Positions 1 through 64,000 of a DNA stretch of 64,000 nt are shown one piece after another (positions within the stretch are counted from its first letter, which is position 1; the number at the start of each line of letters is the position of its first letter). Below the pieces are notes generated by a model that worked only from the letters and a program-made list of their open reading frames with translations, was not told where the DNA came from and did not search any database. Source of the stretch: Candidatus Omnitrophota bacterium (lineage in GTDB: Bacteria > Hinthialibacterota > Hinthialibacteria > Hinthialibacterales > JAKPRU01); NCBI GenBank assembly GCA_029570205.1, contig JAKQSI010000070.1:53254-117253 (forward strand), read 5' to 3'. The position numbers and the translations under genes were made by a program.

Positions 1-1920
1 TGAAATTGCCTTCGGCTTCTCTTCGGTCCGAATCTTTACACCGATCGGCCCGACTTCAGGAATAAAGTCGATGATTCCGTACCGGTCAACATGCGGCGCG
101 TTCGCCACGTTCAACAGATGAACACTCAATCGCCCGTCTCGTGTCCGCCGCAAAGCCACATCAATACACGGCGGCCCATCAATTTCCACAGCCGGATTCT
201 GAAAGAGCGGATCGACTATCTCCCGAACACACTCGCGCAAGTATGGATGATGGCTTCGGAAGAAATCAAGCGCCAGAGGACCATAGACAGCGCCGATTTT
301 CCCCTTGCCGAACGGAACGACTGTTGATGCTACCTCGCCGTCCTTCCGCGTATCCCGGGTCGGATAGCGATACCCGACCGCCACCGCTTCCGTGGGAACT
401 ACTTTCTGCCAAATCCCGTTCGCATTGGCAATCCCCGCAATCCCTCCGATTGCCGCATTACATGCCAATTCCGCGCGGATCTCTTTCGGCTCTCCCTCGA
501 AAGTCACGCCCAAATGCGGCTCAAATAATCTCGCGCATTTTTCGCCCATCAACAGAAGACTCCCCCCATTTTCTACATACCGGAGTAATGTATTCTTGAA
601 ATCCTCCGGGAGCTTGTAGCAATCCGGAACGACTACTAATGGAAACTCGTTTAAACGAGGCTCCAATTGGTACTCCGCCAATACATCAACAGAATAATGC
701 AACTCCAATAGCGCGTGCAGCGCGCCCTCCAATTCGTCATAGCATCCCCACGGCGAAAACACGTTATCCGAACGATCCCATATCGTCTCCGCCGAGAGCA
801 GCACCGCAACTTGTGGGACTGTCCTGCTCTTAAAACCGGCTTCCTTCCTTTCACGGCAGAAGTCCGACACCTGCCCCAGTGTTTCAATCATAGCATCCGG
901 AAGATACCCGGACCGCGTCGGATTATTATAGATTTGAAACCCGCCTCCCTGCATCAACACCACGGCGGATTCCTGCTGTAGATGGACCGGGGTTTTCAGG
1001 CTCCAATCCAACTTTTGTCCTTTATCAAACCCCCACGCCATCAAATCCCAGGGCATTCCTGTACTCGCCAGATATCGCGCCTCAACCCGGGCGCGATCGA
1101 CCGAGAGACCCGGCGAATAATCCCCGGACAAGTAATCTAATCTGGCGCGGACCGGCAGGGGAGCCAGGGTCGAGTACATCCAGTTACTTGTAATCTGCAA
1201 ATTCGGCCGGAACGCATGAAGTGCATCTACCCAACGGCATAGATAGTCTTCATAATGCCGCCGATGAAACATCTTCCACTCCAGCCAATTCGGCTCGGAA
1301 CGGTCTTTGGGAGCGATATCGAGACCCGTTTCTTTTTTCCACGCTTCCAGCGCGGCGGGAGAATAGTCCAGCTTGGTTGCCCAACATTCTCCATCTACCC
1401 ATAATCCGTCGAGATCGTACTTGGATACCACCTCCTTCAGCTGCGGTATCAATAATTCATCAATGTACCGCCCGAAGACACTCGTCGCATTCGGATCGAC
1501 TTTCCCCTCCGCGTCAAGCCGCGCCCATTCAGGATGATGCTCCACCGCCACACTGTCCCACACACCGGAGTAATGGATATAAAGACCGACACCGTGCTCC
1601 TTTGTTACTTTCCGCCAGATGGCCAATGAATCCTTCACGATTCCCGGCGACGGCCAGCCGATCTCCGTCGGATAGCCCGTATATCCCGCGTGTCCCTTGC
1701 AGTCATATTGCACATAGTCCGGCCGAACTCTCGTGAGTAATCGATCTATCATATCTTCCGTGATGTCGGCCCCGAGAGACGTATCATTCTGATTCGGATG
1801 CAAATCGAAATGCAGTCCAAAAAAGGCGTCCCGCCTCGGAACAGGACGCTTCTCCGCCTCGCAAGGAACGGACATGTTCATCACAACAATCAGGCCGATT
1901 GAGGCAATAAACCGAAACAT
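1..1920 (-). CDS. Partial (C-terminus beyond window start) secreted glycoside-hydrolase-like TIM-barrel protein; start ATG at 1918-1920, N-terminal signal peptide MFRFIASIGLIVVMNMSVPC
   Basis: Manual minus-strand translation of 1741-1920 stays open toward the window edge and no long ORF is listed here on either strand. GGAGA RBS lies 7 nt upstream. GH-like motifs (DYVQYDCKGHAGYTGYP, WVDGECW) seen; family not assigned. Confidence 0.5.
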   Translation of the reverse strand, partial: MFRFIASIGLIVVMNMSVPCEAEKRPVPRRDAFFGLHFDLHPNQNDTSLGADITEDMIDRLLTRVRPDYVQYDCKGHAGYTGYPTEIGWPSPGIVKDSLAIWRKVTKEHGVGLYIHYSGVWDSVAVEHHPEWARLDAEGKVDPNATSVFGRYIDELLIPQLKEVVSKYDLDGLWVDGECWATKLDYSPAALEAWKKETGLDIAPKDRSEPNWLEWKMFHRRHYEDYLCRWVDALHAFRPNLQITSNWMYSTLAPLPVRARLDYLSGDYSPGLSVDRARVEARYLASTGMPWDLMAWGFDKGQKLDWSLKTPVHLQQESAVVLMQGGGFQIYNNPTRSGYLPDAMIETLGQVSDFCRERKEAGFKSRTVPQVAVLLSAETIWDRSDNVFSPWGCYDELEGALHALLELHYSVDVLAEYQLEPRLNEFPLVVVPDCYKLPEDFKNTLLRYVENGGSLLLMGEKCARLFEPHLGVTFEGEPKEIRAELACNAAIGGIAGIANANGIWQKVVPTEAVAVGYRYPTRDTRKDGEVASTVVPFGKGKIGAVYGPLALDFFRSHHPYLRECVREIVDPLFQNPAVEIDGPPCIDVALRRTRDGRLSVHLLNVANAPHVDRYGIIDFIPEVGPIGVKIRTEEKPKAIS

Positions 1921-2370
1921 GGTATTCTCCTTTCACTTTGAAGGCTTTATATTCTCCGGACCTTCCTGCCTTTCTGCATTTTCGGAATAGCCGACAAGCC
2001 CGAACAGATCTGGCAACATAGACATGAAACCGCTACACCTTCTATTCGTGCCGATTTCCGAGCGCCCTTGTCATCTCCGCAATCGCCACTTTCACGGACA
2101 TCAATTGAACCGACGCGGTACATTTCGACTCCCCGCCGTCCCTGTTCCGCAGCAACTGCCCATGCGGGTCCAGACAGGTAACCTTACCCGAATGGTCGCC
2201 GCAACGTAACATTCTTCGCCTCTCCGATCGAATACCGGCAGGAACCGCACGCCTCCATGTCGTTTCCGCACCGAGGCCGTTCCCCCATACAATCTTTAAC
2301 TCCGGACTCTGCCCCAGTACACGTGCCGCCAGGAACATTACATTCTTTTCCTCGCGAATATCATATTTTA

Positions 2371-3474
2371 TCACATCCTTATGTCCCTTCGCCGGATTGT
2401 ATAATGTTCCAGTGCATCCATATTCACATTCGGCCTGTCGCGATGTTCCTGCGGAACATTGATGATTCCGTCTACAACCTCGATGGGCGGTGAGATGATA
2501 TCCTCCACGAACCATCGGCTACTGGCCTCCACATCTGTCGGATAAGTACAATTCGGCAATAAGGCCAGATACAGCGCATGAACGGCAGCGATCCCGAGTT
2601 CCGGCATAGTGCCCACCCAGTTTGGAATACCGCGATTCATACAGAGGTCATGGATTCGCTTTGCCCTGCCGATTCCACCGACACGCTGGATTTTGATATT
2701 GACTATCCGACAGGCCTGCCTGTCGATACACTGGCGCACGGCCTCCTCATCACAGGCACTTTCATCAATACAAATCGGCGTTGAAATCCGCGACTGCAAT
2801 TTCGCGAGTCCGTCCCAATTCATTTTCGCGAACGGCTGCTCGATCATTATCAATCCCATTTTGTCGATCTCGTCGAGGATCGGGAAATCCTCCTCTCCGT
2901 ATGCCGCATTAGCATCTACCATCAAAGGAACACCTGCGAATGTCCCATGAACTACTCTCAACGGCTCGATGTCCCAGCCCGGTCGGATTTTAATTTTCAA
3001 CCGTTTATAGCCATCCGCCATGTACCGCCTGCACGCGCTGACGAGTTCAGGGATACTCGAGCAGATCCCCACCGCCAAACCGGACTCAATGGGATGGAAA
3101 TCCACACCCAATACATCGGTAAACGACCTGTTCTCCTCCTGTACCATCAAATCCCACAGGGCGCCCTCCAGTCCGGCCCACGCGAACGGCTCGGACATTC
3201 CCGCTGCGAGCATCTCCGAAACAAAGCCCGGCCGAAAATCGTTTCGTTCCAGAAGAGTCGGGATTGCGTACTCCAGAAGAAAATCCCACGTCGATTCCGG
3301 TGTCTCACCGGAATAAAAACCGCCCGACATCGGCGAAGCCTCCCCAAATGCGATAATACCGTCCCGCTCGATTTGAATTACAATGGACTCTTTCGCATCC
3401 ACCTCGCCTGAACTGATACGGAACGCCTCCGTCATCGGAATAACAACGTGAATAAGACAAATGCGATTCGCCAT
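2371..3474 (-). CDS. Enolase-superfamily enzyme (mandelate racemase/muconate lactonizing family; o-succinylbenzoate synthase or N-acylamino-acid racemase/dipeptide epimerase-like)
   Basis: KIKIRPG, DANAAY, IEQP and IDES metal-ligand motifs typical of MR/MLE enzymes; GAGG RBS 5 nt upstream. Confidence 0.8.
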   Translation of the reverse strand: MANRICLIHVVIPMTEAFRISSGEVDAKESIVIQIERDGIIAFGEASPMSGGFYSGETPESTWDFLLEYAIPTLLERNDFRPGFVSEMLAAGMSEPFAWAGLEGALWDLMVQEENRSFTDVLGVDFHPIESGLAVGICSSIPELVSACRRYMADGYKRLKIKIRPGWDIEPLRVVHGTFAGVPLMVDANAAYGEEDFPILDEIDKMGLIMIEQPFAKMNWDGLAKLQSRISTPICIDESACDEEAVRQCIDRQACRIVNIKIQRVGGIGRAKRIHDLCMNRGIPNWVGTMPELGIAAVHALYLALLPNCTYPTDVEASSRWFVEDIISPPIEVVDGIINVPQEHRDRPNVNMDALEHYTIRRRDIRM

Positions 3475-3509
3475 GATCTACCTCTTTCGGACCCCGCAAC
3501 ACATATCCT

Positions 3510-5540
3510 TTACTCCTCTCTTTGTTTCAGGATGACCGGCCTGCCGTCACGATCCGTAATCCGCAGGCTACCCGCCCATTCCCCGCCCGCATTCAGTACC
3601 TTCATTAGAATAAAATTGTTTCCTTTAACGAGATGAACGGATACCTCGTCCTGGTCCGGCTCCCAAAGCCGCCCTCCCTCGTACTCATGAACCAGGCGAC
3701 CGTTCAGCCGGCAAAATACGTCGTCATTGCTTCCGATTTTAAATAGGACGTCCCTTTCATCGTCGCTTTGAATCTCGGCATACAGGTAACTCCCGACCTC
3801 CCCATTGGTCCCAAGCGTCCGCTGCAAATCCACCATTCCAAGAGGATCCGTCACCGAGATCTTCTTCCAGGATATCTGTGTATCCTTTACCTGAACCGGA
3901 ACAGCAACCCGGATCGGCTTGTCCACAGGAATCAGATCCCCCTGTAGCAATTCGGCCCGGCTCCCCACCGGACCAAGCGCCCACCAGTGTACAATACATC
4001 CGTTCCTCCGGGCCATATCCGAAAGAACTTCCGTCGCACCCAGCGCCGTCAGTCGTTTGACTAATGGGAGCCGCAGCGTGCTGTCTGTCGAAGCCTGAGC
4101 GGCGGCCGCACACAACCGAATCGCTGCCTCTTTCTGCTGATTCTTCTCAAGGTCGAGCGAGACTCGAATCGCCGCTTCCGCGGCGGCATTCCTGATATCT
4201 TGATCCTCTTGTTCAAGCGCGGCCTGTAGAATGTCCTTAGAGGATCCGTTACCGAACGATCCGAGCGCTTTGAGAGCCGCCATTCGCAGGTATTTGTTCT
4301 CGCTTGCCGCCGCTTTGGTGACAGCCGGCAACGCCGCCTCATCCGCACGACTACCTAAAATCCCGACCCACACCGTCTCCATTTCCGCCGATGCGCCATC
4401 CATCGCCCGGATCACGGCCTGTGTCGTATCCTCCCCGGGGATCTGTGCCAGGGTCTCGGAAACGGCTTGTACGAGACGCTCGTCTCTGGTCTGAACGGCT
4501 TCCCTCCCGATCGTAATCAATACCGGCGTCGCCTCGGTGATAGCCGAATCTGTTCGCCCCGCCAGTACCGAGACCAGCGCGGCCCGATCTGCGCCCCTCG
4601 ACCTGTTTAATGAATTGATAAGAATCCGGGTAACCGTCTCGCCCGGCATAAGGGCCAGTTGGTCCCGCGCGGCCCCAGTGAGTACCGGATCGCTGCCTCC
4701 CAGCGCCTCCAACAACTCCGGCATTGCTTTCTCACCACACGCATGCGCGAGGCCGGATAAGGCTGCGCCTTTGACTAGCGAACAGGACACCTCGTTCCAG
4801 AGCCGGTGGTACACGGATTCCGGGCCCCGCCCATTGCCCCGCTCCCTGGCAGTCTCCGCCCACTGCAGAAGCGCATCCGCAGCGGCTTTCTTTTCCGCAT
4901 CCGAGCCGCGTTCCCATATCCGCCATAGGGCTTTTGCAGACCGTGAATCTCCCAGGCGGCCCGCTGCCGCTATCGCCGTCAGCCGAACACTCTCATTCTC
5001 ATCGGAGAGCGCTCGTACCACCGCCGAACTCACAGACGGGTCTTTCCGCGCCCCCAATGTTTTCACCAGAGCCGCCTTCCATTCCGGCTCCCTCGCGTTG
5101 CGTAGTGCATCGGCAACGGCCTTCGTGGCGCTCGGATCGGGAATCCGCTCCAGCGCCCATCGCGCCATCTCGCGCTCCTCCGGAACGTCTAATCGCTCCG
5201 AAAGGACGGCAACCGATTCCTTGCCCCCCACCAGGGAAATCAATCGATATGCGAAATCCTTGACCTCGCGCTTGTGCGCCCCCTTCACGGCGCCCAGAAG
5301 AAACACTTCGGCAGCCGCCTGCTCCTCGCGCGCGCCTGGCCTGGTAGACTGGTAGACAATCCGCTCCGCGGCCTGTTTCGCCTGGAGGCGCGCTGTCGCA
5401 TCGCCGGTCTCCATTCGATCGAATTCCGACACGAGCGGCTCGACTATCCCCGGAGATTTCAATTCGTGTACGGTAGCCGTAGAACAGGAGTATAGGAACA
5501 GGCTGAAAGCAAGAATCGTAATATATCGCCATTTCGTCAT
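3510..5540 (-). CDS. HEAT-repeat (PBS-lyase-like) lipoprotein with a C-terminal beta-sandwich/lectin-like domain
   Basis: Start MTKWRYITILAFSLFLYSC (lipobox-like) with AAGGAGA RBS. Long run of A/L/E/R-rich HEAT-like repeats; C-terminal ~170 aa is not repeat-like. ORF-track start at 5573 is probably too far upstream. Confidence 0.6.
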   Translation of the reverse strand: MTKWRYITILAFSLFLYSCSTATVHELKSPGIVEPLVSEFDRMETGDATARLQAKQAAERIVYQSTRPGAREEQAAAEVFLLGAVKGAHKREVKDFAYRLISLVGGKESVAVLSERLDVPEEREMARWALERIPDPSATKAVADALRNAREPEWKAALVKTLGARKDPSVSSAVVRALSDENESVRLTAIAAAGRLGDSRSAKALWRIWERGSDAEKKAAADALLQWAETARERGNGRGPESVYHRLWNEVSCSLVKGAALSGLAHACGEKAMPELLEALGGSDPVLTGAARDQLALMPGETVTRILINSLNRSRGADRAALVSVLAGRTDSAITEATPVLITIGREAVQTRDERLVQAVSETLAQIPGEDTTQAVIRAMDGASAEMETVWVGILGSRADEAALPAVTKAAASENKYLRMAALKALGSFGNGSSKDILQAALEQEDQDIRNAAAEAAIRVSLDLEKNQQKEAAIRLCAAAAQASTDSTLRLPLVKRLTALGATEVLSDMARRNGCIVHWWALGPVGSRAELLQGDLIPVDKPIRVAVPVQVKDTQISWKKISVTDPLGMVDLQRTLGTNGEVGSYLYAEIQSDDERDVLFKIGSNDDVFCRLNGRLVHEYEGGRLWEPDQDEVSVHLVKGNNFILMKVLNAGGEWAGSLRITDRDGRPVILKQREE

Positions 5541-5560
5541 TAGATTGTCTCCTTCGTCGT

Positions 5561-6838
5561 TCACAGATACCACGGCGCGCGATACGGTTTGACTAACCAG
5601 CGGTTCGCTTCGGGATCATCTACAAACTCCTCCCGATCCGGGTCCCAGTACAGTTTGCGACCAAGCCGCAGCGCGATATTACTCAGATGCGCAACAGAAA
5701 CCGAGCGATGTCCGACCTCCACATCGCATATCGGACGTTTGCGCGCACGAATGCTGTTCAGCCAATCGGCATGATGGTCATTGCTTTCATACAGGTGGAC
5801 ATCTTTCGGACCCAGAATCTCATACATCAGATCCTTCGGTTCGCTGTCCATCCCGCCGCGCCAGACATGTACCCACCCATCTGCGCCCTCGAATCGAGTT
5901 CCGTGCTCCGGATTCGTAGCGATCATCGTAACTCCATTCGCATATTGCAGAGTCACACTGAAGTCGGTATACGTTTCAAAAAGCCCCTCACTCGGAAGTG
6001 TACCGGTCCCCTCAACGGAAATCGGGCCGGTGAGATCCGTGCCAAGGCCCCATTGCGCGATATCGAAATGATGCGCACCCCAGTCTGTCATCTGCCCGCC
6101 GGAATAGTCGAAAAACCAGCGGAAATTCCAGAACGTCCGGTCCTTGTTATAGGGAACCCACGGCGCGGGACCGAGATACATATTCCAATCGAAGCCATCG
6201 GGCGGATCGCTGTCGGGCGCCTCGCCCCCGGCCGAACCATTCGGCAAGAACACCTTTACCGTATGAACCCTGCCGATCCTGCCGCTTCGGACCAGTTCGC
6301 AGGTAAATCGGAAACGCCAATCGGAGCGCTGCTGGCTTCCGACCTGGAAAATACGATTATACCGGCGAACGGCTTTCACTAGTGCTTTGCCTTCGCCGAT
6401 AGTCAGCGTCAACGGCTTTTCGCAGTAGATATCTTTGCCGGCCTCACATGCCGAGACGGCAATTCGGGTATGCCAGTGATCCGGCGTAGCAATGACTACC
6501 GCATCGATATCGTCGCGGTCCAGCAGCTCGCGGAAGTCGTTGTAGGAAGCGCAGTTCTGATTCCCGTACTTTTCATTGGCTCTCCGCCGGGCTTTTTCCC
6601 GATGTTCCTGGAACACGTCGCAAACCGCGAGAATCTGTGCCTCTGAGTTGTCCAGGAACTTGCGGAAATGGTAATTGCCCTGGCCGCCGAGACCGATAAA
6701 CCCAAGGGTGATCCGGTCGTTCGGCGCGGTACCAGCCTGGGGTCGTGAGGGCCGTGTAAGGCAGGCCGACGCCAGGGCTCCCGCCATTCCTTTCCCTGCC
6801 CGATTAAGAAAACTTCGGCGTGTAATTCGGTTTGGCAT
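5561..6838 (-). CDS. TAT-exported Gfo/Idh/MocA family NAD(P)-dependent oxidoreductase
   Basis: Twin-arginine signal MPNRITRRSFLNRAGKGMAGALASA; GFIGLGGQG Rossmann motif; EKP motif; GGAGGAA RBS. Confidence 0.85.
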   Translation of the reverse strand: MPNRITRRSFLNRAGKGMAGALASACLTRPSRPQAGTAPNDRITLGFIGLGGQGNYHFRKFLDNSEAQILAVCDVFQEHREKARRRANEKYGNQNCASYNDFRELLDRDDIDAVVIATPDHWHTRIAVSACEAGKDIYCEKPLTLTIGEGKALVKAVRRYNRIFQVGSQQRSDWRFRFTCELVRSGRIGRVHTVKVFLPNGSAGGEAPDSDPPDGFDWNMYLGPAPWVPYNKDRTFWNFRWFFDYSGGQMTDWGAHHFDIAQWGLGTDLTGPISVEGTGTLPSEGLFETYTDFSVTLQYANGVTMIATNPEHGTRFEGADGWVHVWRGGMDSEPKDLMYEILGPKDVHLYESNDHHADWLNSIRARKRPICDVEVGHRSVSVAHLSNIALRLGRKLYWDPDREEFVDDPEANRWLVKPYRAPWYL

Positions 6839-6999
6839 TCTATTCCTCCATCGCCCGTATCGGTCTGTCCCGAAACGGAACATTTACCTGTAGCGATTTC
6901 ATTACCTTACGGAGAACATCAATCCGGGATTCCTGAGGTTCTGCCCGACTATTGTTACTCGAATCTCAACCACCGCGACAACCGTGGGCCGTTACCGGA

Positions 7000-9513
7000 T
7001 CACATCGGCGGTTTGTCGAGATACTCAAATGAATACCCGAACGTGAACACCTGACCCGTTTTCAGTTCGACAGGTTTCGTGGTCAATTCCAGGTTCGCCT
7101 GCCGACAGGGCGGCGCCCACCAGAAACCCGTTTTGACGATCTGTTCCGGCTTGTATTTCAACAGGATCCCACACTTCGCCTCGTGATTGAACAGGGCGCA
7201 TTGCCCCGTTCCCTTCTGCAACAAATCCTCCAACGGTCCTTTATTTCCTTGCCAGTCCTTATTGAACGGCATCCACTTGTCGGTCTTGACATAAGCGGTA
7301 AAGACCGCGCTATCCTCGCTCCTGGTGAAGGTACAGAAATGCGGAATCAGCTTGAATTGATACGCCTGCGGTTCAGCGCCTTCTTGAATCACAAAGGTCT
7401 CGAATCGGACTTTCTCCGGCTCATCGGCCCTGAAGCCGATTCGTCTAATCAGAACCGATCCGTCGGGAAAATCGCCGGCGAGCTGTAACCCGTTCGCATC
7501 GGCTACCGCATGGAACGGTCCGGGGGATTTCCAGCCGTCGCCGGTCAATCGGACTTCCCGAATGGTTCCGATCCAGAACGGGTCGCCGAGACGTCCGCCA
7601 CCTTCTCTCGGGGCGAGCATGTTCCTGCCGGATGGCTTGTGGATCATTTCGACTACTTTGCCGCTGTCCTCGGGAATAATGGTCAGCTGCCAGACGGCAT
7701 TCTCGATCCGCTGGGCGGCATACCTTCGCCCGACCGCCTCTGTGATCTCCTTGAAGTAGTCGGCGGCGGGGCGGGTCTCGGCGGCCATGGACATGTTGTA
7801 GCGTTTGCAGAGGTCAATGTATCGGTCCATCACGTGCCGCTGCGGCTTCGGTAATCCCACAATGTATTCCCCGTCCTTGTACTCTAATGTCGCACAGGTT
7901 TCCAGCACGGCCTTGTGAGCGCAAATCGAGGCTTTTTCCACACGTGCGCGGACCGCTTTGTCTTTCGTCGAGTGGAGCGCCCGGTCGAAATACGCGAGGG
8001 ACTTCAACGAGATTTCCGGGGTCAGCCCGACCTCTGCGGTGGAGGGGAAACAACCCGGATGCATCCCGCAGGCATTCGCGTTATCATGCAGCATTGTGAG
8101 ATAATCCATGATCGGCTGGGCGGCGTCCGCATAGTGTAATCGACAGAACTCCTGCACAAGGTCCCAGCTGTTCCGCGAGGGATCCCAGATGCACCGGGAA
8201 ATCACGTAGTTGCGAAGGTCGCACATCTCCCCGGTGTTGCCGTTCCCGTTGGCCTGCATAAAAAGACCTTTGACATGATTCTGCAAAAAGTACTGCACAT
8301 TCGGACCGATGCTGCGCAGATTGGGGAATGGGAGATCGTAGCAACGGAAATTCGTGTTGTAATTCCACACCCAGATGTCGTCACAGATTTTCCCCCAGTC
8401 TTCCATATCTTTACAGAACTCGCGGTTCCGCGAGCAGTCGGGATCGTTGATCGGGTGAAGCGTACAGCATTCAATACTGCATAATTGAATCTGTACATTC
8501 TTTCGGGGTTGGATCGTTTTCGGCGCTTTGCGTGTGTACCAGTAAGCCAGCGTGCCGATTTTTACATCGGGATATTTCTTCTCGACCCGTTCGGCAACCG
8601 CGTTCACAAAGGCCAGGTGAGATCCCATCGGCGTGCCTTCCCGCCGGTTGATTTCCTCGCAACGCTCGCAGCGGCAGTAGGCATCGTTGTCGTTCTGGCT
8701 TACACTGATGTTCTTCTGGCCGGGATTCTGATCGAGTTCTTTAATTACGTTTTGAGCGACGATCTCGATCACCTCCGGATTCGTTACACAGACCTCCGGT
8801 CCGCCGCCGCCTATCTCCAGGACTCGTTTCCCATCCACGAGCGCAAAATACTCGGGATGGTCTTTTCCGAATTGCTCCACCGGGAGCAAGCGGTAAAGCG
8901 AATGATTAATCAGGTTCTGCCGGGTAATGCCGCCGAGTTTTTCATCTGTAGTCGTTGTGTTGACACGCAACTTCGCGGCAAATTCGGGATGGTCTGCGTT
9001 CTCTTTGTAGTAGCTCCATCGAAACGAAAACGGTGGGATATACTGATAGTCTCCGCAGGGGATGCTCCATGAGGTCTTTTGTGGAATATAGGTGTGATCG
9101 AAAGTCAGGAATCGAATACCGAGATACTTTTCCATGAATTCATAGACACCATAGAGGGTCCCGCGCGGGCGACCGCCCGCGATAGCGATATGGTCCGCCT
9201 GAATGCGGATACGGAGACCTTCTTCACCCAGATCGTCAACCTGCAATGCCACGGGACTGGCGGCCAACTCCGCTCCGGGGCCGATAAAAATGTTGCCCGT
9301 GCTTTTCGGCGCGGCATTACGAATCGGCAGATCAAGACCGACGGCCTGGCGGAACAGGCCTTGAAACTCCTCAGCGGCATATTGCTCGCTGGGAATCGCG
9401 TCTTTCGCCACCACAATGGTCCAGTTGTGCATTTGGGCAAGATCAAGATTCTGCTGCCCGACTGCCGCTCCACAGGCGGCCAGGACAATCGAAACGAAAA
9501 GGAATGTGCGCAT
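7000..9513 (-). CDS. Secreted DUF4838-domain protein (glycoside-hydrolase-like, GH20/alpha-glucuronidase-N-like fold)
   Basis: Signal peptide MRTFLFVSIVLAACGAAVG. Cys-rich central region typical of DUF4838 proteins of PUL-type loci. Confidence 0.55.
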   Translation of the reverse strand: MRTFLFVSIVLAACGAAVGQQNLDLAQMHNWTIVVAKDAIPSEQYAAEEFQGLFRQAVGLDLPIRNAAPKSTGNIFIGPGAELAASPVALQVDDLGEEGLRIRIQADHIAIAGGRPRGTLYGVYEFMEKYLGIRFLTFDHTYIPQKTSWSIPCGDYQYIPPFSFRWSYYKENADHPEFAAKLRVNTTTTDEKLGGITRQNLINHSLYRLLPVEQFGKDHPEYFALVDGKRVLEIGGGGPEVCVTNPEVIEIVAQNVIKELDQNPGQKNISVSQNDNDAYCRCERCEEINRREGTPMGSHLAFVNAVAERVEKKYPDVKIGTLAYWYTRKAPKTIQPRKNVQIQLCSIECCTLHPINDPDCSRNREFCKDMEDWGKICDDIWVWNYNTNFRCYDLPFPNLRSIGPNVQYFLQNHVKGLFMQANGNGNTGEMCDLRNYVISRCIWDPSRNSWDLVQEFCRLHYADAAQPIMDYLTMLHDNANACGMHPGCFPSTAEVGLTPEISLKSLAYFDRALHSTKDKAVRARVEKASICAHKAVLETCATLEYKDGEYIVGLPKPQRHVMDRYIDLCKRYNMSMAAETRPAADYFKEITEAVGRRYAAQRIENAVWQLTIIPEDSGKVVEMIHKPSGRNMLAPREGGGRLGDPFWIGTIREVRLTGDGWKSPGPFHAVADANGLQLAGDFPDGSVLIRRIGFRADEPEKVRFETFVIQEGAEPQAYQFKLIPHFCTFTRSEDSAVFTAYVKTDKWMPFNKDWQGNKGPLEDLLQKGTGQCALFNHEAKCGILLKYKPEQIVKTGFWWAPPCRQANLELTTKPVELKTGQVFTFGYSFEYLDKPPM

Positions 9514-9697
9514 GATTCCAGGTCCTCTCTCATCAGGTTTTCCCAAACGCTAACACACTCGCCATGGCCCGTAAAGACGGTGCAATGGCTTGAGGACAGG
9601 AAGAGGGGACTTGGCGACACTTTTCAACCCTTCTGCACGTTTCCCCAGTCGGTATACTCTGTTCAACTCCAGACTCACAGAGAGATTGAGAATAACC

Positions 9698-11542
9698 ATG
9701 AGAATGCCATTCCGTGAAATCCTTCGGGAACGGGTCCTCCTGGCCGATGGAGCGATGGGCACAGAGCTTTACGCCCGGGGCTTCTTTGTCAATCGTTCGT
9801 ATGATGAGTTAAACCTGACCTCGCCGGAAACCATCCTTGGGATTCATGAGCAATATGTTGAGGCGGGAGCGGAGATTCTCACAACCAACACATTCGGGGC
9901 TAATCGAATCCTCCTGAGCGGCTTCGGCCTTGCGGATCGAACCGTGGAGATCAACCGGCGCGGTGTGGAGCTGGCAAAACAAGCCGCCGGGGATGCCGCG
10001 TATATCGCCGGAAGCATAGGGCCGATTCTGGAGAAATTCTACCGTGAAAATGATGAACAAGGCATCCGGGATGCCGTTCAGGAACAATCTTCCGCATTGA
10101 TTGAAAACGGGGTGGATCTCATCCTTCTGGAGACATTTACCTCACCGGAACAGTTGGAGCAAGTTTATCGAGCTGTTCGAGCGACAAACGATGAGATTCC
10201 CATTATTCCGTCCGTTTCCCTGCGCATATTCGATGAATCCCAAAGTGTTTCGCCGGCACAGCTGGTGAAACGAGTCCGGGGGTGGGGATCACAGTTCCTG
10301 GGATTGAACTGCGGCGGTGGCCCGCCGGAAATGCTGGAAATCCTGCCTCTGGTGATCGGTGAAGCGGGGACCGATTTAAGAGTGTCGGTCATGCCGAACG
10401 CGGGCCTGCCCAAAAGCGTGGAGGGCCGGACCCTGTATCTCGCCTCGCCGGAATACATGGCGGAGTACACGCGCCGATTTGTGCAGATCGGCGCGGCGAT
10501 TGTCGGCGGATGCTGCGGAACCACGCCCCGTATGATTAAGGAAATGCGCTCGTTCCTGCGATCCGTCCAGCCCGGCAAGACGGTCTCCATCACCATGTTG
10601 GAGACCAGGGACTCGGACCAATCCATGCCGGCGATTCCCCTGGAGGAACGGACGGCGTTCGGGAAGATCCTCGGGAAGAAATTTGCGGTTTCCGTGGAGC
10701 TCGATCCCCCGAAAGGCATCGAGGCGGAAAAAGCGGTTCAGGGCGCAAAATTTCTTTATGAGCACGGAATCGACGCCGTGAATATCGCCGATGGTCCTCG
10801 CGCAACCGGACGAATGTCGCCGACTGCGCTGGCGACTTTGGTGAAGCGCGAGGTCCCCATTGAAACCATTATTCATGTCTGCTGTCGGGATCGGAACCTG
10901 CTCGCATTGCAGATGGATTTGATCAGCGCAAATGCCCTGGGACTCAAGAACCTGATGCTTATCACCGGCGATCCGCCGAAAATGGGCATATATCCCGATT
11001 CGACTGCCGTGTTCGATCTCGATTCTATCGGCCTGGTTACCTGCACAAATCTATTAAATCACGGGCTGGATTTCGCTCGGCGACCGTTGAACGGTCAAAC
11101 GTCGTTCGTCCTGGGGGTGGGGTGTAATCCGGGCGCGACAGACCTGGAGCGGGAGGTCCGCCGATATGAGCAGAAAGTGGAGGCCGGTGCGGAGTTTGTG
11201 TTCTCGCAACCGGTATATGACAATGCTCTTCTGGAGAATTTCCTCAGAAGGACTGCTCACGTTCGCGCTATTCCGTTTTTCGTTGGGATTCTTCCTTTGG
11301 CAAGCTATAAGAACGCGGAGTTTTTACACAATGAGGTCCCCGGGATGCAGGTCCCGGAGGAAATTCGCGAGCGGATGCGGCTGGCACAAACCAAAGAGGC
11401 CCAGCGCAACGAGGGTCTCCAGATTGCCGCCGAGGTTCTCCGTGAGGCCCGTCGCCTTCCGCAGGTCCGGGGCGCGTACATTTTCCCCCCATTCGGCAAG
11501 TACGAACGCATCCTGGATGTCCTCGAAATGGCCGGGGTGTAA
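9698..11542 (+). CDS. Bifunctional homocysteine S-methyltransferase domain / 5,10-methylenetetrahydrofolate reductase (YitJ-like)
   Basis: N-terminal Hcy-binding pterin-MT fold with GGCCGTTP motif; C-terminal MTHFR domain. Start chosen at MRMPFREIL, so the ORF-track N-terminal 36 aa are probably non-coding. Confidence 0.8.
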   Translation: MRMPFREILRERVLLADGAMGTELYARGFFVNRSYDELNLTSPETILGIHEQYVEAGAEILTTNTFGANRILLSGFGLADRTVEINRRGVELAKQAAGDAAYIAGSIGPILEKFYRENDEQGIRDAVQEQSSALIENGVDLILLETFTSPEQLEQVYRAVRATNDEIPIIPSVSLRIFDESQSVSPAQLVKRVRGWGSQFLGLNCGGGPPEMLEILPLVIGEAGTDLRVSVMPNAGLPKSVEGRTLYLASPEYMAEYTRRFVQIGAAIVGGCCGTTPRMIKEMRSFLRSVQPGKTVSITMLETRDSDQSMPAIPLEERTAFGKILGKKFAVSVELDPPKGIEAEKAVQGAKFLYEHGIDAVNIADGPRATGRMSPTALATLVKREVPIETIIHVCCRDRNLLALQMDLISANALGLKNLMLITGDPPKMGIYPDSTAVFDLDSIGLVTCTNLLNHGLDFARRPLNGQTSFVLGVGCNPGATDLEREVRRYEQKVEAGAEFVFSQPVYDNALLENFLRRTAHVRAIPFFVGILPLASYKNAEFLHNEVPGMQVPEEIRERMRLAQTKEAQRNEGLQIAAEVLREARRLPQVRGAYIFPPFGKYERILDVLEMAGV

Positions 11543-11619
11543 CAGCCCTGAAGGTCTATCTCAGAAGTCTCTGAATCTCCCTCCTCCGAAGATCGAGGGA
11601 GGCCAGATGGGGGTTGAAT

Positions 11620-12585
11620 CTATTCCACCATCCCCAACAGCCACTCCCGGTAGTTCGCAAACATCTCAAAAGGAATATCGACCCGAACCGTATCATCCAG
11701 GCCGGGAATATACCGTCCGGACTCCAGCAGTGGCGGAACCTTGCGCTGCAATTCCCGGATCATCGCCTGCTCACCCTGACGCAGGGTGCGGTTATCAATC
11801 CCGCCCTGCAAAGCAAGATCAGGCCCATATTCTCTGCGGACTTGCAGGTAATCCACTCCCGCCGCACACGCCTGATCTATAAACATGCCGTTGATCCCGC
11901 AATCCATCCACAGTGGAATCAGCGGCAGAATATGGCCGCATGACCATGCAAATCGACGATGAATCCCATGTCTCTCCAATCGCGCGCAAATCCGTCGATA
12001 ACGCGGCTCCAGAAATCGGCGTGCCATTTCGGGCGAAATCACGAGACCGGAGTTGGAGGCAATCGGCTCATAGAGAATCGCATAGTCCGGTTTCACACCC
12101 GCACAAACCCGGTCGATCAGTTCCTCGAGGTATTCCGTATAGAAATCCAGAATGTACCGGACTCGTTCCGGTTCATCCATCAGGAAAAGAATGACCGGCA
12201 CAAAACTGCGGTAGTTGCGAATCCCCAGGATCTGAAACATTCCCTCCGGCCACGGCTCGAAACTGATCAGATGGTCCCGTTTCGCCGCTTCCTTGCACCA
12301 TACAGACCAATTTTCCGGGAACCGGCGTGGGTCGGCGGCATCGTACCAGGTTTCCGGCGAGGGCCAGATTGTGCGGGGATCCTCAGGAGCATCGAATTTC
12401 CGAACCTGGATGGGCACAGATTCATGCCGATCCAGGTCAAAAAACTCCTCCGGCGGACGCTTGTCGAGATATCCTTCGGCGCGCCACAACTCCACCGTAT
12501 CATCCGCAAACTTCGACTCAATCCGGGGCGGGCGATCCACCGGACGACCTTCAAGATATGCGGTAAATCTTTCGCGGGCGTTCAT
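11620..12585 (-). CDS. Uroporphyrinogen-decarboxylase (URO-D) family protein, MtaA/CmuA-like methyltransferase type (not HemE)
   Basis: URO-D fold motifs. Start chosen at MNARERFTAYLEGRPVDRPP by analogy with the paralog at 40236; the upstream 73 aa of the ORF-track call look non-coding. Confidence 0.7.
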   Translation of the reverse strand: MNARERFTAYLEGRPVDRPPRIESKFADDTVELWRAEGYLDKRPPEEFFDLDRHESVPIQVRKFDAPEDPRTIWPSPETWYDAADPRRFPENWSVWCKEAAKRDHLISFEPWPEGMFQILGIRNYRSFVPVILFLMDEPERVRYILDFYTEYLEELIDRVCAGVKPDYAILYEPIASNSGLVISPEMARRFLEPRYRRICARLERHGIHRRFAWSCGHILPLIPLWMDCGINGMFIDQACAAGVDYLQVRREYGPDLALQGGIDNRTLRQGEQAMIRELQRKVPPLLESGRYIPGLDDTVRVDIPFEMFANYREWLLGMVE

Positions 12586-12996
12586 ATTCTTCGCTATCTG
12601 TCTACCCCCCTTCAGCCCCTTTTCTTCGATTTTTAATTTTTTGATCCGGTTCACTCTGTCCGCTATTTTCGTGAAACATCCTTGACCCTGAAGATCGAAT
12701 GTGAGTAGATTGAGCTCGGTCATTCTATCGGAAAGAATCGCCCTTGAGGAGATGATCGTATGAACGAGTCCCTGTCCGCTTCTCCCGGGAGAGCGTCCTC
12801 GCATCCGTCATTCCGGGGAGCGAAGCGACGTGGGAATCTCGCAGTTGCAGCGCACAACATGAGATCGCCACGTCGCGGCCCTTCGCAGACTCAGGAGCCG
12901 CTCCTCGCAATGACGGAACAGGCATTGCTCCCAGGGGAAACCACGGTTCCTTCATCAAATCATCGGCATCGCCGGTCTGCCGCTCGCCATGATTCG

Positions 12997-14379
12997 ATGC
13001 GGTATCCATGGATCTTCGCGACATGTTGCCTGCTGATGGTTTGCGGCGTCTGCCGCGCCGAAAACTGGCCCACCTATCAGCATGATAACCGGAGAACCGC
13101 CATCACATCCGAACGTCTCCAGCCGCCGCTGATACACGCATGGACCTACACCCCCAATCAGGAACCGTGCCCCGCCTGGGATCAATCTCCCGCCAAGCAG
13201 GATTTCTGGCAGGAATTTTTTGACCTGCCTCCCAGGGTGACTTTCGACCGGGCTTATTATGTGGTTTCTGTAGAAGACGGCGTTTATTTCGGCTCATCCG
13301 CGGATGACCGGATTTATTGCCTGGATGCTTCCACGGGCAACGAACGCTGGTCCTATTGCACCGATGCGCCCGTGCGCCTGCCGCCGACTGTGGTGAACGG
13401 CAAACTCTATGCCGGTTCGGATGATGGAAATCTGTATTGCCTCCATGCGCAGGATGGCACGTTGATTTGGAAATACAGGCCTGCGGGAACAGATCGAAGA
13501 ATTATCGGGAATAAAAGAATGATCTCCCTCTGGCCGATCCGCTCCGGCGTTCTTGTGGAGGGAGATACCGCATACTGTGCCGCCGGGCTGTTTCCGCAAG
13601 AGGGCGCGTATCTGTGTGCGGTGGATGCAGCGCAAGGCATGGAAAAATGGAAACGGTCGATGGATGTTTCCCCGCAGGGCTGCCTTCTCGCCTCGACCTC
13701 ACGCCTCTATGTCCCCACCGGCAGGACCAACCCTGCCGCATTCGACCGCGCAACGGGGCAGGCGTTGGGAACCATAGAAGGGAACCGAACCGGCGGAACC
13801 TACGCGCTTATCAGCGAGGAGGCCCTGATCTTCGGTCCTGGAAGTACACGGCAGCTCGAGGCGCACGACCTGGAAACGAAAGACCACATTGCCTCATTCA
13901 ACGGCAATCATGTCCTTATCGCCGCCGATAGAGCCTACCTCCAATCCTCCGGTGAACTCCTGACCATCGACCGAAAAGGGTATTTCGATCGATCGAGAGA
14001 AAAAAGCAAATTGGCAGCCCGCAAGGAGGCCGTTCGAAAACTGATTAGAGAAAAGGGCGAAGACGCCAAAAATGAAAATGGAATCACCTTCAAAGAGGAA
14101 ACACAAATCCTGGACAAAAAAATCGCCGAGAAAAACGAAGAACTTCTTGCCTGTATCCTGTGGCGAAAGCCCTGTCCATACCCGTACAGCCTGATTCTTG
14201 CAGGGGATGTGCTTTATTCCGGCGGTGCGGGAAAAGTCGCCGCGTTCGGAACCACGGATGGAGAGGAAAGCTGGAGCGCTCCCGTCACCGGCAAGGCGTA
14301 TGGTTTGGCCGTGGCAAACGGGCGTCTGCTGGTCAGCACAGATCGCGGCGCCGTTCACTGCTTCACCCCGGCCCGATAA
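12997..14379 (+). CDS. Secreted PQQ-like beta-propeller repeat protein (BamB/YVTN-like) with a coiled-coil, K/E-rich insertion
   Basis: Signal peptide MRYPWIFATCCLLMVCGVCRA. Repeated motifs (DxxIYCLDAxTGxxxW; DGNLYCLHAQDGTLIW). The alternative ATG at 12760 has a GAGGAG RBS, but its 79-aa extension is low-complexity. Confidence 0.6.
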   Translation: MRYPWIFATCCLLMVCGVCRAENWPTYQHDNRRTAITSERLQPPLIHAWTYTPNQEPCPAWDQSPAKQDFWQEFFDLPPRVTFDRAYYVVSVEDGVYFGSSADDRIYCLDASTGNERWSYCTDAPVRLPPTVVNGKLYAGSDDGNLYCLHAQDGTLIWKYRPAGTDRRIIGNKRMISLWPIRSGVLVEGDTAYCAAGLFPQEGAYLCAVDAAQGMEKWKRSMDVSPQGCLLASTSRLYVPTGRTNPAAFDRATGQALGTIEGNRTGGTYALISEEALIFGPGSTRQLEAHDLETKDHIASFNGNHVLIAADRAYLQSSGELLTIDRKGYFDRSREKSKLAARKEAVRKLIREKGEDAKNENGITFKEETQILDKKIAEKNEELLACILWRKPCPYPYSLILAGDVLYSGGAGKVAAFGTTDGEESWSAPVTGKAYGLAVANGRLLVSTDRGAVHCFTPAR

Positions 14380-14497
14380 ACCAAGAAGGAGACATGCCCC
14401 CGTGATAAAAACGACACATTCAATATCCCGCGAAGGCGCTCCAGGGCGCTCCCTCTCCTTCCGGGAGAGGCTCGGGGCAACGGAATCTTGTCCTCCG

Positions 14498-16720
14498 ATG
14501 GTTGGAGTAAGGGTCTTTTCCGTCTTCCTTCTCACCCTCATTGTCTCAGCATCCCCGCTCTCTGCCCCCGACTCCCTCATTTCTGCAGGGCCATACATTC
14601 ATTTTGATCCTGACGGCGCTGTTTCCGTTCTATGGAAAACAACCCAGCCCGCCGACTCCATTGTAGAATTCGGAACCACGCAGGACCTCGGCACAAGGGT
14701 AGCCGATTCCCAACTGACCCGTGACCATACCATCCTCTTGCCGGAACTCCTGCCGGAGACGGATTACTTTTTCCGCGTTCGCAGCCACGCCGGAGAAACT
14801 GAATCGGTCAGCGACATCGAACCGTTCGATTCCACTTTCGAGCGCGTTCCATCCATTTCATGGGAGGAGCGTTCTCCATATCCGAAAGACGCCATGACCG
14901 CTGCGTGCATAGAGACGGCACAAAAGATCCTCCAGCAGACAGGCATCCGAAACGGGTATTGCCTGGTCCTTGGATTCGGCGATGGCCGACTGGCATATCA
15001 ACTTGCGGCACGTTCCAACCTTCGAATCATCGGGATAGACGACAATCCCAAAGCGGTCGCCGACGCGAGGGAGATATTGAAAAACACTGGGGCGTACGGG
15101 TCTCGGATCAGCGTCCATGAAGGCAATCTCAGTTCCCTTCCCTACAGCGACTATTTCGCAAACCTGATCGTCTCGGAAAGAATACTCGCCACAGGAAAGA
15201 TTTGTGGTTCTGCATCGGAATTGTTTCGCCTCCTTCGACCGGATGGCGGAACAGCGTATCTGGGCGCTCCTTCCGCGTCGGGCAAGACTCTGACCTCGTC
15301 GGCATTGAAAGCCTGGGCCGAACAGGGAGGTATTCAGGACTACTCCATCCAGGAAAAGGATGGACTCTGGCTGACTTTTCAACGCCCTGAACTGAACGGC
15401 GCAGGAGAGTGGACCCATACGTATGCCGAGCCGGGCAATACTGCATGTAGTAAAGACACCCGTATCAAACAGCCGACCGAAATCCTCTGGTTTGGCGGGC
15501 CGGGGCCGCGCCTGATGGTGGACCGCCATCACCGCCCCATGTCGTCGTTATATAAGAACGGATGTTCGTTCATACCGGCAAACAATCGGGTGATCGCCAT
15601 TGATGCCTATAACGGCGCACGGCTGTGGGACCTGGATGTTCCGCGATCTCGGCGAATCGGTATCATGCGAGACTGGGGCCAGATGTTCGTGACCGATGAG
15701 TACCTGTACATCGCCGCGAAAGACCGATGCACTGCTGTCGATGTTGCCACCGGCAAACCGTCTCTGTTCTTCGACACGCCTCAGCTGATCGATGGCGAAA
15801 GGCGGCTGTGGGGATATATCGCGGGTGTTGACAATCAGATATTCGGAAGCGGCAAAAAGGAAGGCGCATCACTGTACGAGCTCGCCAAGAGTACCATAGA
15901 AAACCTGATTGAAGGCGATTTCCGCCCCGGGATCACCAGCGATTATCTGTTCTCCCTGGATCGGTTCACCGGTCAAACGCTCTGGACATATCGAAACGGG
16001 GTCATTCTGAACAGCTGTCTGGCAATCGGCGATGGACAGCTGCATTTTGTCGAAAATCGCGGGGCCGCCGCGCTCAGCGACACGGACGGACGAATGAGCA
16101 TTCGAGAGTTCTGCACCGGAGACACATACGTGGTCGCTCTGGACGTAAAAACCGGCGAGAAAGTCTGGGAAAAACGGTTTGAGTTCCCGTTCGAGCAGGT
16201 CCTCTATCTCAGTTTCGCGGATCATATTCTGCTTTCGGTAGGATCGTTCAATGTGGGCAACCATGTGCATTACGGTCTGTTCACATTCGATGCCAAGACG
16301 GGAAAACCGATATGGAATCAGGAATTCGATTCCGGGGATGGTATTGGCGGTTCGCATGGGGAGCAATGGCAGCATCCGGTCATTATCGGCGACAGGATCT
16401 ATTCCAAGCCATACGCCTACAATCTGCATACCGGGGAGAAGAACTCCTTCTACCTCGACCGGGGGGGCAACGGTTGCGGCACAATATCCGGCTGCAATGC
16501 CTATCTCTTTGCGCGGGGAAGAAATCCGCGAATCTATCCTGCGGGAAACGAGAGAACCAGCGGGGAACCTCTGACCACCGTTACCCGTCCCGGGTGTTTC
16601 ATTAACATCATTCCGGCGGGTGGAATGGTGCTGATCCCGGAATCCAGTTCCGGCTGCACATGCGCATTCTCACTTCAGACCTCTGTGGCTCTGATTTCTA
16701 AAAACCGTGCCATAAACTGA
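14498..16720 (+). CDS. Secreted multidomain protein: purple-acid-phosphatase-N/FN3-like domain, then class I SAM-dependent methyltransferase domain, then PQQ-like beta-propeller
   Basis: Signal peptide MVGVRVFSVFLLTLIVSASPLSA; MTase motif LVLGFGDGRLAYQLA...IIGIDDN; C-terminal propeller repeats paralogous to 12997-14379. The ORF-track start at 14198 overlaps the upstream gene. Confidence 0.6.
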   Translation: MVGVRVFSVFLLTLIVSASPLSAPDSLISAGPYIHFDPDGAVSVLWKTTQPADSIVEFGTTQDLGTRVADSQLTRDHTILLPELLPETDYFFRVRSHAGETESVSDIEPFDSTFERVPSISWEERSPYPKDAMTAACIETAQKILQQTGIRNGYCLVLGFGDGRLAYQLAARSNLRIIGIDDNPKAVADAREILKNTGAYGSRISVHEGNLSSLPYSDYFANLIVSERILATGKICGSASELFRLLRPDGGTAYLGAPSASGKTLTSSALKAWAEQGGIQDYSIQEKDGLWLTFQRPELNGAGEWTHTYAEPGNTACSKDTRIKQPTEILWFGGPGPRLMVDRHHRPMSSLYKNGCSFIPANNRVIAIDAYNGARLWDLDVPRSRRIGIMRDWGQMFVTDEYLYIAAKDRCTAVDVATGKPSLFFDTPQLIDGERRLWGYIAGVDNQIFGSGKKEGASLYELAKSTIENLIEGDFRPGITSDYLFSLDRFTGQTLWTYRNGVILNSCLAIGDGQLHFVENRGAAALSDTDGRMSIREFCTGDTYVVALDVKTGEKVWEKRFEFPFEQVLYLSFADHILLSVGSFNVGNHVHYGLFTFDAKTGKPIWNQEFDSGDGIGGSHGEQWQHPVIIGDRIYSKPYAYNLHTGEKNSFYLDRGGNGCGTISGCNAYLFARGRNPRIYPAGNERTSGEPLTTVTRPGCFINIIPAGGMVLIPESSSGCTCAFSLQTSVALISKNRAIN

Positions 16721-16778
16721 TCCGCCCTTCTTTCTTTTTCTCCAATTTTTAATCCTCACAAAACACACGCAAAAAGGA

Positions 16779-16807
16779 TTGACAATTCATCCGATTCAAA
16801 GTACAAG
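16779..16807 (+). promoter_or_regulatory. Candidate promoter TTGACA-N17-TACAAG upstream of the DegT gene
   Basis: Perfect -35 hexamer, 17-nt spacer and a TACAAG -10-like box in an AT-richer intergenic region. The identical architecture recurs at 40078-40106. Confidence 0.35.
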
Positions 16808-16859
16808 TATATAGGAGATCAATTTGGTTTAATACATGTTTTTTAAGGAAGGTTTCGAC

Positions 16860-18134
16860 ATGACTGAGCGACTGGCGATTGAAGGTGGTCCGAAATGTCT
16901 GGAAGGCCCCCTGCCCCATTGGCCCTCCTTTGACGAAAAAACCCTGCAAGCGGTTCTGGAGCCTCTTAAGACGGGAAAAGTGAACTACTGGACCGGACCG
17001 AAAGGGATGGAATTCGAGAAGCGGTTCGCAGAGTGGAACGGCGTAAAATACGCGATCAGCACCACGAACGGAACCAGCGCCCTCCATACAGCGCTGTCTG
17101 GGCTTGGTATCGGGCCGGGAGATGAAGTTATCGTACCCAGTTATACATTCATTGCGTCTTCTTTTTCCATTGTCCAGGCAGGCGCAATCCCGCGTTTCGC
17201 AGATGTCAACCGGGAGGATCACTGCATCAGCGTGGAATCGGCAAAAAAACTGATTAACGAACGCACCAAAGCCATTATGGTGGTTCATCTTTATGGAAAT
17301 GTGGCGGATATGGACCCCATTCTGGCGCTGGCGAACAAGCACAACCTGTTCGTGATCGAGGACAATGCGGAAGCTTACGGCGGGGAATACAAAGGCAAGA
17401 AAACCGGCAGCTTGGGACATGTCGGCGCGTGCAGCTTCTGCCAGAACAAAACCTTCACAACGGGCGGCGAGGGCGGAATGGTTACCACGGATGATGAGGA
17501 AGTTGCCTGGCGTTGCCGCAGCTTCCGGGACCATGGATACGATGTCAAAGAGCGCCTGCGGCTGCTGGAACTGGAGCAGAAACTTCCGTACATCCATACC
17601 CGGCTCGGTTGGAACTACCGGATGACTGAAATGCAGTCTGTCATCGGCCTGTGCGAGCTGGACCGCATCGACTCGTGGAATATGCCGCGACGGCGGCGGA
17701 ACGCGCAGATTCTCATGGATGCCCTCCACGATGTTCCGCAAATCCTTTATTTGCCGGTGGATACACCCGAACGACGGAACGGCTGGTATGTGTTCCCGAT
17801 CACGCTCAAAATGGAGCGCATGAAATGCGATATCCAGGAGTTCCTGGAAGCGTTGGGGGCGGAAGGCGCTCCCTGCTGGAGGGTGTTCTGGCCTCAGTGC
17901 CACACCGAGCAGGCGTTTCGTCAACACAACGGATTCGGCAACACCGGATTCCCGTTTAGAAGCAAGGAATACACTAATCCCGCTTCGGTGGATTACGCCA
18001 CTGTGGAAGTCCCGAACGCGGAATGGCATCAGGATCGAACGTTCATCACCTTTATTTTCCCGACTTACGAAGAGTCACATATACAGGGAATCGCGAAAGC
18101 GATTCGCAAAGTGATCGCTGCTTATGCGAAATAG
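16860..18134 (+). CDS. DegT/DnrJ/EryC1/StrS-family PLP-dependent sugar/aminocyclitol aminotransferase
   Basis: Fold-type I aminotransferase motifs (NGTSALHTAL...PSYTF, EDNAEAYG); AAGGAAGG RBS 8 nt upstream of MTERLAIEGG. Confidence 0.85.
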   Translation: MTERLAIEGGPKCLEGPLPHWPSFDEKTLQAVLEPLKTGKVNYWTGPKGMEFEKRFAEWNGVKYAISTTNGTSALHTALSGLGIGPGDEVIVPSYTFIASSFSIVQAGAIPRFADVNREDHCISVESAKKLINERTKAIMVVHLYGNVADMDPILALANKHNLFVIEDNAEAYGGEYKGKKTGSLGHVGACSFCQNKTFTTGGEGGMVTTDDEEVAWRCRSFRDHGYDVKERLRLLELEQKLPYIHTRLGWNYRMTEMQSVIGLCELDRIDSWNMPRRRRNAQILMDALHDVPQILYLPVDTPERRNGWYVFPITLKMERMKCDIQEFLEALGAEGAPCWRVFWPQCHTEQAFRQHNGFGNTGFPFRSKEYTNPASVDYATVEVPNAEWHQDRTFITFIFPTYEESHIQGIAKAIRKVIAAYAK

Positions 18135-18164
18135 GTGATGGACAAGCCGCATGGATGAAGTGAA

Positions 18165-19559
18165 ATGAGTCAATATGAAGTCGGTTTTTCTGTGATCGAA
18201 TTCACTCCGCCGGTCGGCACACCGATCGGGGGGAATTTCCGCGCGGATTACGCCTCTCGTGGGGTGATTGAGCCTCTGCTGGCAAATGCCATGGTGGTGC
18301 GCGATGAAAACAGCGCCGTTGCCATGGTTTCCGCCGACCTGCTGACCGTCCCGGAAAGTATGATTGAGAAGATCCGGCAAAGGGTTTCCCAGCGATGTCC
18401 TTTGCCAAGTGAGAATATCCTCATCGCGGCGACCCACACCCACAGCGGACCGGCTACGCTGGAACTGACAGACGGCCATCTTGCTTCGGAAGAAATTCTT
18501 CAGAGTATTACCCAGTCCATCGCCGATGCCGTTGTGAAAGCCTACCGGGCAATGGAACCCTCCATTATTCGCCTCTCGCGATTTACGGAAGATTCCCTCG
18601 TATTCAATCGCCGATTACGGATGAAAGACGGCTCGGTGCGCATGAACTGGGAGAAGCTGAACCCGTCCGACATCGACGCTCCCCTCGGCCCGACCGACCC
18701 GGAAGGATTTATGGTTTCCGTATCGAATAACGGGCGGTTGCGGGGCTTGCTGATTAACTATGCCCTCCATCCGGCGGTCCTGGCCGGAGAGAACTGGAAC
18801 CTGGGACCGGACTGGCCGGGATTCCTCCGTGAAGCTCTCGCGCGATACGTCGGCGGAGATATCCCTATACTTTACTTCAACGGAACGCAGGGAAATATCA
18901 ATCACGTGGATGCCTGGGATCCGCTGCAGGGTCGCGGACTGAAAGAGGCTCAGCGAATCGGGTATGTGCTGGCAACTGCGGCGGTTTCTTCCTCATTTCA
19001 CATGCAGAGAATTGACGGTCCGGTGGAGGTTTCCGGTGAGGATCTTCTTATGAATCGTCGCCGGATTTCCACCCAGGCGGTCGCCGAGGCGGAAAAACAA
19101 CTGGCCGCTTTGGGAACCCTGACGGTGCAGGGACAGGAGGATGGAATGCCGGCCTGGTTTTTTGATAAAGAGCTCGTGGAACACGCGAAACGGCAGAACG
19201 AACCGGTTTCCCTGGAGGTGCAGACAATCCGAATCGGTGATATTGGTTTTGTCGGGTTCCCCGGTGAGTTCTTCGTGGAATACGGACTCGAACTGAAACG
19301 GCATTCCCCGGCTGAATTCACCATTCCCCTGGGGCTTGCCAATGGTGAGGTCGGATATGTCCCCACTCCCGAAGCCCTGGAACAGGGCGGGTATGAAGGG
19401 ATGACTTGGCGATACAACCAGTTGGAAGCAGATGCCGGTGAGAAAGTGGTCCATTCGGCGATTCGACAAATGGAAAGACTTTTCGAGAGAGGACGAGTTG
19501 TTCCGAGAGTTGCCGAAATCATGGACATCCCGCGACACGAATACAAAGTCGGCGCATAA
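18165..19559 (+). CDS. Neutral/alkaline ceramidase-like amidohydrolase (catalytic domain only; no signal peptide)
   Basis: IAATHTHSGP motif resembling the ceramidase zinc-site HTHSGP; ~460 aa, lacks the C-terminal tail domain of eukaryotic-type neutral ceramidases. Confidence 0.7.
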   Translation: MSQYEVGFSVIEFTPPVGTPIGGNFRADYASRGVIEPLLANAMVVRDENSAVAMVSADLLTVPESMIEKIRQRVSQRCPLPSENILIAATHTHSGPATLELTDGHLASEEILQSITQSIADAVVKAYRAMEPSIIRLSRFTEDSLVFNRRLRMKDGSVRMNWEKLNPSDIDAPLGPTDPEGFMVSVSNNGRLRGLLINYALHPAVLAGENWNLGPDWPGFLREALARYVGGDIPILYFNGTQGNINHVDAWDPLQGRGLKEAQRIGYVLATAAVSSSFHMQRIDGPVEVSGEDLLMNRRRISTQAVAEAEKQLAALGTLTVQGQEDGMPAWFFDKELVEHAKRQNEPVSLEVQTIRIGDIGFVGFPGEFFVEYGLELKRHSPAEFTIPLGLANGEVGYVPTPEALEQGGYEGMTWRYNQLEADAGEKVVHSAIRQMERLFERGRVVPRVAEIMDIPRHEYKVGA

Positions 19560-19641
19560 GTCCGTCTGATTCTTCTGTCCTTTTCGTTCTTGCGGTATCA
19601 TCTTTCAAGAATCCAACGACAAATTCCAGGAGTCGTTCACT

Positions 19642-20682
19642 ATGAAAACAAAATGGGGCGTTTTGGGGGCGGGCGGTATTGCACGTCGAAGAACAATCCC
19701 CGAAGGGATCCTGCGTGCATCGAACGCCGAGCTCGTAGCGGTGTATGACATCAACCCGGCGGCAAACCGGGCCGTGGCAAAAGAATTCGGCGCAACAGCC
19801 TGTGCCGGCGAAGAGGAATTGCTCAAAAGCGATTGCGATATTGTCTATGTTGCAACACCCGCCGATCAACATTATGCGCAGGTCGAACGCGCTGCGAAAG
19901 CGGGCAAACATATCCTCTGCGAAAAGCCCCTGGGAATGACCGTCGAGGAAGCCGAACAGATGGTTCTCCTGTGTCGTGATTGCGGCGTCAAACTGGGCGT
20001 CGGCTTCATGATGCGCTTTCATGCTTACCACCAAGCCGCGCTGAAGATGATCCGGGAGGGAGAACTGGGAACGCCGGTTCTGGGTCGCGCTCAACTTTCG
20101 TGCTGGTATCCACCGATTGAGGGAGCCTGGCGTCAGGACCCGGCGAAAGGTGGCGGCGGAAGCCTCATGGACATGGGCGGCCATTGCATTGACCTGCTGG
20201 AAATGTTCCTTGGACCCGCACGAAAAGTATCCTGCCTTACCGACAATCTGGTCCATGGATACGCAAGTGAGGATACGGCGGTCGTTCTGCTTGAGTTCGA
20301 ATCCGGCGCGAAAGGAATCGTCGATAACCTGTTCAATGTGCCCGATGCCGCTTCCCGCAATCGCCTTGAACTGTATGGCTCTCGCGGAAGCATTCTCGCT
20401 GAGGGAACCATCGGCCAGGGCGAGGCGGGCGATATGGTCGCTTACATCGAAGGGGAAGACAAAGGCTATGAGGCCCAACAGGAACGCGCGCAAAGCGGCG
20501 CGCAGCGCATCGCTCCGCCTCCGGTCAACATGTACCGGGCCGAGGTCGAGGCATTTGCGCAGGCTGTCCTGGACAATACCGATCCACCCGTGGACGGCGA
20601 AATCGGCCTATGGAGCCAGCGCGTCCTGTTTGCTTGCTACCGGTCTGCCGGAACAGGAAAGACTATCTCTCTCGGCGGATAG
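19642..20682 (+). CDS. Gfo/Idh/MocA family NAD(P)-dependent oxidoreductase (cytoplasmic)
   Basis: VLGAGGIARR Rossmann motif, CEKP motif; the large antisense ORF 19519-20493 is an artefact. Confidence 0.85.
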   Translation: MKTKWGVLGAGGIARRRTIPEGILRASNAELVAVYDINPAANRAVAKEFGATACAGEEELLKSDCDIVYVATPADQHYAQVERAAKAGKHILCEKPLGMTVEEAEQMVLLCRDCGVKLGVGFMMRFHAYHQAALKMIREGELGTPVLGRAQLSCWYPPIEGAWRQDPAKGGGGSLMDMGGHCIDLLEMFLGPARKVSCLTDNLVHGYASEDTAVVLLEFESGAKGIVDNLFNVPDAASRNRLELYGSRGSILAEGTIGQGEAGDMVAYIEGEDKGYEAQQERAQSGAQRIAPPPVNMYRAEVEAFAQAVLDNTDPPVDGEIGLWSQRVLFACYRSAGTGKTISLGG

Positions 20683-20974
20683 AGCCATTTAGCGAAACGG
20701 GCAGAGTCACCCCATGCACAACACTCCGCTCAGGTATTGCCCCGCCTGCCGCTTTGAAACTGACCCACCTTTTGATGAAGATTTGGGGATCCCAACCGGG
20801 GACGCTCGGAGGAAAGGATGCGGCGGAGATGAACCAAGTTCACGTGATACCGCATAAGGCGCTGAATCAGGGAGCGAGCATTTCTCAGGGACATTCCTTT
20901 ACCCGAGGTAAGCCCGGGGGAGCATACGTCGCCCGTCCGCGATATGGCCACGGTTCAGGATGTGATTGAAGAGG

Positions 20975-21982
20975 TTACAGGGGACAATATCCGCGCGCGG
21001 CTTTTACAGTATTTTCAGAAAGAATCGCCGCCGCCAGCAGTTCGATAAAAGCCGGATTGTCGTTAAGACAGGGGAGATAACAGACATTCGAAATGCGGAA
21101 TCGCGAGAACAGTCGTCTTGCGAAGAGTAACGTCTCTTCATTATCCGCGAAAAAACCGAACGGGAAGTAGATGAAATCCTTTATGCCTTTCTCCCGCATT
21201 TCGCGTACCGCTGTCTCCAGGGAGGGTGAAGTCCACTCACCGCCACGGCGGTGATTCAGCCAGCCGATGGAACTGCAATCGAAATGGGGGTGCAGTCTCG
21301 CAAGCAGTAGTTTCCCCAACGCATTCATGTCCGCAAATCCGCTATCTCGAATTCCCGGCGCCGGTGAGACCACCGTTCCATGTGCGCCCAGCAGCAAGCC
21401 CCGCCCTGTCGTACCGGTGAGATCCCAACCACGCCGTGTCATTGAACCTGTTACATATTCCACCATGACATCCGCGAGTTTGTCTATGTAAAGAATCGGA
21501 TCAATCCGTTTCACACAGTCGGGTACTCCCCCGCATTTCTCACGAAATGTCTCAAGGTCTTCGTCGCAAAGGCCGGAGGTGAAATCGGAATGCGGAACAT
21601 ACATGGGAACGACTATAACTCGATCCGCACCGGCCCCGAGAACGATGTGCAGCATCTCCGGAAGGGACAACGCAATGAATTGCCGCGCAACATGAACATG
21701 CCATTCCACCGAGGGGCATTTCTCCTTCAGGGATAACTGAAGAGATTTTCCCTGCCTTATGGTGATTTCATTTAAAGCCGATCGGTAGCCGTGCCTGCGC
21801 CACGACAGATATCGCGTAACAGCGCGCCATGCGGCAATCAGCGGAACAACGCGATCCGGAATCGGCGCGACTTTCCGGGTGATTCGCTTCAGAATTCTTT
21901 TGGAATAGTCATAGTGGACTCCAAGGGAGTTCTCCTCCGGCTCGCCATAGGTAACCAATATGACCGCGACTTGTCCGGACAT
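20975..21982 (-). CDS. hemH: Ferrochelatase (class II chelatase family)
   Basis: VILVTYGEP N-terminal motif and FPFGFFADNEETL C-terminal motif match the HemH family; last gene of the hemE-hemN-hemY-hemH array. Confidence 0.75.
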   Translation of the reverse strand: MSGQVAVILVTYGEPEENSLGVHYDYSKRILKRITRKVAPIPDRVVPLIAAWRAVTRYLSWRRHGYRSALNEITIRQGKSLQLSLKEKCPSVEWHVHVARQFIALSLPEMLHIVLGAGADRVIVVPMYVPHSDFTSGLCDEDLETFREKCGGVPDCVKRIDPILYIDKLADVMVEYVTGSMTRRGWDLTGTTGRGLLLGAHGTVVSPAPGIRDSGFADMNALGKLLLARLHPHFDCSSIGWLNHRRGGEWTSPSLETAVREMREKGIKDFIYFPFGFFADNEETLLFARRLFSRFRISNVCYLPCLNDNPAFIELLAAAILSENTVKAARGYCPL

Positions 21983-21985
21983 GAT

Positions 21986-23368
21986 TCAACTCAGATAGGA
22001 TAGTACCTTCAGGGCGGTTTTTTTGCCGTTGCGGATACAGTCGTTCACCGATACGCCATCAATATAATTTCCGGTAAGGAACAACCCCGGAATCTGCGCG
22101 CAAGCGTCAAACAGATTCCGCGTATTGTTGACATGGCCCAGGGGATACTGTGGGATGGCGCGGGGGTAACGAAATATCTTCTCTGATGTAAATGGGGCTT
22201 GCGCGCCGACTATCGTATGCAGGTCGGCTATCACCTGCGCGCGAAGATCGGTATCGGAAAGATCATACGCTCCGGGATCAAGGCCGCCGCCGACATAAAT
22301 AATAAAACAGTGGTAGTCAACCGGCGCGCGATGACTGAAAATACTCGAACTCCAGATTGTGCCCAATATCCGCGGGCCTTGCTTACGCGGAACCAGGTAG
22401 CCGAATCCGTCACAGGGGTGTTGGACCCGGCTCTTCGGAGTCCCCAGGCCGTAAACGGATAATCGGTTATAGGGCAGCGCCTCCAGAGCGCCACAGACTT
22501 GTGGGAGATATGGGCGAAGCAATTCGGGCAATGCGTAGCCGGGGACCGCAAGGACTAAAGCGTCGAATCGAGCGGGGATTTCCCCGGATTCCGCCGTCCG
22601 AACTCCGAATACTTTGTCGCCGAAAAAGAATTCCTTTACGGTTGCACCAAAATGGAGGCGATTGGGAAAGCGTTCGGTGATTTTCTCAGGCAGGGATCCC
22701 AGTCCGTCACGGAAGGAGCAGAGATTTCTGGAGCGTTGCTTTTCGCTCTGTTGCGAAGGACCTTTCTTCTTGTTCCCGCCCACAATCCTGCGAACACCGC
22801 CGACCAGGATACTGCCGTACTGACGTTCGAGGTCGTACAGCGCTGGAAAAATTGCCTGCAAACTGAGCTGTTCGGGGTCTCCCGCATACACGCCGGAGAC
22901 AAACGGCGTGACAACATGATCCAATAATTCCTCGCCGAATCGGCGTCGAATAAATGCAGCAATGCTCTCATCCTCCGGCGAGCGATTGCCTTGAATGAAC
23001 GGCTCTTTCAGGATACGCCATTTAGCGGATTGAGAAAGAATGCTCGTACTAATCAACCCGATGGGACCTGTCGGGACCTCATGGAGACGCCCGTTCAGAA
23101 ATATGTAACGGGACTTTGTGCGAAGCGGCTGTTTTTCGAGTTCCCCGGTTATCCCAAGCGAGTCACATAATTCAAGGGTCGCCGGGGTATTGTCCAATAA
23201 AGAGTTCGGCCCGGCTTCAAACAGAAATTCGTTTTCACGGACGCTGTGAATCGAGCCTCCAACGCGGTCGGATTGTTCGAATATCGTCACATCATGCCCG
23301 GCCTGTGCGATCCAGTGGGCCGCGCCAAGTCCTGAAATACCGGCTCCAATGACAGCGATGCGTTTCAT
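21986..23368 (-). CDS. hemY: Protoporphyrinogen/coproporphyrinogen oxidase, HemY/PgoX-type FAD amine oxidase
   Basis: [18 protein letters not shown] dinucleotide-binding start; start ATG overlaps the hemN stop (ATGA). The ORF-track N-terminal 91 aa are read-through of hemN sequence. Confidence 0.8.
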
Positions 23369-24774
23369 AGTGTTTGCGAGTACGTGGGCCTTTCTTTTCT
23401 TTCGGGGCGTGTCCGGGTCAAGTATGTGTCGAATGTCATGGCGATCGGACGGACAAGAATCTGACCCAGCGCGGTTACTCGAATGTCGTTCCCGTAATCG
23501 CGCTCCAGCAGTCCATCTTGAATATAGGGAGCGAGAAGGGGAATTTCCTTGTGAAAATAAGTCAGGAAGTCCTGATTCCAGGTTTGGCGGAATCGCGTAA
23601 AATCGACATGCAGATTGCACATCAGTTCCATGATAACCCAACGACGGATGCGATCATCGATTGTAAGTTCGATTCCGCGCTCAACGGGAAGAATCCGCTC
23701 GTTTAATCGTTGTTCGTATTGTTTCAGATTCTTTGTATTTTGCACATAGAGGGCGGGAAGGCTGCTGATGGCGGAAACGCCGAACGCATAGAGGTCCGTA
23801 CCGGCTCGTGTAGTGAATCCCATAAAATTGCGCTGCAAGGTTCCCTGACGCTGAGCCGTCGCGAGCTCGTCGTTTTCTTTTGAAAAATGATCCAGGCCGA
23901 TATAGACATAGCCATTCTGCGTAAATCGTTCGATCGCGGAACGAAGGATCGCGAAGCGTTCCTCGCTGGACGGAAGAGTACCGGGATCGATCCGCCGCTG
24001 ATAGGGCATTGTGGAGGGCAGATAACCGTAGGTGTAACACGCAATGCGATCCGGCGCAATGCGGATGATCTCGGAAAGTGTGGGGTCAAATGACTGTGCG
24101 GTCTGGTGAGGCAGGCCGCAAACAAGGTCGATATTGATGCTGTCGAAGCCGATTTGTCGGCAGAGACGGACAAAGTCGGCTGTCTGCTCCACAGTCTGGA
24201 TGCGTCCGATGGCTTCCTGTACCTGTAGCGAGAAATCCTGGACGCCGAAGGAAATTCGGTTGAAACCGAATTCGCGCAGGACGTGGAGATGTTCCTCCGT
24301 AGTAACTCTTACATCTACCTCAATGGATCGTTCGGCATCGGGCGCAATGGAAAATCGTTTTCCAATGTCAACAAATAATTTCTGTAGCTGTGACGGTGTC
24401 AAATGTGTGGGAGTCCCGCCGCCGAGATGTAACTGAATGACCGTGCGGTCGGGACGGAAGAGGGGGGCAATCAAATCCATTTCCATGGCGAGGAGATCGA
24501 CATAGCGTCCCGTTACTTCGTGCCTCGGTGTGACAATAACATTGCAGCCGCAGTAGTAGCAGCGTTTCGGACAGAATGGGAGATGAAAGTACAGGGAAAG
24601 AGGAGCCGGGGACCGGACGCGGTTCGTTTCGGCTATCTGTCGCCGATAGATCTCCGGGCCGACGGATTCGGTCCATTCGGGAGCCGTGGGATAGCTGGTA
24701 TATCGTGGCCCGCGCAATGTGTATTTGCGGATGAGATCGGTATGGACATCGGAGAATGTAACAGGATCAGCCAT
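23365..24774 (-). CDS. hemN: Oxygen-independent coproporphyrinogen III oxidase (radical SAM)
   Basis: [10 protein letters not shown] radical-SAM cysteine motif, HLGGGTPT; start MADPVTF, overlapping the hemE 3' end by 8 nt. Confidence 0.85.
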
Positions 24775-25807
24775 ATCTGTAGTTTCGAACCGTTTCGACA
24801 AATGCGTGGACACTCTCAACGCGGGTGTTCGGGAGAATCCCGTGTCCCAGGTTCGCGATGTGGCCGGTGCATCGGCTAAACTCGACAATCATCCTTCGGG
24901 TAAGATCGGCTACCGTTTCCGGGGGCGCAAACAGAGCGCAGGGATCAAGATTGCCCTGTACGGCACACCGGCCGCGCAGGGCGTCGTACGCATCGCGAAG
25001 GTTCGTGCGCCAATCCACGCTCAGAACGTCAATGTGGGACTCGGCTATAACCGGAAGGTACGGGGCGCAGCCGTTTACATACAGGATGACCGGTCGGCCT
25101 TCTTTCCGAACAGCCTCCGCGATAAGTTTCTGATAAGGCAGGGCGAATTCGCGGTAGTCGGAGAAGGTCAATATCCCGGCCCAGGTATCAAACACCTGAA
25201 CGATATCCGCACCCGCGTCGATTTGAATCCGGATATAACCGAGGACGGTTTCCGTGATGATTTCCAGGACGCGTTTGAGCAGATTCGGGTTTTGAAAGCG
25301 GAGGTCCTTAATCCGGATAAAGTTCTTGCTCATGCTTCCTTCCACCGCGTAGGCAGCCATGGTGAAGGGCGCGCCGATGAAACCCAGGATGGGAACATCG
25401 GGACCGGCCTGCGCCCGGATTCGCCGGATGGTGTCAAATACGGGCGGGGCCTCGTCGAATGTGGCCTTGTGGATGTCGGCGAGAATCTCCTCGGAGCGTA
25501 ACGGCGGTTGGACCTCGGGTCCGGTCTCGGTAAACAGCACGGAGAATCCCATGTTTTCCAGCGGGATCAGAATATCATTGAACACGATGATCCCGTCCAC
25601 ATCGAAAATCCTGCAAGGTTGAAGGGAGACCTCTGCGGCGAGATCCGGTGTTCTGCAGAGGTCGCTGAATGAATGATGCTGTTTGATCGCCCGGTACTCC
25701 GGAAGATACCGTCCGGCCTGGCGCATGAGCCATACAGGGGGACGGTCTACCGGCTCTCGGCGAATCGCCCGCAGAAAACGTTCTCGTTTGGTCAGGGATG
25801 TCAGCAC
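24767..25807 (-). CDS. hemE: Uroporphyrinogen decarboxylase
   Basis: RFLRAIRREPVDRPPVWLMRQAGRYLPEY N-terminal signature. Probable GTG start at 25805-25807 gives an E. coli-like N-terminus; the ORF-track start at 25903 is also GTG. Start uncertain. Confidence 0.85.
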   Translation of the reverse strand: MLTSLTKRERFLRAIRREPVDRPPVWLMRQAGRYLPEYRAIKQHHSFSDLCRTPDLAAEVSLQPCRIFDVDGIIVFNDILIPLENMGFSVLFTETGPEVQPPLRSEEILADIHKATFDEAPPVFDTIRRIRAQAGPDVPILGFIGAPFTMAAYAVEGSMSKNFIRIKDLRFQNPNLLKRVLEIITETVLGYIRIQIDAGADIVQVFDTWAGILTFSDYREFALPYQKLIAEAVRKEGRPVILYVNGCAPYLPVIAESHIDVLSVDWRTNLRDAYDALRGRCAVQGNLDPCALFAPPETVADLTRRMIVEFSRCTGHIANLGHGILPNTRVESVHAFVETVRNYRYG

Positions 25808-26309
25808 AGGAACGACTCTCTTGTTCTCCCTCTCCAGTCGGCAGAGAGGATCGGGGTGATGGGGGATGGACCCTCCGAATTCACATTTCCAGCCTATTGA
25901 CACAGGTTACCATTTTCGCGGCCTTTTCAACAGATTTCCGCAATCCGGGGGCGACGGAAGAAATGTCCCGCCCTCCCCTGGCGAAATGCACGGGAGGCTA
26001 CCGGGGTTCCGAGACGCGGCAGAATACGACGAAGCGCGGCGCCGGGCGCTGAAAGTTACTCCGTGGAGTGATCGAAGCCGCATGGACAACAACGAGAAAA
26101 ACCGGTGGACCGATTCGCCGGTATATCGCGACCACGACGTGGTTGGGGATTGCAAAGGACGTTTCTGGCAACCACACCGGGTTGCACTTACACGGGGATA
26201 TCTCCCTGGCCTGCTTCTACGGGACAGACCCACGTGCCTGCCTTCATCGCCTTCTCCCTCTCCTCCCGTTGCAGTCAGAGCAAGAAAAGGGGCCGGCGAT
26301 GCGAGGAAA

Positions 26310-27374
26310 TCAGGGGACCGGCTGCCCCTGACCGGCCTGAACGCGCTGACGCATGGCGTTGTGCTCCTCAAGGGTCCTCGAAAACTCCGTCTTTCCGTCG
26401 CCCGTCGCCATGAAGTATAAATAATCGGTTTTCGCGGGAGCCATCGCCGCGGACAGTGAGGCCCGACCGGGATTGCAGATCGGCCCCGGAGGCAACCCCT
26501 TATTCAGGAATGTGTTGTAAGGGTCTTCGATCAGTTTGTCTTCCGGCGTGAGAGGACGAGTCCAGTCACCGAGGATATAGTGAATGGTCGCGTCCGATTG
26601 AAGCGGCATTCCCTGTTTAAGCCGATTGCGAAACACGGACGCCACGAGGGGCCGATCCTCATCGCGTTTAGCCTCCCGTTCCACCAGGGAAGCCAACGTA
26701 ACCATGGCGGGAACGCTGCCATCCTCTTCCAGAAGCCACCACCGTTCCGTCTCCGGAACTTGTTCGAGCAGTTCGTTATATACCTGGTTGAACCGTCGCA
26801 TCAATCGGTCGCGGACCCGCTCCGGTTCGGCATTCTTTTCCATGAAATAGGTGTCGGGGAACAGAAATCCCTCGGAACCGGGAGCGGTAGCCCGCCTGCC
26901 GGATTTCAATCCGGTATCCTGGTAAACCTCACCGTAACCGGCTACCCGAAGGAAATCCGCTGCCTTGCAAATCTGGTTTTCTTCCAGGATCTGCGCGACC
27001 TGGTTGATGGTGATTCCTTCGGGCAATACAAAACGATGTAGATAAATATCCCCTCGGCCGATCATTTCCACGATCTCAAGCGGACTGGATGCGCCGCTGA
27101 TCCGGTATTCCCCGGCCTTGAGCGATCCCCCGAATCCCTGTAAATCGGCCATAATCAGAAAGAATGTCGTGTCTTTCAAAACCCCCTTGTCTTTGAGGAG
27201 ATCGGCAATCTGCTCGGCAGACATGCCTTTCTCGATGTCGATCAGGAATTCCTGCTCCGCCGTGCCCCAGGGGCGGTTCCACTCGCTCCAATAACTATAA
27301 ATGACTGTACCGACGATTCCGATCACGACAAGTCCGATCACTAAGCACAGGATCAAAATGGTCTTTCCGGACAT
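26310..27374 (-). CDS. mltG: Endolytic murein transglycosylase MltG (YceG-like)
   Basis: N-terminal TM anchor, YceG-family motifs; AAAGGGGG RBS. Confidence 0.85.
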   Translation of the reverse strand: MSGKTILILCLVIGLVVIGIVGTVIYSYWSEWNRPWGTAEQEFLIDIEKGMSAEQIADLLKDKGVLKDTTFFLIMADLQGFGGSLKAGEYRISGASSPLEIVEMIGRGDIYLHRFVLPEGITINQVAQILEENQICKAADFLRVAGYGEVYQDTGLKSGRRATAPGSEGFLFPDTYFMEKNAEPERVRDRLMRRFNQVYNELLEQVPETERWWLLEEDGSVPAMVTLASLVEREAKRDEDRPLVASVFRNRLKQGMPLQSDATIHYILGDWTRPLTPEDKLIEDPYNTFLNKGLPPGPICNPGRASLSAAMAPAKTDYLYFMATGDGKTEFSRTLEEHNAMRQRVQAGQGQPVP

Positions 27375-27544
27375 AACGACCCCCTTTTCCGTTGGGAATT
27401 GTCCTTTTGAGGAGAGCAGAACGATTCTCGCGGGGAGATGGTATCGGTCTGTCTCGCCTGCTCTCGATTTGTGGTCAAGATTCTACCATACATTATCCCC
27501 GTAGTGGAGCGAAATGGAACCGGATTCTCGATTCCTCCAGACAA

Positions 27545-29098
27545 TCATTCAAATCGATACACAGCATATCGGTCGCCGAAGGCCCGGTCCGTCTCGAACA
27601 GGAATCGGAATCCGCTGTCCGGTTCGTCCGGGCGGATGTGCAGATATAAATCGTCCCAGGTCGGATGGACAACCAGAAACCCGCTCCCTTTGTTGTGAAT
27701 CCAATCCCGGATATCTATTCCGCCGGTCTGACGAAGTCTCGACATGGCGGGATCGGTTAATCCCACCAGGTCTGCAACCGGCATCTCCGTGAAATATCCG
27801 AGGACGCCGACATCATGCGCCGCGACAATGTCGCCGGGTTTCGAGAGGCTGTTAAGCCGTTTCGCCAGCGGGATCAGGACGTTTCCGACGGATCGCACAC
27901 AGTCTGCATAAACCGTCCGGCTTCCGATGTAAGTCATAACGGACCCGAACAACAGGGAGATCATCAAGAGGGTCAGCGCGGCCCGGCGCATCCGGAGACT
28001 GTGCATTCCGAAACGGATCGAGTCGATTCCCCACGCAACAGCCAGAAAAATCCACGGAAGCAGAATGTGCTGATACCGAAAATCCAAATGCGCCGTCGAT
28101 GACGGCAGGCAGGCAATGTACGCACCATAATAAAGCAAGAAAAACGCTGTGAGCGACATAAAAAAACCTTGAGGAAGCCGTGCTTTCCGCACGGCACATT
28201 CCGGACCCCGACAGGCAGTGAACCGCAGAATCATCGCAACAAACGGAATCGCCAGGTACCATCGGAGGAAGTAAGCGAACAATGCCACCCCGTCAAAACC
28301 AACTTGCAGTTTCTCCCACACCGGCCACTGATATTCACCGTAAAACATCATCTTGACACGCCAGGAGGGGATTTCCTGTGACAGGAGGTCCCCCGCCAGG
28401 ATCCGGAGAGGCGCCAGTATCAACGCTGCCGGGATGAGAGAATCCTTCCAGCCAAAAGGCTCTTGCTTCTTCCATGAAAACAAAAGCGCCGGGAACAAAG
28501 CGACGACAAGCAAGACCCCCTCCGGGCGGCAGAAACAGAGAAGCCATGCTGTGAGAACAATCCACAGCTTGTTGCGCAGATCAGGGACCTGTATGGCAAT
28601 TCGGAGAAATGCCACCGAAAGAAAATGAAACAAGCTGGTTTCCAGACCGTTCAGGCTGTCCTCGACGAGAAATCCACAGGTTGCCGCAGCGGACACGGAG
28701 GCCACAGTGAACATCAGCCCGAAGCCCAAGTCCCTCAATAGAAAGAAAAGGAAAACAAGAAAAAGGCTGTGAAAAAGACACCCCAGGAAGCGTGCCGATG
28801 TCACCGGATCGGGAAGGACCTGCCGAACTGAGGCCAGCAGAAAGACATGCAGCGGGCTGGTTGCGCCCTGTGAGGGAGTCTCACCGTTGTATGTGAACAT
28901 GCCGGTGCGGAACAGGTTTCGGGCATATTGCTGGGCGATGTAGGAATCATCGAACGGGAGTTGCGGGTACGGCAGCGCCGTAGCATATCCCCACCAGGCC
29001 AGACAGAACAGCGCCAGGGGCGCCGCCGCCCAGAACAACGACGCGCGATTCTTCCCCTCTGCTGAGAAGGGTTCCTGTGCAGGATCTGCTGTCATCAT
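27545..29098 (-). CDS. Polytopic integral membrane protein, GT-C-fold glycosyltransferase-like (ArnT/PMT/arabinofuranosyltransferase-like)
   Basis: Many predicted TM helices; first periplasmic loop carries an LPFDDSYI DD motif; no SD sequence. Confidence 0.45.
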   Translation of the reverse strand: MMTADPAQEPFSAEGKNRASLFWAAAPLALFCLAWWGYATALPYPQLPFDDSYIAQQYARNLFRTGMFTYNGETPSQGATSPLHVFLLASVRQVLPDPVTSARFLGCLFHSLFLVFLFFLLRDLGFGLMFTVASVSAAATCGFLVEDSLNGLETSLFHFLSVAFLRIAIQVPDLRNKLWIVLTAWLLCFCRPEGVLLVVALFPALLFSWKKQEPFGWKDSLIPAALILAPLRILAGDLLSQEIPSWRVKMMFYGEYQWPVWEKLQVGFDGVALFAYFLRWYLAIPFVAMILRFTACRGPECAVRKARLPQGFFMSLTAFFLLYYGAYIACLPSSTAHLDFRYQHILLPWIFLAVAWGIDSIRFGMHSLRMRRAALTLLMISLLFGSVMTYIGSRTVYADCVRSVGNVLIPLAKRLNSLSKPGDIVAAHDVGVLGYFTEMPVADLVGLTDPAMSRLRQTGGIDIRDWIHNKGSGFLVVHPTWDDLYLHIRPDEPDSGFRFLFETDRAFGDRYAVYRFE

Positions 29099-29388
29099 GA
29101 TCGAAAGCAGTATGTCACAAAATCATAAGTCTCCTAAGAATGCTTGCCCTTCGACAGGCAGAAACGCCTGTCCCACCAGTAGGTCAGGCGTCTCTGCCTG
29201 ACAAAGAAAGGCTTTCTTCACCCCATCACCGGCCCTGCCGGAGCGAGGCTCGCGATGACGGGATGGGCACGGGGCTCGGTAGCCTCTGCTTTTCTTCAAT
29301 CCCCAATCCGCAGTTCTTTCGTGACTTTTCACACGGTAGAACGTAGACTTTTCTGTTCACCACCCATCCTCGTTCGGGGGGAAATCGA

Positions 29389-29988
29389 ATGGATATCAGC
29401 CTATTGGCCGGGCCGATCATTGGAGCGTTTATCGGCTGGGTGACCAACCGGATTGCGCTGTGGATGCTGTTTCATCCGTACCATGCGTGGGGACCTTCGT
29501 GGTTCTCATGGCAGGGGCTTATTCCAAGCCGGAAAAGCGATCTGGCACAGGCCATTGCACGCACTATAACCGAGAAGATTCTTACCAAAGAGGACCTGAA
29601 CGGCATGTTGAAAGACATCAACTTGCGAGCGTATCTGCGGGAGATCACGGATGCCATGGTGGAACGCCATTTGACCGGAACGATTCGGGGCTATTCGTTG
29701 ATCCCGGCGCCCGTGCGTGAGCGTCTGGTGGGGATAGTTCAGGAGCTTGTGGCAGAACGTCTGCCGGAGCGGATCGATGATCTTTCGCCGGGCCTTGCCG
29801 ATCGGCTGATCCATGACATGGCAATCGGCGAGCATTTGCGGAATCGGATTGCAAATTGGCCGGTGGAGGATGTTGAGCATGTGACCCGATCCGTCGCGGG
29901 GCGCGAAATGCGCGGCATTGAGATGGCCGGCGCGGTTCTGGGATTCCTGGTGGGGATTATTCAAACCGTGGCGCTTTTCTTTCAATGA
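29389..29988 (+). CDS. DUF445-family membrane protein (YheB-like)
   Basis: N-terminus LLAGPIIGAFIGWVTNRIALWMLFHP matches the DUF445 signature; 3' end overlaps rph convergently. Confidence 0.65.
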   Translation: MDISLLAGPIIGAFIGWVTNRIALWMLFHPYHAWGPSWFSWQGLIPSRKSDLAQAIARTITEKILTKEDLNGMLKDINLRAYLREITDAMVERHLTGTIRGYSLIPAPVRERLVGIVQELVAERLPERIDDLSPGLADRLIHDMAIGEHLRNRIANWPVEDVEHVTRSVAGREMRGIEMAGAVLGFLVGIIQTVALFFQ

Positions 29989-30706
29989 CTACCTCCGCAA
30001 GTGCGGCACGCTGAATCTCGAATAAACGCCGGATCCCCTGCTTCCCCAGTGCAAGAACCTGGTCGATCTGTCCCTGGTCGAAAGCCCCATGCTCGGCGGT
30101 TCCCTGGAACTCGACAAAGGAACCGTTTTCTTTCATGACAATATTGAAATCCGCCGCAGCAAGATGATCCTCACTGTAATCCAGGTCCAGCAGAAGCCCC
30201 TCCGGGGTCAGTCCGATGCTGATGGCAGCAACGAGTTCGCGCAACGGCATGACCTTCAGAACATCCTTTCGCTGCATGGTAAGAAAAGCATCGTGCAGGG
30301 CAATCACGCCGCCGGTGATCGCAGCGGTGTGTGTGCCGCCATCCGCCTGAATGACATCGCAATCCACGGTGACCGTGCGTTCCCCAAGCGCGGAGAGATC
30401 GGTTACGCTGCGCAGGGATCGACCGATCAGGCGCTGAATCTCCTTGCTGCGCCCGCCCTGAATATGATCGCGCGATACGCGGGACGGAGTGGAGTTCGGC
30501 ATCATGCAGTATTCGGCGGTAACCCAGCCTTTCCCTGAACCGGCAAGAAACAACGGGACCTCATCCGAAACCGAAGCGCTACACAAAACTCTGGTTCGCC
30601 CCATCTGGATGAGGCACGACCCCGCCGCAAAATCCAGGTAATTCCGTCGGATCGATACTTGCCGAAGTTCATCCCATTTCCGACCGCTCTCTCGCTGTGG
30701 CCTCAT
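29957..30706 (-). CDS. rph: Ribonuclease PH
   Basis: MRPQRESGRKWDELRQVSIRRNY start and exoribonuclease PH domain motifs; GGAGGA RBS. The ORF-track start at 30733 is 9 codons upstream. Confidence 0.9.
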   Translation of the reverse strand: MRPQRESGRKWDELRQVSIRRNYLDFAAGSCLIQMGRTRVLCSASVSDEVPLFLAGSGKGWVTAEYCMMPNSTPSRVSRDHIQGGRSKEIQRLIGRSLRSVTDLSALGERTVTVDCDVIQADGGTHTAAITGGVIALHDAFLTMQRKDVLKVMPLRELVAAISIGLTPEGLLLDLDYSEDHLAAADFNIVMKENGSFVEFQGTAEHGAFDQGQIDQVLALGKQGIRRLFEIQRAALAEVVIERKAPRFE

Positions 30707-30874
30707 GGCGCTCCTCCATGAATGAATCTGCAATGCCTTATCTTACATTGCCCCCTTGGCGCTAAAGAGTGTCGCATAGGGCGGCACGGACAATCTTGCC
30801 GGGAAATTCCCGCCATTTTGCTTGTGCTTTTAATGGAATGAAATAAACTGTTTCCGGTTAATGAAAGCACGATC

Positions 30875-33472
30875 ATGACCGGACAAGACTTCACTCAACC
30901 TCGTATTCTGGTGACGGGCGATACGCCATCGGCGTGGGATACCTACCGGTCTGCCCTGAATCCGGGCACAAATGTGCCGGAGGGTCCGCCGTTCGTTTTT
31001 AACCTCGCTTTCTGCCATTCACGGGAAGAAACCTGTGACAGGTTGCGTTCGGCCAGGTTGGAGAACCGCCCGTACGCCGTTGTTTTTATTGAAATTATGG
31101 ATTTGTCTCAGCCGGACTGGGGCAATTTGGCACGAGGAATCCGCGCCATCGACTCCGATGTCGAGATTGTGCTTGCGACAACACATTCCGATCATCATTT
31201 AGACGACATAATCCGCGGAGTGCTTCCGTTCGACAAGATTCTGGTTCTTCGTAAACCGTGTCATCCGGTTGAAATCCGCCAGTTGGCCATCTCCCTGTGG
31301 GGGAAATGGCGAGCCGAGAGACAATTGCGTTGGATTGAGCGCGAGACACAGCAGGAGTCTGCCGGCCCATTCGAATCTCCCGGCTCTGATGTCCCGGAAC
31401 AAGACACACAACAAAGGAACCAGCAGGCTGTGGAGGATCACCTTCAGGCCGTACTGGACGCCATTCCGGGATGCGTTTCCTGGATTACATCCGATTTACG
31501 ATATGTGGGGATCAATCGATACCTGGCCAGGTTACTGGGAATTCCTGCCGAGCAGGCCATCGGTCAACCCGTGGGATTCAAGCACACCGACTCGGACTTC
31601 TGCCGGTTCGTAGAGCGTTTTTTTGCATCGAATGTTCAGTGGGACAGCACACAGACCAGTGGGACCATGCAAGGCGAACAACACGATTTCTTTGTGGTGG
31701 GTCAAAAATACCGGAACAGCAAAGAAGCGGTTTTTGTGGGATTGGACGTAACCGAACAGAAGCGGGCAGAACGGGCGTTGCGCGAAAGTGAAGAGGACTT
31801 TCGCCAACTCGCAGAGAACATCGGCGAAGTATTCTGGCTCGCCGACAAGGAGTTACGAAAGGTTGTTTATGTCAGTCCGGGGTATCAAGAGCTCTGGGGA
31901 CGCCGTTGTGAGGATGCGTATCGCGAACCTTCGTCGTGGCTTGAGACCGTCCATCCCGAAGACCGAGAGCGTGTGTTGCAGGCGCTTTCAACAGTTCGGG
32001 CGACAGGCGCGCTCAGCGAAGTATTCCGAATTATCCGTCCGGGTGGCTCGGTCCGGTGGGTTCGAGACCGCGCGTTTCCGATTCGCGACGAGTCCGGCGA
32101 GGTTTACCGTTATGCGGGGATTGTGGAGGACATTACCGATTCCAGGCGGGCGGAAGAGGAACGGGCAATGCTCGAAGAGCATCTGCTCAATACGGTTCTG
32201 GATGGGATTGTAACGGTCAATCGCGAGGGGGTCATTCTGGCGCTGAACAGCACGGCGGCCACATTGCTCAATGTTCCGCCCGGCAAGGCTGTCGGGATGT
32301 ACCTTTCGACGGTGTGCGGCTCGGACCGTGAGGTGATTGCGGACCTGGTCGAAAAGTCCATTGTTGCGGGGAACGTTGTGCGGGAGCTCCCGGTGACCTT
32401 TGAGTCGGCGGGACGGGTGTGGACGTTCACAGTCAGTGTGACGCCGCTGACCAGCGGGCGGGAGGATGGCGCGCTTTTGGTGATCCGCGATGTCAGCCGA
32501 CTGCGGGACCTGGAGCGCGAAATCTCGGATCGATTTTCATTTAAGAACATTGTCGGCAAAAGCCCGCAAATGCGACGTGTTTTTGAGATGATCCGCAACC
32601 TGGCCGATACCGACATTACGGTATTGATCCGGGGACCGAGCGGGACCGGCAAGGAACTGGTGGCGGAAGCCCTGCATTATCACGGTTCCGGTCGGATGGG
32701 ACCGCTTGTGAAAGTGAATTGCTCGGCTTTGCCGGAGACACTTCTGGAGAGTGAACTGTTCGGCCATGTGCGTGGAGCGTTTACCGGCGCGACCCGCGAC
32801 AAGGTTGGGCGGTTCGAACAGGCGGATGGCGGGACGATTTTCCTCGACGAAATCGGGGACATGTCTCCGGCCCTGCAACAGCGATTGTTGCGGGTTTTAC
32901 AGGAGCGTGAAATCGAACGGGTCGGGTCCACACAGACCATCAAAATCGACATCCGTGTTCTTGCGGCAACCAACCGAGATCTGTACGAGCTGGTTTCTAT
33001 CGGCAAGTTCCGGGAGGATCTTTATTATCGGTTGAACGTGGTGACCATTCAGCTGCCTCCGTTGCGGGAGCGACGTGACGATATTCCGCTTCTGATCCAG
33101 CATTTTCTGCGCCGATCTCAAGCGCACTTGGGACGAGTCATCAAGGGGATTGCTCCCGATGCCATGGAAATACTCCTTCATTACGATTGGCCCGGCAATG
33201 TGCGCCAGTTGGAGAATGCCATCGACCATGCCGTGGTGTTGAGCAGCGATGGATTTATCCGCACCGAGTGTCTTCCTCCGGAACTCCTGCGTGCCGTTCG
33301 GACTCCCCTTGAGCCGCGTCCTGTTGTGCAACCCACGATAGACAGGGAAACTCTTCAGGAAACGCTGAACGCGGTTGGCTGGAATCGGATGCGCGCCGCC
33401 CGAAGGCTTGGAATCAGCCGAACAACCCTCTGGAAAAAGATCAAGGAATACGAACTTATTCCGCCCGAATAA
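30875..33472 (+). CDS. Sigma-54-dependent Fis-family transcriptional activator with N-terminal receiver-like domain and three PAS domains
   Basis: AAA+ sigma-54 interaction motifs (GPSGTGKELVAEALH, GAFTGA); C-terminal Fis-type HTH (AARRLGISRTTLWKKIKE). Confidence 0.85.
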   Translation: MTGQDFTQPRILVTGDTPSAWDTYRSALNPGTNVPEGPPFVFNLAFCHSREETCDRLRSARLENRPYAVVFIEIMDLSQPDWGNLARGIRAIDSDVEIVLATTHSDHHLDDIIRGVLPFDKILVLRKPCHPVEIRQLAISLWGKWRAERQLRWIERETQQESAGPFESPGSDVPEQDTQQRNQQAVEDHLQAVLDAIPGCVSWITSDLRYVGINRYLARLLGIPAEQAIGQPVGFKHTDSDFCRFVERFFASNVQWDSTQTSGTMQGEQHDFFVVGQKYRNSKEAVFVGLDVTEQKRAERALRESEEDFRQLAENIGEVFWLADKELRKVVYVSPGYQELWGRRCEDAYREPSSWLETVHPEDRERVLQALSTVRATGALSEVFRIIRPGGSVRWVRDRAFPIRDESGEVYRYAGIVEDITDSRRAEEERAMLEEHLLNTVLDGIVTVNREGVILALNSTAATLLNVPPGKAVGMYLSTVCGSDREVIADLVEKSIVAGNVVRELPVTFESAGRVWTFTVSVTPLTSGREDGALLVIRDVSRLRDLEREISDRFSFKNIVGKSPQMRRVFEMIRNLADTDITVLIRGPSGTGKELVAEALHYHGSGRMGPLVKVNCSALPETLLESELFGHVRGAFTGATRDKVGRFEQADGGTIFLDEIGDMSPALQQRLLRVLQEREIERVGSTQTIKIDIRVLAATNRDLYELVSIGKFREDLYYRLNVVTIQLPPLRERRDDIPLLIQHFLRRSQAHLGRVIKGIAPDAMEILLHYDWPGNVRQLENAIDHAVVLSSDGFIRTECLPPELLRAVRTPLEPRPVVQPTIDRETLQETLNAVGWNRMRAARRLGISRTTLWKKIKEYELIPPE

Positions 33473-33565
33473 TTGGCAATCTTGGCTTGTAGTTTGATAG
33501 CGCGCAGGGGTGCATGACTGCGTGCCTGCGTCATCTTGATTGCTCAACTGCCACATTCTCTCTGG

Positions 33566-33585
33566 ATTCCGGCTTTCGCCGGAAT
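33566..33585. repeat. Family-A hairpin ATTCCGGC-TTTC-GCCGGAAT followed by GACGGCT
   Basis: Perfect inverted repeat with a 4-nt loop. Related copies at 41346-41365 (opposite orientation), 47932-47993 (tandem) and 51924-51943. Confidence 0.7.
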
Positions 33586-33625
33586 GACGGCTCTTGTCTC
33601 CTCTTGCATTGGAGGAACCTCTTTT

Positions 33626-33662
33626 CTCCCTCTCCCACCGGGAGAGGGTTGGGGTGAGGGGA
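33626..33662. repeat. Family-B element: hairpin CCCTCTCCC-acc-GGGAGAGGG followed by TTGGGGTGAGGG
   Basis: Copies with compensatory stem changes at 42870-42915, 48034-48073, 49141-49172 and 58366-58403. Confidence 0.7.
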
Positions 33663-33733
33663 TGTTCACCGTGTTCACTCTGTCCACCCTTCTCCCACGG
33701 TCTGAGTGCGATGAGAATTTCTTCCTCCCCCAT

Positions 33734-33777
33734 AAAAAATCCTCCGGTCGGAACAATTTCCAACCGGAGGATTTTGG
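33734..33777. terminator. Bidirectional rho-independent terminator between convergent genes
   Basis: AAAAAA then ATCCTCCGGTCGG (loop aacaattt) CCAACCGGAGGAT then TTTTGG: 12 bp paired stem flanked by an A-run and a T-run. Confidence 0.6.
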
Positions 33778-33814
33778 TCACCGCAAGAACCGATTACTCA
33801 CATCGGCATCTGGC

Positions 33815-35269
33815 TCAGTGGAGCTCCCAATCGGAGACCCCTGTGCCCTTAGCGGGATTCGGGAACACACTTACCACGCAATCGCTATTGCCGAAGGCTT
33901 GGGTTCCCCACGCGAACGCAACGAACTCATTGTTCATACCCGGCATGAGCTGGCCCGGCTTTCCACCTTTATCCGGGGGGAATTCCGGCAGATTGTGCGG
34001 AATGAAAGCATCCGTGGCCGGTGTACCATCGGCATTGAATACGCGAGCGACCGTGCACTCCATAAAGGTCACATCGTCCGCATAGCCATCTTGCCAGGAG
34101 ACAGCAAAGGAACCGTTGGGAGCCATCGCCACACGGTTGCGGCCCAAGCCACGTGTTTCGCTATGTTGAGAAACCAGGATCGGCGGGCCGATCGGGTCCC
34201 CGCTGGCGTTCCACAGCTGTGCCAGAACCACCCCGACTCCAGCCAGTTCCGGAAGCGGTGCGAATCCATCGGGGATTGTGGCTCCCTCGTGAACGGTCAC
34301 CCATAAGTCGCCACCGCAGGCTTCCATCCAGGTAGCCCCGGCATTCAACATTGAATCCCGAATCGGGAATTTACTACCCAACAGGCTGCCGTTGTTGTCA
34401 TAGAACTCGGCTGTGACACCGTTGTCCGAATCGCTGAACATTACGACGAAACCGTTGGCCAGCGCTCCGCAACGAATCCCCTCCTGTTTTCCGGTCACAT
34501 CATTGGTGAAAAACTCATCTTTGAATCGAGACCCATCGGAGTTGAAGATATTGATGGTTGCGACCTTGTTATTATTTGATGAGTAGTCGGGATCGCCCTC
34601 ATATCGGTGATTCTGGCAGTTGGTGACAATGACGAATTTTCCGTCATTGAGCCAGCAACAATCCCAATCCCGGTGCCCGGCGCTGAACTGAGAAATCGAA
34701 ATCGGTCCGGTGATCGGCTGAAGATTTCCATCGAACAACATGAAGAATCCATGCCCCTGGCCGTCGTCTTCTACAATTCCGTCCGCGTCGATCACGGTCT
34801 CCGGAATTATGACGTTTGAGTTGGTCAAACTGCTGGCTGTCCAAGTTGCCGCGGCCAGGAACACATTCTCACCACGCTTGTTCTTGCACAGTGTCCAGTT
34901 TGTATTCGCGCCTGTGTTGACTCCAACAATTATATCCGCCGCACCGCCATCTGTGAAGACGGGGAAGATACGGTTGCCGTTTCGATCCATTCCACTTACA
35001 TGGTGACTGCCGCCACGGTTTACCCAGAACACGACCGTAGTTCCGTTGTCCAGGACGCACAGTTTCTGCTCCCGGTCATCGTTGGAGGTCTGGCCCAGCA
35101 TCATCGGAACTTCAGTGTGAATCGGCGCCAATGGGGGTGTCAACTCCGCATACGTGGGAGTATCGTCCTTGTAAGTGATCGGCGAACCGATCGGTTGACT
35201 GAACGCCACGGGAACCGCAAACGCGCAGATCCCAACAATGAAAAACGTAAAACTCTTCTTCATGTTCAT
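33815..35269 (-). CDS. Secreted hypothetical protein (Sec signal peptide; repeated DG/NG beta-strand-like segments, possibly propeller or beta-sandwich)
   Basis: Start MNMKKSFTFFIVGICAFAVPVAFSQ with AAGGAG RBS; the upstream 63 aa of the ORF-track call are probably non-coding. Confidence 0.55.
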   Translation of the reverse strand: MNMKKSFTFFIVGICAFAVPVAFSQPIGSPITYKDDTPTYAELTPPLAPIHTEVPMMLGQTSNDDREQKLCVLDNGTTVVFWVNRGGSHHVSGMDRNGNRIFPVFTDGGAADIIVGVNTGANTNWTLCKNKRGENVFLAAATWTASSLTNSNVIIPETVIDADGIVEDDGQGHGFFMLFDGNLQPITGPISISQFSAGHRDWDCCWLNDGKFVIVTNCQNHRYEGDPDYSSNNNKVATINIFNSDGSRFKDEFFTNDVTGKQEGIRCGALANGFVVMFSDSDNGVTAEFYDNNGSLLGSKFPIRDSMLNAGATWMEACGGDLWVTVHEGATIPDGFAPLPELAGVGVVLAQLWNASGDPIGPPILVSQHSETRGLGRNRVAMAPNGSFAVSWQDGYADDVTFMECTVARVFNADGTPATDAFIPHNLPEFPPDKGGKPGQLMPGMNNEFVAFAWGTQAFGNSDCVVSVFPNPAKGTGVSDWELH

Positions 35270-35709
35270 AGTCTCCTTACCTATTTTTGTTTTTTCGTGA
35301 GTGTGCCGAATTTCCTCGCACGGTGGTCTTTTTTCACCTCCTCTCCGTCCCCAAACGGGAACAGGACCTCCTTCCGGAAACAGCAGCACAGTCGAATCAT
35401 AGCACATTTCGATACCCGATACTACCATGAACGATAAAATTATTACTTTTATTTCCATTTTTTCCGGAACAGAAGGGAAAATTACGTATTAGGAATTGGA
35501 AAAAAGGGACGGGCACGGATGGGGACAGGAGCGGACTGAATCACGAAAACGCGAAGAAAACGTGGGAATATGAAAAAAAAAGAAGAAATGGAGGACAAAA
35601 GGATCTGTTGCAAGCAGAATACTGACCGGGAAATACCCTCGCGCCGAAGAAAAGCAATGGGGACCGGGATGCGGCCCCTGATGCCGGGTTTCGCAGGAAT
35701 ATCCCTGAA

Positions 35710-37011
35710 TTATGCGCAGACAGCCTTGCGTTCTTCCGCTGTCATTTCATGGATTTTGCGTAACAGCGCCTCTTCTTCAGGCCCCATTTCCATATCCCGT
35801 CTGGACACAACCCTCCTGGCCACCTCGATGAACTTGTCCACGCGATACTCCATCACGCGCTTGGCCACCTGGATGAACTTGTCTGCTCGATACTCAACAA
35901 ATCCATCCGGACCGCCCCAGCAGAAAGACGGCACATACGTGGGCGGCAAACCGGAGCCATAGATGTTGCATCCGATCCCGATGACGGTTCCAGTGTTCAA
36001 CATGGTGTTGATTCCGGTTTTGGAATGATCGCCGATGGTGCATCCGACAAAAAGGCTGCCGGTGTCGATCCGTTCGCCGTTGATTGTGACTTTCACAGTT
36101 CCATATTCATTCTTCAGGTCGCTGTTATTCGTGTTTGCCCCGAGGTTGACCCATAAGCCCAGGTAAGCATGTCCGAGAAAGCCATCATGCTGCTTGTTTG
36201 AATAGCTGTGAATAATGGATTCCTCGACCTCGCCGCCCACTTTGCAGACCGGACCGATGCTGGTCCCTTCGTAAATCTTCGCGCCGATTTTGATCGCGCT
36301 TTTTTTGCCGACATAAGTCGGCCCTTCAATTACGGCGTTCGGGAAGATTTTCGCATCTTTGTCGATAAAAACCGGTCCCTCTTCCGCATCGATCACCGTG
36401 CCAGGCGTCACTTTCGCGCCCGCCGCGATATAGACATGCTCTCTCCCCAGAATGTGAACACCTTCGTAAACTGTACCTTCAATCTCTCCCGGCCTGGCCA
36501 GGGTCCTGAATTCCCGAACGATCTCTTTCGAGTTGTTTTGAACCAGATTCCACGGATACTTAAGAACCGGATAGTCGACCTCGATTTTCTCTACTTGCGG
36601 CAGGCGATCCAATGTGATCGGTTGGGTCCAATCGACCGCAGCCAGGTTCGCGCCGGACAGACGTGCCGCAATGACCGTATCATCCCTCACGAAAATCTTG
36701 TCGGGTCCCTCGATCCGTATGTTCTGGCCGAACTCTTCATACCACAAGGCGCGACCATTAACCAGAAGTGCGTTCTCCGCCTTGCATTCGTTGACCGGAC
36801 AGTTGATCTTTCTGTAGCCGAGATATTCTTTCAGAAACGGCTCCAGAAGTTTCCGGACATGATACACAAAAGCGGCTCTCGGATAGGCGGCCTGAATCTT
36901 TTCTCCCAGCATCCTGATTCCGCACCGAAGTGAGTACACAGGATTATTCAACGTAAGCGGGTAGAAATTTCGATACCCCTCGTCTTCGAAAAGTACGACG
37001 TGCCCAGCCAT
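35710..37011 (-). CDS. Left-handed beta-helix (hexapeptide-repeat) protein, GlmU-C-terminal/sugar-nucleotidyltransferase-like
   Basis: Multiple [LIV]-G-x-x-x-x hexapeptide repeats in the C-terminal half; internal 15-aa tandem duplication near the C-terminus. Confidence 0.55.
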   Translation of the reverse strand: MAGHVVLFEDEGYRNFYPLTLNNPVYSLRCGIRMLGEKIQAAYPRAAFVYHVRKLLEPFLKEYLGYRKINCPVNECKAENALLVNGRALWYEEFGQNIRIEGPDKIFVRDDTVIAARLSGANLAAVDWTQPITLDRLPQVEKIEVDYPVLKYPWNLVQNNSKEIVREFRTLARPGEIEGTVYEGVHILGREHVYIAAGAKVTPGTVIDAEEGPVFIDKDAKIFPNAVIEGPTYVGKKSAIKIGAKIYEGTSIGPVCKVGGEVEESIIHSYSNKQHDGFLGHAYLGLWVNLGANTNNSDLKNEYGTVKVTINGERIDTGSLFVGCTIGDHSKTGINTMLNTGTVIGIGCNIYGSGLPPTYVPSFCWGGPDGFVEYRADKFIQVAKRVMEYRVDKFIEVARRVVSRRDMEMGPEEEALLRKIHEMTAEERKAVCA

Positions 37012-37157
37012 CTATGTTTTCCTCCTGTGGGACGGATTTTGATCGTTTTTCAAACTTCCCCGCAATCTGTCGTTCCCATCCTGCAGGGGTTCCCATCCTG
37101 CAGGGGCAAGGCATGCCTTCCCCCTGCCAAATGCCTTCCTCTATGCGTTACAACCTC

Positions 37158-37928
37158 TTATTCCGGTTTGTTGTTATAGACCCATTTATAGTAATCCTTC
37201 AGTTCGAGTTGGGAGGCGGCAGCCTCATCGAGGACGAAGATAGCTCTGGGATGAGTTTGCAGGACGGAGGCAGTCACCATGGCGGTGACAGGTCCTTCGA
37301 TGGCCTTCTTGATGGTCGCGGCCTTTTTACTGCCGTTGCAGAGCAGCAGGCAGATTCGCGCTTCCATGATCGTTCCGACACCCATGGTGAGGGCATACCG
37401 GGGGACATCCTCTATCTTTTCGAAGAATCGCGAATTGTCGTTGATGGTTTCCTGCGTCAATGTTTTCATGCGTGTGCGCGAAGCCAGGGAAGAGCCCGGC
37501 TCATTGAATGCGATATGACCGTCTCCGCCGATGCCGAGAACCTGCAAGTCGATCCCGCCTGCCTCGTCGATCTGTTCCTCGTACCATTCACAGTGCGCCT
37601 CCGGATCTTCCGCCATGCCGTCGGGGACGTGGACATTCTGCGGCGACAAATTGATATGATTGAACAGATTATCGTGCATGAAATAGTGATAGGACTGGTC
37701 GTGGGTCCGCGGGAGGCCGATGTATTCGTCCAGGTTGAACGTGATGACCTTGGAGAAATCCAGCCCCTCTTCCTTGTACATGCGAATGAGTTCTTTGTAG
37801 AGACCGATAGGGGTGCTGCCGGTGGCCAATCCCAACACGCAGTTGGGCTTTCTGCGTACGAGAGAGGCGACGATTTTCGCCGCTTCTCTACTCATTTCGT
37901 CATAATCGGCCTTGATGATGACTTCCAT
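37158..37928 (-). CDS. nagB: Glucosamine-6-phosphate deaminase
   Basis: Start MEVIIKADYDEM with GGAG RBS; NagB motifs (LGLATGSTP, GIGGDGHIAFNEPGSS). Confidence 0.9.
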   Translation of the reverse strand: MEVIIKADYDEMSREAAKIVASLVRRKPNCVLGLATGSTPIGLYKELIRMYKEEGLDFSKVITFNLDEYIGLPRTHDQSYHYFMHDNLFNHINLSPQNVHVPDGMAEDPEAHCEWYEEQIDEAGGIDLQVLGIGGDGHIAFNEPGSSLASRTRMKTLTQETINDNSRFFEKIEDVPRYALTMGVGTIMEARICLLLCNGSKKAATIKKAIEGPVTAMVTASVLQTHPRAIFVLDEAAASQLELKDYYKWVYNNKPE

Positions 37929-38472
37929 TCTGATGCTCCGTTTCTTCTGTGGGAATTGCGTGATACCTCTGAGTTTGATTCGCGACAAATCGGAAGTATA
38001 ATCGGCTTTTTCTCCTGTTCGCTAGGGAAGAATATCGGACAACGGATTGCAGTCGGCAGAGTTTAAAAAAAAGAAGACTGGCCCCAAGCTCCGCTTCGGT
38101 ACCAGCCTCAAAAGCTTCAGAAGGTTTTTGGTTAGCTCCGCTAACGTTCGTTCCTTCGAAACTCTCGAAGGTTTGAACGATCTCGGGCGTTCACTCGTTG
38201 TCCGTCCGAGACCACTCCAACCTTCATATCTACAGCACCCAACCCTTTTTTAGCAACTGCAATGCCAAAAAGCGGAATGGTCGATTCCGCGAGGCTTCTA
38301 TGGTTCATAACATGCAGAGTATTAAGGAGTTAGAATCAGGTATCCCCATGGAAATCCCGAATGGGTTTCCGTAATGACAGGTGGAATGAAGACAGGAATT
38401 TCTTGCCGTTCGATATGGGGCAGATGAGACGTTTGCCGGAACAATACCCGGCCTTTGGAACTATCGAAGCGC

Positions 38473-38964
38473 CTATTCCGCCAGGGCCTTCATAATTCTG
38501 GGTGGGAGAAGCCAGACCAATTCCATTTCCCCCTCGGATAGCTGAACCCGCGCAACGCCTCCCTTTTTCATCCACACTCCGCCTCGGTGGTGACCACAGG
38601 TGGCGAAGGAGACAAAGCGCGAGAACGCCGGATCATGCCCCACAAGCACGACACAGTCCTTTTTTGTTTTCTGCGCGACCTCCAGAAGGTCCTGAGGGCT
38701 TGCGTCCGGTCCGAGGCGCTCATCCTCCATCAATCCCTCCGAGGGGATCCCAAAGGCTTCCGCGACGATCTCAGCGGTCTGCCTGGCCCGTACCAGCGGA
38801 CTACTGATGATCGCCCCCGGTTTTTCCAGAATCCGCTGCAACCCTGTCGCGATTCTTTCCATGTCTCTGATCCCCTCGGATGTCAGTGCGCGCTCGGCAT
38901 CGAATCGAACGCCCGGACTGCCGAGCGGTTCGGCGGCTGCATGACGGATCAGCACGATATCCAT
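38473..38964 (-). CDS. sixA: Phosphohistidine phosphatase SixA (histidine-phosphatase superfamily)
   Basis: MDIVLIRHAAAE with RHA catalytic-motif start; ~160 aa. Confidence 0.75.
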   Translation of the reverse strand: MDIVLIRHAAAEPLGSPGVRFDAERALTSEGIRDMERIATGLQRILEKPGAIISSPLVRARQTAEIVAEAFGIPSEGLMEDERLGPDASPQDLLEVAQKTKKDCVVLVGHDPAFSRFVSFATCGHHRGGVWMKKGGVARVQLSEGEMELVWLLPPRIMKALAE

Positions 38965-38967
38965 GGT

Positions 38968-39615
38968 TTACTCCTTTGTGCTTGTGGCGCCCGGCGGTGT
39001 TTCTCCCATCCGTTTGAGAGCCTCTTCGGCGGCTTTCCGAACCTCTTCATAGTGGTCCAGAGTGGCCTCTTGGATCATTTCGAGCGCCCTGGGATCACCG
39101 ATTTCCCCCAGGGCCTTGATCGCGGCGGCACGAAGAGCGGATTCCCGGGGGCCGCGGCGACCCGCCATCAGCAGAAGATCCTCCACCGCTTCCCTTGCTC
39201 CGAGTCTCCCCAGCATCATGGCAGCCATCATGTAATAAGGGGTCTCTTTCCGTTCCCAAATCTGTTCCATGGAATGACGATTTCCCATACGGACGATTTC
39301 CAGCAGGGGATCAACCGCTGTGAATCCATACTCCAGAATCTTTTCCATGCGGGGAAAGACCTCGCGGGATGGCGGCGGCTGGCCTTCCTGGGACCGTGCC
39401 AGGTACCAGGCGAACATCTTGTCGATTGCATCCAACGCCTCTTTTTCCTCGGTAGAGAATTTTTTCGCGTCGATCTCATTGAGCAGCGGGTGCTTGCAGT
39501 CCCCGTGAGATTCTTTCCAACTTTTCTTTTCATCCGTGAGTGTGCATGAGATGGCCAGGATTGTTATCAGCGCAAGACGCCATCCGAACGGAATTGCATC
39601 AGGAAGACTTTTCAT
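38968..39615 (-). CDS. HEAT-repeat lipoprotein
   Basis: Signal/lipobox LALITILAISCT; C-terminal HEAT repeats (ALGEIGDPRALEMIQEATLDHYEEVRKAAEEAL); 4-nt gap to sixA. Confidence 0.6.
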   Translation of the reverse strand: MKSLPDAIPFGWRLALITILAISCTLTDEKKSWKESHGDCKHPLLNEIDAKKFSTEEKEALDAIDKMFAWYLARSQEGQPPPSREVFPRMEKILEYGFTAVDPLLEIVRMGNRHSMEQIWERKETPYYMMAAMMLGRLGAREAVEDLLLMAGRRGPRESALRAAAIKALGEIGDPRALEMIQEATLDHYEEVRKAAEEALKRMGETPPGATSTKE

Positions 39616-39998
39616 CGGTTTGGTATCCTATCTATTCCCCCTCGGTTCCCGTATTTGGGATTGTACCGGCCCTGCTCTCGGAATCTATCGCGCATGTCAC
39701 GCCTATTCCCGAAGCGGAGATAGCTTTCAAAAATATCCCCCGTTCCCGAGACACGCAGGTCCTTTTGTTCCTGCAGCAGAGTGTTCAGTTTACCTTGGTG
39801 TTCCCGGCGCCGGACTCGCGCGTGTACTTCTTCCCTGGGATTCTCGAATTTTCCCGACGCCAAGAGGATATTCGGGCGCTCTCTGTCTTTCTCTGCCTGT
39901 ACGGAGATTGAGAAAGGACGTCGAGCAAAGGCGGTCATCAGTCCCGCTCCTGCGCAGACTGTGCCTTTCAGGAACCGGCGTCTTTTTATTATGCCCAT
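39612..39998 (-). CDS. Small (128 aa) TAT-signal protein, R/E/K-rich, function unknown
   Basis: MGIIKRRRFLKGTVCAGAGLMTAFA twin-arginine signal; AAGGAGA RBS 6 nt upstream; stop overlaps the start of the HEAT lipoprotein (ATGA). The 298-aa ORF-track call starting at 40508 is not supported. Confidence 0.45.
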   Translation of the reverse strand: MGIIKRRRFLKGTVCAGAGLMTAFARRPFSISVQAEKDRERPNILLASGKFENPREEVHARVRRREHQGKLNTLLQEQKDLRVSGTGDIFESYLRFGNRRDMRDRFREQGRYNPKYGNRGGIDRIPNR

Positions 39999-40077
39999 CG
40001 GAATCTCTCCTTCGGCTGATGGGACCAATTTTAGGCTGCACTTGTACAATGTCAATAACGATGGAGAAACGCGGCGC

Positions 40078-40106
40078 TTGACAGATCTGCGGATAAAAGT
40101 TACAAG
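40078..40106 (+). promoter_or_regulatory. Candidate promoter TTGACA-N17-TACAAG upstream of the URO-D-family gene
   Basis: Same hexamers and spacing as at 16779-16807. Confidence 0.35.
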
Positions 40107-40235
40107 AAGAGGTCCTGGTGGCGAATTGGCCATGTTACAACCCTCACCCCAACATTTTCTTCCGGTGGGAGAGGGACGCATCCGGGTGGGTGTCGGACTC
40201 GCCCGTACTTTTGACACAGCAGAGTGTGCGCCGCC

Positions 40236-41327
40236 ATGAATTCCAAGGAACGTGTACATCGTGCGCTGCGACGGGAACCGGTGGACCGGGTTCCTGTGTT
40301 TATGTGGTTTCATCCGGAGACCGCGAAACGGTTCGCGGCTCGGCTCGATATTCCGGTCAGTCGCCTGCCGGAGGCCATGGGGGATGATATCCGGCAGACT
40401 TGGGTGAATAACAACTACGCCATGGAGGGCATTGTTCATCAATACAACGGTGAGTCGCATGTCGATGAATGGGGAGTTCGGTGGGTAAAGGACGGTCCGT
40501 TTAACCAAGCCGTTGAATTTCCCCTGGCGAACCTGAGCGCGGATGAGGTTCGGGCGTATCGCTTCCCGGTGGATCGCCTGGAGTACCTCCTGTCGCTAAT
40601 GAACCCCATTCTTGCGCAGCGCGAGGACTATTTCATCGGCTGCGATGTTTCGCCGTGCGTGTTTGAGATGTACTGGCGTCTGCGCGGCATGGAGCAGACG
40701 CTGTTGGATATTGCGCTGGAACCGGAACTCACACGGGACATGTTCAACCGATGCGCCGAGTTTGCACGGCTTCTCTCTAAAGAGGCCTGCAAGCGGTTCC
40801 CGCTGGACTGGCTGTGGACGGGCGACGACGTGGCCGGGCAGGAGGGCCTCCTGTTCAGCCGTAACCGGTGGCGCGACCTTGTTATGCCGGGCCTCGCGCG
40901 GATATTCGCCGTCGGCAAGGAACACCACTTGTGGGTCGCCTGCCATTGCTGCGGCGCGCTCTACCCGATTATCGCCGACCTGATCGAGATCGGCCTGGAT
41001 GTTCTCAATCCCATCCAGTGTAACTGTAGAGGAATGAACCCGTTCGACTTGAAGCGTGAATTCGGCGACCGCCTCGCATTTATGGGCGGCGTGGATACAC
41101 AACAACTCCTGCCGTTCGGAACAGCGAAAGAAGTTCGGATGGAAACCGAGCGGTTGATGGATGGAATGACTACAGACGGTGGCGGCTACATTTTAGCCGC
41201 ATCCCACACCATCCCTCCGGAAACGCCGGATGAGAATATCTTTGCGCTCTACCAGGCTGCGGGAATCGGTCGGGAGGAGATCCTGGACCGCGCGGCAGAG
41301 ATACGGAAGTCCTGTGGCGCCGATTAG
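40236..41327 (+). CDS. Uroporphyrinogen-decarboxylase (URO-D) family protein, MtaA/CmuA-like methyltransferase type (paralog of 11620-12585)
   Basis: MNSKERVHRALRREPVDRVPVFMW start and URO-D fold motifs. Confidence 0.75.
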   Translation: MNSKERVHRALRREPVDRVPVFMWFHPETAKRFAARLDIPVSRLPEAMGDDIRQTWVNNNYAMEGIVHQYNGESHVDEWGVRWVKDGPFNQAVEFPLANLSADEVRAYRFPVDRLEYLLSLMNPILAQREDYFIGCDVSPCVFEMYWRLRGMEQTLLDIALEPELTRDMFNRCAEFARLLSKEACKRFPLDWLWTGDDVAGQEGLLFSRNRWRDLVMPGLARIFAVGKEHHLWVACHCCGALYPIIADLIEIGLDVLNPIQCNCRGMNPFDLKREFGDRLAFMGGVDTQQLLPFGTAKEVRMETERLMDGMTTDGGGYILAASHTIPPETPDENIFALYQAAGIGREEILDRAAEIRKSCGAD

Positions 41328-41390
41328 CAACGTGTCTCAGCCGTCATTCCGGTGAAAGCCGGAATCCTCGCAGCGCGGCAGGGCGTATAT

Positions 41391-41419
41391 GTAGATCGCA
41401 GGGCGCCCCTGCGATCTAC
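41391..41419. repeat. 13-bp-stem hairpin GTAGATCGCAGGG-cgc-CCCTGCGATCTAC between convergent genes
   Basis: Perfect inverted repeat, extendable by AT pairs to 15 bp. Shares the GTAG...CTAC termini and upstream TATATGT with the 47271-47298 palindrome. Confidence 0.6.
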
Positions 41420-41462
41420 ATGTACGATCTTGGCCGCCCCTCCTCTCTACCCATTCTCTACC

Positions 41463-42728
41463 TCATTGCTTGATTCCCGCCGGGACCGGGCAACTGTCTA
41501 CAAACGCGAGCGCCTTTTCGATATAGATTTCCCCCGTCATCTCCCCGAGACTTGTGCGCGAAATGTACTCATAACGTTTAAAACTGTTAAAATCGACCTT
41601 TGTCAATATGTAGCCAAATGCGTCATTCGTCAAGCCAAAAAGGAAGTTGCACTCCCCGTGCATCTTTCGTTTCAAATAGTAGCCGATATTCGGCAGGGCT
41701 TCCCCCGGAATGGTCAGTATTTGCGCATGGCCCAGGTTGATCACATTCACCTGGGTAGACACCGTTGCATCCTGACCCAGTTCGTACCCCAGAGGAGAAT
41801 TGCGTACAATTGCGCGCATCATGGGCGAGTCGATCGGAAAGACAATCTGTGTTGCGGCACAAAAGAGATCCGGGTCTTTTTGTACAGGAGCATCGGCGAT
41901 AATCCGAAGGCTCTCATCCGCGAGCAAGTTCCCGATACGGACACATTCCTCCCACGTCTGCACATCCTTCCCGTTTGCTCCTCGGCAGTCTGCCGTCACC
42001 ATCCCGCCCTGAGCGCTGTTCATAAATATCCCAATTCCACCGCCCCTTTCGGCGATTCGATCATATAACGGCCCGACCAGGTCCGGACTGAGAATCTTGC
42101 GGTCCGGTCCCAGGACTTCGGGATGGATTGCATAGTTCACCAACGTGGCGACAGGCGTTCCGTCCTCCCGAAGACACTGGAGAACATTACAACGCCGGTC
42201 GTATAATTGCTCCGCATAGTAGTTGTATGCAATTTTGCCCCTGGCCTCGCCTGTCGCGATTTTAATAGAAACCGGCTGCATCCGGCTTAAGGCGTCTTCG
42301 ATGGCCCCTGCGGTCTCTTTGCATACCCGCTCCAGGTAGTTCACATCTGCGCCACAATTGCCTTTTTCATCTGCGAATCCATAGCAATCCGGAGCGCTGT
42401 GCGTGTGCGTTGCGCCGATCAAGATATTCTCCGGCGGTATGTCCTTTACCATCGCGCGTACCCGATTTCCCAAAACAGCCGGGAAACCGAGGAAATCGGT
42501 GGCGACAATCGCGACGGTTGTATGGTCGTTTTTCAGGACCAATGCCCGCACCGTTAATTCGCCTATCTTTGTTTCAACAGGCTCGGACGGGCCGACACCG
42601 CCGGAAATCGGTAATAACGGGTCTGGGGTAACAATACGAAATGCGATACCGGCCTGGAAATCTGCGAAGGCGGATAGACACGAGAATAGAACGACAATCA
42701 CAGCGGAGACAATGATGTATTTCTTCAT
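41463..42728 (-). CDS. Secreted neutral/alkaline ceramidase-like amidohydrolase (paralog of 18165-19559)
   Basis: Signal peptide MKKYIIVSAVIVVLFSCLSAFA; IGATHTHSAPD motif. Confidence 0.7.
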   Translation of the reverse strand: MKKYIIVSAVIVVLFSCLSAFADFQAGIAFRIVTPDPLLPISGGVGPSEPVETKIGELTVRALVLKNDHTTVAIVATDFLGFPAVLGNRVRAMVKDIPPENILIGATHTHSAPDCYGFADEKGNCGADVNYLERVCKETAGAIEDALSRMQPVSIKIATGEARGKIAYNYYAEQLYDRRCNVLQCLREDGTPVATLVNYAIHPEVLGPDRKILSPDLVGPLYDRIAERGGGIGIFMNSAQGGMVTADCRGANGKDVQTWEECVRIGNLLADESLRIIADAPVQKDPDLFCAATQIVFPIDSPMMRAIVRNSPLGYELGQDATVSTQVNVINLGHAQILTIPGEALPNIGYYLKRKMHGECNFLFGLTNDAFGYILTKVDFNSFKRYEYISRTSLGEMTGEIYIEKALAFVDSCPVPAGIKQ

Positions 42729-42967
42729 TTTTTTGAACACCTCGATATTCGCGTAGAGGCAATTCGTGAATTGTGCCAACACATTCGTGAATTGTCCCTA
42801 CATATATGTCTTCCGGTTTCTGCCACCGGCAAGATGCCTGTGCCACCCTCTTTTTCCTCCCCTCTCTCCTACTCTCTCCCCCTCTCCATACTTGGAGAGG
42901 GGGCCGGGGGGTGAGGATTTGGGGGCAGGATTTCCCCAAGGGCCGGGATCAAGGACCTCTGTAATCA

Positions 42968-43861
42968 TTACGTCAAAAACCGCGATGCCGTGTCAATCGC
43001 TTTCTGCGCCGTCAGTAACGGATCGGCGTCCTGGATTTCCTTGTTGAATAACTCGACGGAAAAATAGCCGTTGTATTTTTTTCCCCTTAATCCACGAAGA
43101 ATGTCTGTTATGGGGATGACCCCCTCCCCGGGAAAGACGCGATCCTTATCGGCAAGAATCTCGCGGGGACCGCCGGGGGCATCGTGGAAATGGACATGTT
43201 CCAGTTCGCCCTCACGAAGGAGATCCAAATCCTCCATTTTGCTCTGTCCGATCCAGAAATGGAAAAAGTCGAACAGGGGACGCACATTGGGATGGTCTGC
43301 GCCCCGCGTTAAAGACAGCGCGGTCGGTAAAGTTCCCATAAACCGCTGCATTCGGATAAACTCGATAACAATAATTACACCGAATTCCCGGCCGATTTCG
43401 CCCAGCTGCCGCACGTTCTCGACGCCGCGCTTGTAATCATCCAGCGTGTATTGTTCCTGCGTAAAGGAATGGACAACAAAGCGTTCAATGCCGAGCGCGC
43501 CGACCAGTTCCAGATTCGCTTTTAGTTGCTCGACCCGCTGATCGTGATCCTCGCGAGGCTCGATCAGTTCCCCCATGCAGCAGGAGCAGGGAGCATGAAG
43601 TCCCAGATCCGAAAGGAGCTGCTTTGCCGTGGAGACCGACTCTTTCTCCACATAAGGACGGATTTTGTGAATCCAGGGTTCGACATGGCGAATTCCCGCC
43701 TTGGAGTATGCCTTCATGCACACATCGAAATCGTGCGACATGGAGGAAGATTCGTTCAAGCAGAGCCTCTCGGCATACGCGGGGGATTGTGAATCCGCCA
43801 GGGAGTCTGTCATAGCAAGTCCTGCCATGCCGGTGTATTTCAAAAAATTACGTCTGTCCAT
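42968..43861 (-). CDS. TAT-exported sugar phosphate isomerase/epimerase (xylose-isomerase-like TIM barrel)
   Basis: MDRRNFLKYTGMAGLAMT twin-arginine signal; AP-endonuclease-2/xylose-isomerase-like fold motifs. Confidence 0.8.
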   Translation of the reverse strand: MDRRNFLKYTGMAGLAMTDSLADSQSPAYAERLCLNESSSMSHDFDVCMKAYSKAGIRHVEPWIHKIRPYVEKESVSTAKQLLSDLGLHAPCSCCMGELIEPREDHDQRVEQLKANLELVGALGIERFVVHSFTQEQYTLDDYKRGVENVRQLGEIGREFGVIIVIEFIRMQRFMGTLPTALSLTRGADHPNVRPLFDFFHFWIGQSKMEDLDLLREGELEHVHFHDAPGGPREILADKDRVFPGEGVIPITDILRGLRGKKYNGYFSVELFNKEIQDADPLLTAQKAIDTASRFLT

Positions 43862-43891
43862 TGTGTCCTGTTCCTTTAATTGAAATCAGAA

Positions 43892-46117
43892 TTATAGAAG
43901 TAATTGAATCAATCGCCAGGTGTGGGTTACAAAAAAACAAACGATAATTCCAATGGCGACGGGCAGGAGAGCCGACACGGCGGCCCATTTCCCGCTGCCG
44001 GTTTCCTTATAGATTGTATAGATAGCTGTCGAGCAGGGATTGTGAAGAAGGCAGAACAGCAGAAGATTGATCGCTGTAAGCATGGTCCATCCGCCCTGGC
44101 GCAGAATATCCGCGATGGCCTCGTGGGATTGCATCTCAAACAACACTCCCGAGCCTTCCCCGACACCGTGAATTCCCCCGACCAGAACGGTCAACATGAG
44201 AATAGTCGGAATGACAATCTCATTAGCCGGAATGGCGATGATGTACGCGAGAAGGATCACGCCGTTCAGGCCGATGAGAAAACCGAACGGATCGAGGAAT
44301 CGAATAAGATGCTCACCAAGGGAAATCCCGCCGATTGTTACATTAGCAGTCAGCCAGATTACCGCGCCGGCCGGGAAAGCAAACACGATCGCGCGCCAGA
44401 GAACGTAAACGGTCCGGTCGATCAGCGACGTGTATAGCGTCTCAAGAATCTTCGGAGGACGATATGGGGGCAGTTCAAGGCTATAAATGGAAGCCTGGCC
44501 GCGTAGAACCGTATTCGACAGAACCCAGGAAGTGAGAAATGTGAATCCTATCCCGATCAAAACAATCACCATGACCACGGCTGAAGAGACAACGGAAGCA
44601 ATAACAGGGGATGCGAAAGCACTGCCGAAGAAAATTGTAGCGATCAGGAACAATGTGGGCCAGCGACCGTTACAGACGGCGAAATTGTTGGTAATGATTG
44701 CGAGGAGTCGTTCGCGGGGGCTGTCGATAATGCGGCACGCGACCGCTCCGGCGGCGTTACATCCGTATCCCATGCTCATGGTCAGCGCCTGCTTTCCGTG
44801 CGCGCCGACCTTCTTGAACAGATTATCCAGATTAAATGCGACACGGGGAAGGTAACCGAAATCCTCACACAGCGTGAATAACGGAAAGAAGATCGCCATC
44901 GGGGGCAGCATCACACTCACTACCCACGCCGTCGCCAGGTAACAACCGTCGATCAACACTCCCGACAACCACCAGGGCAAGGCGAGCACAGAGGCAAGTG
45001 TATTTAGTAGAGGATGAATTGTGTCAATCAGAACATAAGAAAGCATGGAGGAGGGGACATTCGCGCCAGAAATGGTGATCCAGAAGACAAGCGCCAGAAG
45101 AAGAAACATGATGGGGAATCCGGTGAGGCGGCTTGTAACAAGACGATCAAGGAGTCGATCCCAATCCCGGCCGGGTTTCTTTTCGGAGACATGGACAGCC
45201 CGGCCGGCGATCCGGGCGGCTTCTTCGTAAATGGACTCCATGAGCGAATCGTGAAAGTTGTCTCCGAGTGTCCAGCGCAATCGGGTTGCTGTTGTAAGGA
45301 TATCGTCACAATGGCCTGTTCGCTCAGAAGGCAGTCTTTCTGCCGTCCGTACCAGTTCGCCGGTTCGCACGGCGTCGATCATGCGTGTGTCGTGTTCCAA
45401 CAGGCGAAGGGCTACCCATCTGGCATTGGCCAGATCCGGGTAAGCAATCTGTAATTTCTCTACTAATGTATTTAATGCCTGTTTCAGGGCCGGGGATTCG
45501 TTCTGAATACGGTGAGGTGTGCAACAGCGTCGGCCGGACGCCACCTCGGTAATTCGTTGTTGGAGAAGATCGAGTCCTTCTTTTCGCCGCGCGGCCGCGC
45601 CGACCACCGGTATCCCCAAGTCATGTTCGAGTCTGGCGACATCTACCGTCATACCATTGCGACGTGCCTCATCCATCAGATTAACGCAGAGCACGGCGCG
45701 GTCCGTGATTTCGAGTACCTGCAAAACCAGGTTCAGGTTGCGTTCAAGGCGGGTGGCGTCGACGACAATTGCGGTGACATCGGGGCGTCCAAACAAAATA
45801 AAATCACGCGCGATTTCCTCATCGGTACTCGCGGAGAGGAGAGAATAGGTTCCGGGCAGATCGACGATCTTATATTTCTTGCCATTGTATTGAAATACGC
45901 CTTCGGCCCGGCCCACTGTTTTGCCCGGCCAGTTTCCGGTATGCTGCCGCAAACCGGTAAGGCTGTTGAATACGGTACTCTTTCCGGTGTTCGGGTTACC
46001 GGCCAGAGCGACAACATAATCACAGTCCGTTGTGTCCATTTCCAGTCGGCGGATGTCGGGAGCGCTGCACAGCCCGCAGGAGGCATCCGTTGCGGCGGGG
46101 TTCGGCAGGGTAGTCAT
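43892..46117 (-). CDS. feoB: Ferrous iron transporter FeoB (G-domain plus membrane domain)
   Basis: GNPNTGKST P-loop; start overlaps the stop of the upstream DtxR-FeoA gene (ATGA). Confidence 0.9.
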   Translation of the reverse strand: MTTLPNPAATDASCGLCSAPDIRRLEMDTTDCDYVVALAGNPNTGKSTVFNSLTGLRQHTGNWPGKTVGRAEGVFQYNGKKYKIVDLPGTYSLLSASTDEEIARDFILFGRPDVTAIVVDATRLERNLNLVLQVLEITDRAVLCVNLMDEARRNGMTVDVARLEHDLGIPVVGAAARRKEGLDLLQQRITEVASGRRCCTPHRIQNESPALKQALNTLVEKLQIAYPDLANARWVALRLLEHDTRMIDAVRTGELVRTAERLPSERTGHCDDILTTATRLRWTLGDNFHDSLMESIYEEAARIAGRAVHVSEKKPGRDWDRLLDRLVTSRLTGFPIMFLLLALVFWITISGANVPSSMLSYVLIDTIHPLLNTLASVLALPWWLSGVLIDGCYLATAWVVSVMLPPMAIFFPLFTLCEDFGYLPRVAFNLDNLFKKVGAHGKQALTMSMGYGCNAAGAVACRIIDSPRERLLAIITNNFAVCNGRWPTLFLIATIFFGSAFASPVIASVVSSAVVMVIVLIGIGFTFLTSWVLSNTVLRGQASIYSLELPPYRPPKILETLYTSLIDRTVYVLWRAIVFAFPAGAVIWLTANVTIGGISLGEHLIRFLDPFGFLIGLNGVILLAYIIAIPANEIVIPTILMLTVLVGGIHGVGEGSGVLFEMQSHEAIADILRQGGWTMLTAINLLLFCLLHNPCSTAIYTIYKETGSGKWAAVSALLPVAIGIIVCFFVTHTWRLIQLLL

Positions 46118-47142
46118 AATGCCGTCTCCCGGACTGTTTCGACGGCGATCTGTTCGGCTAATTCCTCACGGAGTGCGATAAGAGTCCCGCGAACACGGTA
46201 TGCGATCGGAGTTCCGAGCGGGTTCTCCAGTTCGGCCCGGAGGACGGTTCCGGGGACGATCCCCAGATCCATGAGGCGACGACGTTCCAGCCCCCGGCAC
46301 TTGGGGGACAGGGAGAGGACACGGGCCGCCTCGCCGATGCGGAGCGAGGCGAGCGTGGCCTGCGAACGCTCCGGCTTGTCTTCTTTGGGCAGTTGCCGCA
46401 CGGTAATGAGCGCGGCGACCTCCGGGGATAGGACATGCTCGTCTTCCTGGGAAACAAAGCGAAGCCGTTTATCTGTCTTTTCAAGAATGCGCATCTGCAT
46501 TCCGGGGTAGATCCCTTCAGCGACCAGCTGGGAATACAGTTCCGGCGGTTCATCCTCGATATGTGTTACAGCGACAGCATCGCCGACGGAAAATGTGACA
46601 ATGGCAGAACCGACGGGAGGCGAAATCTCGCCGTTCTCGGTGGGAATGGGGTCGCCGTGAGGATCATACAGGGGATTGCCGAGGCGATACGCCAGGTCCG
46701 CAATCTCCTCGGGCGTGGCGGTATGTTCGCGGGCATGGGCCATGGTGTGCCATTCAGAGTTGGGGAAACCGGTCTGGTCCGCGAGAAATCGTTCCCAGAG
46801 ACGGTGCGCGCGGACAATGCGGGAGGCGTAAGCGTTTCCCTCGGCGGTCAGGCGGGGAAGGCCCTTCTCAAGGGTAAGAAGACCGCGCAATTCCATGCGT
46901 TTCAGTAAGTCCTCTACAGCGCCGTGTGATAGAGGAAGATCCTCGGTAAGGCTGTCAATCGTTGCGGTTTGAGAGGCGCATTCTTTGTTATAGAGGTGTT
47001 TTAGCGCGTCCTCGATGTGGATACGCTCGGATTCTCTCTGCAACCGGGAGAGACGGCTCAGGAGGCCGCTTTTCGGCCAGAGAATCCAGGCCAGAACAGC
47101 GAGGAACCCGATACCGATCAGCAAGAGCGCGCCAGGATGCAT
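46114..47142 (-). CDS. Membrane-anchored DtxR/MntR-like metalloregulator domain fused to two FeoA (SH3-like) domains
   Basis: N-terminal TM helix MHPGALLLIGIGFLAVLAWILWP, DtxR-like HTH and dimerisation region, two FeoA-like repeats. The ORF-track start 36 codons upstream is less likely. Confidence 0.7.
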   Translation of the reverse strand: MHPGALLLIGIGFLAVLAWILWPKSGLLSRLSRLQRESERIHIEDALKHLYNKECASQTATIDSLTEDLPLSHGAVEDLLKRMELRGLLTLEKGLPRLTAEGNAYASRIVRAHRLWERFLADQTGFPNSEWHTMAHAREHTATPEEIADLAYRLGNPLYDPHGDPIPTENGEISPPVGSAIVTFSVGDAVAVTHIEDEPPELYSQLVAEGIYPGMQMRILEKTDKRLRFVSQEDEHVLSPEVAALITVRQLPKEDKPERSQATLASLRIGEAARVLSLSPKCRGLERRRLMDLGIVPGTVLRAELENPLGTPIAYRVRGTLIALREELAEQIAVETVRETAL

Positions 47143-47270
47143 GAATCCTGCCTTTCCGAGAGTATGCGGAAAAACAATTTGCGCACAGCTTATGAGATTT
47201 GATGAGGAGGATTCAAGGGGAAATCGCCTGTTCCCCCCTATATGTGGCACGGGCGTTCCGCCTGTGATTT

Positions 47271-47298
47271 GTAGGGGCGCACGGCCGTGCGCCCCTAC
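47271..47298. repeat. 28-bp perfect palindrome GTAGGGGCGCACGGCCGTGCGCCCCTAC upstream of the DtxR-FeoA-feoB operon
   Basis: Read directly from the sequence; candidate terminator of the upstream gene and/or operator. Confidence 0.6.
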
Positions 47299-47334
47299 GC
47301 CCTGTCATTTCCGATTCCGCAATCCACAATCGGA

Positions 47335-47859
47335 TTACTCAATCTCAAACAACTCTTCCGCCTTCATTTTGAAAATCCGGAGGCCGCCTTCTTCCACGTC
47401 AACCCCTTCATCCGTCCATTTCTTCAGCAATTCTTTGGTGGAGGACTTGAGGGTGTAAGTGACTTTGTTATCCGTACCGTTTTGCGAAATGGTCACTTTG
47501 AACTCATCGGCCTGGACATGCCGAATGTTCTTCTTGCCCATGGTTGCGCCGGTTGCTGCCTGAAGGCCATCGATGATGCAAGATCCGGGTGGCTCCGCCG
47601 GGCATTCCACCACCACGGTCAAACCGAAATACTTCGGGATTTTATGCACAGTCACCGCATGTTCGCCCATGCGTGCCCCCATTGCCACATTCGGTCCCAG
47701 ATGTCCATGGAATCTTTCCAGTTCCTCTACGGTGACGGGGTGAAACTCCACTTTGGAGTGCATCTCCGTGTGGGAATGCGTTTCCGTTTTTGATGCGGGA
47801 ATGGTCATGGTGAGTAATCCTAACGCTGTGATCGGAATGAATAACGCCCAGGTTTTCAT
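47335..47859 (-). CDS. Secreted FmdE-family protein (formylmethanofuran dehydrogenase subunit E-like domain)
   Basis: Signal peptide MKTWALFIPITALGLLTMT; FHGHLGPNVAMGARMG resembles the FmdE HGH motif; GGAGG RBS. Confidence 0.5.
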   Translation of the reverse strand: MKTWALFIPITALGLLTMTIPASKTETHSHTEMHSKVEFHPVTVEELERFHGHLGPNVAMGARMGEHAVTVHKIPKYFGLTVVVECPAEPPGSCIIDGLQAATGATMGKKNIRHVQADEFKVTISQNGTDNKVTYTLKSSTKELLKKWTDEGVDVEEGGLRIFKMKAEELFEIE

Positions 47860-47931
47860 TTTTGCCTCCGAACGATTGGTTTCATTTGTGTTCCACAGGC
47901 TGGAAACCTGTGCCATCCACTTTATGGACGC

Positions 47932-47993
47932 TGAATGACGGCTTTCGCCGGAATGACGGCTTTCGCCGGAATGACGGCTTTCGCCCGGATGAC
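47932..47993. repeat. Three tandem 18-nt units GAATGACGGCTTTCGCCG (family-A half-hairpin units)
   Basis: Contiguous direct repeats; each GCCGGAAT...ATTCCGGC junction can refold as the family-A hairpin. Confidence 0.7.
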
Positions 47994-48033
47994 CGTAGGG
48001 GCAGCCTGTGCAACCTTCCGGAGATCGCCTCTT

Positions 48034-48073
48034 CCCCCCTCTCCATGCCTGGAGACAGGGCCGGGGGGTGAGG
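48034..48073. repeat. Family-B element (CCCCTCTCCA-tgcc-TGGAGA, then CAGGGCCGGGGGGTGAGG)
   Basis: Same architecture as 33626-33662 and 42870-42915. Confidence 0.65.
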
Positions 48074-48081
48074 AAATAATC

Positions 48082-49068
48082 CTACCTCACAATCCGCAAT
48101 CCCCCTCCGCCGACAAGACGTTTGACCTCATCCGGGGTGCACCAGTTCACATCCCCCGGCACGGAATGTTTAAGAGCGGAAAACGCAACACCCCAATCGA
48201 TGCCTTTCTGAACATCCCCATCTTGCAGATACCCATACAGGAATCCTGCCGAGCAGGAATCTCCGCCACCCACACGATCCACAATCTCCACCTCGTAAGT
48301 CCTGGTCTTGTAAACCTTGCCGTCATGCAGGGCGATAGCCGTCCACTTGTTTCGCCAGACGCTCAGGTCTTCGCGAAGGGTAATCAGGACCAATTCAAAA
48401 CCGAATCGATCGTGGAGTTTCCGGGCCACTTCCTCGTAATCTTTTCCCTCGATCTTGAACACCCGCATGGTGTCCTCCTCGGTGGTGATGAGGATATCGG
48501 TATACTTCATAGCCATGGTCATGCACTCCTGCGCTTCCGCCTCGGTCCATAACTTCGCGCGATAGTTCAGGTCGATGCTGACCTTGACCTTGTTCTGTTT
48601 GGCCTTTTCGAGGGATTCCAGGAACGCCTCACGGGCGGTGGGGGAGAGCGCTGCCGTGATGCCGCTTGTGTGGAACAATTTGGCGCCCGAAAGCGCGGCG
48701 TCCCAATTCACTTCGCCCTTTTTGATCCGCGAAATAGCCGAATCTTTGCGGTCATATATGACATTGGACGGTCGCGGGCTGGCTCCGAACTCCAGGAAAT
48801 ACAATCCGGCGCGGTCTTCTTTCGTCCATACGACATGGGAGCAATCCACACCATGCTCGCGCGTTTTGTTGACGATCATCCGTCCCAGGGGATTCGTCGG
48901 TACCCGGGTGACAAACGCCGACGACATTCCCAAGCGGGCGACCCCAATAGCCACATTGAACTCCGCGCCCCCGACTCTAACATCCAGGGTTGCAGTCTGT
49001 TCCAGCCGGTTGAAATCCGGCGGCGACAAACGAACCATTGCCTCACCAAACGTAACTACATCAGCCAT
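48082..49068 (-). CDS. kdgK: PfkB-family sugar kinase, 2-dehydro-3-deoxygluconokinase-like
   Basis: PfkB motifs (GGAEFNVAIG, GGGDSCSAGFLYG); AAGGAG RBS. Confidence 0.8.
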   Translation of the reverse strand: MADVVTFGEAMVRLSPPDFNRLEQTATLDVRVGGAEFNVAIGVARLGMSSAFVTRVPTNPLGRMIVNKTREHGVDCSHVVWTKEDRAGLYFLEFGASPRPSNVIYDRKDSAISRIKKGEVNWDAALSGAKLFHTSGITAALSPTAREAFLESLEKAKQNKVKVSIDLNYRAKLWTEAEAQECMTMAMKYTDILITTEEDTMRVFKIEGKDYEEVARKLHDRFGFELVLITLREDLSVWRNKWTAIALHDGKVYKTRTYEVEIVDRVGGGDSCSAGFLYGYLQDGDVQKGIDWGVAFSALKHSVPGDVNWCTPDEVKRLVGGGGLRIVR

Positions 49069-49257
49069 GAAACCTCGCTCCTTTCTATCTATTTCAAAGG
49101 ACTATCCAGCATTCCATACCTGAACAATGTGACTTCTTCTCCCTCTCCCGCCGGAAAGGGTCGGGGTGAGGGTGTCTCCGGGCGCCACCGGCATCTTGCC
49201 GGTGGACAAGTCTCCCTCTCTCATCCCCATCGGTCCTATTCATCCTGCCCGGTTCTC

Positions 49258-49905
49258 CTACGACCGCGCCTTCCTGACCTCTTCAATAAACCGCCGCGCA
49301 TTCTCTGTAATGGTGGCCCAGTCCCGGTCGGCGATGGCCTTTTTGGGAACCAGATTGCCGCCGACTGCGATGCAGCACGCGCCGCAGCGGATAAACTCGC
49401 CCGCGTTCGACAGGTCTACTCCGCCGGTCGGCGAAAGGCGAATGTGCGGCAGCGGCCCCTTGATATCCTTGAGATATTTCGGCCCGACCGCCGTCGCCGG
49501 AAAGACTTTCACGATATCCGAGCCGCACTCCCAGGCGGTCAGAATCTCCGTTGGAGTGAATGCGCCGGAGATCATCACCTTGCCGTATCGTTTCGCCATT
49601 TCGATAGTCGCCGGATTGAGAGTCGGTGTGACAATATACTCCGCACCTGCCAGGATCACCGCGCGCGCCGTTTCGGGGTCCAGCACAGTCCCAGCGCCCA
49701 TAATGACTTTGCTCCCCATTTCCGCGGCCACCGCCTTGATGACATCCATCGCGCCGGGAGTGGTCATGGTGACTTCGAGCGCCACCAGCCCTCCCTGAAC
49801 CAGCGCGTCGGCCACCTCCGTCAGTTCCTCGCTTCGGTCCGCTCGGATCACGGCGATCACACCGGACTCAATAATGGTATCCAACACCTGTTGCTTTCGA
49901 TCCAT
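49258..49905 (-). CDS. eda: 2-dehydro-3-deoxyphosphogluconate/4-hydroxy-2-oxoglutarate aldolase
   Basis: KDPG aldolase motifs (GVIAVIR, EVTMTTPGA, KVFPA); AAGGGAGA RBS. Confidence 0.85.
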   Translation of the reverse strand: MDRKQQVLDTIIESGVIAVIRADRSEELTEVADALVQGGLVALEVTMTTPGAMDVIKAVAAEMGSKVIMGAGTVLDPETARAVILAGAEYIVTPTLNPATIEMAKRYGKVMISGAFTPTEILTAWECGSDIVKVFPATAVGPKYLKDIKGPLPHIRLSPTGGVDLSNAGEFIRCGACCIAVGGNLVPKKAIADRDWATITENARRFIEEVRKARS

Positions 49906-50050
49906 GAATTTCTCCCTTCGTCGGGTCAAAATGCCTGGACTGATCTTCCCGCTCTCCTGCTATGTTGTGAAGGATACGGCATATAGAGGATGGCGGTTTT
50001 TGCGAGGAAAGGGTACAGTGGAAACTGGTCATACCGGAGAGGCAGGCCCC

Positions 50051-50779
50051 ATGTCCAAACCGAATATCCTTGGCGCGTGGAGAATTGTTCAGGGTTCCGG
50101 GTCTATCCAGGAAGACCCGACGACCGGAGAGTACCGCATTCGGGCCGGTGGTTCTCTTGTTGTTCGCAGTTTCGATCATCCACCCTTTGAGGCGGAGCGG
50201 TATGCGGTTGCGGAGGTAGCGATTCAGGCCGACACGGATGGAGTACTCCATCTTGCCTGGGAGCGCTCCGGCGGCAAGATCGACGGTTCCCTGTCACAGG
50301 CGATTCGCGGCGGTCATCGCCATGTCGCACGATTTCCGGTTTACGTGGACCCCGGATGGACCCATGAAATCCTTGCCGTTCGTCTGCGGTTGCCGGAGGG
50401 ATTATCGAAGGGTGTCCTGGGACCGTTCTATCTTTATGCGTTCTCCGATTTAGATCCAAAAGAGCTTCAAAAATTCGCGACGCTTTCCGCGAGGGTCTCT
50501 CTCGTGGAGAACAAAGGATTGAAAGTCTCTGTCCAATATACTGGTGTTTACCTTGCGCCGGTGGAGTCGGAGAAATGGATTCAGGTGAGTCTGTTGGATG
50601 ATACGGGCCATGAGAATATCTCTGTGGCCAGGGCGACCCACGGTAATTATGATGCTCGGTATATCCATACGGAGTTCTTCTTTCCTGAAATGGACCGTGT
50701 CTGGGATGCGAATGTGTATCTGCTCGACAACGGCACCGGTTACAGTCTTGTCTGCCGTGCCCGCCCCGAACCGAAATAA
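50051..50779 (+). CDS. Hypothetical protein (243 aa), divergent from eda
   Basis: Start MSKPNILGAWRIV with GGAGAGG RBS. The ORF-track N-terminal extension and the antisense ORF 50103-50852 are discounted. Confidence 0.4.
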   Translation: MSKPNILGAWRIVQGSGSIQEDPTTGEYRIRAGGSLVVRSFDHPPFEAERYAVAEVAIQADTDGVLHLAWERSGGKIDGSLSQAIRGGHRHVARFPVYVDPGWTHEILAVRLRLPEGLSKGVLGPFYLYAFSDLDPKELQKFATLSARVSLVENKGLKVSVQYTGVYLAPVESEKWIQVSLLDDTGHENISVARATHGNYDARYIHTEFFFPEMDRVWDANVYLLDNGTGYSLVCRARPEPK

Positions 50780-50854
50780 GGGCGTTGGTTCCCGCAAAAA
50801 AACAAATCATGGTAGATTTCGCGCTGAGCTTCATCAAAGAAGGGAGTCCCATTC

Positions 50855-51859
50855 ATGACATTACGGATTGGAATTATTGCTTTAGGCAAAATCAGTGAAC
50901 GAACGCATCTGCCTCTGTATAAAGAGGTGAGGGGAGTGCAAGTTGTGGCCGCATGTGACCCCGACGAAGAACGCGCCCTGCTCATGCAGGATCAATTCAA
51001 AATCCCGCGCATTTACAAGTCCTATCAGGAGATGTTTGCCCACGAGGAACTGGATGCGGTTTCGGTCAACAGCCCGCACCGGTTTCACGCGGAACAGGCC
51101 GTCGCCGCCGCAAAGCACGGGCTTCATGTTCTTGTCGAAAAACCCATGGCGCTTTCTGTGAAAGATATTCGCGCCATGATCGCCGCCTCCAGGAAGGCGG
51201 GAAAAGTTCTGATGGTCGAACAGTTCATGCGTTTTCATCCGGCGGTGTATAAGGCCCGCGAAGTGATCCAGTCCGGGAAACTCGGCAAAGTCCTCACGAT
51301 TCGCGGGCATTTCGGTCATGCCGGGCCGGAATACTGGTCGCCGGAGGGCAAGTGGTTCCTGCAGAAAAAAGAAGCGCAGGGTGGAACGATGCTGGATATC
51401 GGTGTGCATGAGATTGACCTGATGCGCTATATCTCCGGCAAGCAGGTGGCTCAGGTTGCCGCTTTCCTGGGGACTCTGAAGAAGAAAATCGATGTGGAGG
51501 ACAACGCGGTTGCGATCCTGCGGTTCGATGACGGAACCCTTGGGACGCTGGAATCCTCCTGGACAAATGATCCGGGCAACTGCCGCACGGAGTTCTATTG
51601 CGAGAAAGGGAACCTGGAGATGAATCTTTCCGGGAAAGATCCCCTGGTGATTTATCGTCCCAACAAAACACCTCAGCCGGTCTCTCTGGCAAAAAAACAT
51701 CCCGAAAAAAGCCCGATGGCCTATTTTGTGAAATGTATCCGAGAGGGTCTGGTTCCACATTGCGATGGTGTAGAGGGTGGCAAAAGTTGCGCCGTGGTCC
51801 TCATGGCCGCCATCTCCGACAAGGAGAAAAGAATCGTCAAAGTCCCGGAAATCGGGTGA
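50855..51859 (+). CDS. Gfo/Idh/MocA family NAD(P)-dependent oxidoreductase
   Basis: IGIIALGKIS Rossmann motif, VEKP motif; AAGGGAG RBS. Confidence 0.85.
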   Translation: MTLRIGIIALGKISERTHLPLYKEVRGVQVVAACDPDEERALLMQDQFKIPRIYKSYQEMFAHEELDAVSVNSPHRFHAEQAVAAAKHGLHVLVEKPMALSVKDIRAMIAASRKAGKVLMVEQFMRFHPAVYKAREVIQSGKLGKVLTIRGHFGHAGPEYWSPEGKWFLQKKEAQGGTMLDIGVHEIDLMRYISGKQVAQVAAFLGTLKKKIDVEDNAVAILRFDDGTLGTLESSWTNDPGNCRTEFYCEKGNLEMNLSGKDPLVIYRPNKTPQPVSLAKKHPEKSPMAYFVKCIREGLVPHCDGVEGGKSCAVVLMAAISDKEKRIVKVPEIG

Positions 51860-51863
51860 TTCG

Positions 51864-51898
51864 ATTGTGGATTGCGGATTGCGGATTGCGGATTGCAG
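51864..51898. repeat. Five tandem heptads GATTG(T/C)G immediately after the oxidoreductase stop
   Basis: The reverse complement CGCAATCC(A/G)CAATC recurs at 47306-47322, 48087-48100 and 29286-29300. Confidence 0.6.
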
Positions 51899-52071
51899 GA
51901 TAACAGGGAGGGGCGCAACCGTCATTCCGGCGAAAGCCGGAATCCAGCGTCCACACGCATAACGCTCGTGATAGCCTTTCTACTTCGAATAGCAGGACGG
52001 TTCCATTCCGTCCGCTATGTCCACTCTCCGACTCCTCCAAAAAATAAAAATCAAAAATTTCGAAAAAAAGC

Positions 52072-52099
52072 TAAAGGTTTTGCTAAGGTTTGCCGATAA
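52072..52099 (+). promoter_or_regulatory. Sigma-28 (FliA)-like promoter TAAAGGTT-N12-GCCGATAA, 1.1 kb upstream of flagellin 1
   Basis: 8/8 match to the -10 GCCGATAA and 7/8 to the -35 TAAAGTTT; spacer one nt longer than the E. coli consensus. Confidence 0.4.
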
Positions 52100-52362
52100 A
52101 GGAACCGACAAGGCAGTAAACCCTTTATGAGGTGTCTGTCGAGGACATCTCCGGGGTTGGCGTTTTCCGTCTGTGGGCATACGGCGAGGCGATACGTCAA
52201 TCGGCCCACAGGGAGCTCTCGGCCCTCTGCGATGGATATCGCGGAGAGGATTCAGAGGAGGATAGTAGCAAGGCCTGGGTGACGCTCATCGGGGCGTTCC
52301 TCCGGCAGGTAAGAATGCGGGTGCCTCGGAAGTATTCTTACCTGTCTGACAAAAGGCGAAAA

Positions 52363-52512
52363 TACATCGAGTCATTGCTGGCATCCCGGCCAAGAGCATG
52401 GGTCCGGTGAACGTGACCACCCTCCCGCGCTCTCATGTGAGTAATGGCTTGATCGACCGCCGCAGCCACTGTAGCCGGATTTCGATCCTGCAGGCGGCTA
52501 CGCCTTTTCAGT
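52363..52512 (+). repeat. Copy 1 of a ~110-nt structured element (conserved blocks AGCATCCCGGCCAAGAG, TGGCTTGATCGACCGCCGCAGC, CTGCAGGCGGCTACGC)
   Basis: Direct repeat of copy 2 at 52953-53060 with a 41-nt insertion; inner GGAT-ttcg-ATCC tetraloop hairpin. Confidence 0.5.
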
Positions 52513-52952
52513 CTCAACGGACCCACCCCTTCGCAGGCTGACGGATTCAACCTGTACTCGCTCAAGGCCAACCGATTGATTCACAACAGAAGGAACCGAG
52601 CCGGGGGCCGGTGTAATCCGGCCTTCCCGGAAGGCATCAACAGATCGGCCCGCCGGTATTCTCAACACGTATCCCGATCGTCCCGGCGCCCGAACGGTTG
52701 ATCCGCCTTCCGCCGGGTACCGGCTGACAACCGGCCTCCACCTCGGTTACAGAAACAGTGGAAGGGCGAGGTCCCAAAGCTGTCTCAGAACGTGATCACT
52801 GACCTGGAGCCCTCTCCCCCAAAGATTGGGGGAGACACAGAGGGGGTTGAGTCAGTCGGACATTAAGGAGCAACATAGACGCGAAAACAGGAGGAATTGC
52901 GCGGACAGAGGAGAACAGGACCGATGATCGCGTGGCCCGGTTAAAATAATTA

Positions 52953-53060
52953 AGCCATAACCAGCATCCCGGCCAAGAGAGTGGGTTATGGCTTAATCGA
53001 CCGCCGCAGCACACCGCAGCCCTATTTGGGTCTGCAGGCGGCTACGCTTTATCGTCTTGC
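52953..53060 (+). repeat. Copy 2 of the ~110-nt structured element, with a 13-bp outer stem TTAAGCCATAACC/GGTTATGGCTTAA
   Basis: Same conserved blocks as copy 1. The 22-nt variable segment between CCGCCGCAG and CTGCAGGCGG has the same length in both copies. Confidence 0.5.
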
Positions 53061-53115
53061 CAGGAAAGGTCGTATTCGGTTGTCTCTCCGAAGTTCCGAT
53101 CTTTCGTATCATCTG

Positions 53116-53145
53116 TTATCGGCAGTTCCTCCCAAACATTAAGCG
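53116..53145 (-). promoter_or_regulatory. Sigma-28-like promoter on the minus strand (TAATGTTT-N10-GCCGATAA), pointing leftwards into the repeat region
   Basis: Reverse complement of 53116-53145 gives TAATGTTTgggaggaactGCCGATAA. Confidence 0.35.
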
Positions 53146-53218
53146 ATTCTACACATTTTTTTCAATTTTTTGCGGGCACGGATGATTTTCCCGCAGGAGA
53201 TTCACGGAGGAAACTGTC

Positions 53219-55624
53219 ATGGTCATCTCCAGCCTGACCCGAAATATCCCTGCTTTGGATGTTATTCTGCGGATGCACCGCACGGAAAGCAACCTCAGCG
53301 CCAACATCACCCGTCTGTCTTCCGGCCTTCGAATCAATACTCCCGCCGATAGTCCGGGCGACTTTGTCACCCTGAGTCGCCTGGGCAGTCGTATTCGGGG
53401 GATCGACCAGGCAAGCCTTAATTCCCAAACTGCGTCCAACATGGCGGCCACCGCGTCAAACGGGATCAGCGAAATGATCTCTCGCCTCCAGTCGATCCGG
53501 ACGAAAGCGGTCGCTGCAGCATCCACCGGAACCTCCGATCGTATTACGCGAGCCGGATACCAGGCCGAGATCAACCAGCTGATCGACGACATGGACCGCA
53601 TCGCCTCCGGGACCTCGTTTAACGGAAAGAATCTGCTTGACGGAAGCTATGCCAGTAGCACCGAGTTCGTCGAACCGAACCGGTTCAACGGGTCTATTTC
53701 CTTTGGGGCAACTTCCTCTACCCTTCGGTCCGGAACCAGCATCCTCAACATCGTGCAATTGGATCCCGGATCCGAACGATTTGTGATCGGCGACACTGGC
53801 GGGATCAGTCTGGGAATTCAAAACCGAACCGACATCGCCGTCTCCATCGGCCAACTCATCGACATGGGAACGGGGCTGACCGCCAATGTGACGGACGACT
53901 TGGACACGCTCAATTTCGGAAAAGTCTCCCTCATCAACAATGGGACGATTCAATTCACCGGTAACCTTGCGGATGGGGTGACTGCATTTGCAGGCCAGGT
54001 TTCTATCGGCGGCGGCCAGGATATCAATGACCTGGTTACGGCCATCCAGGCCGCGATTGACGCAGCGGAAACCGGTATCGGCGTCAACGGTGCGGGCACG
54101 GGACCTTACGAAACCGTGGTCTCCTACGACAACACCACCGGACGGCTGGAGTTCACCAACGGGCAGGGAAATACCATTTCCCAGTTCTCAATCGCATTTA
54201 CGGTCAAGGACAACACCGGAACCACGCAGACCACCACGGGAAGCACACGCACCGCCAATATCTACAACCCGCAAGGGGGAATCGGAACGGTCTCCGGCGC
54301 TCAAATCGGGAACTCTCTGTCTTCCATCACCGGCTCCACCTTCGACCCCGGCACATTTGAAATCACGGTCAGCGACCGGATTGCCGCGCAACAGCGCACC
54401 ATTTCGACGACTTATGCCTTTACGGATTTTGGGGGCGCTCCCGTCGGTGCAGGTACGAACATTAACAATACCGCGTTGTTCAACGGTTCGATCACGCTCT
54501 CTCTCAACAACGGCGACACGATTGACTTTACCGGAACCAATCCCGATGGAACGACGTTCACGGGTACGATCACCATCGCGGCAGGGGACCCGGCTGTCGG
54601 AAACGGCATTGCACGGAGATACAGCGACCTGATCGCCGAGTTGAACTACCGCGATCAGCGCGGAACATTCTACGGGTGGAACCAGGCCACCGCGACGCTT
54701 TCCGCCGGGAAAATCCAACTGATCGATGATGTTGCCGCCACCTCCAGCACAGCCATGCAGATGGTGGTTAATACGGCGGGCGGGGATGCAGTGGATGACG
54801 GTGTTGTAGTGTATTCCGGCAACGCGGAACGGGCGACGATTTCCATTGCAGGCGGCGCAAGTCAGACGGTGGAAAGCGGGCAGGTGGTAACCCTGGAAGG
54901 CGCGGACTTGAATGCCTCCGGACAGGATTCCCAAGTTACGTTTCGTGTCGGACGGAATCTCTTCGATGGCAGCGATGACCTGGAGATTACCGCCCAGGAA
55001 TACATTGCCAGGTTAAACAATGGACCGGCGGTCACATTCCGCAACGGCGACCAGGGGGTATTCATTTCCGATGGGAACAATCCCACCGGCGATATCGCCG
55101 GAGCACAACAGGTCCAACTTAACTTCGACACGGTTTTGGGGATTACTTCCAATGCCTCTTCCGGTGGCGAGAACTTCGTCCTTACAACCGTAGCCGACCG
55201 GCTGAATTACCATATCGGCCCCGATGCCTGGGAGGACCGCATGTTCTCCTATTTCAATGTGCAGTCCTCCAACCTGGGGATCTCCGAAACCCGAAATCTC
55301 GGCAATATCAGTGTGACGACTCTCACGGGCGCAAATGATGCCATCGAGGTCATAGACGCTGCGCTGGACCAGCTGAACGTTGTTGCGGGTGTTGTCGGCA
55401 GCCTGGAAACCCGTATGCAGGACACCTCCAGTCAACTCGATCTCTACTCTCTCAATCTGGACACCGCCTTTTCGACAATCGCCGATGCGGACATGGCGAA
55501 AGAGACAACCAAACTTGCAATGAACTCACTCCTGATGACTTCGCAGACGGCGGCGTTGCTCCAATCGACAATGTTGCCGACCGAAATTATCCCGCTTCTG
55601 CTTGGAATCGACTTGAAGTCATAA
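53219..55624 (+). CDS. Giant flagellin (801 aa): conserved N- and C-terminal flagellin domains with a ~500-aa T/G/N-rich central domain
   Basis: N-terminus NLSANITRLSSGLRINTPADSPGDF; C-terminus LETRMQDTSSQLDLYSLNL...MAKETTKLAMNSLLMTSQTAALLQ; GGAGG RBS. Confidence 0.85.
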   Translation: MVISSLTRNIPALDVILRMHRTESNLSANITRLSSGLRINTPADSPGDFVTLSRLGSRIRGIDQASLNSQTASNMAATASNGISEMISRLQSIRTKAVAAASTGTSDRITRAGYQAEINQLIDDMDRIASGTSFNGKNLLDGSYASSTEFVEPNRFNGSISFGATSSTLRSGTSILNIVQLDPGSERFVIGDTGGISLGIQNRTDIAVSIGQLIDMGTGLTANVTDDLDTLNFGKVSLINNGTIQFTGNLADGVTAFAGQVSIGGGQDINDLVTAIQAAIDAAETGIGVNGAGTGPYETVVSYDNTTGRLEFTNGQGNTISQFSIAFTVKDNTGTTQTTTGSTRTANIYNPQGGIGTVSGAQIGNSLSSITGSTFDPGTFEITVSDRIAAQQRTISTTYAFTDFGGAPVGAGTNINNTALFNGSITLSLNNGDTIDFTGTNPDGTTFTGTITIAAGDPAVGNGIARRYSDLIAELNYRDQRGTFYGWNQATATLSAGKIQLIDDVAATSSTAMQMVVNTAGGDAVDDGVVVYSGNAERATISIAGGASQTVESGQVVTLEGADLNASGQDSQVTFRVGRNLFDGSDDLEITAQEYIARLNNGPAVTFRNGDQGVFISDGNNPTGDIAGAQQVQLNFDTVLGITSNASSGGENFVLTTVADRLNYHIGPDAWEDRMFSYFNVQSSNLGISETRNLGNISVTTLTGANDAIEVIDAALDQLNVVAGVVGSLETRMQDTSSQLDLYSLNLDTAFSTIADADMAKETTKLAMNSLLMTSQTAALLQSTMLPTEIIPLLLGIDLKS

Positions 55625-55768
55625 AAACCAACCGATCGCAGGATCGGAAAAGGAGGTTGAAAATTCGCGAAATGACGTAGTTGTAAGTCCTGGAAATTCC
55701 GAGTACAATAGCCGTCGGGGTCGGAGGAAAGGACTCCTTCGGCTGGGGTCGAGGGTGTTACCCGTGCT

Positions 55769-55776
55769 ATCCGATA
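55769..55776 (+). promoter_or_regulatory. Possible sigma-28 -10 element TCCGATAA, 133 nt upstream of flagellin 2
   Basis: 7/8 match to GCCGATAA; the context CCGATAAAGG is identical to 52093-52102. No convincing -35. Confidence 0.25.
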
Positions 55777-55901
55777 AAGGTGTCATTCGGCAAGGGCGAC
55801 GCGTGCGTCGCCCCTACCGGACGATACCAGGCATCGCTCCCGGAACAGGGGGCATGGTCGGAAGTGGAATAATCAACACAAACACAGCATCACGGAGGAA
55901 G

Positions 55902-58313
55902 ATGGTCATGGATTCCCAACGGATTGGCAGACAATTATTCAATTATTCTCAATACCAGGCGCTTTACTCGAACAAATTACAGAAGGTTCTCGAATCGCTC
56001 TCGTCGGGGTTGCGGATCAACCGGGCGGGGGATGATGCGGCGGGGCTGTCCATCGCCAAGCGGCTTCAGGCACAGTTCAGTTCCCTCAATCAGGCCATGT
56101 CGGATGCCCAGTCCAGTCTGAATGTCGCGGCTGTCGCGGACCAGGCGTTGGGCGAGACCTCGGATCGCTTGGGGCAAATGCGTGAACTTGCGATCCAGGC
56201 GGCAAACACCGGCGTATATGACAAGCAATCTCGGCAGGCGCTCCAGGCAGAACTCAGCCAGTATGTGGATGAAATCAACCGCATCGCCGGTGCAACGCAG
56301 TTCGGAACCAACAGGCTTCTGAACGGTGATCTTTCGGCACAGGCCGGTCTCCGTGCGGGTCAACCGAACATCGGAGCAACGGTGGATACCGGGCCGTTTG
56401 CATCCACGCTGTCCACGGAAACGAATTACCTCACGATCACCCAGACCCGTCAGGGATCGGCCCAGATCCGCGCGGGAGAAGCCTACGGCCGCACACAAAC
56501 AATCAACCTGGGGGTGCAGAATGCGACGGATATCGCGGTCACCACGGGGACCATGTTCAATTCCGCCGCTGCTGCTCCCTCAGCGGCGGGCGACAATCTG
56601 ACCGATACCACGTTCAATTCGGTCACCCTGCAGGCAGGTGGCACAATCACATTCCAGGGCCAATTGGCCGACGGAACCACGGGCTTCTCCGGAACGCTCA
56701 GCATCGGGGCCGGAACGACGATCCATGATCTGGTCAACACGGTCCAGGCTGCCATCGACCAGGCCGAAACCGGGCAGGGAATCAATACCGCAAGCGGAAC
56801 GGGCGCTCGCGAAACCAATGTCCGATTCAATGCCACGACAGGCCGGATAGAATTTGTCAACAGCGCCGGGAATGCAGTCTCGGAGTTTGATATCAACTTC
56901 ACGGTCGAAAATGCCGCCGGAGTTCAGCAGACCCGGGTTGGTGTGACCCGGCAGGCCCAGATGAACGGTGTCGCGACCGGCGCGCAAGTCGGCAATAATG
57001 TGACCGCCATTACCGGCAACACATTCGACACCGGCCGGCTGAATATCACCGTGACCGATGTCCAGGCTGCGACCAACCGGCGAGTGGAAAGCAATATCGC
57101 GTTTCGCGACCAGGGTGGCGCGGCGCTTGCCGCCGGGGGACAACTGGTGGGAGCAGTCTATAACGGTGTTACCCTCGCGGCGGGAGACACTATTCAACTC
57201 CAGGGAACCAATTCTGACGGCACGACGTTTACCAACACGATCACAATTACCGCCGCCGGAGTGGATACCGGGGCAGGGAACGGGACAGCCTCGACATTCC
57301 AGGACCTGGTTGACGAAATGAATGTCCGCGACAATGCCATGGCAGCGGGCGGAGCGGGCAACCAAAGCGGATTCACCTCCGCGCGGGCGACACTCACCGG
57401 CAACGGGACCATCCAGGTCGTGGACGATCTCGCCGGGACTTCTCAAACCAACTTCACGCTCACCGTCAACGACCGTACCCCCGTCGGTGGTCAGACAGCC
57501 GGAACGATGGTGGATCGCGCGCGCGTTGTTGCCGCCGGAAACGCCGAGTCGGCCACGGTGCGCATAAACGGCGGACCGGCGCAGCGAGTCGAGGCCGGGC
57601 AGATGGCAACGCTCTATGGACAGAGAGACGCGACTGGAAATAGATCGCAGCTCACCATGCGGATCGGAACCGGCCTTACCGCCGGAACGGATGTGATGGA
57701 TGTCCGCGCCGATGAATATGTGGGCCGGCTGAACAACGGCACGGCGGTCACATTCCAGGCCGGCGACCAGAATGTCACGTTCACCAGCGGCGCGGCCACA
57801 GGTGTCGCCGAGACGCTCACCATGGATTTCGGGGCTGTTCTGGATATCCCCGGTGTCGGAGCGGCGAACGCCCAGACTGTGATTATTTCCGCCACGAATC
57901 GAAATGCCAATTTTCAGGTTGGAGCGTATGCGGACCGGAACATGCCGCTCTTTTTGGGCGATGTTCGGGCGAACCGGTTGGGCCTCGGTGCAGGACAGAC
58001 CCTTGAGGATATCGATATTACCACCCTCTCCGGCGCGGAGCAGGCCATCGGGATCATTGATGCCGCGCTGGAGGATGTCAATACCAGTCGAAGCCGGATC
58101 GGGGCGTTTTCGAACCGAATGGAGAGTTCGACGCGGGATATGGGGGTCGCAATCGAGAACCTCACAGCGGCCTATTCCCGCATGGCCGATACGGATATGG
58201 CCCGCAGTTCAACCCGTCTCGCGACAGAGAATCTCCTGATGCGGTACAACCTCGCTGTGCTGACACAGACCAATCAGTTGCAAAACCAGATGTTCACCGG
58301 GCTGTTGCCGTAG
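55902..58313 (+). CDS. Giant flagellin paralog (804 aa from MVMDSQ; the ORF-track call is 852 aa)
   Basis: N-terminus LESLSSGLRINRAGDDAAGLSIAKRL; C-terminus RIGAFSNRMESSTRDMGVAIENLTAAYSRMADTDMARSSTRLATENLLMRYNLAVLTQTNQLQ; GGAGGAA RBS. Confidence 0.85.
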   Translation: MVMDSQRIGRQLFNYSQYQALYSNKLQKVLESLSSGLRINRAGDDAAGLSIAKRLQAQFSSLNQAMSDAQSSLNVAAVADQALGETSDRLGQMRELAIQAANTGVYDKQSRQALQAELSQYVDEINRIAGATQFGTNRLLNGDLSAQAGLRAGQPNIGATVDTGPFASTLSTETNYLTITQTRQGSAQIRAGEAYGRTQTINLGVQNATDIAVTTGTMFNSAAAAPSAAGDNLTDTTFNSVTLQAGGTITFQGQLADGTTGFSGTLSIGAGTTIHDLVNTVQAAIDQAETGQGINTASGTGARETNVRFNATTGRIEFVNSAGNAVSEFDINFTVENAAGVQQTRVGVTRQAQMNGVATGAQVGNNVTAITGNTFDTGRLNITVTDVQAATNRRVESNIAFRDQGGAALAAGGQLVGAVYNGVTLAAGDTIQLQGTNSDGTTFTNTITITAAGVDTGAGNGTASTFQDLVDEMNVRDNAMAAGGAGNQSGFTSARATLTGNGTIQVVDDLAGTSQTNFTLTVNDRTPVGGQTAGTMVDRARVVAAGNAESATVRINGGPAQRVEAGQMATLYGQRDATGNRSQLTMRIGTGLTAGTDVMDVRADEYVGRLNNGTAVTFQAGDQNVTFTSGAATGVAETLTMDFGAVLDIPGVGAANAQTVIISATNRNANFQVGAYADRNMPLFLGDVRANRLGLGAGQTLEDIDITTLSGAEQAIGIIDAALEDVNTSRSRIGAFSNRMESSTRDMGVAIENLTAAYSRMADTDMARSSTRLATENLLMRYNLAVLTQTNQLQNQMFTGLLP

Positions 58314-58365
58314 TTGGTTTATGTCCCCCCTCAATCCCCCGTGAACGGGGAAAAGTATTCTCGTC

Positions 58366-58403
58366 TCCCTCCCCCGTTTACGGGGGAGGGTTGGGGGTCA
58401 GGG
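58366..58403. repeat. Family-B element (TCCCTCCCCCG-ttta-CGGGGGAGGG, then TTGGGGGTCAGGG) downstream of flagellin 2
   Basis: 11-bp stem; preceded by a second hairpin CCCCG-tgaa-CGGGG at 58336-58349. Confidence 0.6.
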
Positions 58404-58588
58404 TTCCCAGGGTGTCGCCGGCATCCTGCCGATGATTCGCCCGTAACAGGGGCATCTCGCCCATGACAACAAAATTGGACAGCCATCCATCCTTGTATTC
58501 CCCCAATCCCGCAATTCTCTTGCCTCTTTTTCTTTAATTTTCAATTCTTATCACTCCACACTCTAAATAGTAGACAAAACAATGCTGT

Positions 58589-58798
58589 TTACTCCACCGC
58601 GTAATGGACCGACGGTGCATGAAAGAACTTGCGGACGACATCAGGTTGTTTCTGGATACTCCACAGGTAGTCACGCACATTGGCTACCATGTCCTCTCGG
58701 CTGGAAGCGCGCCGGCGGCCCACCGCGTTCTGTTTCACATCGGGATTAAGGAACTCGTCGGGATTCAGGTCGGGCCTGTACGAGGGAAAGATGCTCAC
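58589..58798 (-). pseudogene. C-terminal remnant of an IS630/Tc1-mariner-family DDE transposase
   Basis: PSYRPDLNPDEFLNPDVKQ...VRKFFHAP matches the conserved C-terminus (PPYSP-LNPIE ... FF) of IS630 transposases; no intact N-terminal part upstream. Confidence 0.55.
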
Positions 58799-58926
58799 AC
58801 GAATCCGGTTCGAAGGTCCTTTGGCTCTCTTGACTCAGGGAACACGCATCCGGTTTTGTCATAATCGGGCAGTCTACCCTGGTCAATTCGATAGACAAGC
58901 CACTTGCCTGCTATTGATTATTCGGA

Positions 58927-60366
58927 TTAGTAATTTTCTTTCCCCATCAGGTATCGGTCCACATCCGCCGCCGCTTCCCTTCCCTGCATAATGGCGCGAA
59001 CCACCAGCGATGCGCCGAGGACACAATCCCCGGCGGCAAAGATACCCGGGACGGATGTCCGGTGCCCCTCCTGTACGGCAAGATTTCCTGCGTTGTCAGC
59101 GCTTATTTTCAGCCCTTCGACTAATGGCCCGTGCTCGGTGTGCAGAAATCCCAGCGAGAGTAGAACGAGATCGGCATTCAGTTCAAAATCCGAGCCGGGG
59201 ATTTCACGGAATGCCGGTTTTCCGGATTGGCCCGTATCGGTCCATTCCAGTTTGACACAATGCAGTTTTTTGACTTGGCCCCCTTCTCCCAGAAATTCTC
59301 TAGTCAGGATGCTCCACAGTCGTGTACATCCTTCCTCGTGTGAGGTAGAGGTTTTTAACACTTTCGGCCAAACGGGCCAAGGATTGTCTGCCGGACGTAC
59401 ATCCGCCGGTTTCGGCAGGATCTCAATCTGACAGATGTCGATTGCGCCCTGACGTCGACTGGTTCCGACGCAATCGGAGCCGGTATCGCCACCGCCGATG
59501 ACGACTACTTTTTTTCCGGAAGCGAGGATTTCCTGTTCTTTCGGTATACGATCCCCGGCATTGCGCTTGTTCTGCTGAACCAGGAAATCCATGGCGAAAT
59601 GAATGCCTCCCAGATCCCGTCCGGGGATGTTCAGGTCCCGTGGTCTCGAAGCGCCCGCTGTTATCAGGATGGCATCAAAGGTGCGCTGTAGGTAGCGGGG
59701 CGAAAGATCCGTCCCGGCGTCGACGCCGGTTTCAAAACGGACCCCTTCTTCCCGCATCTGATTCAGGCGTCGGTCGAGTATCCACTTTTCCAGTTTGAAA
59801 TCAGGGATTCCGTATCGAAGGATACCGCCGATCCGGTCGGCCTTTTCAAAGACAACAACCTCGTGGCCGTTCCGGCCCAATTGCTGCGCGGCGGCCAGGC
59901 CGGCGGGGCCGGAGCCGACAATGGCTACTTTCTTTCCAGTCCTTTCCTCCGCCGGCTGTGGTTGAATCCAGCCCTCTCGCCATCCGCGCTCGACGATTTC
60001 CAGTTCGATCAGCCGGATGGCAACCGGCGGCTGGTGGATCGACAGGGTACAGGCGGCCTCGCATGGGGCCGGGCAAATCCGCCCGGTAATTTCCGGAAAA
60101 TTATTCGTTGAGTGCAGGATATCCAGCGCCCGACGCCATTGTCTTCTGTACACTAACTCGTTGAAATCCGGCATACGGTTCTTTACCGGGCAGCCGTAAA
60201 CGTGGCAGAATGGAATCCCGCAATCCATGCAACGCGCAGCCTGTCTTTCCACGCGGTCCCACGGCAGAAACTCTTCGATTTCGCGGAAATCCCGTACGCG
60301 GACCTCGACCGGCCGTTTGGGCGCGTCTTCACGGGTATACTCAAGAAATCCTGTAGGTTTAGGCAC
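58927..60366 (-). CDS. gltD: Glutamate synthase small subunit (NADPH-dependent, beta chain)
   Basis: Probable GTG start giving MPKPTGFLEYTRED; this lies 2 nt after the gltB stop with a GAGG RBS. The ORF-track start at 60450 overlaps gltB by 90 nt. Confidence 0.85.
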   Translation of the reverse strand: MPKPTGFLEYTREDAPKRPVEVRVRDFREIEEFLPWDRVERQAARCMDCGIPFCHVYGCPVKNRMPDFNELVYRRQWRRALDILHSTNNFPEITGRICPAPCEAACTLSIHQPPVAIRLIELEIVERGWREGWIQPQPAEERTGKKVAIVGSGPAGLAAAQQLGRNGHEVVVFEKADRIGGILRYGIPDFKLEKWILDRRLNQMREEGVRFETGVDAGTDLSPRYLQRTFDAILITAGASRPRDLNIPGRDLGGIHFAMDFLVQQNKRNAGDRIPKEQEILASGKKVVVIGGGDTGSDCVGTSRRQGAIDICQIEILPKPADVRPADNPWPVWPKVLKTSTSHEEGCTRLWSILTREFLGEGGQVKKLHCVKLEWTDTGQSGKPAFREIPGSDFELNADLVLLSLGFLHTEHGPLVEGLKISADNAGNLAVQEGHRTSVPGIFAAGDCVLGASLVVRAIMQGREAAADVDRYLMGKENY

Positions 60367-63300
60367 GGTACACCTCTTCGGTAGCCGAAACGGTCTCATC
60401 ATCCAAATGCTGTTGCAAACGCATCCGTTCCAGGACTTTCCGGTACTCAATCGGCATTACTTTTACAAATAGCGGGAGTTGCGACTCCCAATTGTCCAGG
60501 ATCATTTTGCCTCGGATGCTGCCCGTATACCGGACATGTTGCTCGATCATGGTTCGCAATTGCTGTTTGTCCTCAACGGTCCACACACTTTCCAGATCGA
60601 CCATATCGAGATTACACCGCGTGTCGAACAGTTGCGTTTCATCGTAGACATAGGCGATTCCCCCGCTCATTCCGGCCGCGAAATTGGACCCGGTCGGACC
60701 GAGAATGACCACCACGCCGCCGGTCATATACTCGCATCCGTGGTCACCGACGCCCTCTACAACGGCCGATGCGCCACTATTCCGAATCGCAAAACGTTCT
60801 CCGACAATGCCGTAAACATACAACTCACCTCCCGTTGCACCGTACAGGAAGACATTGCCGCCGATCACATTCTCGTGCGGCAAATAGGTCACATTGGCGG
60901 GCGGAACCAGTACAATCCGACCGCCGGACATGCTCTTACCCAGGTAGTCATTCGCGTCCCCCACGATGCAGGCGGTGATCCCCGGGGCAAGAGCCATACC
61001 GAAACTCTGACCGGCAGATCCTTCGAACCGGATTTGAATGGTGTTGTCCGGTAACCCTTTTGCGCCGTATCTCCTCGCAATCTCACCGCTGAGCATTCCG
61101 CAAACCGTGCGGTGAACATTTCGGATGGGCATTTCCAGTTGCACCGGTTCACCGTTTTCCAGAGCGGGCGTGCAGAGTCGAATCAATTGACAATCGAGCG
61201 CTTTGTTCAATTCGTGTTCCTGCCTGCGAATGCAGCGCAACGGCCCTCCATTTGTGTTTCTCGGTGGCGCAAGGATCGCGCTGAAGTCCAAGCCTCGCGC
61301 TTTCCAATGGTCGATAGCCGGTTCGACTTCCAGGAGGTCCACGCGCCCGATCATTCCATCGAGCGTCCGAAATCCGAGTTGAGCCATGTACTCGCGCAGT
61401 TCCTGCGCCAGGAACCGGAAGTAACGTTCGACATATTCGGGTGTTCCGCCGAATCGCCGTCGCAATTCGGGGTCCTGTGTCGCGACACCGACAGGACAGG
61501 TATTCAGATGACACTTGCGCATCATGACGCATCCCAACGTTACCAGAACGACCGTGCCGAACCCGAATTCCTCCGCGCCCATGAGAGCCGCAATCGCCAC
61601 ATCACGGCCGGTGCGGAGTTGACCGTCCACCTGCACACGAATTCGGTCACGCAGGCGGTTGTTTACGAGAGTTTGCTGTGTTTCCGCAAGTCCGAGTTCC
61701 CAGGGCAGACCGGCGTGCTTGATCGAAGTGAGCGGAGACGCGCCCGTTCCGCCATCATAACCGGAAATGAGTACCATATCGGCCTTCGCCTTGGCCACAG
61801 CCGCCGCCACTGTGCCGACACCCGCCTCGGAAACCAACTTAACCGAAATTCGGGCATTGGGATTGACCGCTTTCAAATCGAAAATCAGCTGCGAAAGATC
61901 CTCAATAGAGTAAATATCATGATGCGGGGGCGGCGAAATGAGGGTCACCCCCGGAATGGTGTGACGTACGCGGGCGATGTCCTCATTTACTTTATGGCCC
62001 GGCAGTTGGCCGCCTTCACCGGGTTTCGCGCCCTGGGCTATCTTAATCTGTAATTCTTTACTTTGAACAATGTACTCGGTGGTAACACCGAAGCGAGCCG
62101 ATGCGACCTGTTTGATATTGGACCGCTTGCTGTCGCCGTTCGGTAACGGGTAATACCGCGCAGGGTCTTCGCCCCCTTCGCCGGAGTTGCTGTTGGCGCC
62201 CAGGCGGTTCATGGCGATGGCGATGGTTTCGTGCGCCTCCCTGCTGATGGATCCGAACGACATCGCGGCGGATACGAATCGCGGAAAGATCGCCTCGACA
62301 GGTTCTACTTCCTCAACAGGAATCGGCTCCGTTTTCTTGAACCGAAACAGGCTGCGGAGAGTGGCACACCCGTGGGACTGCTCATTTACCAACCGCGAGA
62401 ACTCCCTGTAAGCCTTTTCGCAATTCGCCCGTACAGCATACTGGAGATGATAGACAACCTCCGGCGACATGAGGTGTTTCTCGCCGCCGTTGCGAATGTG
62501 GTAGTCGCCGCCCGGATCGAGAAGCGGCGCCGGTTTTCCGCGGAGAGGGAATCCCCTTCGATGCCGAGCGCGGGTTTCCGCAGCAATTTCATTCAGGCTG
62601 ATTCCGCCGATTCGGGAGGCCGTGCCGCAGAAGTAGCGATCGACAACGCTTCGATTCAGACCGACGGCTTCAAACATCTGCGCGCCCAGGTAACTGCGTA
62701 CGGTAGAGATTCCCAGGCGGCTGAAGGTTTTCAGTAGACCCTTCTTTATCGCGGTAATGTATGCGTCCACAGCCTGATCGGCTTTGATTTCCTCTTCCAG
62801 CAACCCCAAGTCCGCCATTTCGCGGATGCTCGACAAAGCGACATACGGGCAGATCGCGTTCGTGCCATATCCGAGAAGCAGTGCGAAGTGCATGATTTCG
62901 CGTGCCTCGCCCGTTTCGACAACCAGGCTGGCGGAGGTGCGCAACCCTTTACGGATGAGATGGTGATGCAATCCCGCTGCCGCCAGCAGGGCCGGAATCG
63001 GCGCGTGTTCACGATCCGAGCGGCGGTCCGTAAGGATCAGGATCGTTGCATCGTTCCGGATATGTCGTTCCGCACGGCGAAAGATCGTATCGAGCGCCTC
63101 GGCCAGGGCCTCACCGTTGCCGTCCGCAGGGAACAGGGTGTCGATCTCCGCCGGGATGATATCCGGATGCGTGGTCTGGCGAAGGCGCATCATGTCCTGC
63201 GGCGTCAAAAGGGGATGAGGCAATTTGAGACGCGCGCAATGTTCCGGTGTTTCGCCGAGTAGATTTTTCTCCCGTCCCACAAAACCGGTCAACGACATGA

Positions 63301-64000
63301 CTAATTCTTCCCGAAGAGGGTCGATGGGCGGATTCGTCACTTGCGCAAAAAGTTGTTTGAAATAGGAAAACAGCAATTGTGGGCGATTGGACAGAACCGC
63401 CGGTGCCGCGTCGTTCCCCATGGACCCGACCGCCTCCTGCCCGCGCGAGGCCATCGGCGAAAGAACCCTTTTCAGCTCTTCATCCGTATAGCCGAATGCG
63501 TGTTGTTTCCGACGAAGAATATCGGGGTCCTCTTTCGGGATTTGAGGGGGAACAAACAGCCCGCGCAATCCGATGACATGATCTTTCAGCCAGTGGCGAT
63601 ATGGGCGATGGCGAGAGATCTTCGCTTTGACTTCGTTATCCGGGACGATTCGGTGTTGGGCAAGATCGACCAGGAACATCCTGCCCGGTTGTAGCCGTCC
63701 ACACCGAAGAATCCGGTCCCCGGCGATCTCCAGCACGCCGGTCTCCGATGCCATGACAACCATGCCGTCACGGGTAACGGTATACCGAGCCGGACGAAGA
63801 CCGTTGCGGTCCAATGTTCCACCGATGTAACGCCCGTCGGTAAAGATCAACGCCGCCGGGCCATCCCATGGTTCCATAATGGCCGCGTGGTATTCGTAAA
63901 AGGCCCGCTTATCCTCGCTGATATGGAATTTCGACCCCCACGCTTCCGGAATCATCATCATCACGGCGTGCGGAAGCGAACGTCCGGCCGCTACGAGCAG
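60359..64000 (-). CDS. gltB: Glutamate synthase large subunit, 5'-partial (N-terminus beyond window end)
   Basis: The frame stays open upstream of the listed start (..LLVAAGRSLPHA-MMMIPEAW); GATase-2, FMN and GXGXG-beta-helix domain motifs present. Confidence 0.9.
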   Translation of the reverse strand: MLVAAGRSLPHAVMMMIPEAWGSKFHISEDKRAFYEYHAAIMEPWDGPAALIFTDGRYIGGTLDRNGLRPARYTVTRDGMVVMASETGVLEIAGDRILRCGRLQPGRMFLVDLAQHRIVPDNEVKAKISRHRPYRHWLKDHVIGLRGLFVPPQIPKEDPDILRRKQHAFGYTDEELKRVLSPMASRGQEAVGSMGNDAAPAVLSNRPQLLFSYFKQLFAQVTNPPIDPLREELVMSLTGFVGREKNLLGETPEHCARLKLPHPLLTPQDMMRLRQTTHPDIIPAEIDTLFPADGNGEALAEALDTIFRRAERHIRNDATILILTDRRSDREHAPIPALLAAAGLHHHLIRKGLRTSASLVVETGEAREIMHFALLLGYGTNAICPYVALSSIREMADLGLLEEEIKADQAVDAYITAIKKGLLKTFSRLGISTVRSYLGAQMFEAVGLNRSVVDRYFCGTASRIGGISLNEIAAETRARHRRGFPLRGKPAPLLDPGGDYHIRNGGEKHLMSPEVVYHLQYAVRANCEKAYREFSRLVNEQSHGCATLRSLFRFKKTEPIPVEEVEPVEAIFPRFVSAAMSFGSISREAHETIAIAMNRLGANSNSGEGGEDPARYYPLPNGDSKRSNIKQVASARFGVTTEYIVQSKELQIKIAQGAKPGEGGQLPGHKVNEDIARVRHTIPGVTLISPPPHHDIYSIEDLSQLIFDLKAVNPNARISVKLVSEAGVGTVAAAVAKAKADMVLISGYDGGTGASPLTSIKHAGLPWELGLAETQQTLVNNRLRDRIRVQVDGQLRTGRDVAIAALMGAEEFGFGTVVLVTLGCVMMRKCHLNTCPVGVATQDPELRRRFGGTPEYVERYFRFLAQELREYMAQLGFRTLDGMIGRVDLLEVEPAIDHWKARGLDFSAILAPPRNTNGGPLRCIRRQEHELNKALDCQLIRLCTPALENGEPVQLEMPIRNVHRTVCGMLSGEIARRYGAKGLPDNTIQIRFEGSAGQSFGMALAPGITACIVGDANDYLGKSMSGGRIVLVPPANVTYLPHENVIGGNVFLYGATGGELYVYGIVGERFAIRNSGASAVVEGVGDHGCEYMTGGVVVILGPTGSNFAAGMSGGIAYVYDETQLFDTRCNLDMVDLESVWTVEDKQQLRTMIEQHVRYTGSIRGKMILDNWESQLPLFVKVMPIEYRKVLERMRLQQHLDDETVSATEEVYRA

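Follow-up and report, generated by a model that had tools for sequence, protein, structure and literature searches.

Enzyme pairs that oxidise and then transaminate a substrate include WbpB/WbpE, GnnA/GnnB, NtdC/NtdA and the combination of an inositol dehydrogenase with an inosose aminotransferase. With respect to N-acetyl groups, trimming is known in biosynthetic pathways through BtrD, MshB and LpxC, and PIG-L deacetylases are also found in aminoglycoside, mycothiol and bacillithiol biosynthesis. Among the DegT enzymes, some depend on glutamine. The 1,5-anhydro-D-fructose reductase AFR, which is NADPH-specific and carries a Ser after beta-2, reduces 2-keto-aldoses (osones) to manno-aldoses. 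DegT enzymes of known function are mostly biosynthetic and act on NDP-keto-sugars or inososes. In Pseudoalteromonas, the ong pathway for N-acetyl-D-glucosaminic acid (GlcNAc1A) comprises the deacetylase OngB, the PLP-dependent deaminase OngC and the RidA protein OngD (PMC9537276). In the literature that we searched, no description was found of a pathway joining a ceramidase-like amidohydrolase to a DegT aminotransferase and a Gfo/Idh/MocA oxidoreductase, in agreement with the initial annotation, which had considered this combination absent from described pathways.

The window analysed here, a stretch of 64,000 nt, contains such a trio as three co-directional genes (referred to below as DegT, Cer and Gfo), and Pfam matches support all three family assignments made at the outset. 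The features are as follows.

16770..16859, + strand: 5′ untranslated/promoter region travelling with the trio; homology to the related locus L001 starts at 16770
16860..18134, + strand: DegT/DnrJ/EryC1/StrS-family PLP aminotransferase, 424 aa (PF01041); alternative upstream ATG at 16836
18165..19559, + strand: Cer, predicted cytoplasmic single-domain neutral-ceramidase-fold Zn-amidohydrolase, 464 aa, proposed N-deacylase
19642..20682, + strand: Gfo/Idh/MocA NAD(P)-dependent sugar oxidoreductase, 346 aa (PF01408, PF22725, PF02894)
41463..42728, − strand: paralog of Cer (BLASTP to Cer), probably exported, 421 aa from MKKYII

The intergenic gaps measure 30 nt between DegT and Cer (31 nt had been reported) and, as reported, 82 nt between Cer and Gfo, and a site scan found no terminator-like or promoter-like site in either of them. 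The region at 16770..16859 is AT-rich and holds TTGACA at 16779-16784; a -10 element at the correct spacing from this motif was not found there, and the promoter scan called none. The choice of the ATG at 16860 as the DegT start agrees with both an upstream AGGAAGG Shine-Dalgarno-like motif and the 424-aa gene call in a 90%-identical relative. The Gfo gene has an AGGAG motif 11 nt 5′ of its ATG. None of the three translations, when read by eye, begins with a hydrophobic stretch resembling a signal. Genes for beta-propeller proteins and heme genes flank the trio in the window.

The trio is a real operon-like unit that is conserved across several phyla and is co-mobile. Specifically, the relative L001 matches the window at 86% nucleotide identity, its homology being confined to 16770-20713, precisely the extent of the trio, and the DegT-Cer-Gfo order is found again in Planctomycetota, Verrucomicrobiota and unclassified MAGs; the synteny on which the initial annotation had made its reading depend is thus present. 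Viewed from Cer, of about 14 distinct loci with a Cer of at least 300 bits (Planctomycetales, Planctomycetota and Verrucomicrobiota among them), 9 have DegT and 7 have Gfo as an adjacent gene, and more distant Cer homologs adjoin more distant DegT genes, including one in Bathyarchaeota (L029). The divergence of Cer is correlated with that of DegT (Mantel r 0.59, p 0.002, 13 loci), and Gfo divergence showed no correlation with either (n = 9). Viewed from DegT, Gfo lies directly downstream in 49/60 loci, and Cer does so in 3/60 and occurs anywhere in the locus in 16/80. DegT-Gfo is therefore the conserved core and Cer an optional member, such that the three-gene unit first proposed stands as a conserved unit in which Cer is not a fixed partner.

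These data also bear on whether three unrelated genes merely came to lie side by side in a genome with many Gfo/Idh/MocA paralogs. The window holds three Gfo/Idh/MocA genes, so a Gfo neighbor is not in itself rare. Nonetheless, chance adjacency is effectively refuted by the sharing of the trio alone with L001 and its recurrence in distant lineages, by its movement as a block between different flanks with its order kept in several phyla, and by the DegT-Gfo adjacency and Mantel correlation given above.

Cer matches Pfam Ceramidase_alk (PF04734; E 1.8e-15, 57 bits, cut-off 32.1) over residues 4-216 only and has the fold of the ceramidase catalytic N-terminal domain. The active-site mapping onto the Pseudomonas enzyme suggested by the initial annotation shows that all seven catalytic residues are kept: H91, H202, E368, Y398, H93, R149 and Y410 align to H97, H204, E411, Y448, H99, R160 and Y460 of PaCD, which we take to be its Zn ligands and catalytic residues (2ZWS). 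Across 30 homologs, each of these seven positions is either invariant or conserved to 90% or more. The C-terminal ceramidase domain (PF17048) is absent, as Pfam gives only PF04734, and in the predicted model the structured part ends near residue 441 of 464. By eye, no hydrophobic signal is seen in the N-terminal sequence MSQYEVGFSVIEFTPP, and this does not point to the extracytoplasmic location of ceramidases, so that the earlier description of a signal-less protein limited to the catalytic domain is borne out. With 35.7 bits, Cer falls far short of the 1200-bit cut-off for the neutral-ceramidase equivalog NF041649. Clustered at 50% identity, the ceramidase-like branch that holds Cer amounts to 15,523 clusters (E ≤ 1e-3). 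Among the residues that are invariant and particular to this short branch, many are polar or charged: R26, D28, R32, D155, N161, D178 and N210, together with D216, N244, N246, H247, R264, K378 and E411.

The only characterised members of this fold are ceramidases and Cer keeps their complete catalytic set, which would suit an enzyme cleaving ceramide or some other lipid with an N-acyl group, for example a GlcN3N-type lipid A precursor or an N-acylated aminolipid. The sphingoid or amino-polyol head would in that case be broken down or built up by DegT and Gfo. We regard a lipid substrate as very improbable, given the predicted cytoplasmic location of Cer, its lack of the C-terminal domain and its NF041649 score, as well as the dominance of carbohydrate families, and absence of lipid-metabolism families from the 25 commonest, in both neighbor censuses described below. 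The invariant polar and charged residues of the short branch may also weakly suggest a polar ligand. Cer would most plausibly be an N-deacylase of an amino-sugar-like molecule; the N-deacylation originally put forward is retained for this type of substrate, and its sphingoid or ceramide version finds no support in the genomic context.

The paralog at 41463-42728 lies outside the trio operon. It is 25% identical to Cer (BLASTP E 1e-24), retains the HTHS/H/E/Y/Y catalytic motifs and reaches 24 bits in Pfam, under the cut-off. It begins MKKYIIVSAVIVVLFSCLSAFA, and this hydrophobic N-terminus fits the secreted paralog of the initial annotation, with the correction that the gene is on the minus strand. 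Adjoining it are a URO-D-like ORF (40224-41327, +) and a xylose-isomerase-like TIM-barrel ORF (42968-43861, −), the N-terminus of the latter resembling a twin-arginine export signal.

With respect to the core, Gfo matches the GFO_IDH_MocA N- and C-terminal domains (E 1e-25 to 1e-30) and carries the family residues EKP (K95) and D177-x3-H181, with D36 after beta-2. An Asp after beta-2 is typical of NAD+-linked dehydrogenases, and an oxidative first step therefore fits Gfo as well as reduction does. Its closest solved relatives, 1,5-anhydro-D-fructose reductase (2GLX, 147 bits) and aldose-aldose oxidoreductase (5A02), work on free, non-nucleotide sugars, which speaks for the catabolic module proposed below. 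As an IolG, Gfo was rejected at 143.4 bits against the iolG cut-off of 355, and as a WbpB/GnnA-type enzyme at 90.1 bits against 450 for the archaeal UDP-GlcNAc 3-dehydrogenase model.

DegT matches DegT_DnrJ_EryC1 (PF01041; E 3.9e-97, 326 bits, cut-off 19.8) and has the PLP-binding Lys, not the dehydratase-type His, at K197 in SFCQNK, which is invariant in an alignment of 8 orthologs. Its best solved relative is the Pcryo_0638 aminotransferase (7L7X, 266 bits), a match of the biosynthetic UDP-sugar aminotransferase type (PMC8040287), and further ones are perosamine synthases and 2-deoxy-scyllo-inosose aminotransferases, with 194-196 bits to the L-glutamine-dependent form (L-glutamine:2-deoxy-scyllo-inosose aminotransferases). 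WbpE scores 147 bits and NtdA, well below the top matches, 135 bits. None of the named equivalogs PseC, LegC, ArnB, RfbH, WecE and DesI reached its NCBIfam cut-off, the best being PseC (222.8 against 423.5). All NCBIfam equivalog scores in the trio are far below cut-offs, and the WbpB/WbpE or IolG likeness drawn by the initial annotation does not amount to orthology.

The surroundings of related loci are of a catabolic, carbohydrate type. L003 has GH9; L006 has a GH-like protein together with F5/8C and DUF4838; L131 carries GH92 and a heparinase II/III-like lyase; L169 contains an MFS sugar transporter and L008 AraC. GH5 is also found among the flanks. Two neighbor censuses of 125 genes each, built on crude longest-ORF gene calls, were rich in FGGY kinases, GntR/UTRA, SIS, DeoR, AP_endonuc_2, ROK and sulfatases. 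Glycosyltransferase, lpx, nucleotidyltransferase and lipid-metabolism families were absent from the 25 commonest in both, as were cyclase (2-DOI synthase), N-acetyltransferase and phosphatase families from the 25 commonest among all 250 neighbors; the window flanks likewise contain no glycosyltransferase, cyclase, nucleotidyltransferase, N-acetyltransferase, phosphatase or lpx gene. Flanks of glycoside hydrolases, lyase, sulfatases, transporters and AraC/ROK regulators, with no common glycosyltransferase or nucleotide-sugar families, argue for a catabolic rather than a biosynthetic direction.

The initial annotation had instead assigned the trio to making amino sugars or aminocyclitols. In such a scheme, Gfo would oxidise a hydroxyl group on inositol, a sugar or a sugar nucleotide, DegT would aminate the resulting ketone, and Cer would trim the N-acetyl group of a precursor. 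Gfo plus DegT is indeed an established oxidise-then-transaminate couple, the best solved relatives of DegT are all biosynthetic, the NAD-type Asp36 of Gfo suits an oxidative role, and PIG-L, seen in L131 and L169, is also known from biosynthesis. We nevertheless consider biosynthesis unlikely, as the companion families are missing from the commonest neighbors and the window flanks, the neighbors are instead glycoside hydrolases, a polysaccharide lyase, sulfatases, transporters and sugar-type regulators, and the similarity to WbpE, NtdA, UDP-GlcNAc 3-dehydrogenase and IolG is at the family level only. Moreover, the optional presence of Cer (16/80 loci) fits an extension of substrate range better than an obligatory biosynthetic step.

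Gene order in individual loci provides further evidence on the role of Cer. PIG-L directly follows DegT-Gfo in L131 and L169 (DegT-Gfo-PIG-L), and in L125 DegT and a weak Gfo precede a sulfatase that carries a sulfamidase C-domain; these genes may represent non-orthologous replacements of an unmasking step, with the counts being small (two loci each for PIG-L and sulfatase). L131 holds both PIG-L and a Cer-like gene, and the two are thus not strictly interchangeable. On the amine-removing side, L004 and L016 carry a class-III aminotransferase after Cer, and in Caldalkalibacillus (L091) Cer lies by a D-Ser-dehydratase-like protein, RidA, an ABC transporter and ROK, which could similarly reflect replacement of the step beside Cer. 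Both types of apparent replacement count in favor of a catabolic module. There are also Cer-like genes that have no aminotransferase next to them and are accompanied by FGGY kinases, SIS proteins and GntR/UTRA regulators.

Cer could alternatively serve DegT rather than a sugar, hydrolysing an amide by-product or donor as an omega-amidase on 2-oxoglutaramate or as a glutaminase. The relationship of DegT to the L-glutamine-dependent aminotransferases and the tight adjacency and co-divergence of DegT and Cer would fit this role as well. It is nonetheless quite improbable in our estimation: a CN_hydrolase, of the canonical omega-amidase superfamily, already accompanies Cer in the same operon in L006/L007, Cer is missing from the majority of DegT-Gfo loci, the PIG-L and sulfatase genes in the corresponding position point to a sugar, and some Cer-like genes have no aminotransferase to serve.

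Taken together, these observations lead us to give roughly even chances to the trio being a cytoplasmic catabolic module that deacylates, transaminates and reduces an N-acylated amino sugar. The substrate would be an imported amino sugar, or a closely similar amino-polyol, with a masked amino group. Cer would hydrolyse the N-acyl group, most likely N-acetyl, to expose the free amine, DegT would pass this amine to a 2-oxo acid and leave a keto-sugar, and Gfo would reduce the keto group so that the carbon skeleton joins ordinary sugar metabolism. As an optional front-end, Cer would let the DegT-Gfo core use N-acylated substrates. A concrete version, in which a hexosamine is converted to a 2-keto-aldose (osone) and then to a hexose, fits the nearest solved relatives of Gfo and is offered with low probability. 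Against the catabolic module we count that no transporter, kinase or regulator adjoins the trio within the window, that L131 has both genes, that the censuses are crude, that Gfo has the NAD-type Asp after beta-2 and a divergence uncorrelated with its partners, and that most DegT enzymes with known function have biosynthetic roles, the best solved match of DegT being itself a biosynthetic UDP-sugar aminotransferase (PMC8040287). More tentatively, the very large cytoplasmic single-domain branch of the neutral-ceramidase fold may consist of amino-sugar N-deacylases rather than lipid amidases, and Cer would form, with DegT-Gfo, a phosphorylation-independent hexosamine route. If true, N-acyl hexosamines released from glycans would become neutral hexoses via deacylation, transamination to a keto-sugar (e.g. 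an osone) and reduction, a type of amino-sugar catabolism for which we know of no description.

In comparison with neutral ceramidases (P. aeruginosa PaCD, PDB 2ZWS/2ZXC; human ASAH2, PDB 4WGK), Cer is only 20% identical and has 464 aa instead of ~650-690 (646-688 in those solved). It lacks the C-terminal beta-sandwich domain, signal peptide and anchor, sits in a carbohydrate rather than a lipid context, and belongs to a separate, very large, uncharacterised branch. The WbpB/WbpE, GnnA/GnnB, NtdC/NtdA and inositol couples consist of the same two families, adjacent and co-directional, although their similarity to Gfo/DegT is at the family level only. Their companions (N-acetyltransferase, phosphatase, glycosyltransferases, lpx, cyclase) are absent around the trio, whose context suggests the reverse, catabolic direction; specifically, the trio has neither the co-located N-acetyltransferase, glycosyltransferase or lpx genes of WbpB/WbpE and GnnA/GnnB nor the NtdB-type HAD phosphatase and close NtdA similarity (135 bits) of kanosamine NtdABC.

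AFR from Sinorhizobium (2GLX) is the best solved relative of Gfo over its full length, and the similarity is remote (147 bits). Its Lys/Asp/His catalytic motif, which we take to be K94/D176/H180, is present in Gfo as K95/D177/H181, whereas its Ser after beta-2 contrasts with Asp36 of Gfo. We know of no link of AFR to an aminotransferase. PIG-L/LmbE enzymes (MshB, BshB, BtrD, archaeal diacetylchitobiose deacetylase) perform the Zn-dependent hydrolysis of sugar N-acetyl groups that is proposed for Cer, on a fold unrelated to that of Cer. Finally, the ong pathway differs in that OngB is of the D-aminoacylase (amidohydrolase) family rather than the ceramidase fold, its amine is lost by elimination, not transamination, and it has no Gfo reductase. 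Even so, it offers a possible parallel to the proposed trio in that cytoplasmic deacetylation is followed by amine removal by a PLP enzyme, and in Caldalkalibacillus L091 a Cer homolog (38% identical) lies amid OngC-like, RidA and transporter genes.

The three genes at the centre of this analysis form an operon-like unit on the plus strand, with intergenic gaps of 30 and 82 nt:

16836/16860-18134, plus strand: DegT_DnrJ_EryC1 aminotransferase (DegT; Pfam E 3.9e-97)
18165-19559, plus strand: ceramidase-like protein (Cer; Pfam Ceramidase_alk, 57 bits against a cut-off of 32.1)
19642-20682, plus strand: Gfo/Idh/MocA oxidoreductase (Gfo; Pfam GFO_IDH_MocA N- and C-terminal domains)

The initial annotation had placed the gaps at 31 and 82 nt, of which the second stands and the first is corrected here. 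Its choice of 16860 as the DegT start agrees with an AGGAAGG motif upstream and with the 424-aa length called for this gene in a relative, where the ceramidase-like protein shares 90% identity with that of the window. An AGGAG motif precedes Gfo, and a scan found no terminator-like or promoter-like site in either gap. A TTGACA upstream of the trio was rejected as a promoter, as no -10 element is properly spaced from it and the scan reported no promoter there. Read by eye, none of the three products carries a hydrophobic N-terminal signal, including Cer, which had been described as signal-less.

There is good support for the trio being a conserved unit. Specifically, a MAG labelled Candidatus Omnitrophota (L011; L numbers denote homologous loci in other genomes and metagenome contigs) is collinear with the window at 95-96% nucleotide identity, and homology to L001 (86%) is confined to 16770-20713, exactly the trio plus its leader, with unrelated flanks on the L001 side, so the trio moves as a single block. 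Synteny in relatives had been proposed as a check, and the same DegT-Cer-Gfo order is indeed found in L006/L007, where Cer is 56% identical, and in Planctomycetales (L012), Planctomycetota (L014), Verrucomicrobiota (L020), an unclassified MAG (L038) and metagenome contigs (L108, L170), with rearranged versions in L008 and L025. In about 14 distinct loci Cer scores at least 300 bits; DegT lies next to it in 9 of them and Gfo in 7. The pairwise identities of Cer and DegT correlate (Mantel r 0.59, p 0.002, 13 loci), and those of Gfo showed no correlation with either in a small set (n = 9) of stop-to-stop ORFs.

The middle protein was examined with a profile of 30 homologs, which matched only two solved structures, the neutral ceramidases of Pseudomonas (2ZWS, E 7e-33) and human (4WGK, E 3e-30). 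Mapping of the active site onto the Pseudomonas enzyme, also suggested initially, showed that all seven catalytic residues are retained: H97, H99, R160, H204, E411, Y448 and Y460 align to window H91, H93, R149, H202, E368, Y398 and Y410, positions with full invariance, or at least 90% conservation, across the family. Given these matches and residues, the protein is predicted to be a competent Zn-amidohydrolase of the ceramidase fold. It falls outside the neutral ceramidases proper, being devoid of the C-terminal domain and export signal and scoring 35.7 bits on an equivalog model with a cut-off of 1200 bits. It lies within a very large branch of single-domain proteins of about 430-470 aa (15,523 representatives of 50%-identity clusters at E <= 1e-3; 1,098 at E <= 1e-30), widespread in Planctomycetota, Verrucomicrobiota, Acidobacteriota, Bacillota, Chloroflexota and some archaea. 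Annotation pipelines at present call its members 'ceramidase', which would be a misnomer if the reading proposed below is right. Literature searches on PF04734 and on ceramidase homologs in Planctomycetes returned nothing on the function of this branch.

About six ceramidase-like ORFs stand in tandem on a Bryobacterales chromosome (OZ253444.1; L027, 9839-18244), and tandem pairs occur in L021, L022, L024, L054, L064, L069 and L075, a sign of paralog expansion. The domain is also found within very large multidomain homologs (P0146, 1942 aa; P0225, 2098 aa; P0226, 1256 aa; P0256, 1065 aa). The window itself holds a second copy, announced as a secreted paralog:

41463-42728, minus strand: ceramidase-like paralog (25% identical, E 1e-24), catalytic motifs kept

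It does exist, on the minus strand, and has a signal-like N-terminus. Beside it lies a xylose-isomerase-like TIM-barrel protein (42968-43861, minus) whose N-terminus resembles a twin-arginine export signal (MDRRNFLKYTGMAGLAMT), and a URO-D-like gene (40224-41327, plus) is tail-to-tail with it. Elsewhere, the window encodes a homocysteine S-methyltransferase domain fused to methylenetetrahydrofolate reductase (9590-11542, plus) and two tandem giant flagellins of 801 and 852 aa (53219-55624 and 55755-58313, both plus), in which Flagellin_N and Flagellin_C ends surround a central insert of about 550 residues without family assignment.

The active sites of the flanking enzymes are likewise intact. 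In DegT the PLP lysine is K197 (SFCQNK), invariant in orthologs; the closest solved relatives are the Pcryo_0638 aminotransferase 7L7X (266 bits; PMC8040287), perosamine synthases and L-glutamine:2-deoxy-scyllo-inosose aminotransferases, and the protein reaches none of the NCBIfam equivalog cut-offs. Gfo has K95 (EKP), D177/H181 and an Asp after beta-2, scores 143 on the iolG model (cut-off 355), and is closest among solved structures to 1,5-anhydro-D-fructose reductase 2GLX (147 bits) and aldose-aldose oxidoreductase, which act on free sugars. The former reductase reportedly also reduces osones.

Viewed from DegT, the composition of the module looks different. Scanning metagenome contigs with a DegT-ortholog profile gave 80 loci (68-83% identity), 60 of them with sequence downstream; the gene immediately after DegT is the orthologous Gfo in 49 of these, Cer in 3 and neither in 8, and a Cer-like ORF occurs anywhere in the locus in 16/80. 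DegT-Gfo is therefore the core and Cer an optional member. This DegT-side synteny, together with the restriction of L001 homology to the trio, refutes chance adjacency, to which we assign next to no probability. A DegT-Gfo-(URO-D-like)-Gfo2 extension is present in about 15 of the 80 loci and has no ortholog in the window, whose URO-D-like ORFs reach no more than 30-34 bits against it and were rejected as counterparts. Weak URO-D-like proteins do recur with the system, at 40224-41327 (plus) and 11620-12804 (minus) in the window and in L101, L123 and L169 (order UROD-MFS-DegT-Gfo-PIG-L); those of the window are distinct from the true hemE at 24767-25903.

A PIG-L/LmbE N-deacetylase directly follows DegT-Gfo in L131 and L169 (gaps of 0-12 nt), and in L125 the downstream place is taken by a sulfatase with an N-sulphoglucosamine-sulphohydrolase C-domain. 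Cer homologs lacking DegT, in turn, have other amine-removing enzymes beside them. These are class-III aminotransferases in L004 and L016; in L091, from Caldalkalibacillus uzonensis, the neighbours are a D-Ser-dehydratase-like PLP enzyme, RidA, an M20 peptidase, an ABC transporter and ROK. Amine-unmasking enzymes vary around a constant DegT-Gfo pair, and amine-removing enzymes vary around a constant Cer. This two-way substitution is our main argument that deacylation would precede removal of the amine.

The extended neighbourhoods of homologous loci look catabolic. They include GH9 (L003), a GH-like TIM-barrel protein, F5/8C and DUF4838 (L006/L007), AraC (L008), GH92 with a heparinase II/III-like lyase (L131), an MFS sugar transporter (L169) and GH5 (L093). 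Two Pfam censuses, each of 125 neighbours, give an indication and no full inventory, since genes were called crudely by longest ORF and only the 25 most frequent families were listed. Around Cer these include DegT (10), FGGY kinase, Gfo and Cer (6 each), Amidohydro_1 and GntR (5 each; UTRA 3), and further AP_endonuc_2, MFS, AraC, SIS and DeoR; around DegT-Gfo pairs, additional Gfo (16), URO-D (7), AP_endonuc_2, ROK, sulfatase, PIG-L, GH5, AKR and AraC. Glycosyltransferases, nucleotidyltransferases, lpx genes and lipid-metabolism families are absent from both top-25 lists. The biosynthetic direction first proposed fares less well: an oxidise, transaminate and trim pathway would suit the known roles of DegT relatives and an NAD-type Gfo, but this context and the optional status of Cer speak against it, and we consider it unlikely. 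A GnnA/GnnB-like role (lipid A GlcN3N) was rejected, with no lpx context and no ortholog-level scores. That Cer is a true lipid amidase draws no support from context and is very improbable; that it is an omega-amidase or glutaminase helper is quite improbable, as a CN_hydrolase co-occurs with Cer in L006. In L006 (10532-12771) and L007 (5051-7290), a class-III aminotransferase overlaps that CN_hydrolase by 4 nt directly after DegT-Cer-Gfo, and the pair may be a transaminase/omega-amidase couple.

In the window the trio is isolated, with beta-propeller proteins upstream and a convergent heme operon downstream. Immediately upstream is an 840-aa fusion (14198-16720, plus) that joins a purple-acid-phosphatase-N-like segment to a SAM methyltransferase domain and a PQQ-like beta-propeller, and ahead of it comes a 539-aa beta-propeller protein (12760-14379, plus); the heme run (20975-25903, minus) comprises ferrochelatase, protoporphyrinogen oxidase, a HemN-like radical-SAM protein and true uroporphyrinogen decarboxylase. 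A co-directional four-gene run, 7-14 kb upstream of the trio, contains a DUF4838/GH20b-like gene, another Gfo and an enolase-superfamily gene:

7000-9546, minus strand: DUF4838 with a GH20b/GH67N-like N-domain
5561-6883, minus strand: Gfo/Idh/MocA (C2 type)
3510-5573, minus strand: HEAT-repeat protein
2371-3474, minus strand: enolase superfamily (MR_MLE)

A DUF4838 gene also closes the extended cluster of L006/L007, and the two may be functionally linked.

Taken together, we propose that the ceramidase-fold amidase would deacylate an imported N-acyl, probably N-acetyl, amino sugar, that DegT would transfer the freed amine to a 2-oxo acid, and that Gfo would reduce the resulting keto-sugar. We give this general sequence an even chance of being right; conversion of a hexosamine through a 2-keto-aldose to a hexose, which would fit the reductase's relatives, is a tentative and individually doubtful version of it. 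The enzyme families themselves are ordinary. Searches on ceramidase with DegT and on DegT/Gfo catabolism found nothing relevant, and in keeping with the novelty claimed at the outset, we found no description of a ceramidase-fold amidase recruited to a carbohydrate-type operon or of a conserved, catabolic-looking DegT-Gfo core. If correct, the proposal would provide a first function for an orphan family of more than 15,000 clusters at 50% identity, and would mean that DegT-type 'biosynthetic' aminotransferases run in reverse in glycan-degrading bacteria, with consequences for how carbon and nitrogen from amino-sugar polymers are turned over in soils and sediments. Were the module biosynthetic instead, it would mark an unknown amino sugar or aminocyclitol from many uncultured lineages. 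In terms of known systems, the gene set of L091 (Cer, PLP enzyme, RidA) parallels the ong pathway, where GlcNAc1A loses its acetyl group, is then deaminated by a PLP-dependent enzyme and passes on to RidA (PMC9537276), and the trio would represent amino-sugar catabolism by a transaminase, unlike the canonical kinase, deacetylase and deaminase route of NagK/NagA/NagB.

Follow-up and report, generated by a model that had tools for sequence, protein, structure and literature searches.

RAYT-linked REPs carry a GTAG tag and are usually lineage-specific. In E. coli, REP hairpins stabilise mRNA as 3′-end barriers, and in BIMEs of the E. coli type, REP types alternate regularly, with defined linker motifs. 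NIME arrays are composed of dRS3 units alternating with RS elements of 50-150 bp, and RPEs often sit in frame inside genes. The dRS3 repeat is the integration site of the Nf/MDA prophages, through a phage transposase. The CGTC-1 class is defined by an unpaired terminal CGTC (TGTC and CCTC being allowed) 5′ of the stem (Di Nocera 2013, PMC3733652), an 8-bp stem with complementary A-T at positions 1 and 2, a 4-nt loop and a CCA tail (PMC3733652). Its units are intergenic, mainly downstream of genes and between convergent or unidirectional ORFs, and mostly form head-to-head dimers, the head-to-tail form being called negligible (PMC3733652). The 2013 survey found CGTC repeats in five phyla (Di Nocera, De Gregorio and Rocco 2013, BMC Genomics 14:522, PMC3733652); dRS3 was equated with CGTC-1, RPE-6 was classed as CGTC-1 and RPE-4 as CGTC-4, and REPs were known as IS targets (PMC3733652). 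RAYT and IS200 genes were recorded in the CGTC-bearing species, but none that CGTC units flanked (PMC3733652).

Repeat units in the 64-kb window

In the window, i.e. the whole 64-kb stretch of DNA analysed, we observed three canonical copies of a hairpin unit, an array of 18-nt period and one decayed copy (Table 1), all five sites falling between 33.5 and 52 kb. Searching for ATTCCGGCGAAAGCCGGAAT with at most 3 mismatches gave 6 matches where 0.03 are expected by chance, a number reached in 0 of 100 shuffles of the window; every hairpin copy located by the preliminary description was recovered. With its flanks, the 29-nt unit reads CCGTC-ATTCCGGC-GAAA-GCCGGAAT-CCAG, composed of a C-CGTC tag, the 8-bp stem ATTCCGGC, a GAAA loop and a CCAG tail. 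The GACGGCT flank reported earlier (also CAACCGTC) is confirmed and corresponds to the CGTC tag, which is present in all three canonical copies and in the full units of the array. The 4-nt loop is GAAA in all window copies; the arms are ATTCCGGC/GCCGGAAT in two canonical copies and ATTCCGGT/GCCGGAAT in the third, and the tail is CCAG in two and CCTC in one. The ATTCCGGCGAAAGCCGGAAT core is exact at 33566-33585 (minus strand) and 51924-51943 (plus strand), and has one mismatch at 41346-41365 (plus strand), giving a G.T closing pair. The orientations need a small correction: the copy at 51924 shares that of 41346, and 33566 and the array have the opposite one.

Table 1. Positions of the repeat units and associated features in the window
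Feature	Position	Strand	Characteristics
Canonical CGTC-1 unit (probable class)	33562-33590	minus	C-CGTC tag, ATTCCGGC, GAAA, GCCGGAAT, CCAG tail
Canonical unit	41341-41369	plus	G.T closing pair (ATTCCGGT/GCCGGAAT), tail CCTC
Canonical unit	51919-51947	plus	GATTGCG heptamer array directly before
Decayed copy	35681-35700	minus	ATTCCTGCGAAACCCGGCAT, 3 mismatches, CGTC tag gone
Head-to-tail array, 3.4 x 18 nt (GTCATTCCGGCGAAAGCC)	47933-47993	minus	Found by Tandem Repeats Finder
89-nt block with array	47914-48002	minus	In window, absent from 93% relative
Long imperfect palindrome, 113 nt, possible relative	12804-12917		CCGTCATT at both outer ends

Predicted RNA folds of the canonical copies are stable, with −13.6 kcal/mol (z −3.8) at 33562-33590, −13.1 kcal/mol (z −2.3) at 41341-41369 and −15.8 kcal/mol (z −3.3) at 51919-51947, and the fold is lost in the decayed copy (z +0.2). 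No Rfam family matched at the repeat copies, either at the gathering threshold or at E≤1. The canonical copies have no inverted partner at a distance of up to 150 nt, and none of the three is in a head-to-head dimer, all being singletons; the dimeric layout is a tendency of the family more than a strict rule. Of the REP/BIME-type behaviour proposed earlier, the REP part stands, as a CGTC-tagged class that is not genome-specific; the BIME part does not, nor is there a NIME mosaic here, the copies being singletons without the alternating inverted partners of the E. coli type. The decayed copy and the palindrome at 12804-12917 are additional to the features listed in the preliminary description. 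This palindrome has a head-to-head, REPIN-like layout, the sole head-to-head-like variant in the window (MFE −65 kcal/mol, z −5.5), and its terminus motif is present in none of the fetched loci.

The copies very probably belong to the CGTC-1 family, which includes Neisseria dRS3 and Rickettsia RPE-6, because their anatomy fits the published definition feature by feature: they share with it the tag, the stem, the loop, the CCA-type tail, the placement and the absence of a flanking dedicated transposase. They differ in that the window holds singletons and a head-to-tail 18-nt array, and in that the host is an uncultivated lineage, for which the nearest named homologue comes from a Candidatus Omnitrophota MAG at ~70% identity. 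The window unit (CCGTCATTCCCGCGAAAGCGGGAATCCAG) and a dRS3 unit of Neisseria gonorrhoeae (CCGTCATTCCGGCGAAAGCCGGAATCCAG) are identical over 29 nt, tag, loop and CCAG tail included, except for a compensatory swap from G.C to C.G at stem pair 6; with ATTCCG-N8-CGGAAT, the window unit lies outside the strict 20-bp dRS3 consensus, ATTCCC-N8-GGGAAT. The window also differs from a Neisseria NIME locus with 8 units in 830 nt, having 4 sites in 18 kb and no alternation with RS elements; it differs from dRS3 in having no associated filamentous prophage, and from the Rickettsia RPEs in that all its copies are intergenic.

Gene neighbourhood and distribution across genomes

All window copies sit at gene ends, as described previously, and the placement between convergent genes holds for 33562-33590 and 41341-41369, whereas 51919-51947 and the array are between co-directional genes. 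The copy at 33562-33590 lies past the stops of both its neighbours, by 89 nt for a sigma-54 activator (30875-33472, plus) and by 224 nt for the gene at 33815-35458 (minus). The copy at 41341-41369 begins 13 nt past the stop of a URO-D-family gene (40224-41327, plus), with a convergent partner at 41463-42782 (minus), and the one at 51919-51947 lies 59 nt past the stop of a GFO/IDH/MocA oxidoreductase (50855-51859, plus). The decayed copy is 10 nt past the stop of 35710-37011 (minus), and the array has PfkB (48082-49068, minus) on one side and FmdE (47335-47859, minus) on the other. An exact-protein look-up gave no record for a neighbouring protein of 547 aa.

Among reference genomes, at least 120 stretches carry the exact 24-mer of the unit; they represent ~13 phyla, Chloroflexota, Elusimicrobiota, Saccharibacteria and Bipolaricaulota among them, and the chance expectation is 0.008 in 596 Gb. 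Finished isolate genomes, such as those of Dyella, Sphingomonas and Neisseria, carry the motif as well, and exact matches occur in 29 stretches of viral contigs from IMG/VR. A megablast search with the unit gave no match among plasmids and phages, and matches in the plasmid collection came by word-11 search only. In the cross-genome alignment, conservation is limited to the 29 nt, with sharp boundaries, and extends beyond the search pattern to C at −1 (78%), C at +1 (90%) and A at +2 (86%). The tag is CGTC in 164 units and TGTC in 40, and the CCA tail is found in 166 of 204. The intergenic enrichment on which the preliminary description was to be judged was confirmed across genomes, ~66% of instances being intergenic compared to ~15% of random positions with a crude ORF caller; by the same caller, 37 spacers are unidirectional, 23 convergent and 11 divergent. 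Dimers are head-to-head in 44 cases, head-to-tail in 8 and tail-to-tail in 3, in agreement with the published predominance of the first layout.

Stem base pairing is under selection: 60 double-sided changes were counted across the stem versus 17.7 ± 3.3 in shuffles, none of 500 reaching 60, and the covariation collapses in slid registers. Such covariation is expected equally from selection on single-stranded DNA hairpins or on RNA, and the counts of G.U versus A.C mismatches are too few for use. Relative to the upstream gene, 34 units are sense and 26 antisense, a weak and not significant bias that gives no support to a strand-specific RNA role and cannot separate RNA-level from DNA-level roles.

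Close relatives and the 18-nt array

Copies were gained or lost between close relatives. The copy at 51919-51947 has an orthologue, with one arm substitution, in a relative of 93% identity, and is missing in relatives of 85% and 80%; the array is missing in the 93% relative. In ~60 kb from the relatives, the orthologous copy is the only motif instance. The spacer holding 41341-41369 is an exact synteny breakpoint relative to the 86-88% relatives, which makes an empty-site comparison uninformative for this copy.

Tandem Repeats Finder resolved the array as 3.4 copies of period 18 with 95% matches. Its unit keeps the tag, the 5′ arm and the loop, the GGAAT 3′ arm is missing, and its fold is unremarkable (z −0.9). 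The array is identical in 4 assemblies, and since these locus-bearing assemblies are 100% identical, they provide no population polymorphism or array-length variation. The tandem form had been called unusual, rightly so: its junction was seen in none of the 213 copies from other genomes, and the metagenome collection yielded a single match. A CRISPR-like array was rejected (no spacers, 18-nt period), as was a coding repeat, because FmdE, starting at 47859, does not include the array.

A 9-nt direct repeat flanks the 89-nt block that contains the array, as GCACAGGCT at 48003-48011 and as GCACAGGTT at 47905-47913; another extra segment, of 22 nt, lies at 48012-48033. The 3′ flank of the array, AGCGTCCA, is common to the copy at 51924. 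The non-REP flanks of the block and the 9-nt duplication are as compatible with recombination or template switching as with transposition.

The array is likely a rare, degenerate slippage by-product of one unit. A unit preceded by AGCC contains two AGCCG pentamers at a distance of 18 nt (AGCCGTCATTCCGGCGAAAGCCGGAAT); mispairing of slipped strands at these pentamers would duplicate the 18-mer GTCATTCCGGCGAAAGCC, and further rounds would lead to 3.4 copies, with the 3′ arm overwritten. The predicted simple product, two 18-mers followed by GGAATCCA, was found independently at another locus (L131).

Origin and possible role of the units

Overall, it is quite probable that these sites are CGTC-1 REPs that have spread as non-autonomous elements, with an array derived by slippage. 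The units would be small elements of which a putative trans-acting activity, recognising the tag, the stem base and the tail, places copies downstream of genes, at sites that tolerate them. Once in place, they would be transcribed within the 3′ UTR, where a hairpin of −13 to −16 kcal/mol might act as an mRNA-stabilising 3′-end barrier; by analogy with E. coli, we propose this role only tentatively.

REP-like behaviour (a GC-rich hairpin with a 5′ tetranucleotide tag, gene-end placement, turnover) would also be displayed by classical REPs or REPINs mobilised by a RAYT, through cutting and copying of single-stranded DNA hairpins as in Pseudomonas or E. coli. This is very unlikely here, and the RAYT link for which the preliminary description had suggested a search is unlikely: the tag is CGTC, not GTAG, and the sequence is identical across ~13 phyla, whereas RAYT-linked REPs are usually lineage-specific. 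The ~40 ORFs of the window contain no Y1 transposase domain and no RAYT, and among 957 ORFs neighbouring 149 motif loci, no recurrent gene family or transposase lies beside the motif, clustering giving generic families alone (ABC transporters, SDRs, luciferase-like monooxygenases). Likewise, CGTC units flanked neither RAYT nor IS200 genes in the 2013 survey (PMC3733652). GTAG REPs and REPINs (Nunvar 2010; Bertels and Rainey 2011; Ton-Hoang 2012) resemble the present units as short, tagged, intergenic, multi-copy hairpins, often in inverted pairs and presumed to be non-autonomous mobile DNA; the present units differ by their tag, the absence of a linked RAYT, a sequence common to phyla and no co-evolution with a lineage-specific RAYT. 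The units could instead be mainly recombination or integration targets, of IS110/IS1111-type or phage recombinases, in the way dRS3, one compensatory pair off, serves Nf/MDA prophage integration in Neisseria. The known targeting of REPs by IS (PMC3733652), the copy lying exactly at a synteny breakpoint and the motif in viral contigs point in this direction. We nevertheless regard such a primary role as quite unlikely: no IS, prophage or recombinase adjoins the window copies, no IS110-type cluster was found among the neighbours of the 149 loci, split half-sites on the two sides of an insertion were not observed, and a target role would explain persistence poorly and multiplication not at all.

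Stable GC-rich hairpins downstream of stop codons are also what intrinsic (Rho-independent) terminators of chance likeness would look like. However, the terminator scan called no repeat copy, a T-run follows none of them, and separate terminator-like hairpins adjoin two copies, one (33599-33616, plus strand) coming after 33562-33590 and the other (35678-35660) just preceded by the decayed copy. Both orientations occur, and terminators of different phyla would not be expected to have in common an identical 29-nt sequence whose unpaired tag and tail are conserved, which makes this reading highly improbable. Finally, the DNA comes from a metagenome-assembled genome, and mis-assembly of short tandem arrays can happen; but the chance expectations given above, the identity of the array in 4 assemblies, the substituted orthologous copy in the 93% relative and the motif in finished isolate genomes leave a negligible probability for chance similarity, assembly artefact or contamination, and the flanks are unrelated, so an adapter or vector was rejected.

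Assignment to the CGTC-1 REPs, the reading we favour, implies for annotation that these sites be labelled CGTC-type REPs and not a new element, and that ORF callers leave the repeats untranslated, their frames reading SFRRKPES and HSGESRNP. That an identical unit occurs in ~13 phyla takes CGTC repeats well past the 5 phyla of the 2013 survey. It is conceivable, if unlikely, that in the CGTC-1 hairpin we see an orphan mobile module of pan-bacterial range, found in 13 phyla or more and linked to no transposase. If so, it would be copied by a conserved housekeeping enzyme recognising the CGTC tag, the stem base and the CCA tail, or else mobilised by an unrecognised class of trans-acting enzyme crossing phylum boundaries, and the 89-nt block, which has a 9-nt duplication and 8 nt of flank in common with a copy at a distance of 4 kb, would be a fresh footprint of this mechanism. 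Filled and empty sites between close relatives, of which there are two here, are data able to address how CGTC REPs multiply.

Identity of the repeat unit

The 20-mer ATTCCGGCGAAAGCCGGAAT has six matches in the window, where 0.03 are expected; no shuffle gives six, and the tandem array holds partial matches to it. An alignment of the copies and their flanks, and a repeat finder, gave a 29-nt common unit, CCGTC-ATTCCGGC-GAAA-GCCGGAAT-CCAG. By Pfam annotation of the neighbours, all copies fall in short spacers at gene ends, two of them between convergent genes. The three dispersed sites and gene-end placement claimed in the preliminary description were recovered (see the table).

CGTC-tagged REPs were defined by Di Nocera et al. 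2013 (PMC3733652) as hairpins with CGTC unpaired at the end, an 8-bp stem that opens with two A-T pairs (families 1 and 2), a 4-nt loop (family 1) and an unpaired tail that fits CCA; they form mainly head-to-head dimers, lie downstream of genes, in the spacers of unidirectional or convergent ORFs, and lack a dedicated transposase, CGTC-1 being the Neisseria dRS3 and Rickettsia RPE-6 elements. The window unit shows every structural feature of CGTC-1 in that definition, which bears out, point by point, the REP-type reading first proposed. Word-11 BLAST found unit matches in finished replicons of Neisseria gonorrhoeae, Azospirillum, Niveispirillum, Sphingomonads, Cupriavidus and Gluconobacter. 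One gonococcal dRS3 unit, CCGTCATTCCCGCGAAAGCGGGAATCCAG, is identical to the window unit save for a compensatory G.C to C.G swap at stem pair 6. It is well supported that the window repeats are a genuine family, a dRS3-like CGTC-1 REP, in an uncultivated lineage.

Coordinates of the repeat copies and neighbouring features in the window
Feature	Position	Strand	Description	Setting
Canonical copy	33562-33590	minus	20-mer at 33566-33585, exact	spacer of convergent sigma-54 activator gene and 547-aa ORF
Canonical copy	41341-41369	plus	20-mer at 41346-41365, one mismatch	13 nt past URO-D-family stop; ceramidase-like gene convergent
Canonical copy	51919-51947	plus	20-mer at 51924-51943, exact	59 nt past stop of GFO/IDH/MocA oxidoreductase gene
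Tandem array	47933-47993	minus	period 18, 3.4 copies, 95% matches (Tandem Repeats Finder)	spacer of co-directional PfkB and FmdE
Decayed copy	35681-35700	minus	3 mismatches	begins 10 nt past stop codon
Terminator-like hairpins	33599-33616; 35678-35660			just 3' of units
Long imperfect palindrome	12804-12917		113 nt, each outer end carrying CCGTCATT; RNA MFE -65 kcal/mol, z -5.5	intergenic, flanked by 11620-12804 (minus) and 13294-13635 (minus)
CCCCTCTCC-loop-GGAGAGGGG family	33624-33660; 42872-42917; 48029-48074		then GGGG(T)GAGG; weaker copies at 14447, 25824, 49137	intergenic
GATTGCG heptamer array	51863-51901		5.4 copies; complementary matches at 47316-47346	directly upstream of copy 51919-51947
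Near-perfect palindrome	41384-41426		20-nt arms, 3-nt loop	CGTC-unit spacer
Near-perfect palindrome	33736-33775		18-nt arms, 4-nt loop	CGTC-unit spacer
Flagellin genes	53219-55624; about 55908-58313		unusually long (801 aa)	tandem
URO-D-family paralogues	11620-12804; 24767-25903; 40224-41327
Ceramidase-like paralogues	18165-19559; 41463-42782

Distribution, boundaries and stem pairing across genomes

A scan of 596 Gb, with one genome per species, found GTCATTCCGGYGAAAGCCGGAATC in at least 120 stretches, where 0.008 chance matches are expected. Among the matches listed, with taxa taken from record titles, carriers include Alpha-, Beta- and Gammaproteobacteria, Thermodesulfobacteriota, other 'Deltaproteobacteria', Chloroflexota, Bacteroidota, Verrucomicrobiia, Acidobacteriota, Gemmatimonadales, Elusimicrobia, Nitrospinota, Spirochaetia, Binatia, Bipolaricaulota and Saccharibacteria, and comprise cultured isolates and closed chromosomes. 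Exact conservation in at least about 13 phyla, against the 5 reported for CGTC repeats in 2013, is broader than that survey described. The exact 24-mer was also present in 29 stretches of IMG/VR viral contigs, one contig carrying three copies (L156, L158); these may be provirus host flanks, attachment sites or genuine phage DNA.

Outside the search pattern, 145 instances are conserved at -1 (C, 78%), -2 (C or T), +1 (C, 90%), +2 (A, 86%) and +3 (G, 61%), and farther out the sequence is random. Because conservation ends this sharply, the element is a 29-nt module, whose boundaries are well supported; its confinement to 29 nt in these instances rules out a longer MITE and, together with the random flanks, an adapter.

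Intergenic enrichment, on which the preliminary description had staked its claim, is seen across genomes: a crude greedy ORF caller places about 66% of the exact instances between genes, against about 15% for positions drawn at random from these loci, and intergenic placement is well supported. About a third of the instances fall inside ORFs by the same caller, some of them longer than 1000 aa (e.g. loci L002, L025, L036 and L039), and many 'genic' instances sit at the very edge of an ORF that is itself short and doubtful; the instances inside ORFs may be in-frame intragenic copies like the Rickettsia RPEs, or gene-calling errors. Unit pairs at most 250 nt apart are head-to-head in 44 cases (tags outside, spacing mostly 41-118 nt), head-to-tail in 8 and tail-to-tail in 3. 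Across genomes, unit orientation with respect to the upstream gene shows only a weak bias (34 sense, 26 antisense). The long imperfect palindrome at 12804-12917 resembles a REPIN-like or head-to-head relative of the CGTC family, its body being different and longer; none of the 163 loci compared contains its terminus motif, CGTCATTGCGAGGAGCG.

A variant search that fixed nothing but the tag, stem pairs 1 and 2 and the tail gave 57 distinct non-canonical variants, and 32 of these retain pairing at each of the six free stem positions. Double-sided stem changes number 60, against 17.7 +/- 3.3 in shuffles (0/500 reach 60), and the covariation score is 0.32, against 0.11 for shuffles and at most 0.114 for slid registers. 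Selection therefore acts on pairing in the hairpin, and stem pairs 3 and 6 can vary freely. Note that this covariation is compatible with an RNA hairpin or a single-stranded DNA hairpin alike.

The tandem array and turnover among relatives

The 18-mer of the array, GTCATTCCGGCGAAAGCC, combines the tag with the 5' arm and loop but lacks the GGAAT 3' arm, and thus just a 4-bp CGGC/GCCG stem is left. AGCC precedes the unit in two of the three canonical copies, and AGCC followed by a canonical unit contains two AGCCG pentamers at a distance of exactly 18 nt; slippage with mispairing of the two would duplicate exactly the 18-mer, and we infer that the array originated in this way. The array junction is absent from 213 units of other genomes and has a single match in the metagenome collection, an unrelated 1.4-kb contig that reads cgtc[GTCATTCCGGCGAAAGCC]x2 GGAATCCA and then an inverted partner, which is the simplest predicted slippage product. 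The tandem form, rightly called unusual at the outset, is therefore rare and has arisen more than once. The best reading of the array is a degenerate derivative, not a functional variant.

Two NCBI MAGs, one ENA assembly and one JGI assembly carry the locus and its array with 100% identity over 10-21 kb; among named homologues, a Candidatus Omnitrophota MAG comes closest, at about 70% identity. Copy 51919-51947 has an orthologue in the relative of 93% identity (L125), with a single arm substitution that breaks the outermost pair; the 85% and 80% relatives lack this copy. The array is missing in L125, where the PfkB-FmdE spacer measures 100 nt against 222 nt in the window and is alignable on both sides of the extra DNA. 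Two pieces make up this extra DNA, a segment of 22 nt and a block of 89 nt (47914-48002) in which the array lies; the block is bracketed by a 9-mer, GCACAGGCT / GCACAGGTT, the left arm of a small hairpin of which L125 has one. The array and copy 51919-51947 have the 3' flank AGCGTCCA in common, which suggests copying of one from the other along with a few flanking bases. Synteny with the 86-88% relatives (window 41328-41462; L161 8647-8662, L163 2812-2819) breaks exactly at the spacer of copy 41341-41369, which therefore has no empty site for comparison; in those relatives a different convergent gene, whose C-terminus is response-regulator-like, adjoins or overlaps the URO-D-family gene, and the spacer is missing. 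About 60 kb of the relatives' sequence revealed no further units. Lineage-specific gain and loss of units is well supported.

Other features show their own patterns. The heptamer array beside copy 51919-51947 is longer in L125 (about 9 copies, about 1410-1490) and is thus length polymorphic between close relatives; another relative, L128, carries a GGAGTGC/GGAATGC array after PfkB. The CCCCTCTCC/GGAGAGGGG repeats often share spacers with CGTC units, and the copy at 48029 is orthologous in L125. Both long flagellin genes are conserved in relatives L121 and L128. Short DNA similarities join 13257-13370 and 40300-40757, possibly the remnant of a duplicated module.

Transcription context and mobilisation

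Folding energies of single units run from -13.1 to -15.8 kcal/mol (z -2.3 to -3.8); the decayed copy (z +0.2) and the array (z -0.9) are not special. No T-run follows any unit in the window, the terminator scan calls none of them terminator-like, and the units match no Rfam family; the two near-perfect palindromes in unit spacers likewise have no T-run. Separate terminator-like hairpins lie just 3' of two units, which are therefore placed inside 3' UTRs. E. coli REPs have an established stabilising or barrier role at the 3' end and, by analogy, the units would be transcribed into 3' UTRs with such a role.

The RAYT link raised in the preliminary description found no counterpart: transposase, Y1/RAYT and IS110-type domains are absent from the ORFs of the 64-kb window, and when 957 ORFs around the motif in 149 genome and viral loci were clustered, no gene family recurred beside it, the largest clusters being ABC transporters, short-chain dehydrogenases and luciferase-like monooxygenases. 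The absence of a linked transposase from the window and these loci is well supported; it speaks against a RAYT link and is in line with the conclusion of Di Nocera et al. 2013 that CGTC units have no transposase of their own. The unit would spread via a trans-acting activity, and it is in the mechanism of mobilisation that any real novelty would lie.

Follow-up and report, generated by a model that had tools for sequence, protein, structure and literature searches.

Why does a short CT-rich hairpin followed by a G-rich box recur in the spacers of a Candidatus Omnitrophota genome, and is it a terminator, a protein-binding signal or something else? The stretch analyzed here (the window, 64,000 nt) was originally predicted to carry at least five copies of such a repeat, with stems that always remain complementary and a constant G-box. 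All five copies were found by a sequence check at the positions listed for them. The family is thus real, while the five-copy list was incomplete: there are four further copies (14449, 25826, 40140 and 52810), some of them beyond the range originally given. The window contains nine copies, eight on the + strand and one on the - strand, and several of these have decayed stems (Table 1). Other short repeat families occupy the same spacers.

Table 1. Repeat copies in the window, with assignments made by comparison to BoxC elements and to the triplex rule.
Copy	Strand	Assignment	Sequence blocks	Support	Position relative to genes
14449..14483	+	decayed BoxC	Y-arm CCCTCTCC, loop TTCC, R-arm GGGAGAGG, CTC, degenerate third block GGGGCAACGG	profile E=0.017; hairpin of 7 bp only	flanked by two co-directional PQQ-propeller genes
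25826..25865	+	decayed BoxC	CCCTCTCC AGTCG GCAGAGAGG ATC GGGGTGATGGGGG	profile E=0.019; triplex scan with 2 bad triads	between yceG stop and hemE start, ~30 nt before hemE start; antisense to both
33626..33661	+	intact canonical	CCCTCTCCC ACC GGGAGAGGG TT GGGGTGAGGGG	profile E=3.5e-7; 9-bp hairpin	flanked by convergent sigma-54 activator gene and gene of no assigned function
40140..40177	-	decayed	CCCTCTCCC ACC GGAAGAAAATGTT GGGGTGAGGG; R-arm lost	profile E=1.8e-4	in 620-bp divergent spacer between HEAT-repeat gene and URO-D-like gene
42877..42917	+	intact asymmetric variant	CCCCCTCTCCA TACT TGGAGAGGGGG CC GGGGGGTGAGGA	fold z=-3.0; 11 perfect pairs, mirrored third block, no canonical G-quadruplex	AP_endonuc_2 stop to ceramidase-like gene start; antisense to both
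48034..48074	+	decaying asymmetric variant	CCCCCCTCTCCA TGCC TGGAGACAGGG CC GGGGGGTGAGGA	triplex scan, fold	begins 8 nt past kdgK stop; antisense
49141..49172	+	decaying canonical	CCCTCTCCC GCC GGAAAGGG TC GGGGTGAGGG	profile E=2.6e-5	inside 189-bp aldolase-kdgK spacer
52810..52848	+	sequence-divergent, triplex rule obeyed	CTCTCCCCC AAAGATT GGGGGAGAC A CAGAGGGGG	z=-3.0; perfect mirror repeat	in 1.36-kb spacer upstream of flagellin 1
58366..58403	+	variant	CCCTCCCCCG TTTA CGGGGGAGGG TT GGGGGTCAGGG	10-bp hairpin; z=-3.5; 7/9 triads obey mirror rule; canonical G-quadruplex candidate	begins 53 nt past flagellin 2 stop

The window spacers are CT-rich on the + strand and the G-box alone, with one mismatch, occurs at chance level (17 versus 18.3 expected), as would be the case if the copies were CT/GA-rich sequence of low complexity that arose by chance, or Shine-Dalgarno-like tracts on the reverse strand of spacers. 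The probability of this explanation is negligible and a chance origin was ruled out by shuffle controls, as exact boxes, hairpin patterns and three-block motifs are all far above the shuffled values and a profile trained on other phyla recovers the window copies. Specifically, exact GGGGTGAGG occurs 5 times in the window (0.76 expected), CCTCTCC-N3-12-GGAGAGG occurs 3 times (0.00 expected) and the scanner identifies 4 complete three-block triplex motifs (0.075 expected from shuffles), rising to 12 (1.3 expected) if two bad triads are permitted. At most one bad triad is present in four of the copies, and two in another three.

Based on sequence comparison, the repeats can be assigned to a known family of intergenic elements, BoxC/PIT/TMECO, reportedly the subject of papers by Bergler (1992) and by Hoyne and Maher (2000). 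The segment 33618-33670 has matches in 5288 of 5426 E. coli genomes, at a median of 14 places per genome and with no annotation under the matches, and the identity of copy 33626 to such sites is as high as 93-99%. This copy is also the only one in the window (at 33628) to match the strict TMECO pattern, CCCTCNCCC-N3-6-GGGNGAGGG-N3-GGGNGAGGG (Holder et al. 2015, PMC4666352). The other eight are variants or decayed forms with family profile E-values of 2.6e-5 to 0.87, 52810 being recognized by the triplex rule alone, and a profile built solely from other phyla finds 7 window copies at E<0.05. Loops are shared among copies within the genome, with ACC/GCC in 33626, 49141 and 40140 and a second set, ATRCYT with CC, in 42877 and 48034. 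All second loops in the window are NNG (type B-like) and none is TTA. Across the whole window there were no Rfam matches at gathering score. The BoxC/PIT/TMECO identity went unrecognized in the original prediction.

At the DNA level, each copy comprises three blocks over 35-45 nt: a pyrimidine arm (CCCTCTCCC and its variants), the purine arm complementary to it by Watson-Crick pairing (GGGAGAGGG) and, as a mirror of the latter, a G-rich block (GGGGTGAGGG). In single-stranded DNA, the two arms would pair as a hairpin and the third block would fold back antiparallel onto the purine arm via G.G-C and A/T.A-T triads, forming an intrastrand purine-motif triplex. Such a fold has been shown in vitro for E. 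coli oligonucleotides (PMC4666352), and for the window copies it is predicted with the support of mirror covariation. In a set of 155 unique copies from 120 genomes of many phyla (copies being counted, rather than independent events), G-run lengths are correlated in the mirror register (rho 0.71 and 0.70) and anti-correlated in the direct register (rho -0.49 and -0.44). At least seven size classes follow Y(a,b)/R(b,a)/T(a,b). The triad rule used was that of the class II purine motif (C-G.G and T-A.A/T).

The stems and the G-box are to be read somewhat differently from the original prediction. The compensatory stem changes are real (CCCTCTCCC/GGGAGAGGG, CCCCCTCTCCA/TGGAGAGGGGG and CCCTCCCCCG/CGGGGGAGGG) and selection on structure is supported more strongly than was proposed, in that G-box and stem co-vary in mirror register. 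The stems do not always remain complementary: two mismatches interrupt that of 48034, a mismatch and a deletion that of 49141, and 40140, 25826 and 14449 are decayed. Good hairpins are found in 33626, 42877, 52810 and 58366 (DNA fold z = -1.7 to -3.5), with nearest-neighbour folding modelling the hairpin alone. The G-box likewise varies, reading GGGGGTCAGG in 58366, GGGGTGATG in 25826 and GGGGCAACGG in 14449. Because it mirrors the purine arm and co-varies with the stem in this register, the box is not the independent, conserved single-stranded motif that had been suggested.

The consensus contains four G3+ tracts, and 116 of the 155 copies are canonical G-quadruplex candidates (four G3+ tracts, loops 1-7). 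The repeats could act as a G-quadruplex/hairpin/duplex switch, as in the HPGQ model (Kaplan et al. 2016, PMC5100583); a quadruplex of the E. coli motif is supported by CD data in K+ (PMC5100583). We consider this rather improbable for three reasons. First, mirror-register covariation of G-runs is not required by a quadruplex, and the mirror is retained without a canonical quadruplex in 34/155 copies, those of the asymmetric class (GGAGAGGGGG-CC-GGGGGGTGAGG, including 42877 and 48034), for which a three-tetrad quadruplex is impossible while mirror symmetry is perfect. Second, NMR of an E. coli oligonucleotide gave 18 imino signals that were read as triplex, not quadruplex (PMC4666352). Third, the mixed orientation of the copies with respect to genes disfavours a single regulatory logic. 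Window quadruplex candidates are limited to 33640, 49158 and 58382, and for copy 58366 a triplex is a poorer fit than a quadruplex. This copy, with 7/9 triads, and in vivo DMS footprinting in E. coli, in which a stable triplex was not detected (PMC4666352), count against a triplex-based explanation.

The original prediction placed the copies downstream of genes and raised a terminator role. Based on Pfam-supported ORFs and the gene calls of MAG GCA_035417385.1, all nine are intergenic. They are not uniformly downstream in one orientation: four to five are sense with respect to neighbouring transcription and four are antisense (25826, 42877, 48034 and 49141, each to both flanking genes), while 40140 lies in a divergent promoter region. 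The + strand bias (8/9) has a binomial two-sided p of ~0.04 in this small sample.

An intrinsic terminator or 3'-UTR stabilizer, with the hairpin terminating or shielding transcripts and the G-box serving as a protein-binding site, would suit the 6/9 copies that have a stop codon no more than 160 nt upstream, as well as the several stable hairpins; REP elements have a transcript-end or stabilizing role in E. coli. This role is nonetheless very unlikely here. Direct reading found no T-tail at any copy, and a scan of 40-59 kb returned no terminator calls. With four copies antisense to both neighbours, the transcript would carry the C-rich complement; one copy is in a divergent promoter region and another is just upstream of the hemE start, and hairpins by themselves leave the mirrored third block unaccounted for. 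Published assays of PIT elements in E. coli found no promoter or terminator activity (PMC4666352).

The local effects of the repeats that can be seen are expanded spacers and instability through indels rather than gene regulation. A close relative (L197) lacks ~45 nt, among them the hairpin of copy 48034, and in another (L130) the aldolase-kdgK spacer is 36 bp long with no repeat, versus 189 bp in the window. Relatives' loci around homologues of the window kdgK (42-82% identical) contain 3 such motifs in 689 kb. A search for a target-site duplication or a clean empty site found neither.

A hint as to how the family spreads comes from other genomes, in which genes for YcjD-like DUF559 (Vsr-fold) nucleases are directly flanked by BoxC, usually inverted. 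This association was not found in the literature searched. In BoxC-selected loci, 10/11 DUF559 domains have BoxC within 200 nt. All eight YcjD-like proteins picked by homology alone are accompanied by BoxC or a variant, found 5-30 nt upstream of the start codon, over or directly behind the stop codon, or in both places, compared to 1 BoxC match in 689 kb of control DNA. The flanked genes are clear DUF559 members (36-50% identical to YcjD), and their products match 3hrl (E=6.8e-38) and the mobile-intron endonuclease 3r3p (E=0.0055). In E. coli, the 3' end of ycjD is inside a degenerate BoxC and an intact BoxC comes after it, and the gene adjoins the locus where BoxC was reportedly first described. 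A gene-less inverted BoxC pair in E. coli has the same two ends as full units. In two beta-proteobacteria, the whole BoxC-DUF559 unit is found in frame inside metG. DUF559 genes are also 14-fold enriched among predicted inversion targets (PMC9881135).

Based on these arrangements, a complete selfish unit would consist of BoxC(+), a YcjD-like DUF559 (Vsr-fold) nuclease gene and BoxC(-), with solitary copies and gene-less inverted pairs as putative MITE-like derivatives. Translation of the window in all six frames revealed no DUF559 domain or fragment (best E about 1), and its copies are therefore solitary; by extrapolation from other genomes, they may be orphan, non-autonomous ends of this small selfish unit. 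The best candidate for a BoxC-binding protein is not a regulator but a YcjD-like DUF559 nuclease, and BoxC may be mobile through it. E. coli genomes carry at most one or two ycjD genes, and 38% carry none, while BoxC is present in nearly all; this counts against the orphan-end reading, and mobilization by YcjD at the present day is therefore only putative.

The same scarcity of ycjD, together with the missing DUF559 gene in the window and the other repeat families in its spacers, would be expected of a structure-prone repeat that needs no dedicated enzyme, its spread or persistence being due, for instance, to replication slippage, gene conversion or recombination, with DUF559 genes merely co-located or using BoxC as their own regulatory signals. 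Holder et al. tied the motif to local instability and invoked no mobility gene (PMC4666352). We consider this unlikely, although less so than the quadruplex switch, because the fit of BoxC to these genes, 5-27 nt before the start codon and with the stop codon inside an inverted BoxC, is precise and recurs in Proteobacteria, Planctomycetota, Bacteroidota, Binatia and phage contigs. Furthermore, template copying cannot produce mirror repeats, and a near-identical 35-nt core in many phyla and phages calls for transfer or a sequence-specific partner.

We therefore favour, with moderate confidence, a lineage-specific expansion of BoxC/PIT/TMECO, in which the window copies are three-block, triplex-capable DNA elements that are not terminators and represent orphan ends of a DUF559 unit; the presence of 8/9 copies on one strand, the lack of a DUF559 gene in the window and the search that found neither target-site duplication nor clean empty site count against it. 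A broader proposal seems to us evenly poised between right and wrong. It holds that there is an unrecognized class of small selfish element with the autonomous form BoxC(+)-DUF559-BoxC(-), and that BoxC/PIT/TMECO elements represent its terminal inverted repeats and MITE-like derivatives. The nuclease would recognize the triplex/hairpin end, the unit would sit in frame in essential genes (metG, phage terminase), phages would carry it between phyla and the window copies would be orphan ends amplified in their lineage. If true, this would provide an origin for elements unexplained since the 1990s.

The window repeats share with BoxC/PIT/TMECO the three-block sequence, length, strictly intergenic position, unfixed orientation to genes and local indel variation among close relatives. 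They differ in their host, an uncultured non-proteobacterial MAG, and in density (~1 copy per 7 kb versus 23 per 4.6 Mb in K-12; the published maximum is 143 per genome, PMC4666352). E. coli copies show no strand bias and form inverted type A + type B pairs, whereas the window has 8/9 copies on one strand and no inverted pairs; such traits describe the E. coli copies without defining them. The window copies also lack TTA loops, are often decayed and fall into two structural subfamilies, including an asymmetric (5,2) class. HPGQ is a second name for these E. coli sequences, with the consensus of four G-tracts and a 5' C-rich arm, but only three window copies are canonical candidates and the asymmetric class is unable to form the structure.

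REP/BIME elements with their RAYT (TnpA-REP) and MITEs are similar by analogy only, as short, multicopy, intergenic palindromic repeats of which a minority flank, inverted, the gene of the presumed mover while gene-less pairs and solitary copies predominate. RAYT is an HUH Y1 transposase, whereas the BoxC partner is a Vsr-fold PD-(D/E)XK DUF559 nuclease; to our knowledge, no function has been assigned to YcjD and no transposition chemistry to DUF559. Unlike REP/BIME, BoxC has a third, mirror block. Among Vsr-fold endonucleases, the BoxC-flanked genes are related by sequence to E. coli YcjD/DUF559, the N. gonorrhoeae 3HRL protein and I-Bth0305I (3R3P); I-Bth0305I is housed in an intron/intein, while the BoxC-flanked DUF559 genes are free-standing.

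Five CT-rich hairpin repeats, starting at 33626, 42870 (hereafter copy 42877), 48034, 49141 and 58366, had been predicted as a minimum, and all five were found; four further copies came from repeat finding, from a family profile and from a structural scan, bringing the total in the window to nine (copies are named by their start coordinate). The counts exceed chance expectation: exact GGGGTGAGG occurs five times in the window (0.76 expected), CCTCTCC-N3-12-GGAGAGG three times (0.00 expected) and CCCTCTCC 13 times (2.85 expected). The G-rich third block of the element (the G-box) is at chance level in the window when taken alone with one mismatch (17 matches vs. 18.3 expected) and therefore only exact or whole-element matches were counted as evidence.

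These repeats belong to the BoxC/PIT/TMECO family. BoxC of E. coli was later re-described as PIT (potential intrastrand triplex) and then as TMECO (Holder et al. 2015, PMC4666352), and the HPGQ quadruplex-hairpin switch is the BoxC element again (Kaplan et al. 2016, PMC5100583); BoxC, PIT/TMECO and HPGQ are three published descriptions of one repeat family. E. coli K-12 carries 23 copies, such as CCCTCTCCCTGTGGGAGAGGGCCGGGGTGAGGGC; other E. coli strains are listed with 1 and with 29, and Enterobacter asburiae contrasts with E. aerogenes (PMC4666352). The copy at 33628 (copy 33626) is an exact fit to the published pattern CCCTCNCCC-N3-6-GGGNGAGGG-N3-GGGNGAGGG, and a 53-nt query around it has matches in 5288 of 5426 complete E. 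coli genomes, with a per-genome median of 14 places, none of them annotated, and identity up to 93-99%. When the pattern CCTCTCC-N3-10-GGAGAGG-N1-8-GGGTGAGG was run on 185,579 species genomes, at least 120 loci were recovered, with approximately 4 chance matches estimated. The matches listed include Planctomycetota, Chloroflexota, Bacteroidota, Cyanobacteria, Acidobacteriota, Verrucomicrobiota, all proteobacterial classes and others, and among them only a core of approximately 35 nt is kept between taxa, while the flanks differ. An Rfam search at the gathering threshold gave no match in the window. Published BoxC/PIT/TMECO elements are strictly intergenic, without strand or gene-function bias, and sequence variability is raised around them; neither promoter or terminator activity nor nearby mobility genes were found (PMC4666352). 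The literature searched holds no later functional work on TMECO, PIT or HPGQ, only citations. Taken alone, the window finding is ordinary: one more genome with a long-described repeat family.

Each element consists of a pyrimidine arm (Y), a Watson-Crick purine arm (R) and the G-rich third block (T), which mirrors the purine arm. The expectation that the stems always remain complementary holds for copies 33626, 42877, 52810 and 58366, which form 9-11-bp hairpins as single-stranded DNA (z -1.7 to -3.5), but not for the remaining five, which carry mismatches or a deletion, or have lost an arm. Nor does the G-box behave as the constant single-stranded motif that had been proposed, as its run lengths co-vary with those of the purine arm in mirror register. 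Run lengths beside the TCT, AGA and TGA cores were compared in 155 unique copies from the 120 loci listed. With copies rather than independent evolutionary events being counted, the purine-arm 3' run correlates with the third-block 5' run (rho 0.71) and the purine-arm 5' run with the third-block 3' run (rho 0.70), while the direct register is anti-correlated (rho -0.49 and -0.44). The size classes that follow Y(a,b)/R(b,a)/T(a or a+1,b) number at least seven, and each occurs in several taxa. Mirror-register covariation is required of an antiparallel third strand in the purine motif and would be missing from a free single-stranded box; we therefore interpret the G-box as a third strand. Template copying yields inverted repeats, not mirror repeats.

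The same G-rich block could instead serve as a G-quadruplex switch, and copy 58366, with only 7 of 9 triads, is a better fit to a quadruplex. In the class defined by a purine-arm 5' run of two Gs, however, all 34 copies lack a canonical three-tetrad quadruplex and keep the mirror; most have the form GGAGAGGGGG-CC-GGGGGGTGAGG, as do window copies 42877 and 48034. Because these 34 quadruplex-incapable copies keep the mirror, the family is better captured by the triplex rule than by the rule for quadruplexes. A triplex scanner (complete motifs of at least 8 triads, at most one bad; dinucleotide shuffles as the control) found four window motifs, all on the + strand, vs. 0.075 in shuffles, and 12 vs. 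1.3 when two bad triads were allowed. Copy 52810 is divergent in sequence (CTCTCCCCC / GGGGGAGAC / CAGAGGGGG) and nonetheless a perfect mirror. For the E. coli element, the triplex is very stable in vitro by CD and NMR, and in vivo DMS footprinting showed no protection (PMC4666352). Mirror covariation across phyla, the quadruplex-incapable class included, is thus comparative evidence for triplex geometry, rather than a G-quadruplex, as the conserved trait, for a structure that the earlier in vivo footprinting did not demonstrate.

The window copies are intergenic, solitary and partly decayed. All nine lie between genes, judged by Pfam-supported ORFs and by gene calls in the source MAG (GCA_035417385.1, contig DAOLPB010000044.1; several metagenomes yielded the window DNA at 100% identity). 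By gene content the host may be PVC-like. A role as terminator or stabiliser would agree with the original prediction, in which copies lie downstream of genes. Orientation with respect to transcription is mixed, which gives such a role no support: the G-rich strand has the sense of an adjacent gene for copies 14449, 33626, 52810 and 58366 and is antisense to each of the two flanking genes for copies 25826, 42877, 48034 and 49141, and copy 40140 lies in a divergent spacer. Terminator features are absent, with a T-tail in none of the nine copies and none called terminator-like in a scan of 40-59 kb. In eight of the nine, among them all four well-formed copies, the G-rich strand is the + strand, independent of gene direction. 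GC skew gives no indication of which way the window is replicated, and we offer no interpretation of this bias.

Several repeat families gather in the spacers of this genome. A second, short palindromic family, GTCATTCCGGCGAAAGCCG(GAATCC), has six window matches (0 expected) and often shares a spacer with BoxC, and a third short repeat, CCGGCAAGATGCC(G/T)GTG(G/C)C, is found in the spacers of BoxC copies 42877, 49141 and 58366. The 1.36-kb spacer upstream of flagellin 1 (51860-53218) contains internal direct repeats approximately 545-585 bp apart and is followed by two adjacent 801-aa flagellin paralogues.

A loop ACC or GCC is common to copies 33626, 49141 and 40140, and a loop ATRCYT with second loop CC to copies 42877 and 48034; as these loops are unconstrained by the fold, their sharing points to propagation within the lineage. 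Only three triplex motifs and one profile match were found in 689 kb of kdgK-homologue loci (42-82% identical). At the kdgK locus of one close relative (L130, kdgK protein 82% identical), the aldolase-kdgK spacer is 36 bp without a repeat, vs. 189 bp in the window. A second relative (L197, 90-96% nucleotide identity) is missing approximately 45 nt, including the hairpin of copy 48034, and has one unit of the neighbouring 18-nt repeat vs. three in the window. The differences from the nearest relatives fall exactly at the copies and are indel polymorphisms, in line with the instability described for E. coli. The locus is also public in nine copies (L001-L009) which, at 100% identity, are uninformative on instability.

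Homology spanning elements in stop-free frames identified a recurrent neighbour: the second-largest cluster is DUF559 (PF04480), a Vsr-fold PD-(D/E)XK nuclease. Elements lie inside long stop-free frames in 43% of cases vs. 75% of random positions, a crude measure in GC-rich DNA. In motif-selected loci, BoxC is within 200 nt of 10 of 11 DUF559 domains, usually on both sides and inverted, in Gemmataceae, Variovorax, another beta-proteobacterium, Acinetobacter, Cytophagales and phage contigs. Complete units most often read BoxC(+) - ATG...DUF559...stop - BoxC(-) and span approximately 410-450 bp. The start and stop codons of these genes are at or inside BoxC in several phyla and in phage contigs; in two loci (L411 and L413), the ORF ends CCC TCA CCC TAA, the complement of the third block with the TTA loop of type A (one of two kinds of second loop) as stop codon.

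In metG of two beta-proteobacterial genomes (L040 1777-4515 (-) and L013 2-2161 (+)), a whole BoxC-DUF559-BoxC unit lies within one stop-free frame, between the anticodon-binding and C-terminal tRNA-binding domains of methionyl-tRNA synthetase. Genuine phage contigs, with portal, terminase and major head genes, carry solitary BoxC in stop-free frames where two domains meet: in the large terminase, a copy separates the ATPase domain from the nuclease domain, and in a portal ORF, another separates the portal part from the head-morphogenesis part. The motif is present in more than 120 IMG/VR contigs; published work on the family had detected none in phages.

Locations of repeats and BoxC-associated genes
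Feature	Location	Strand	Remark
BoxC, further copy	14449-14483	+
BoxC, further copy	25826-25865	+
BoxC, further copy	40140-40177	-
BoxC, further copy	52810-52848	+
Asymmetric BoxC variant			GGAGAGGGGGCCGGGGGGTGAGG, preceded by C-arm
Second repeat	33570-33588	-
Second repeat	41343-41361	+
Second repeat	47939-47993	-	three tandem 18-nt units
Second repeat	51921-51939	+
Third repeat	42826-42844	+
Third repeat	49184-49202	-
Third repeat, similar sequence	near 58415-58435
Spacer direct repeat pair	52370-52403 with 52953-52986
Spacer direct repeat pair	52437-52466 with 52981-53010
BoxC-flanked YcjD-like DUF559 gene	L411 1155-1608
BoxC-flanked YcjD-like DUF559 gene	L415 1160-1565
BoxC-flanked YcjD-like DUF559 gene	L416 1139-1601
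BoxC-flanked YcjD-like DUF559 gene	L417 1591-1801
BoxC-flanked YcjD-like DUF559 gene	L418 993-1580
BoxC-flanked YcjD-like DUF559 gene	L013 1308-1793
BoxC-flanked YcjD-like DUF559 gene	L040 2112-2648
BoxC-flanked YcjD-like DUF559 gene	L330 1351040-1351830		E. coli K-12
Phage solitary BoxC	L224 4396-4430		in frame 3797-5326
Phage solitary BoxC	L224 1895-1929		in frame 1005-2243
Phage solitary BoxC	L272 5293-5323		in frame 4723-6795
E. coli ycjD region, comparison locus	L424 1140-1630

In reverse tests, loci were selected by the DUF559 protein alone. BoxC was found in nine of 80 IMG/VR DUF559 loci (five at a stricter score threshold); all nine fall within the 14 loci most closely related to YcjD, and their matches adjoin the ORF in nearly every case. 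YcjD-like proteins picked for long contigs and varied sources had BoxC or a clear variant in eight of eight cases, 5-30 nt ahead of the start codon, overlapping or just past the stop, or both. In E. coli K-12, the DUF559 gene ycjD (b1289) adjoins fabI, the locus of the first BoxC description. The last codons of ycjD (...SPSP stop) enter a degenerate BoxC; next comes a duplicate of part of the ycjD 3' end, and then the intact TMECO copy number 9. Between hrpB and mrcB of K-12 lies an inverted pair in which 16 nt separate a type B copy from an inverted type A copy with CCCTCACCCTAA; both of its ends are as in full DUF559 units, with the gene absent. Such a pair would explain the rule that pairs are always type A plus type B (PMC4666352). 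Matches to the DUF559 alignment include the N. gonorrhoeae protein 3HRL, whose structure is solved (E=6.8e-38), and, at a weak level, the homing endonuclease 3R3P of a mobile intron. In independent work, DUF559 proteins are 14-fold enriched among predicted programmed-inversion targets (PMC9881135), as a gene placed between inverted repeats should be. Holder (PMC4666352) and Kaplan (PMC5100583) mention neither ycjD nor DUF559, and no title or abstract among the 25 papers mentioning DUF559 and the 17 mentioning ycjD makes a link to BoxC. The association of BoxC with YcjD-like DUF559 genes is tight, reciprocal and well supported.

We infer that the nuclease may mobilise BoxC and that the window copies would be orphan ends of a DUF559-based selfish unit. 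The alternative, spread without any dedicated enzyme, would accord with the 64-kb window, which has no DUF559 gene or fragment, and with E. coli, where ycjD is an accessory, single-copy gene that 3378 of 5426 complete genomes carry and 38% lack, and BoxC is nearly universal. Complete units have no visible target-site duplication at their borders. In O157:H7, a TetR/RND efflux operon replaces the ycjD-BoxC stretch upstream of fabI, and BoxC is absent there; with this operon occupying the region, E. coli strains lacking ycjD offer no clean empty site. The window copies would fold when their DNA is single-stranded, with triplex folding in vitro taken from the literature, and would act mainly by enlarging spacers and making them locally unstable.

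The DUF559 link deserves to be pursued and, like the mirror covariation, would be of consequence for research on bacterial repeats and non-B DNA. Published work had found no mobility function near these elements, and DUF559 is the first candidate enzyme for the family; with E. coli ycjD and the solved structure 3HRL, the origin and spread of BoxC are now directly testable.
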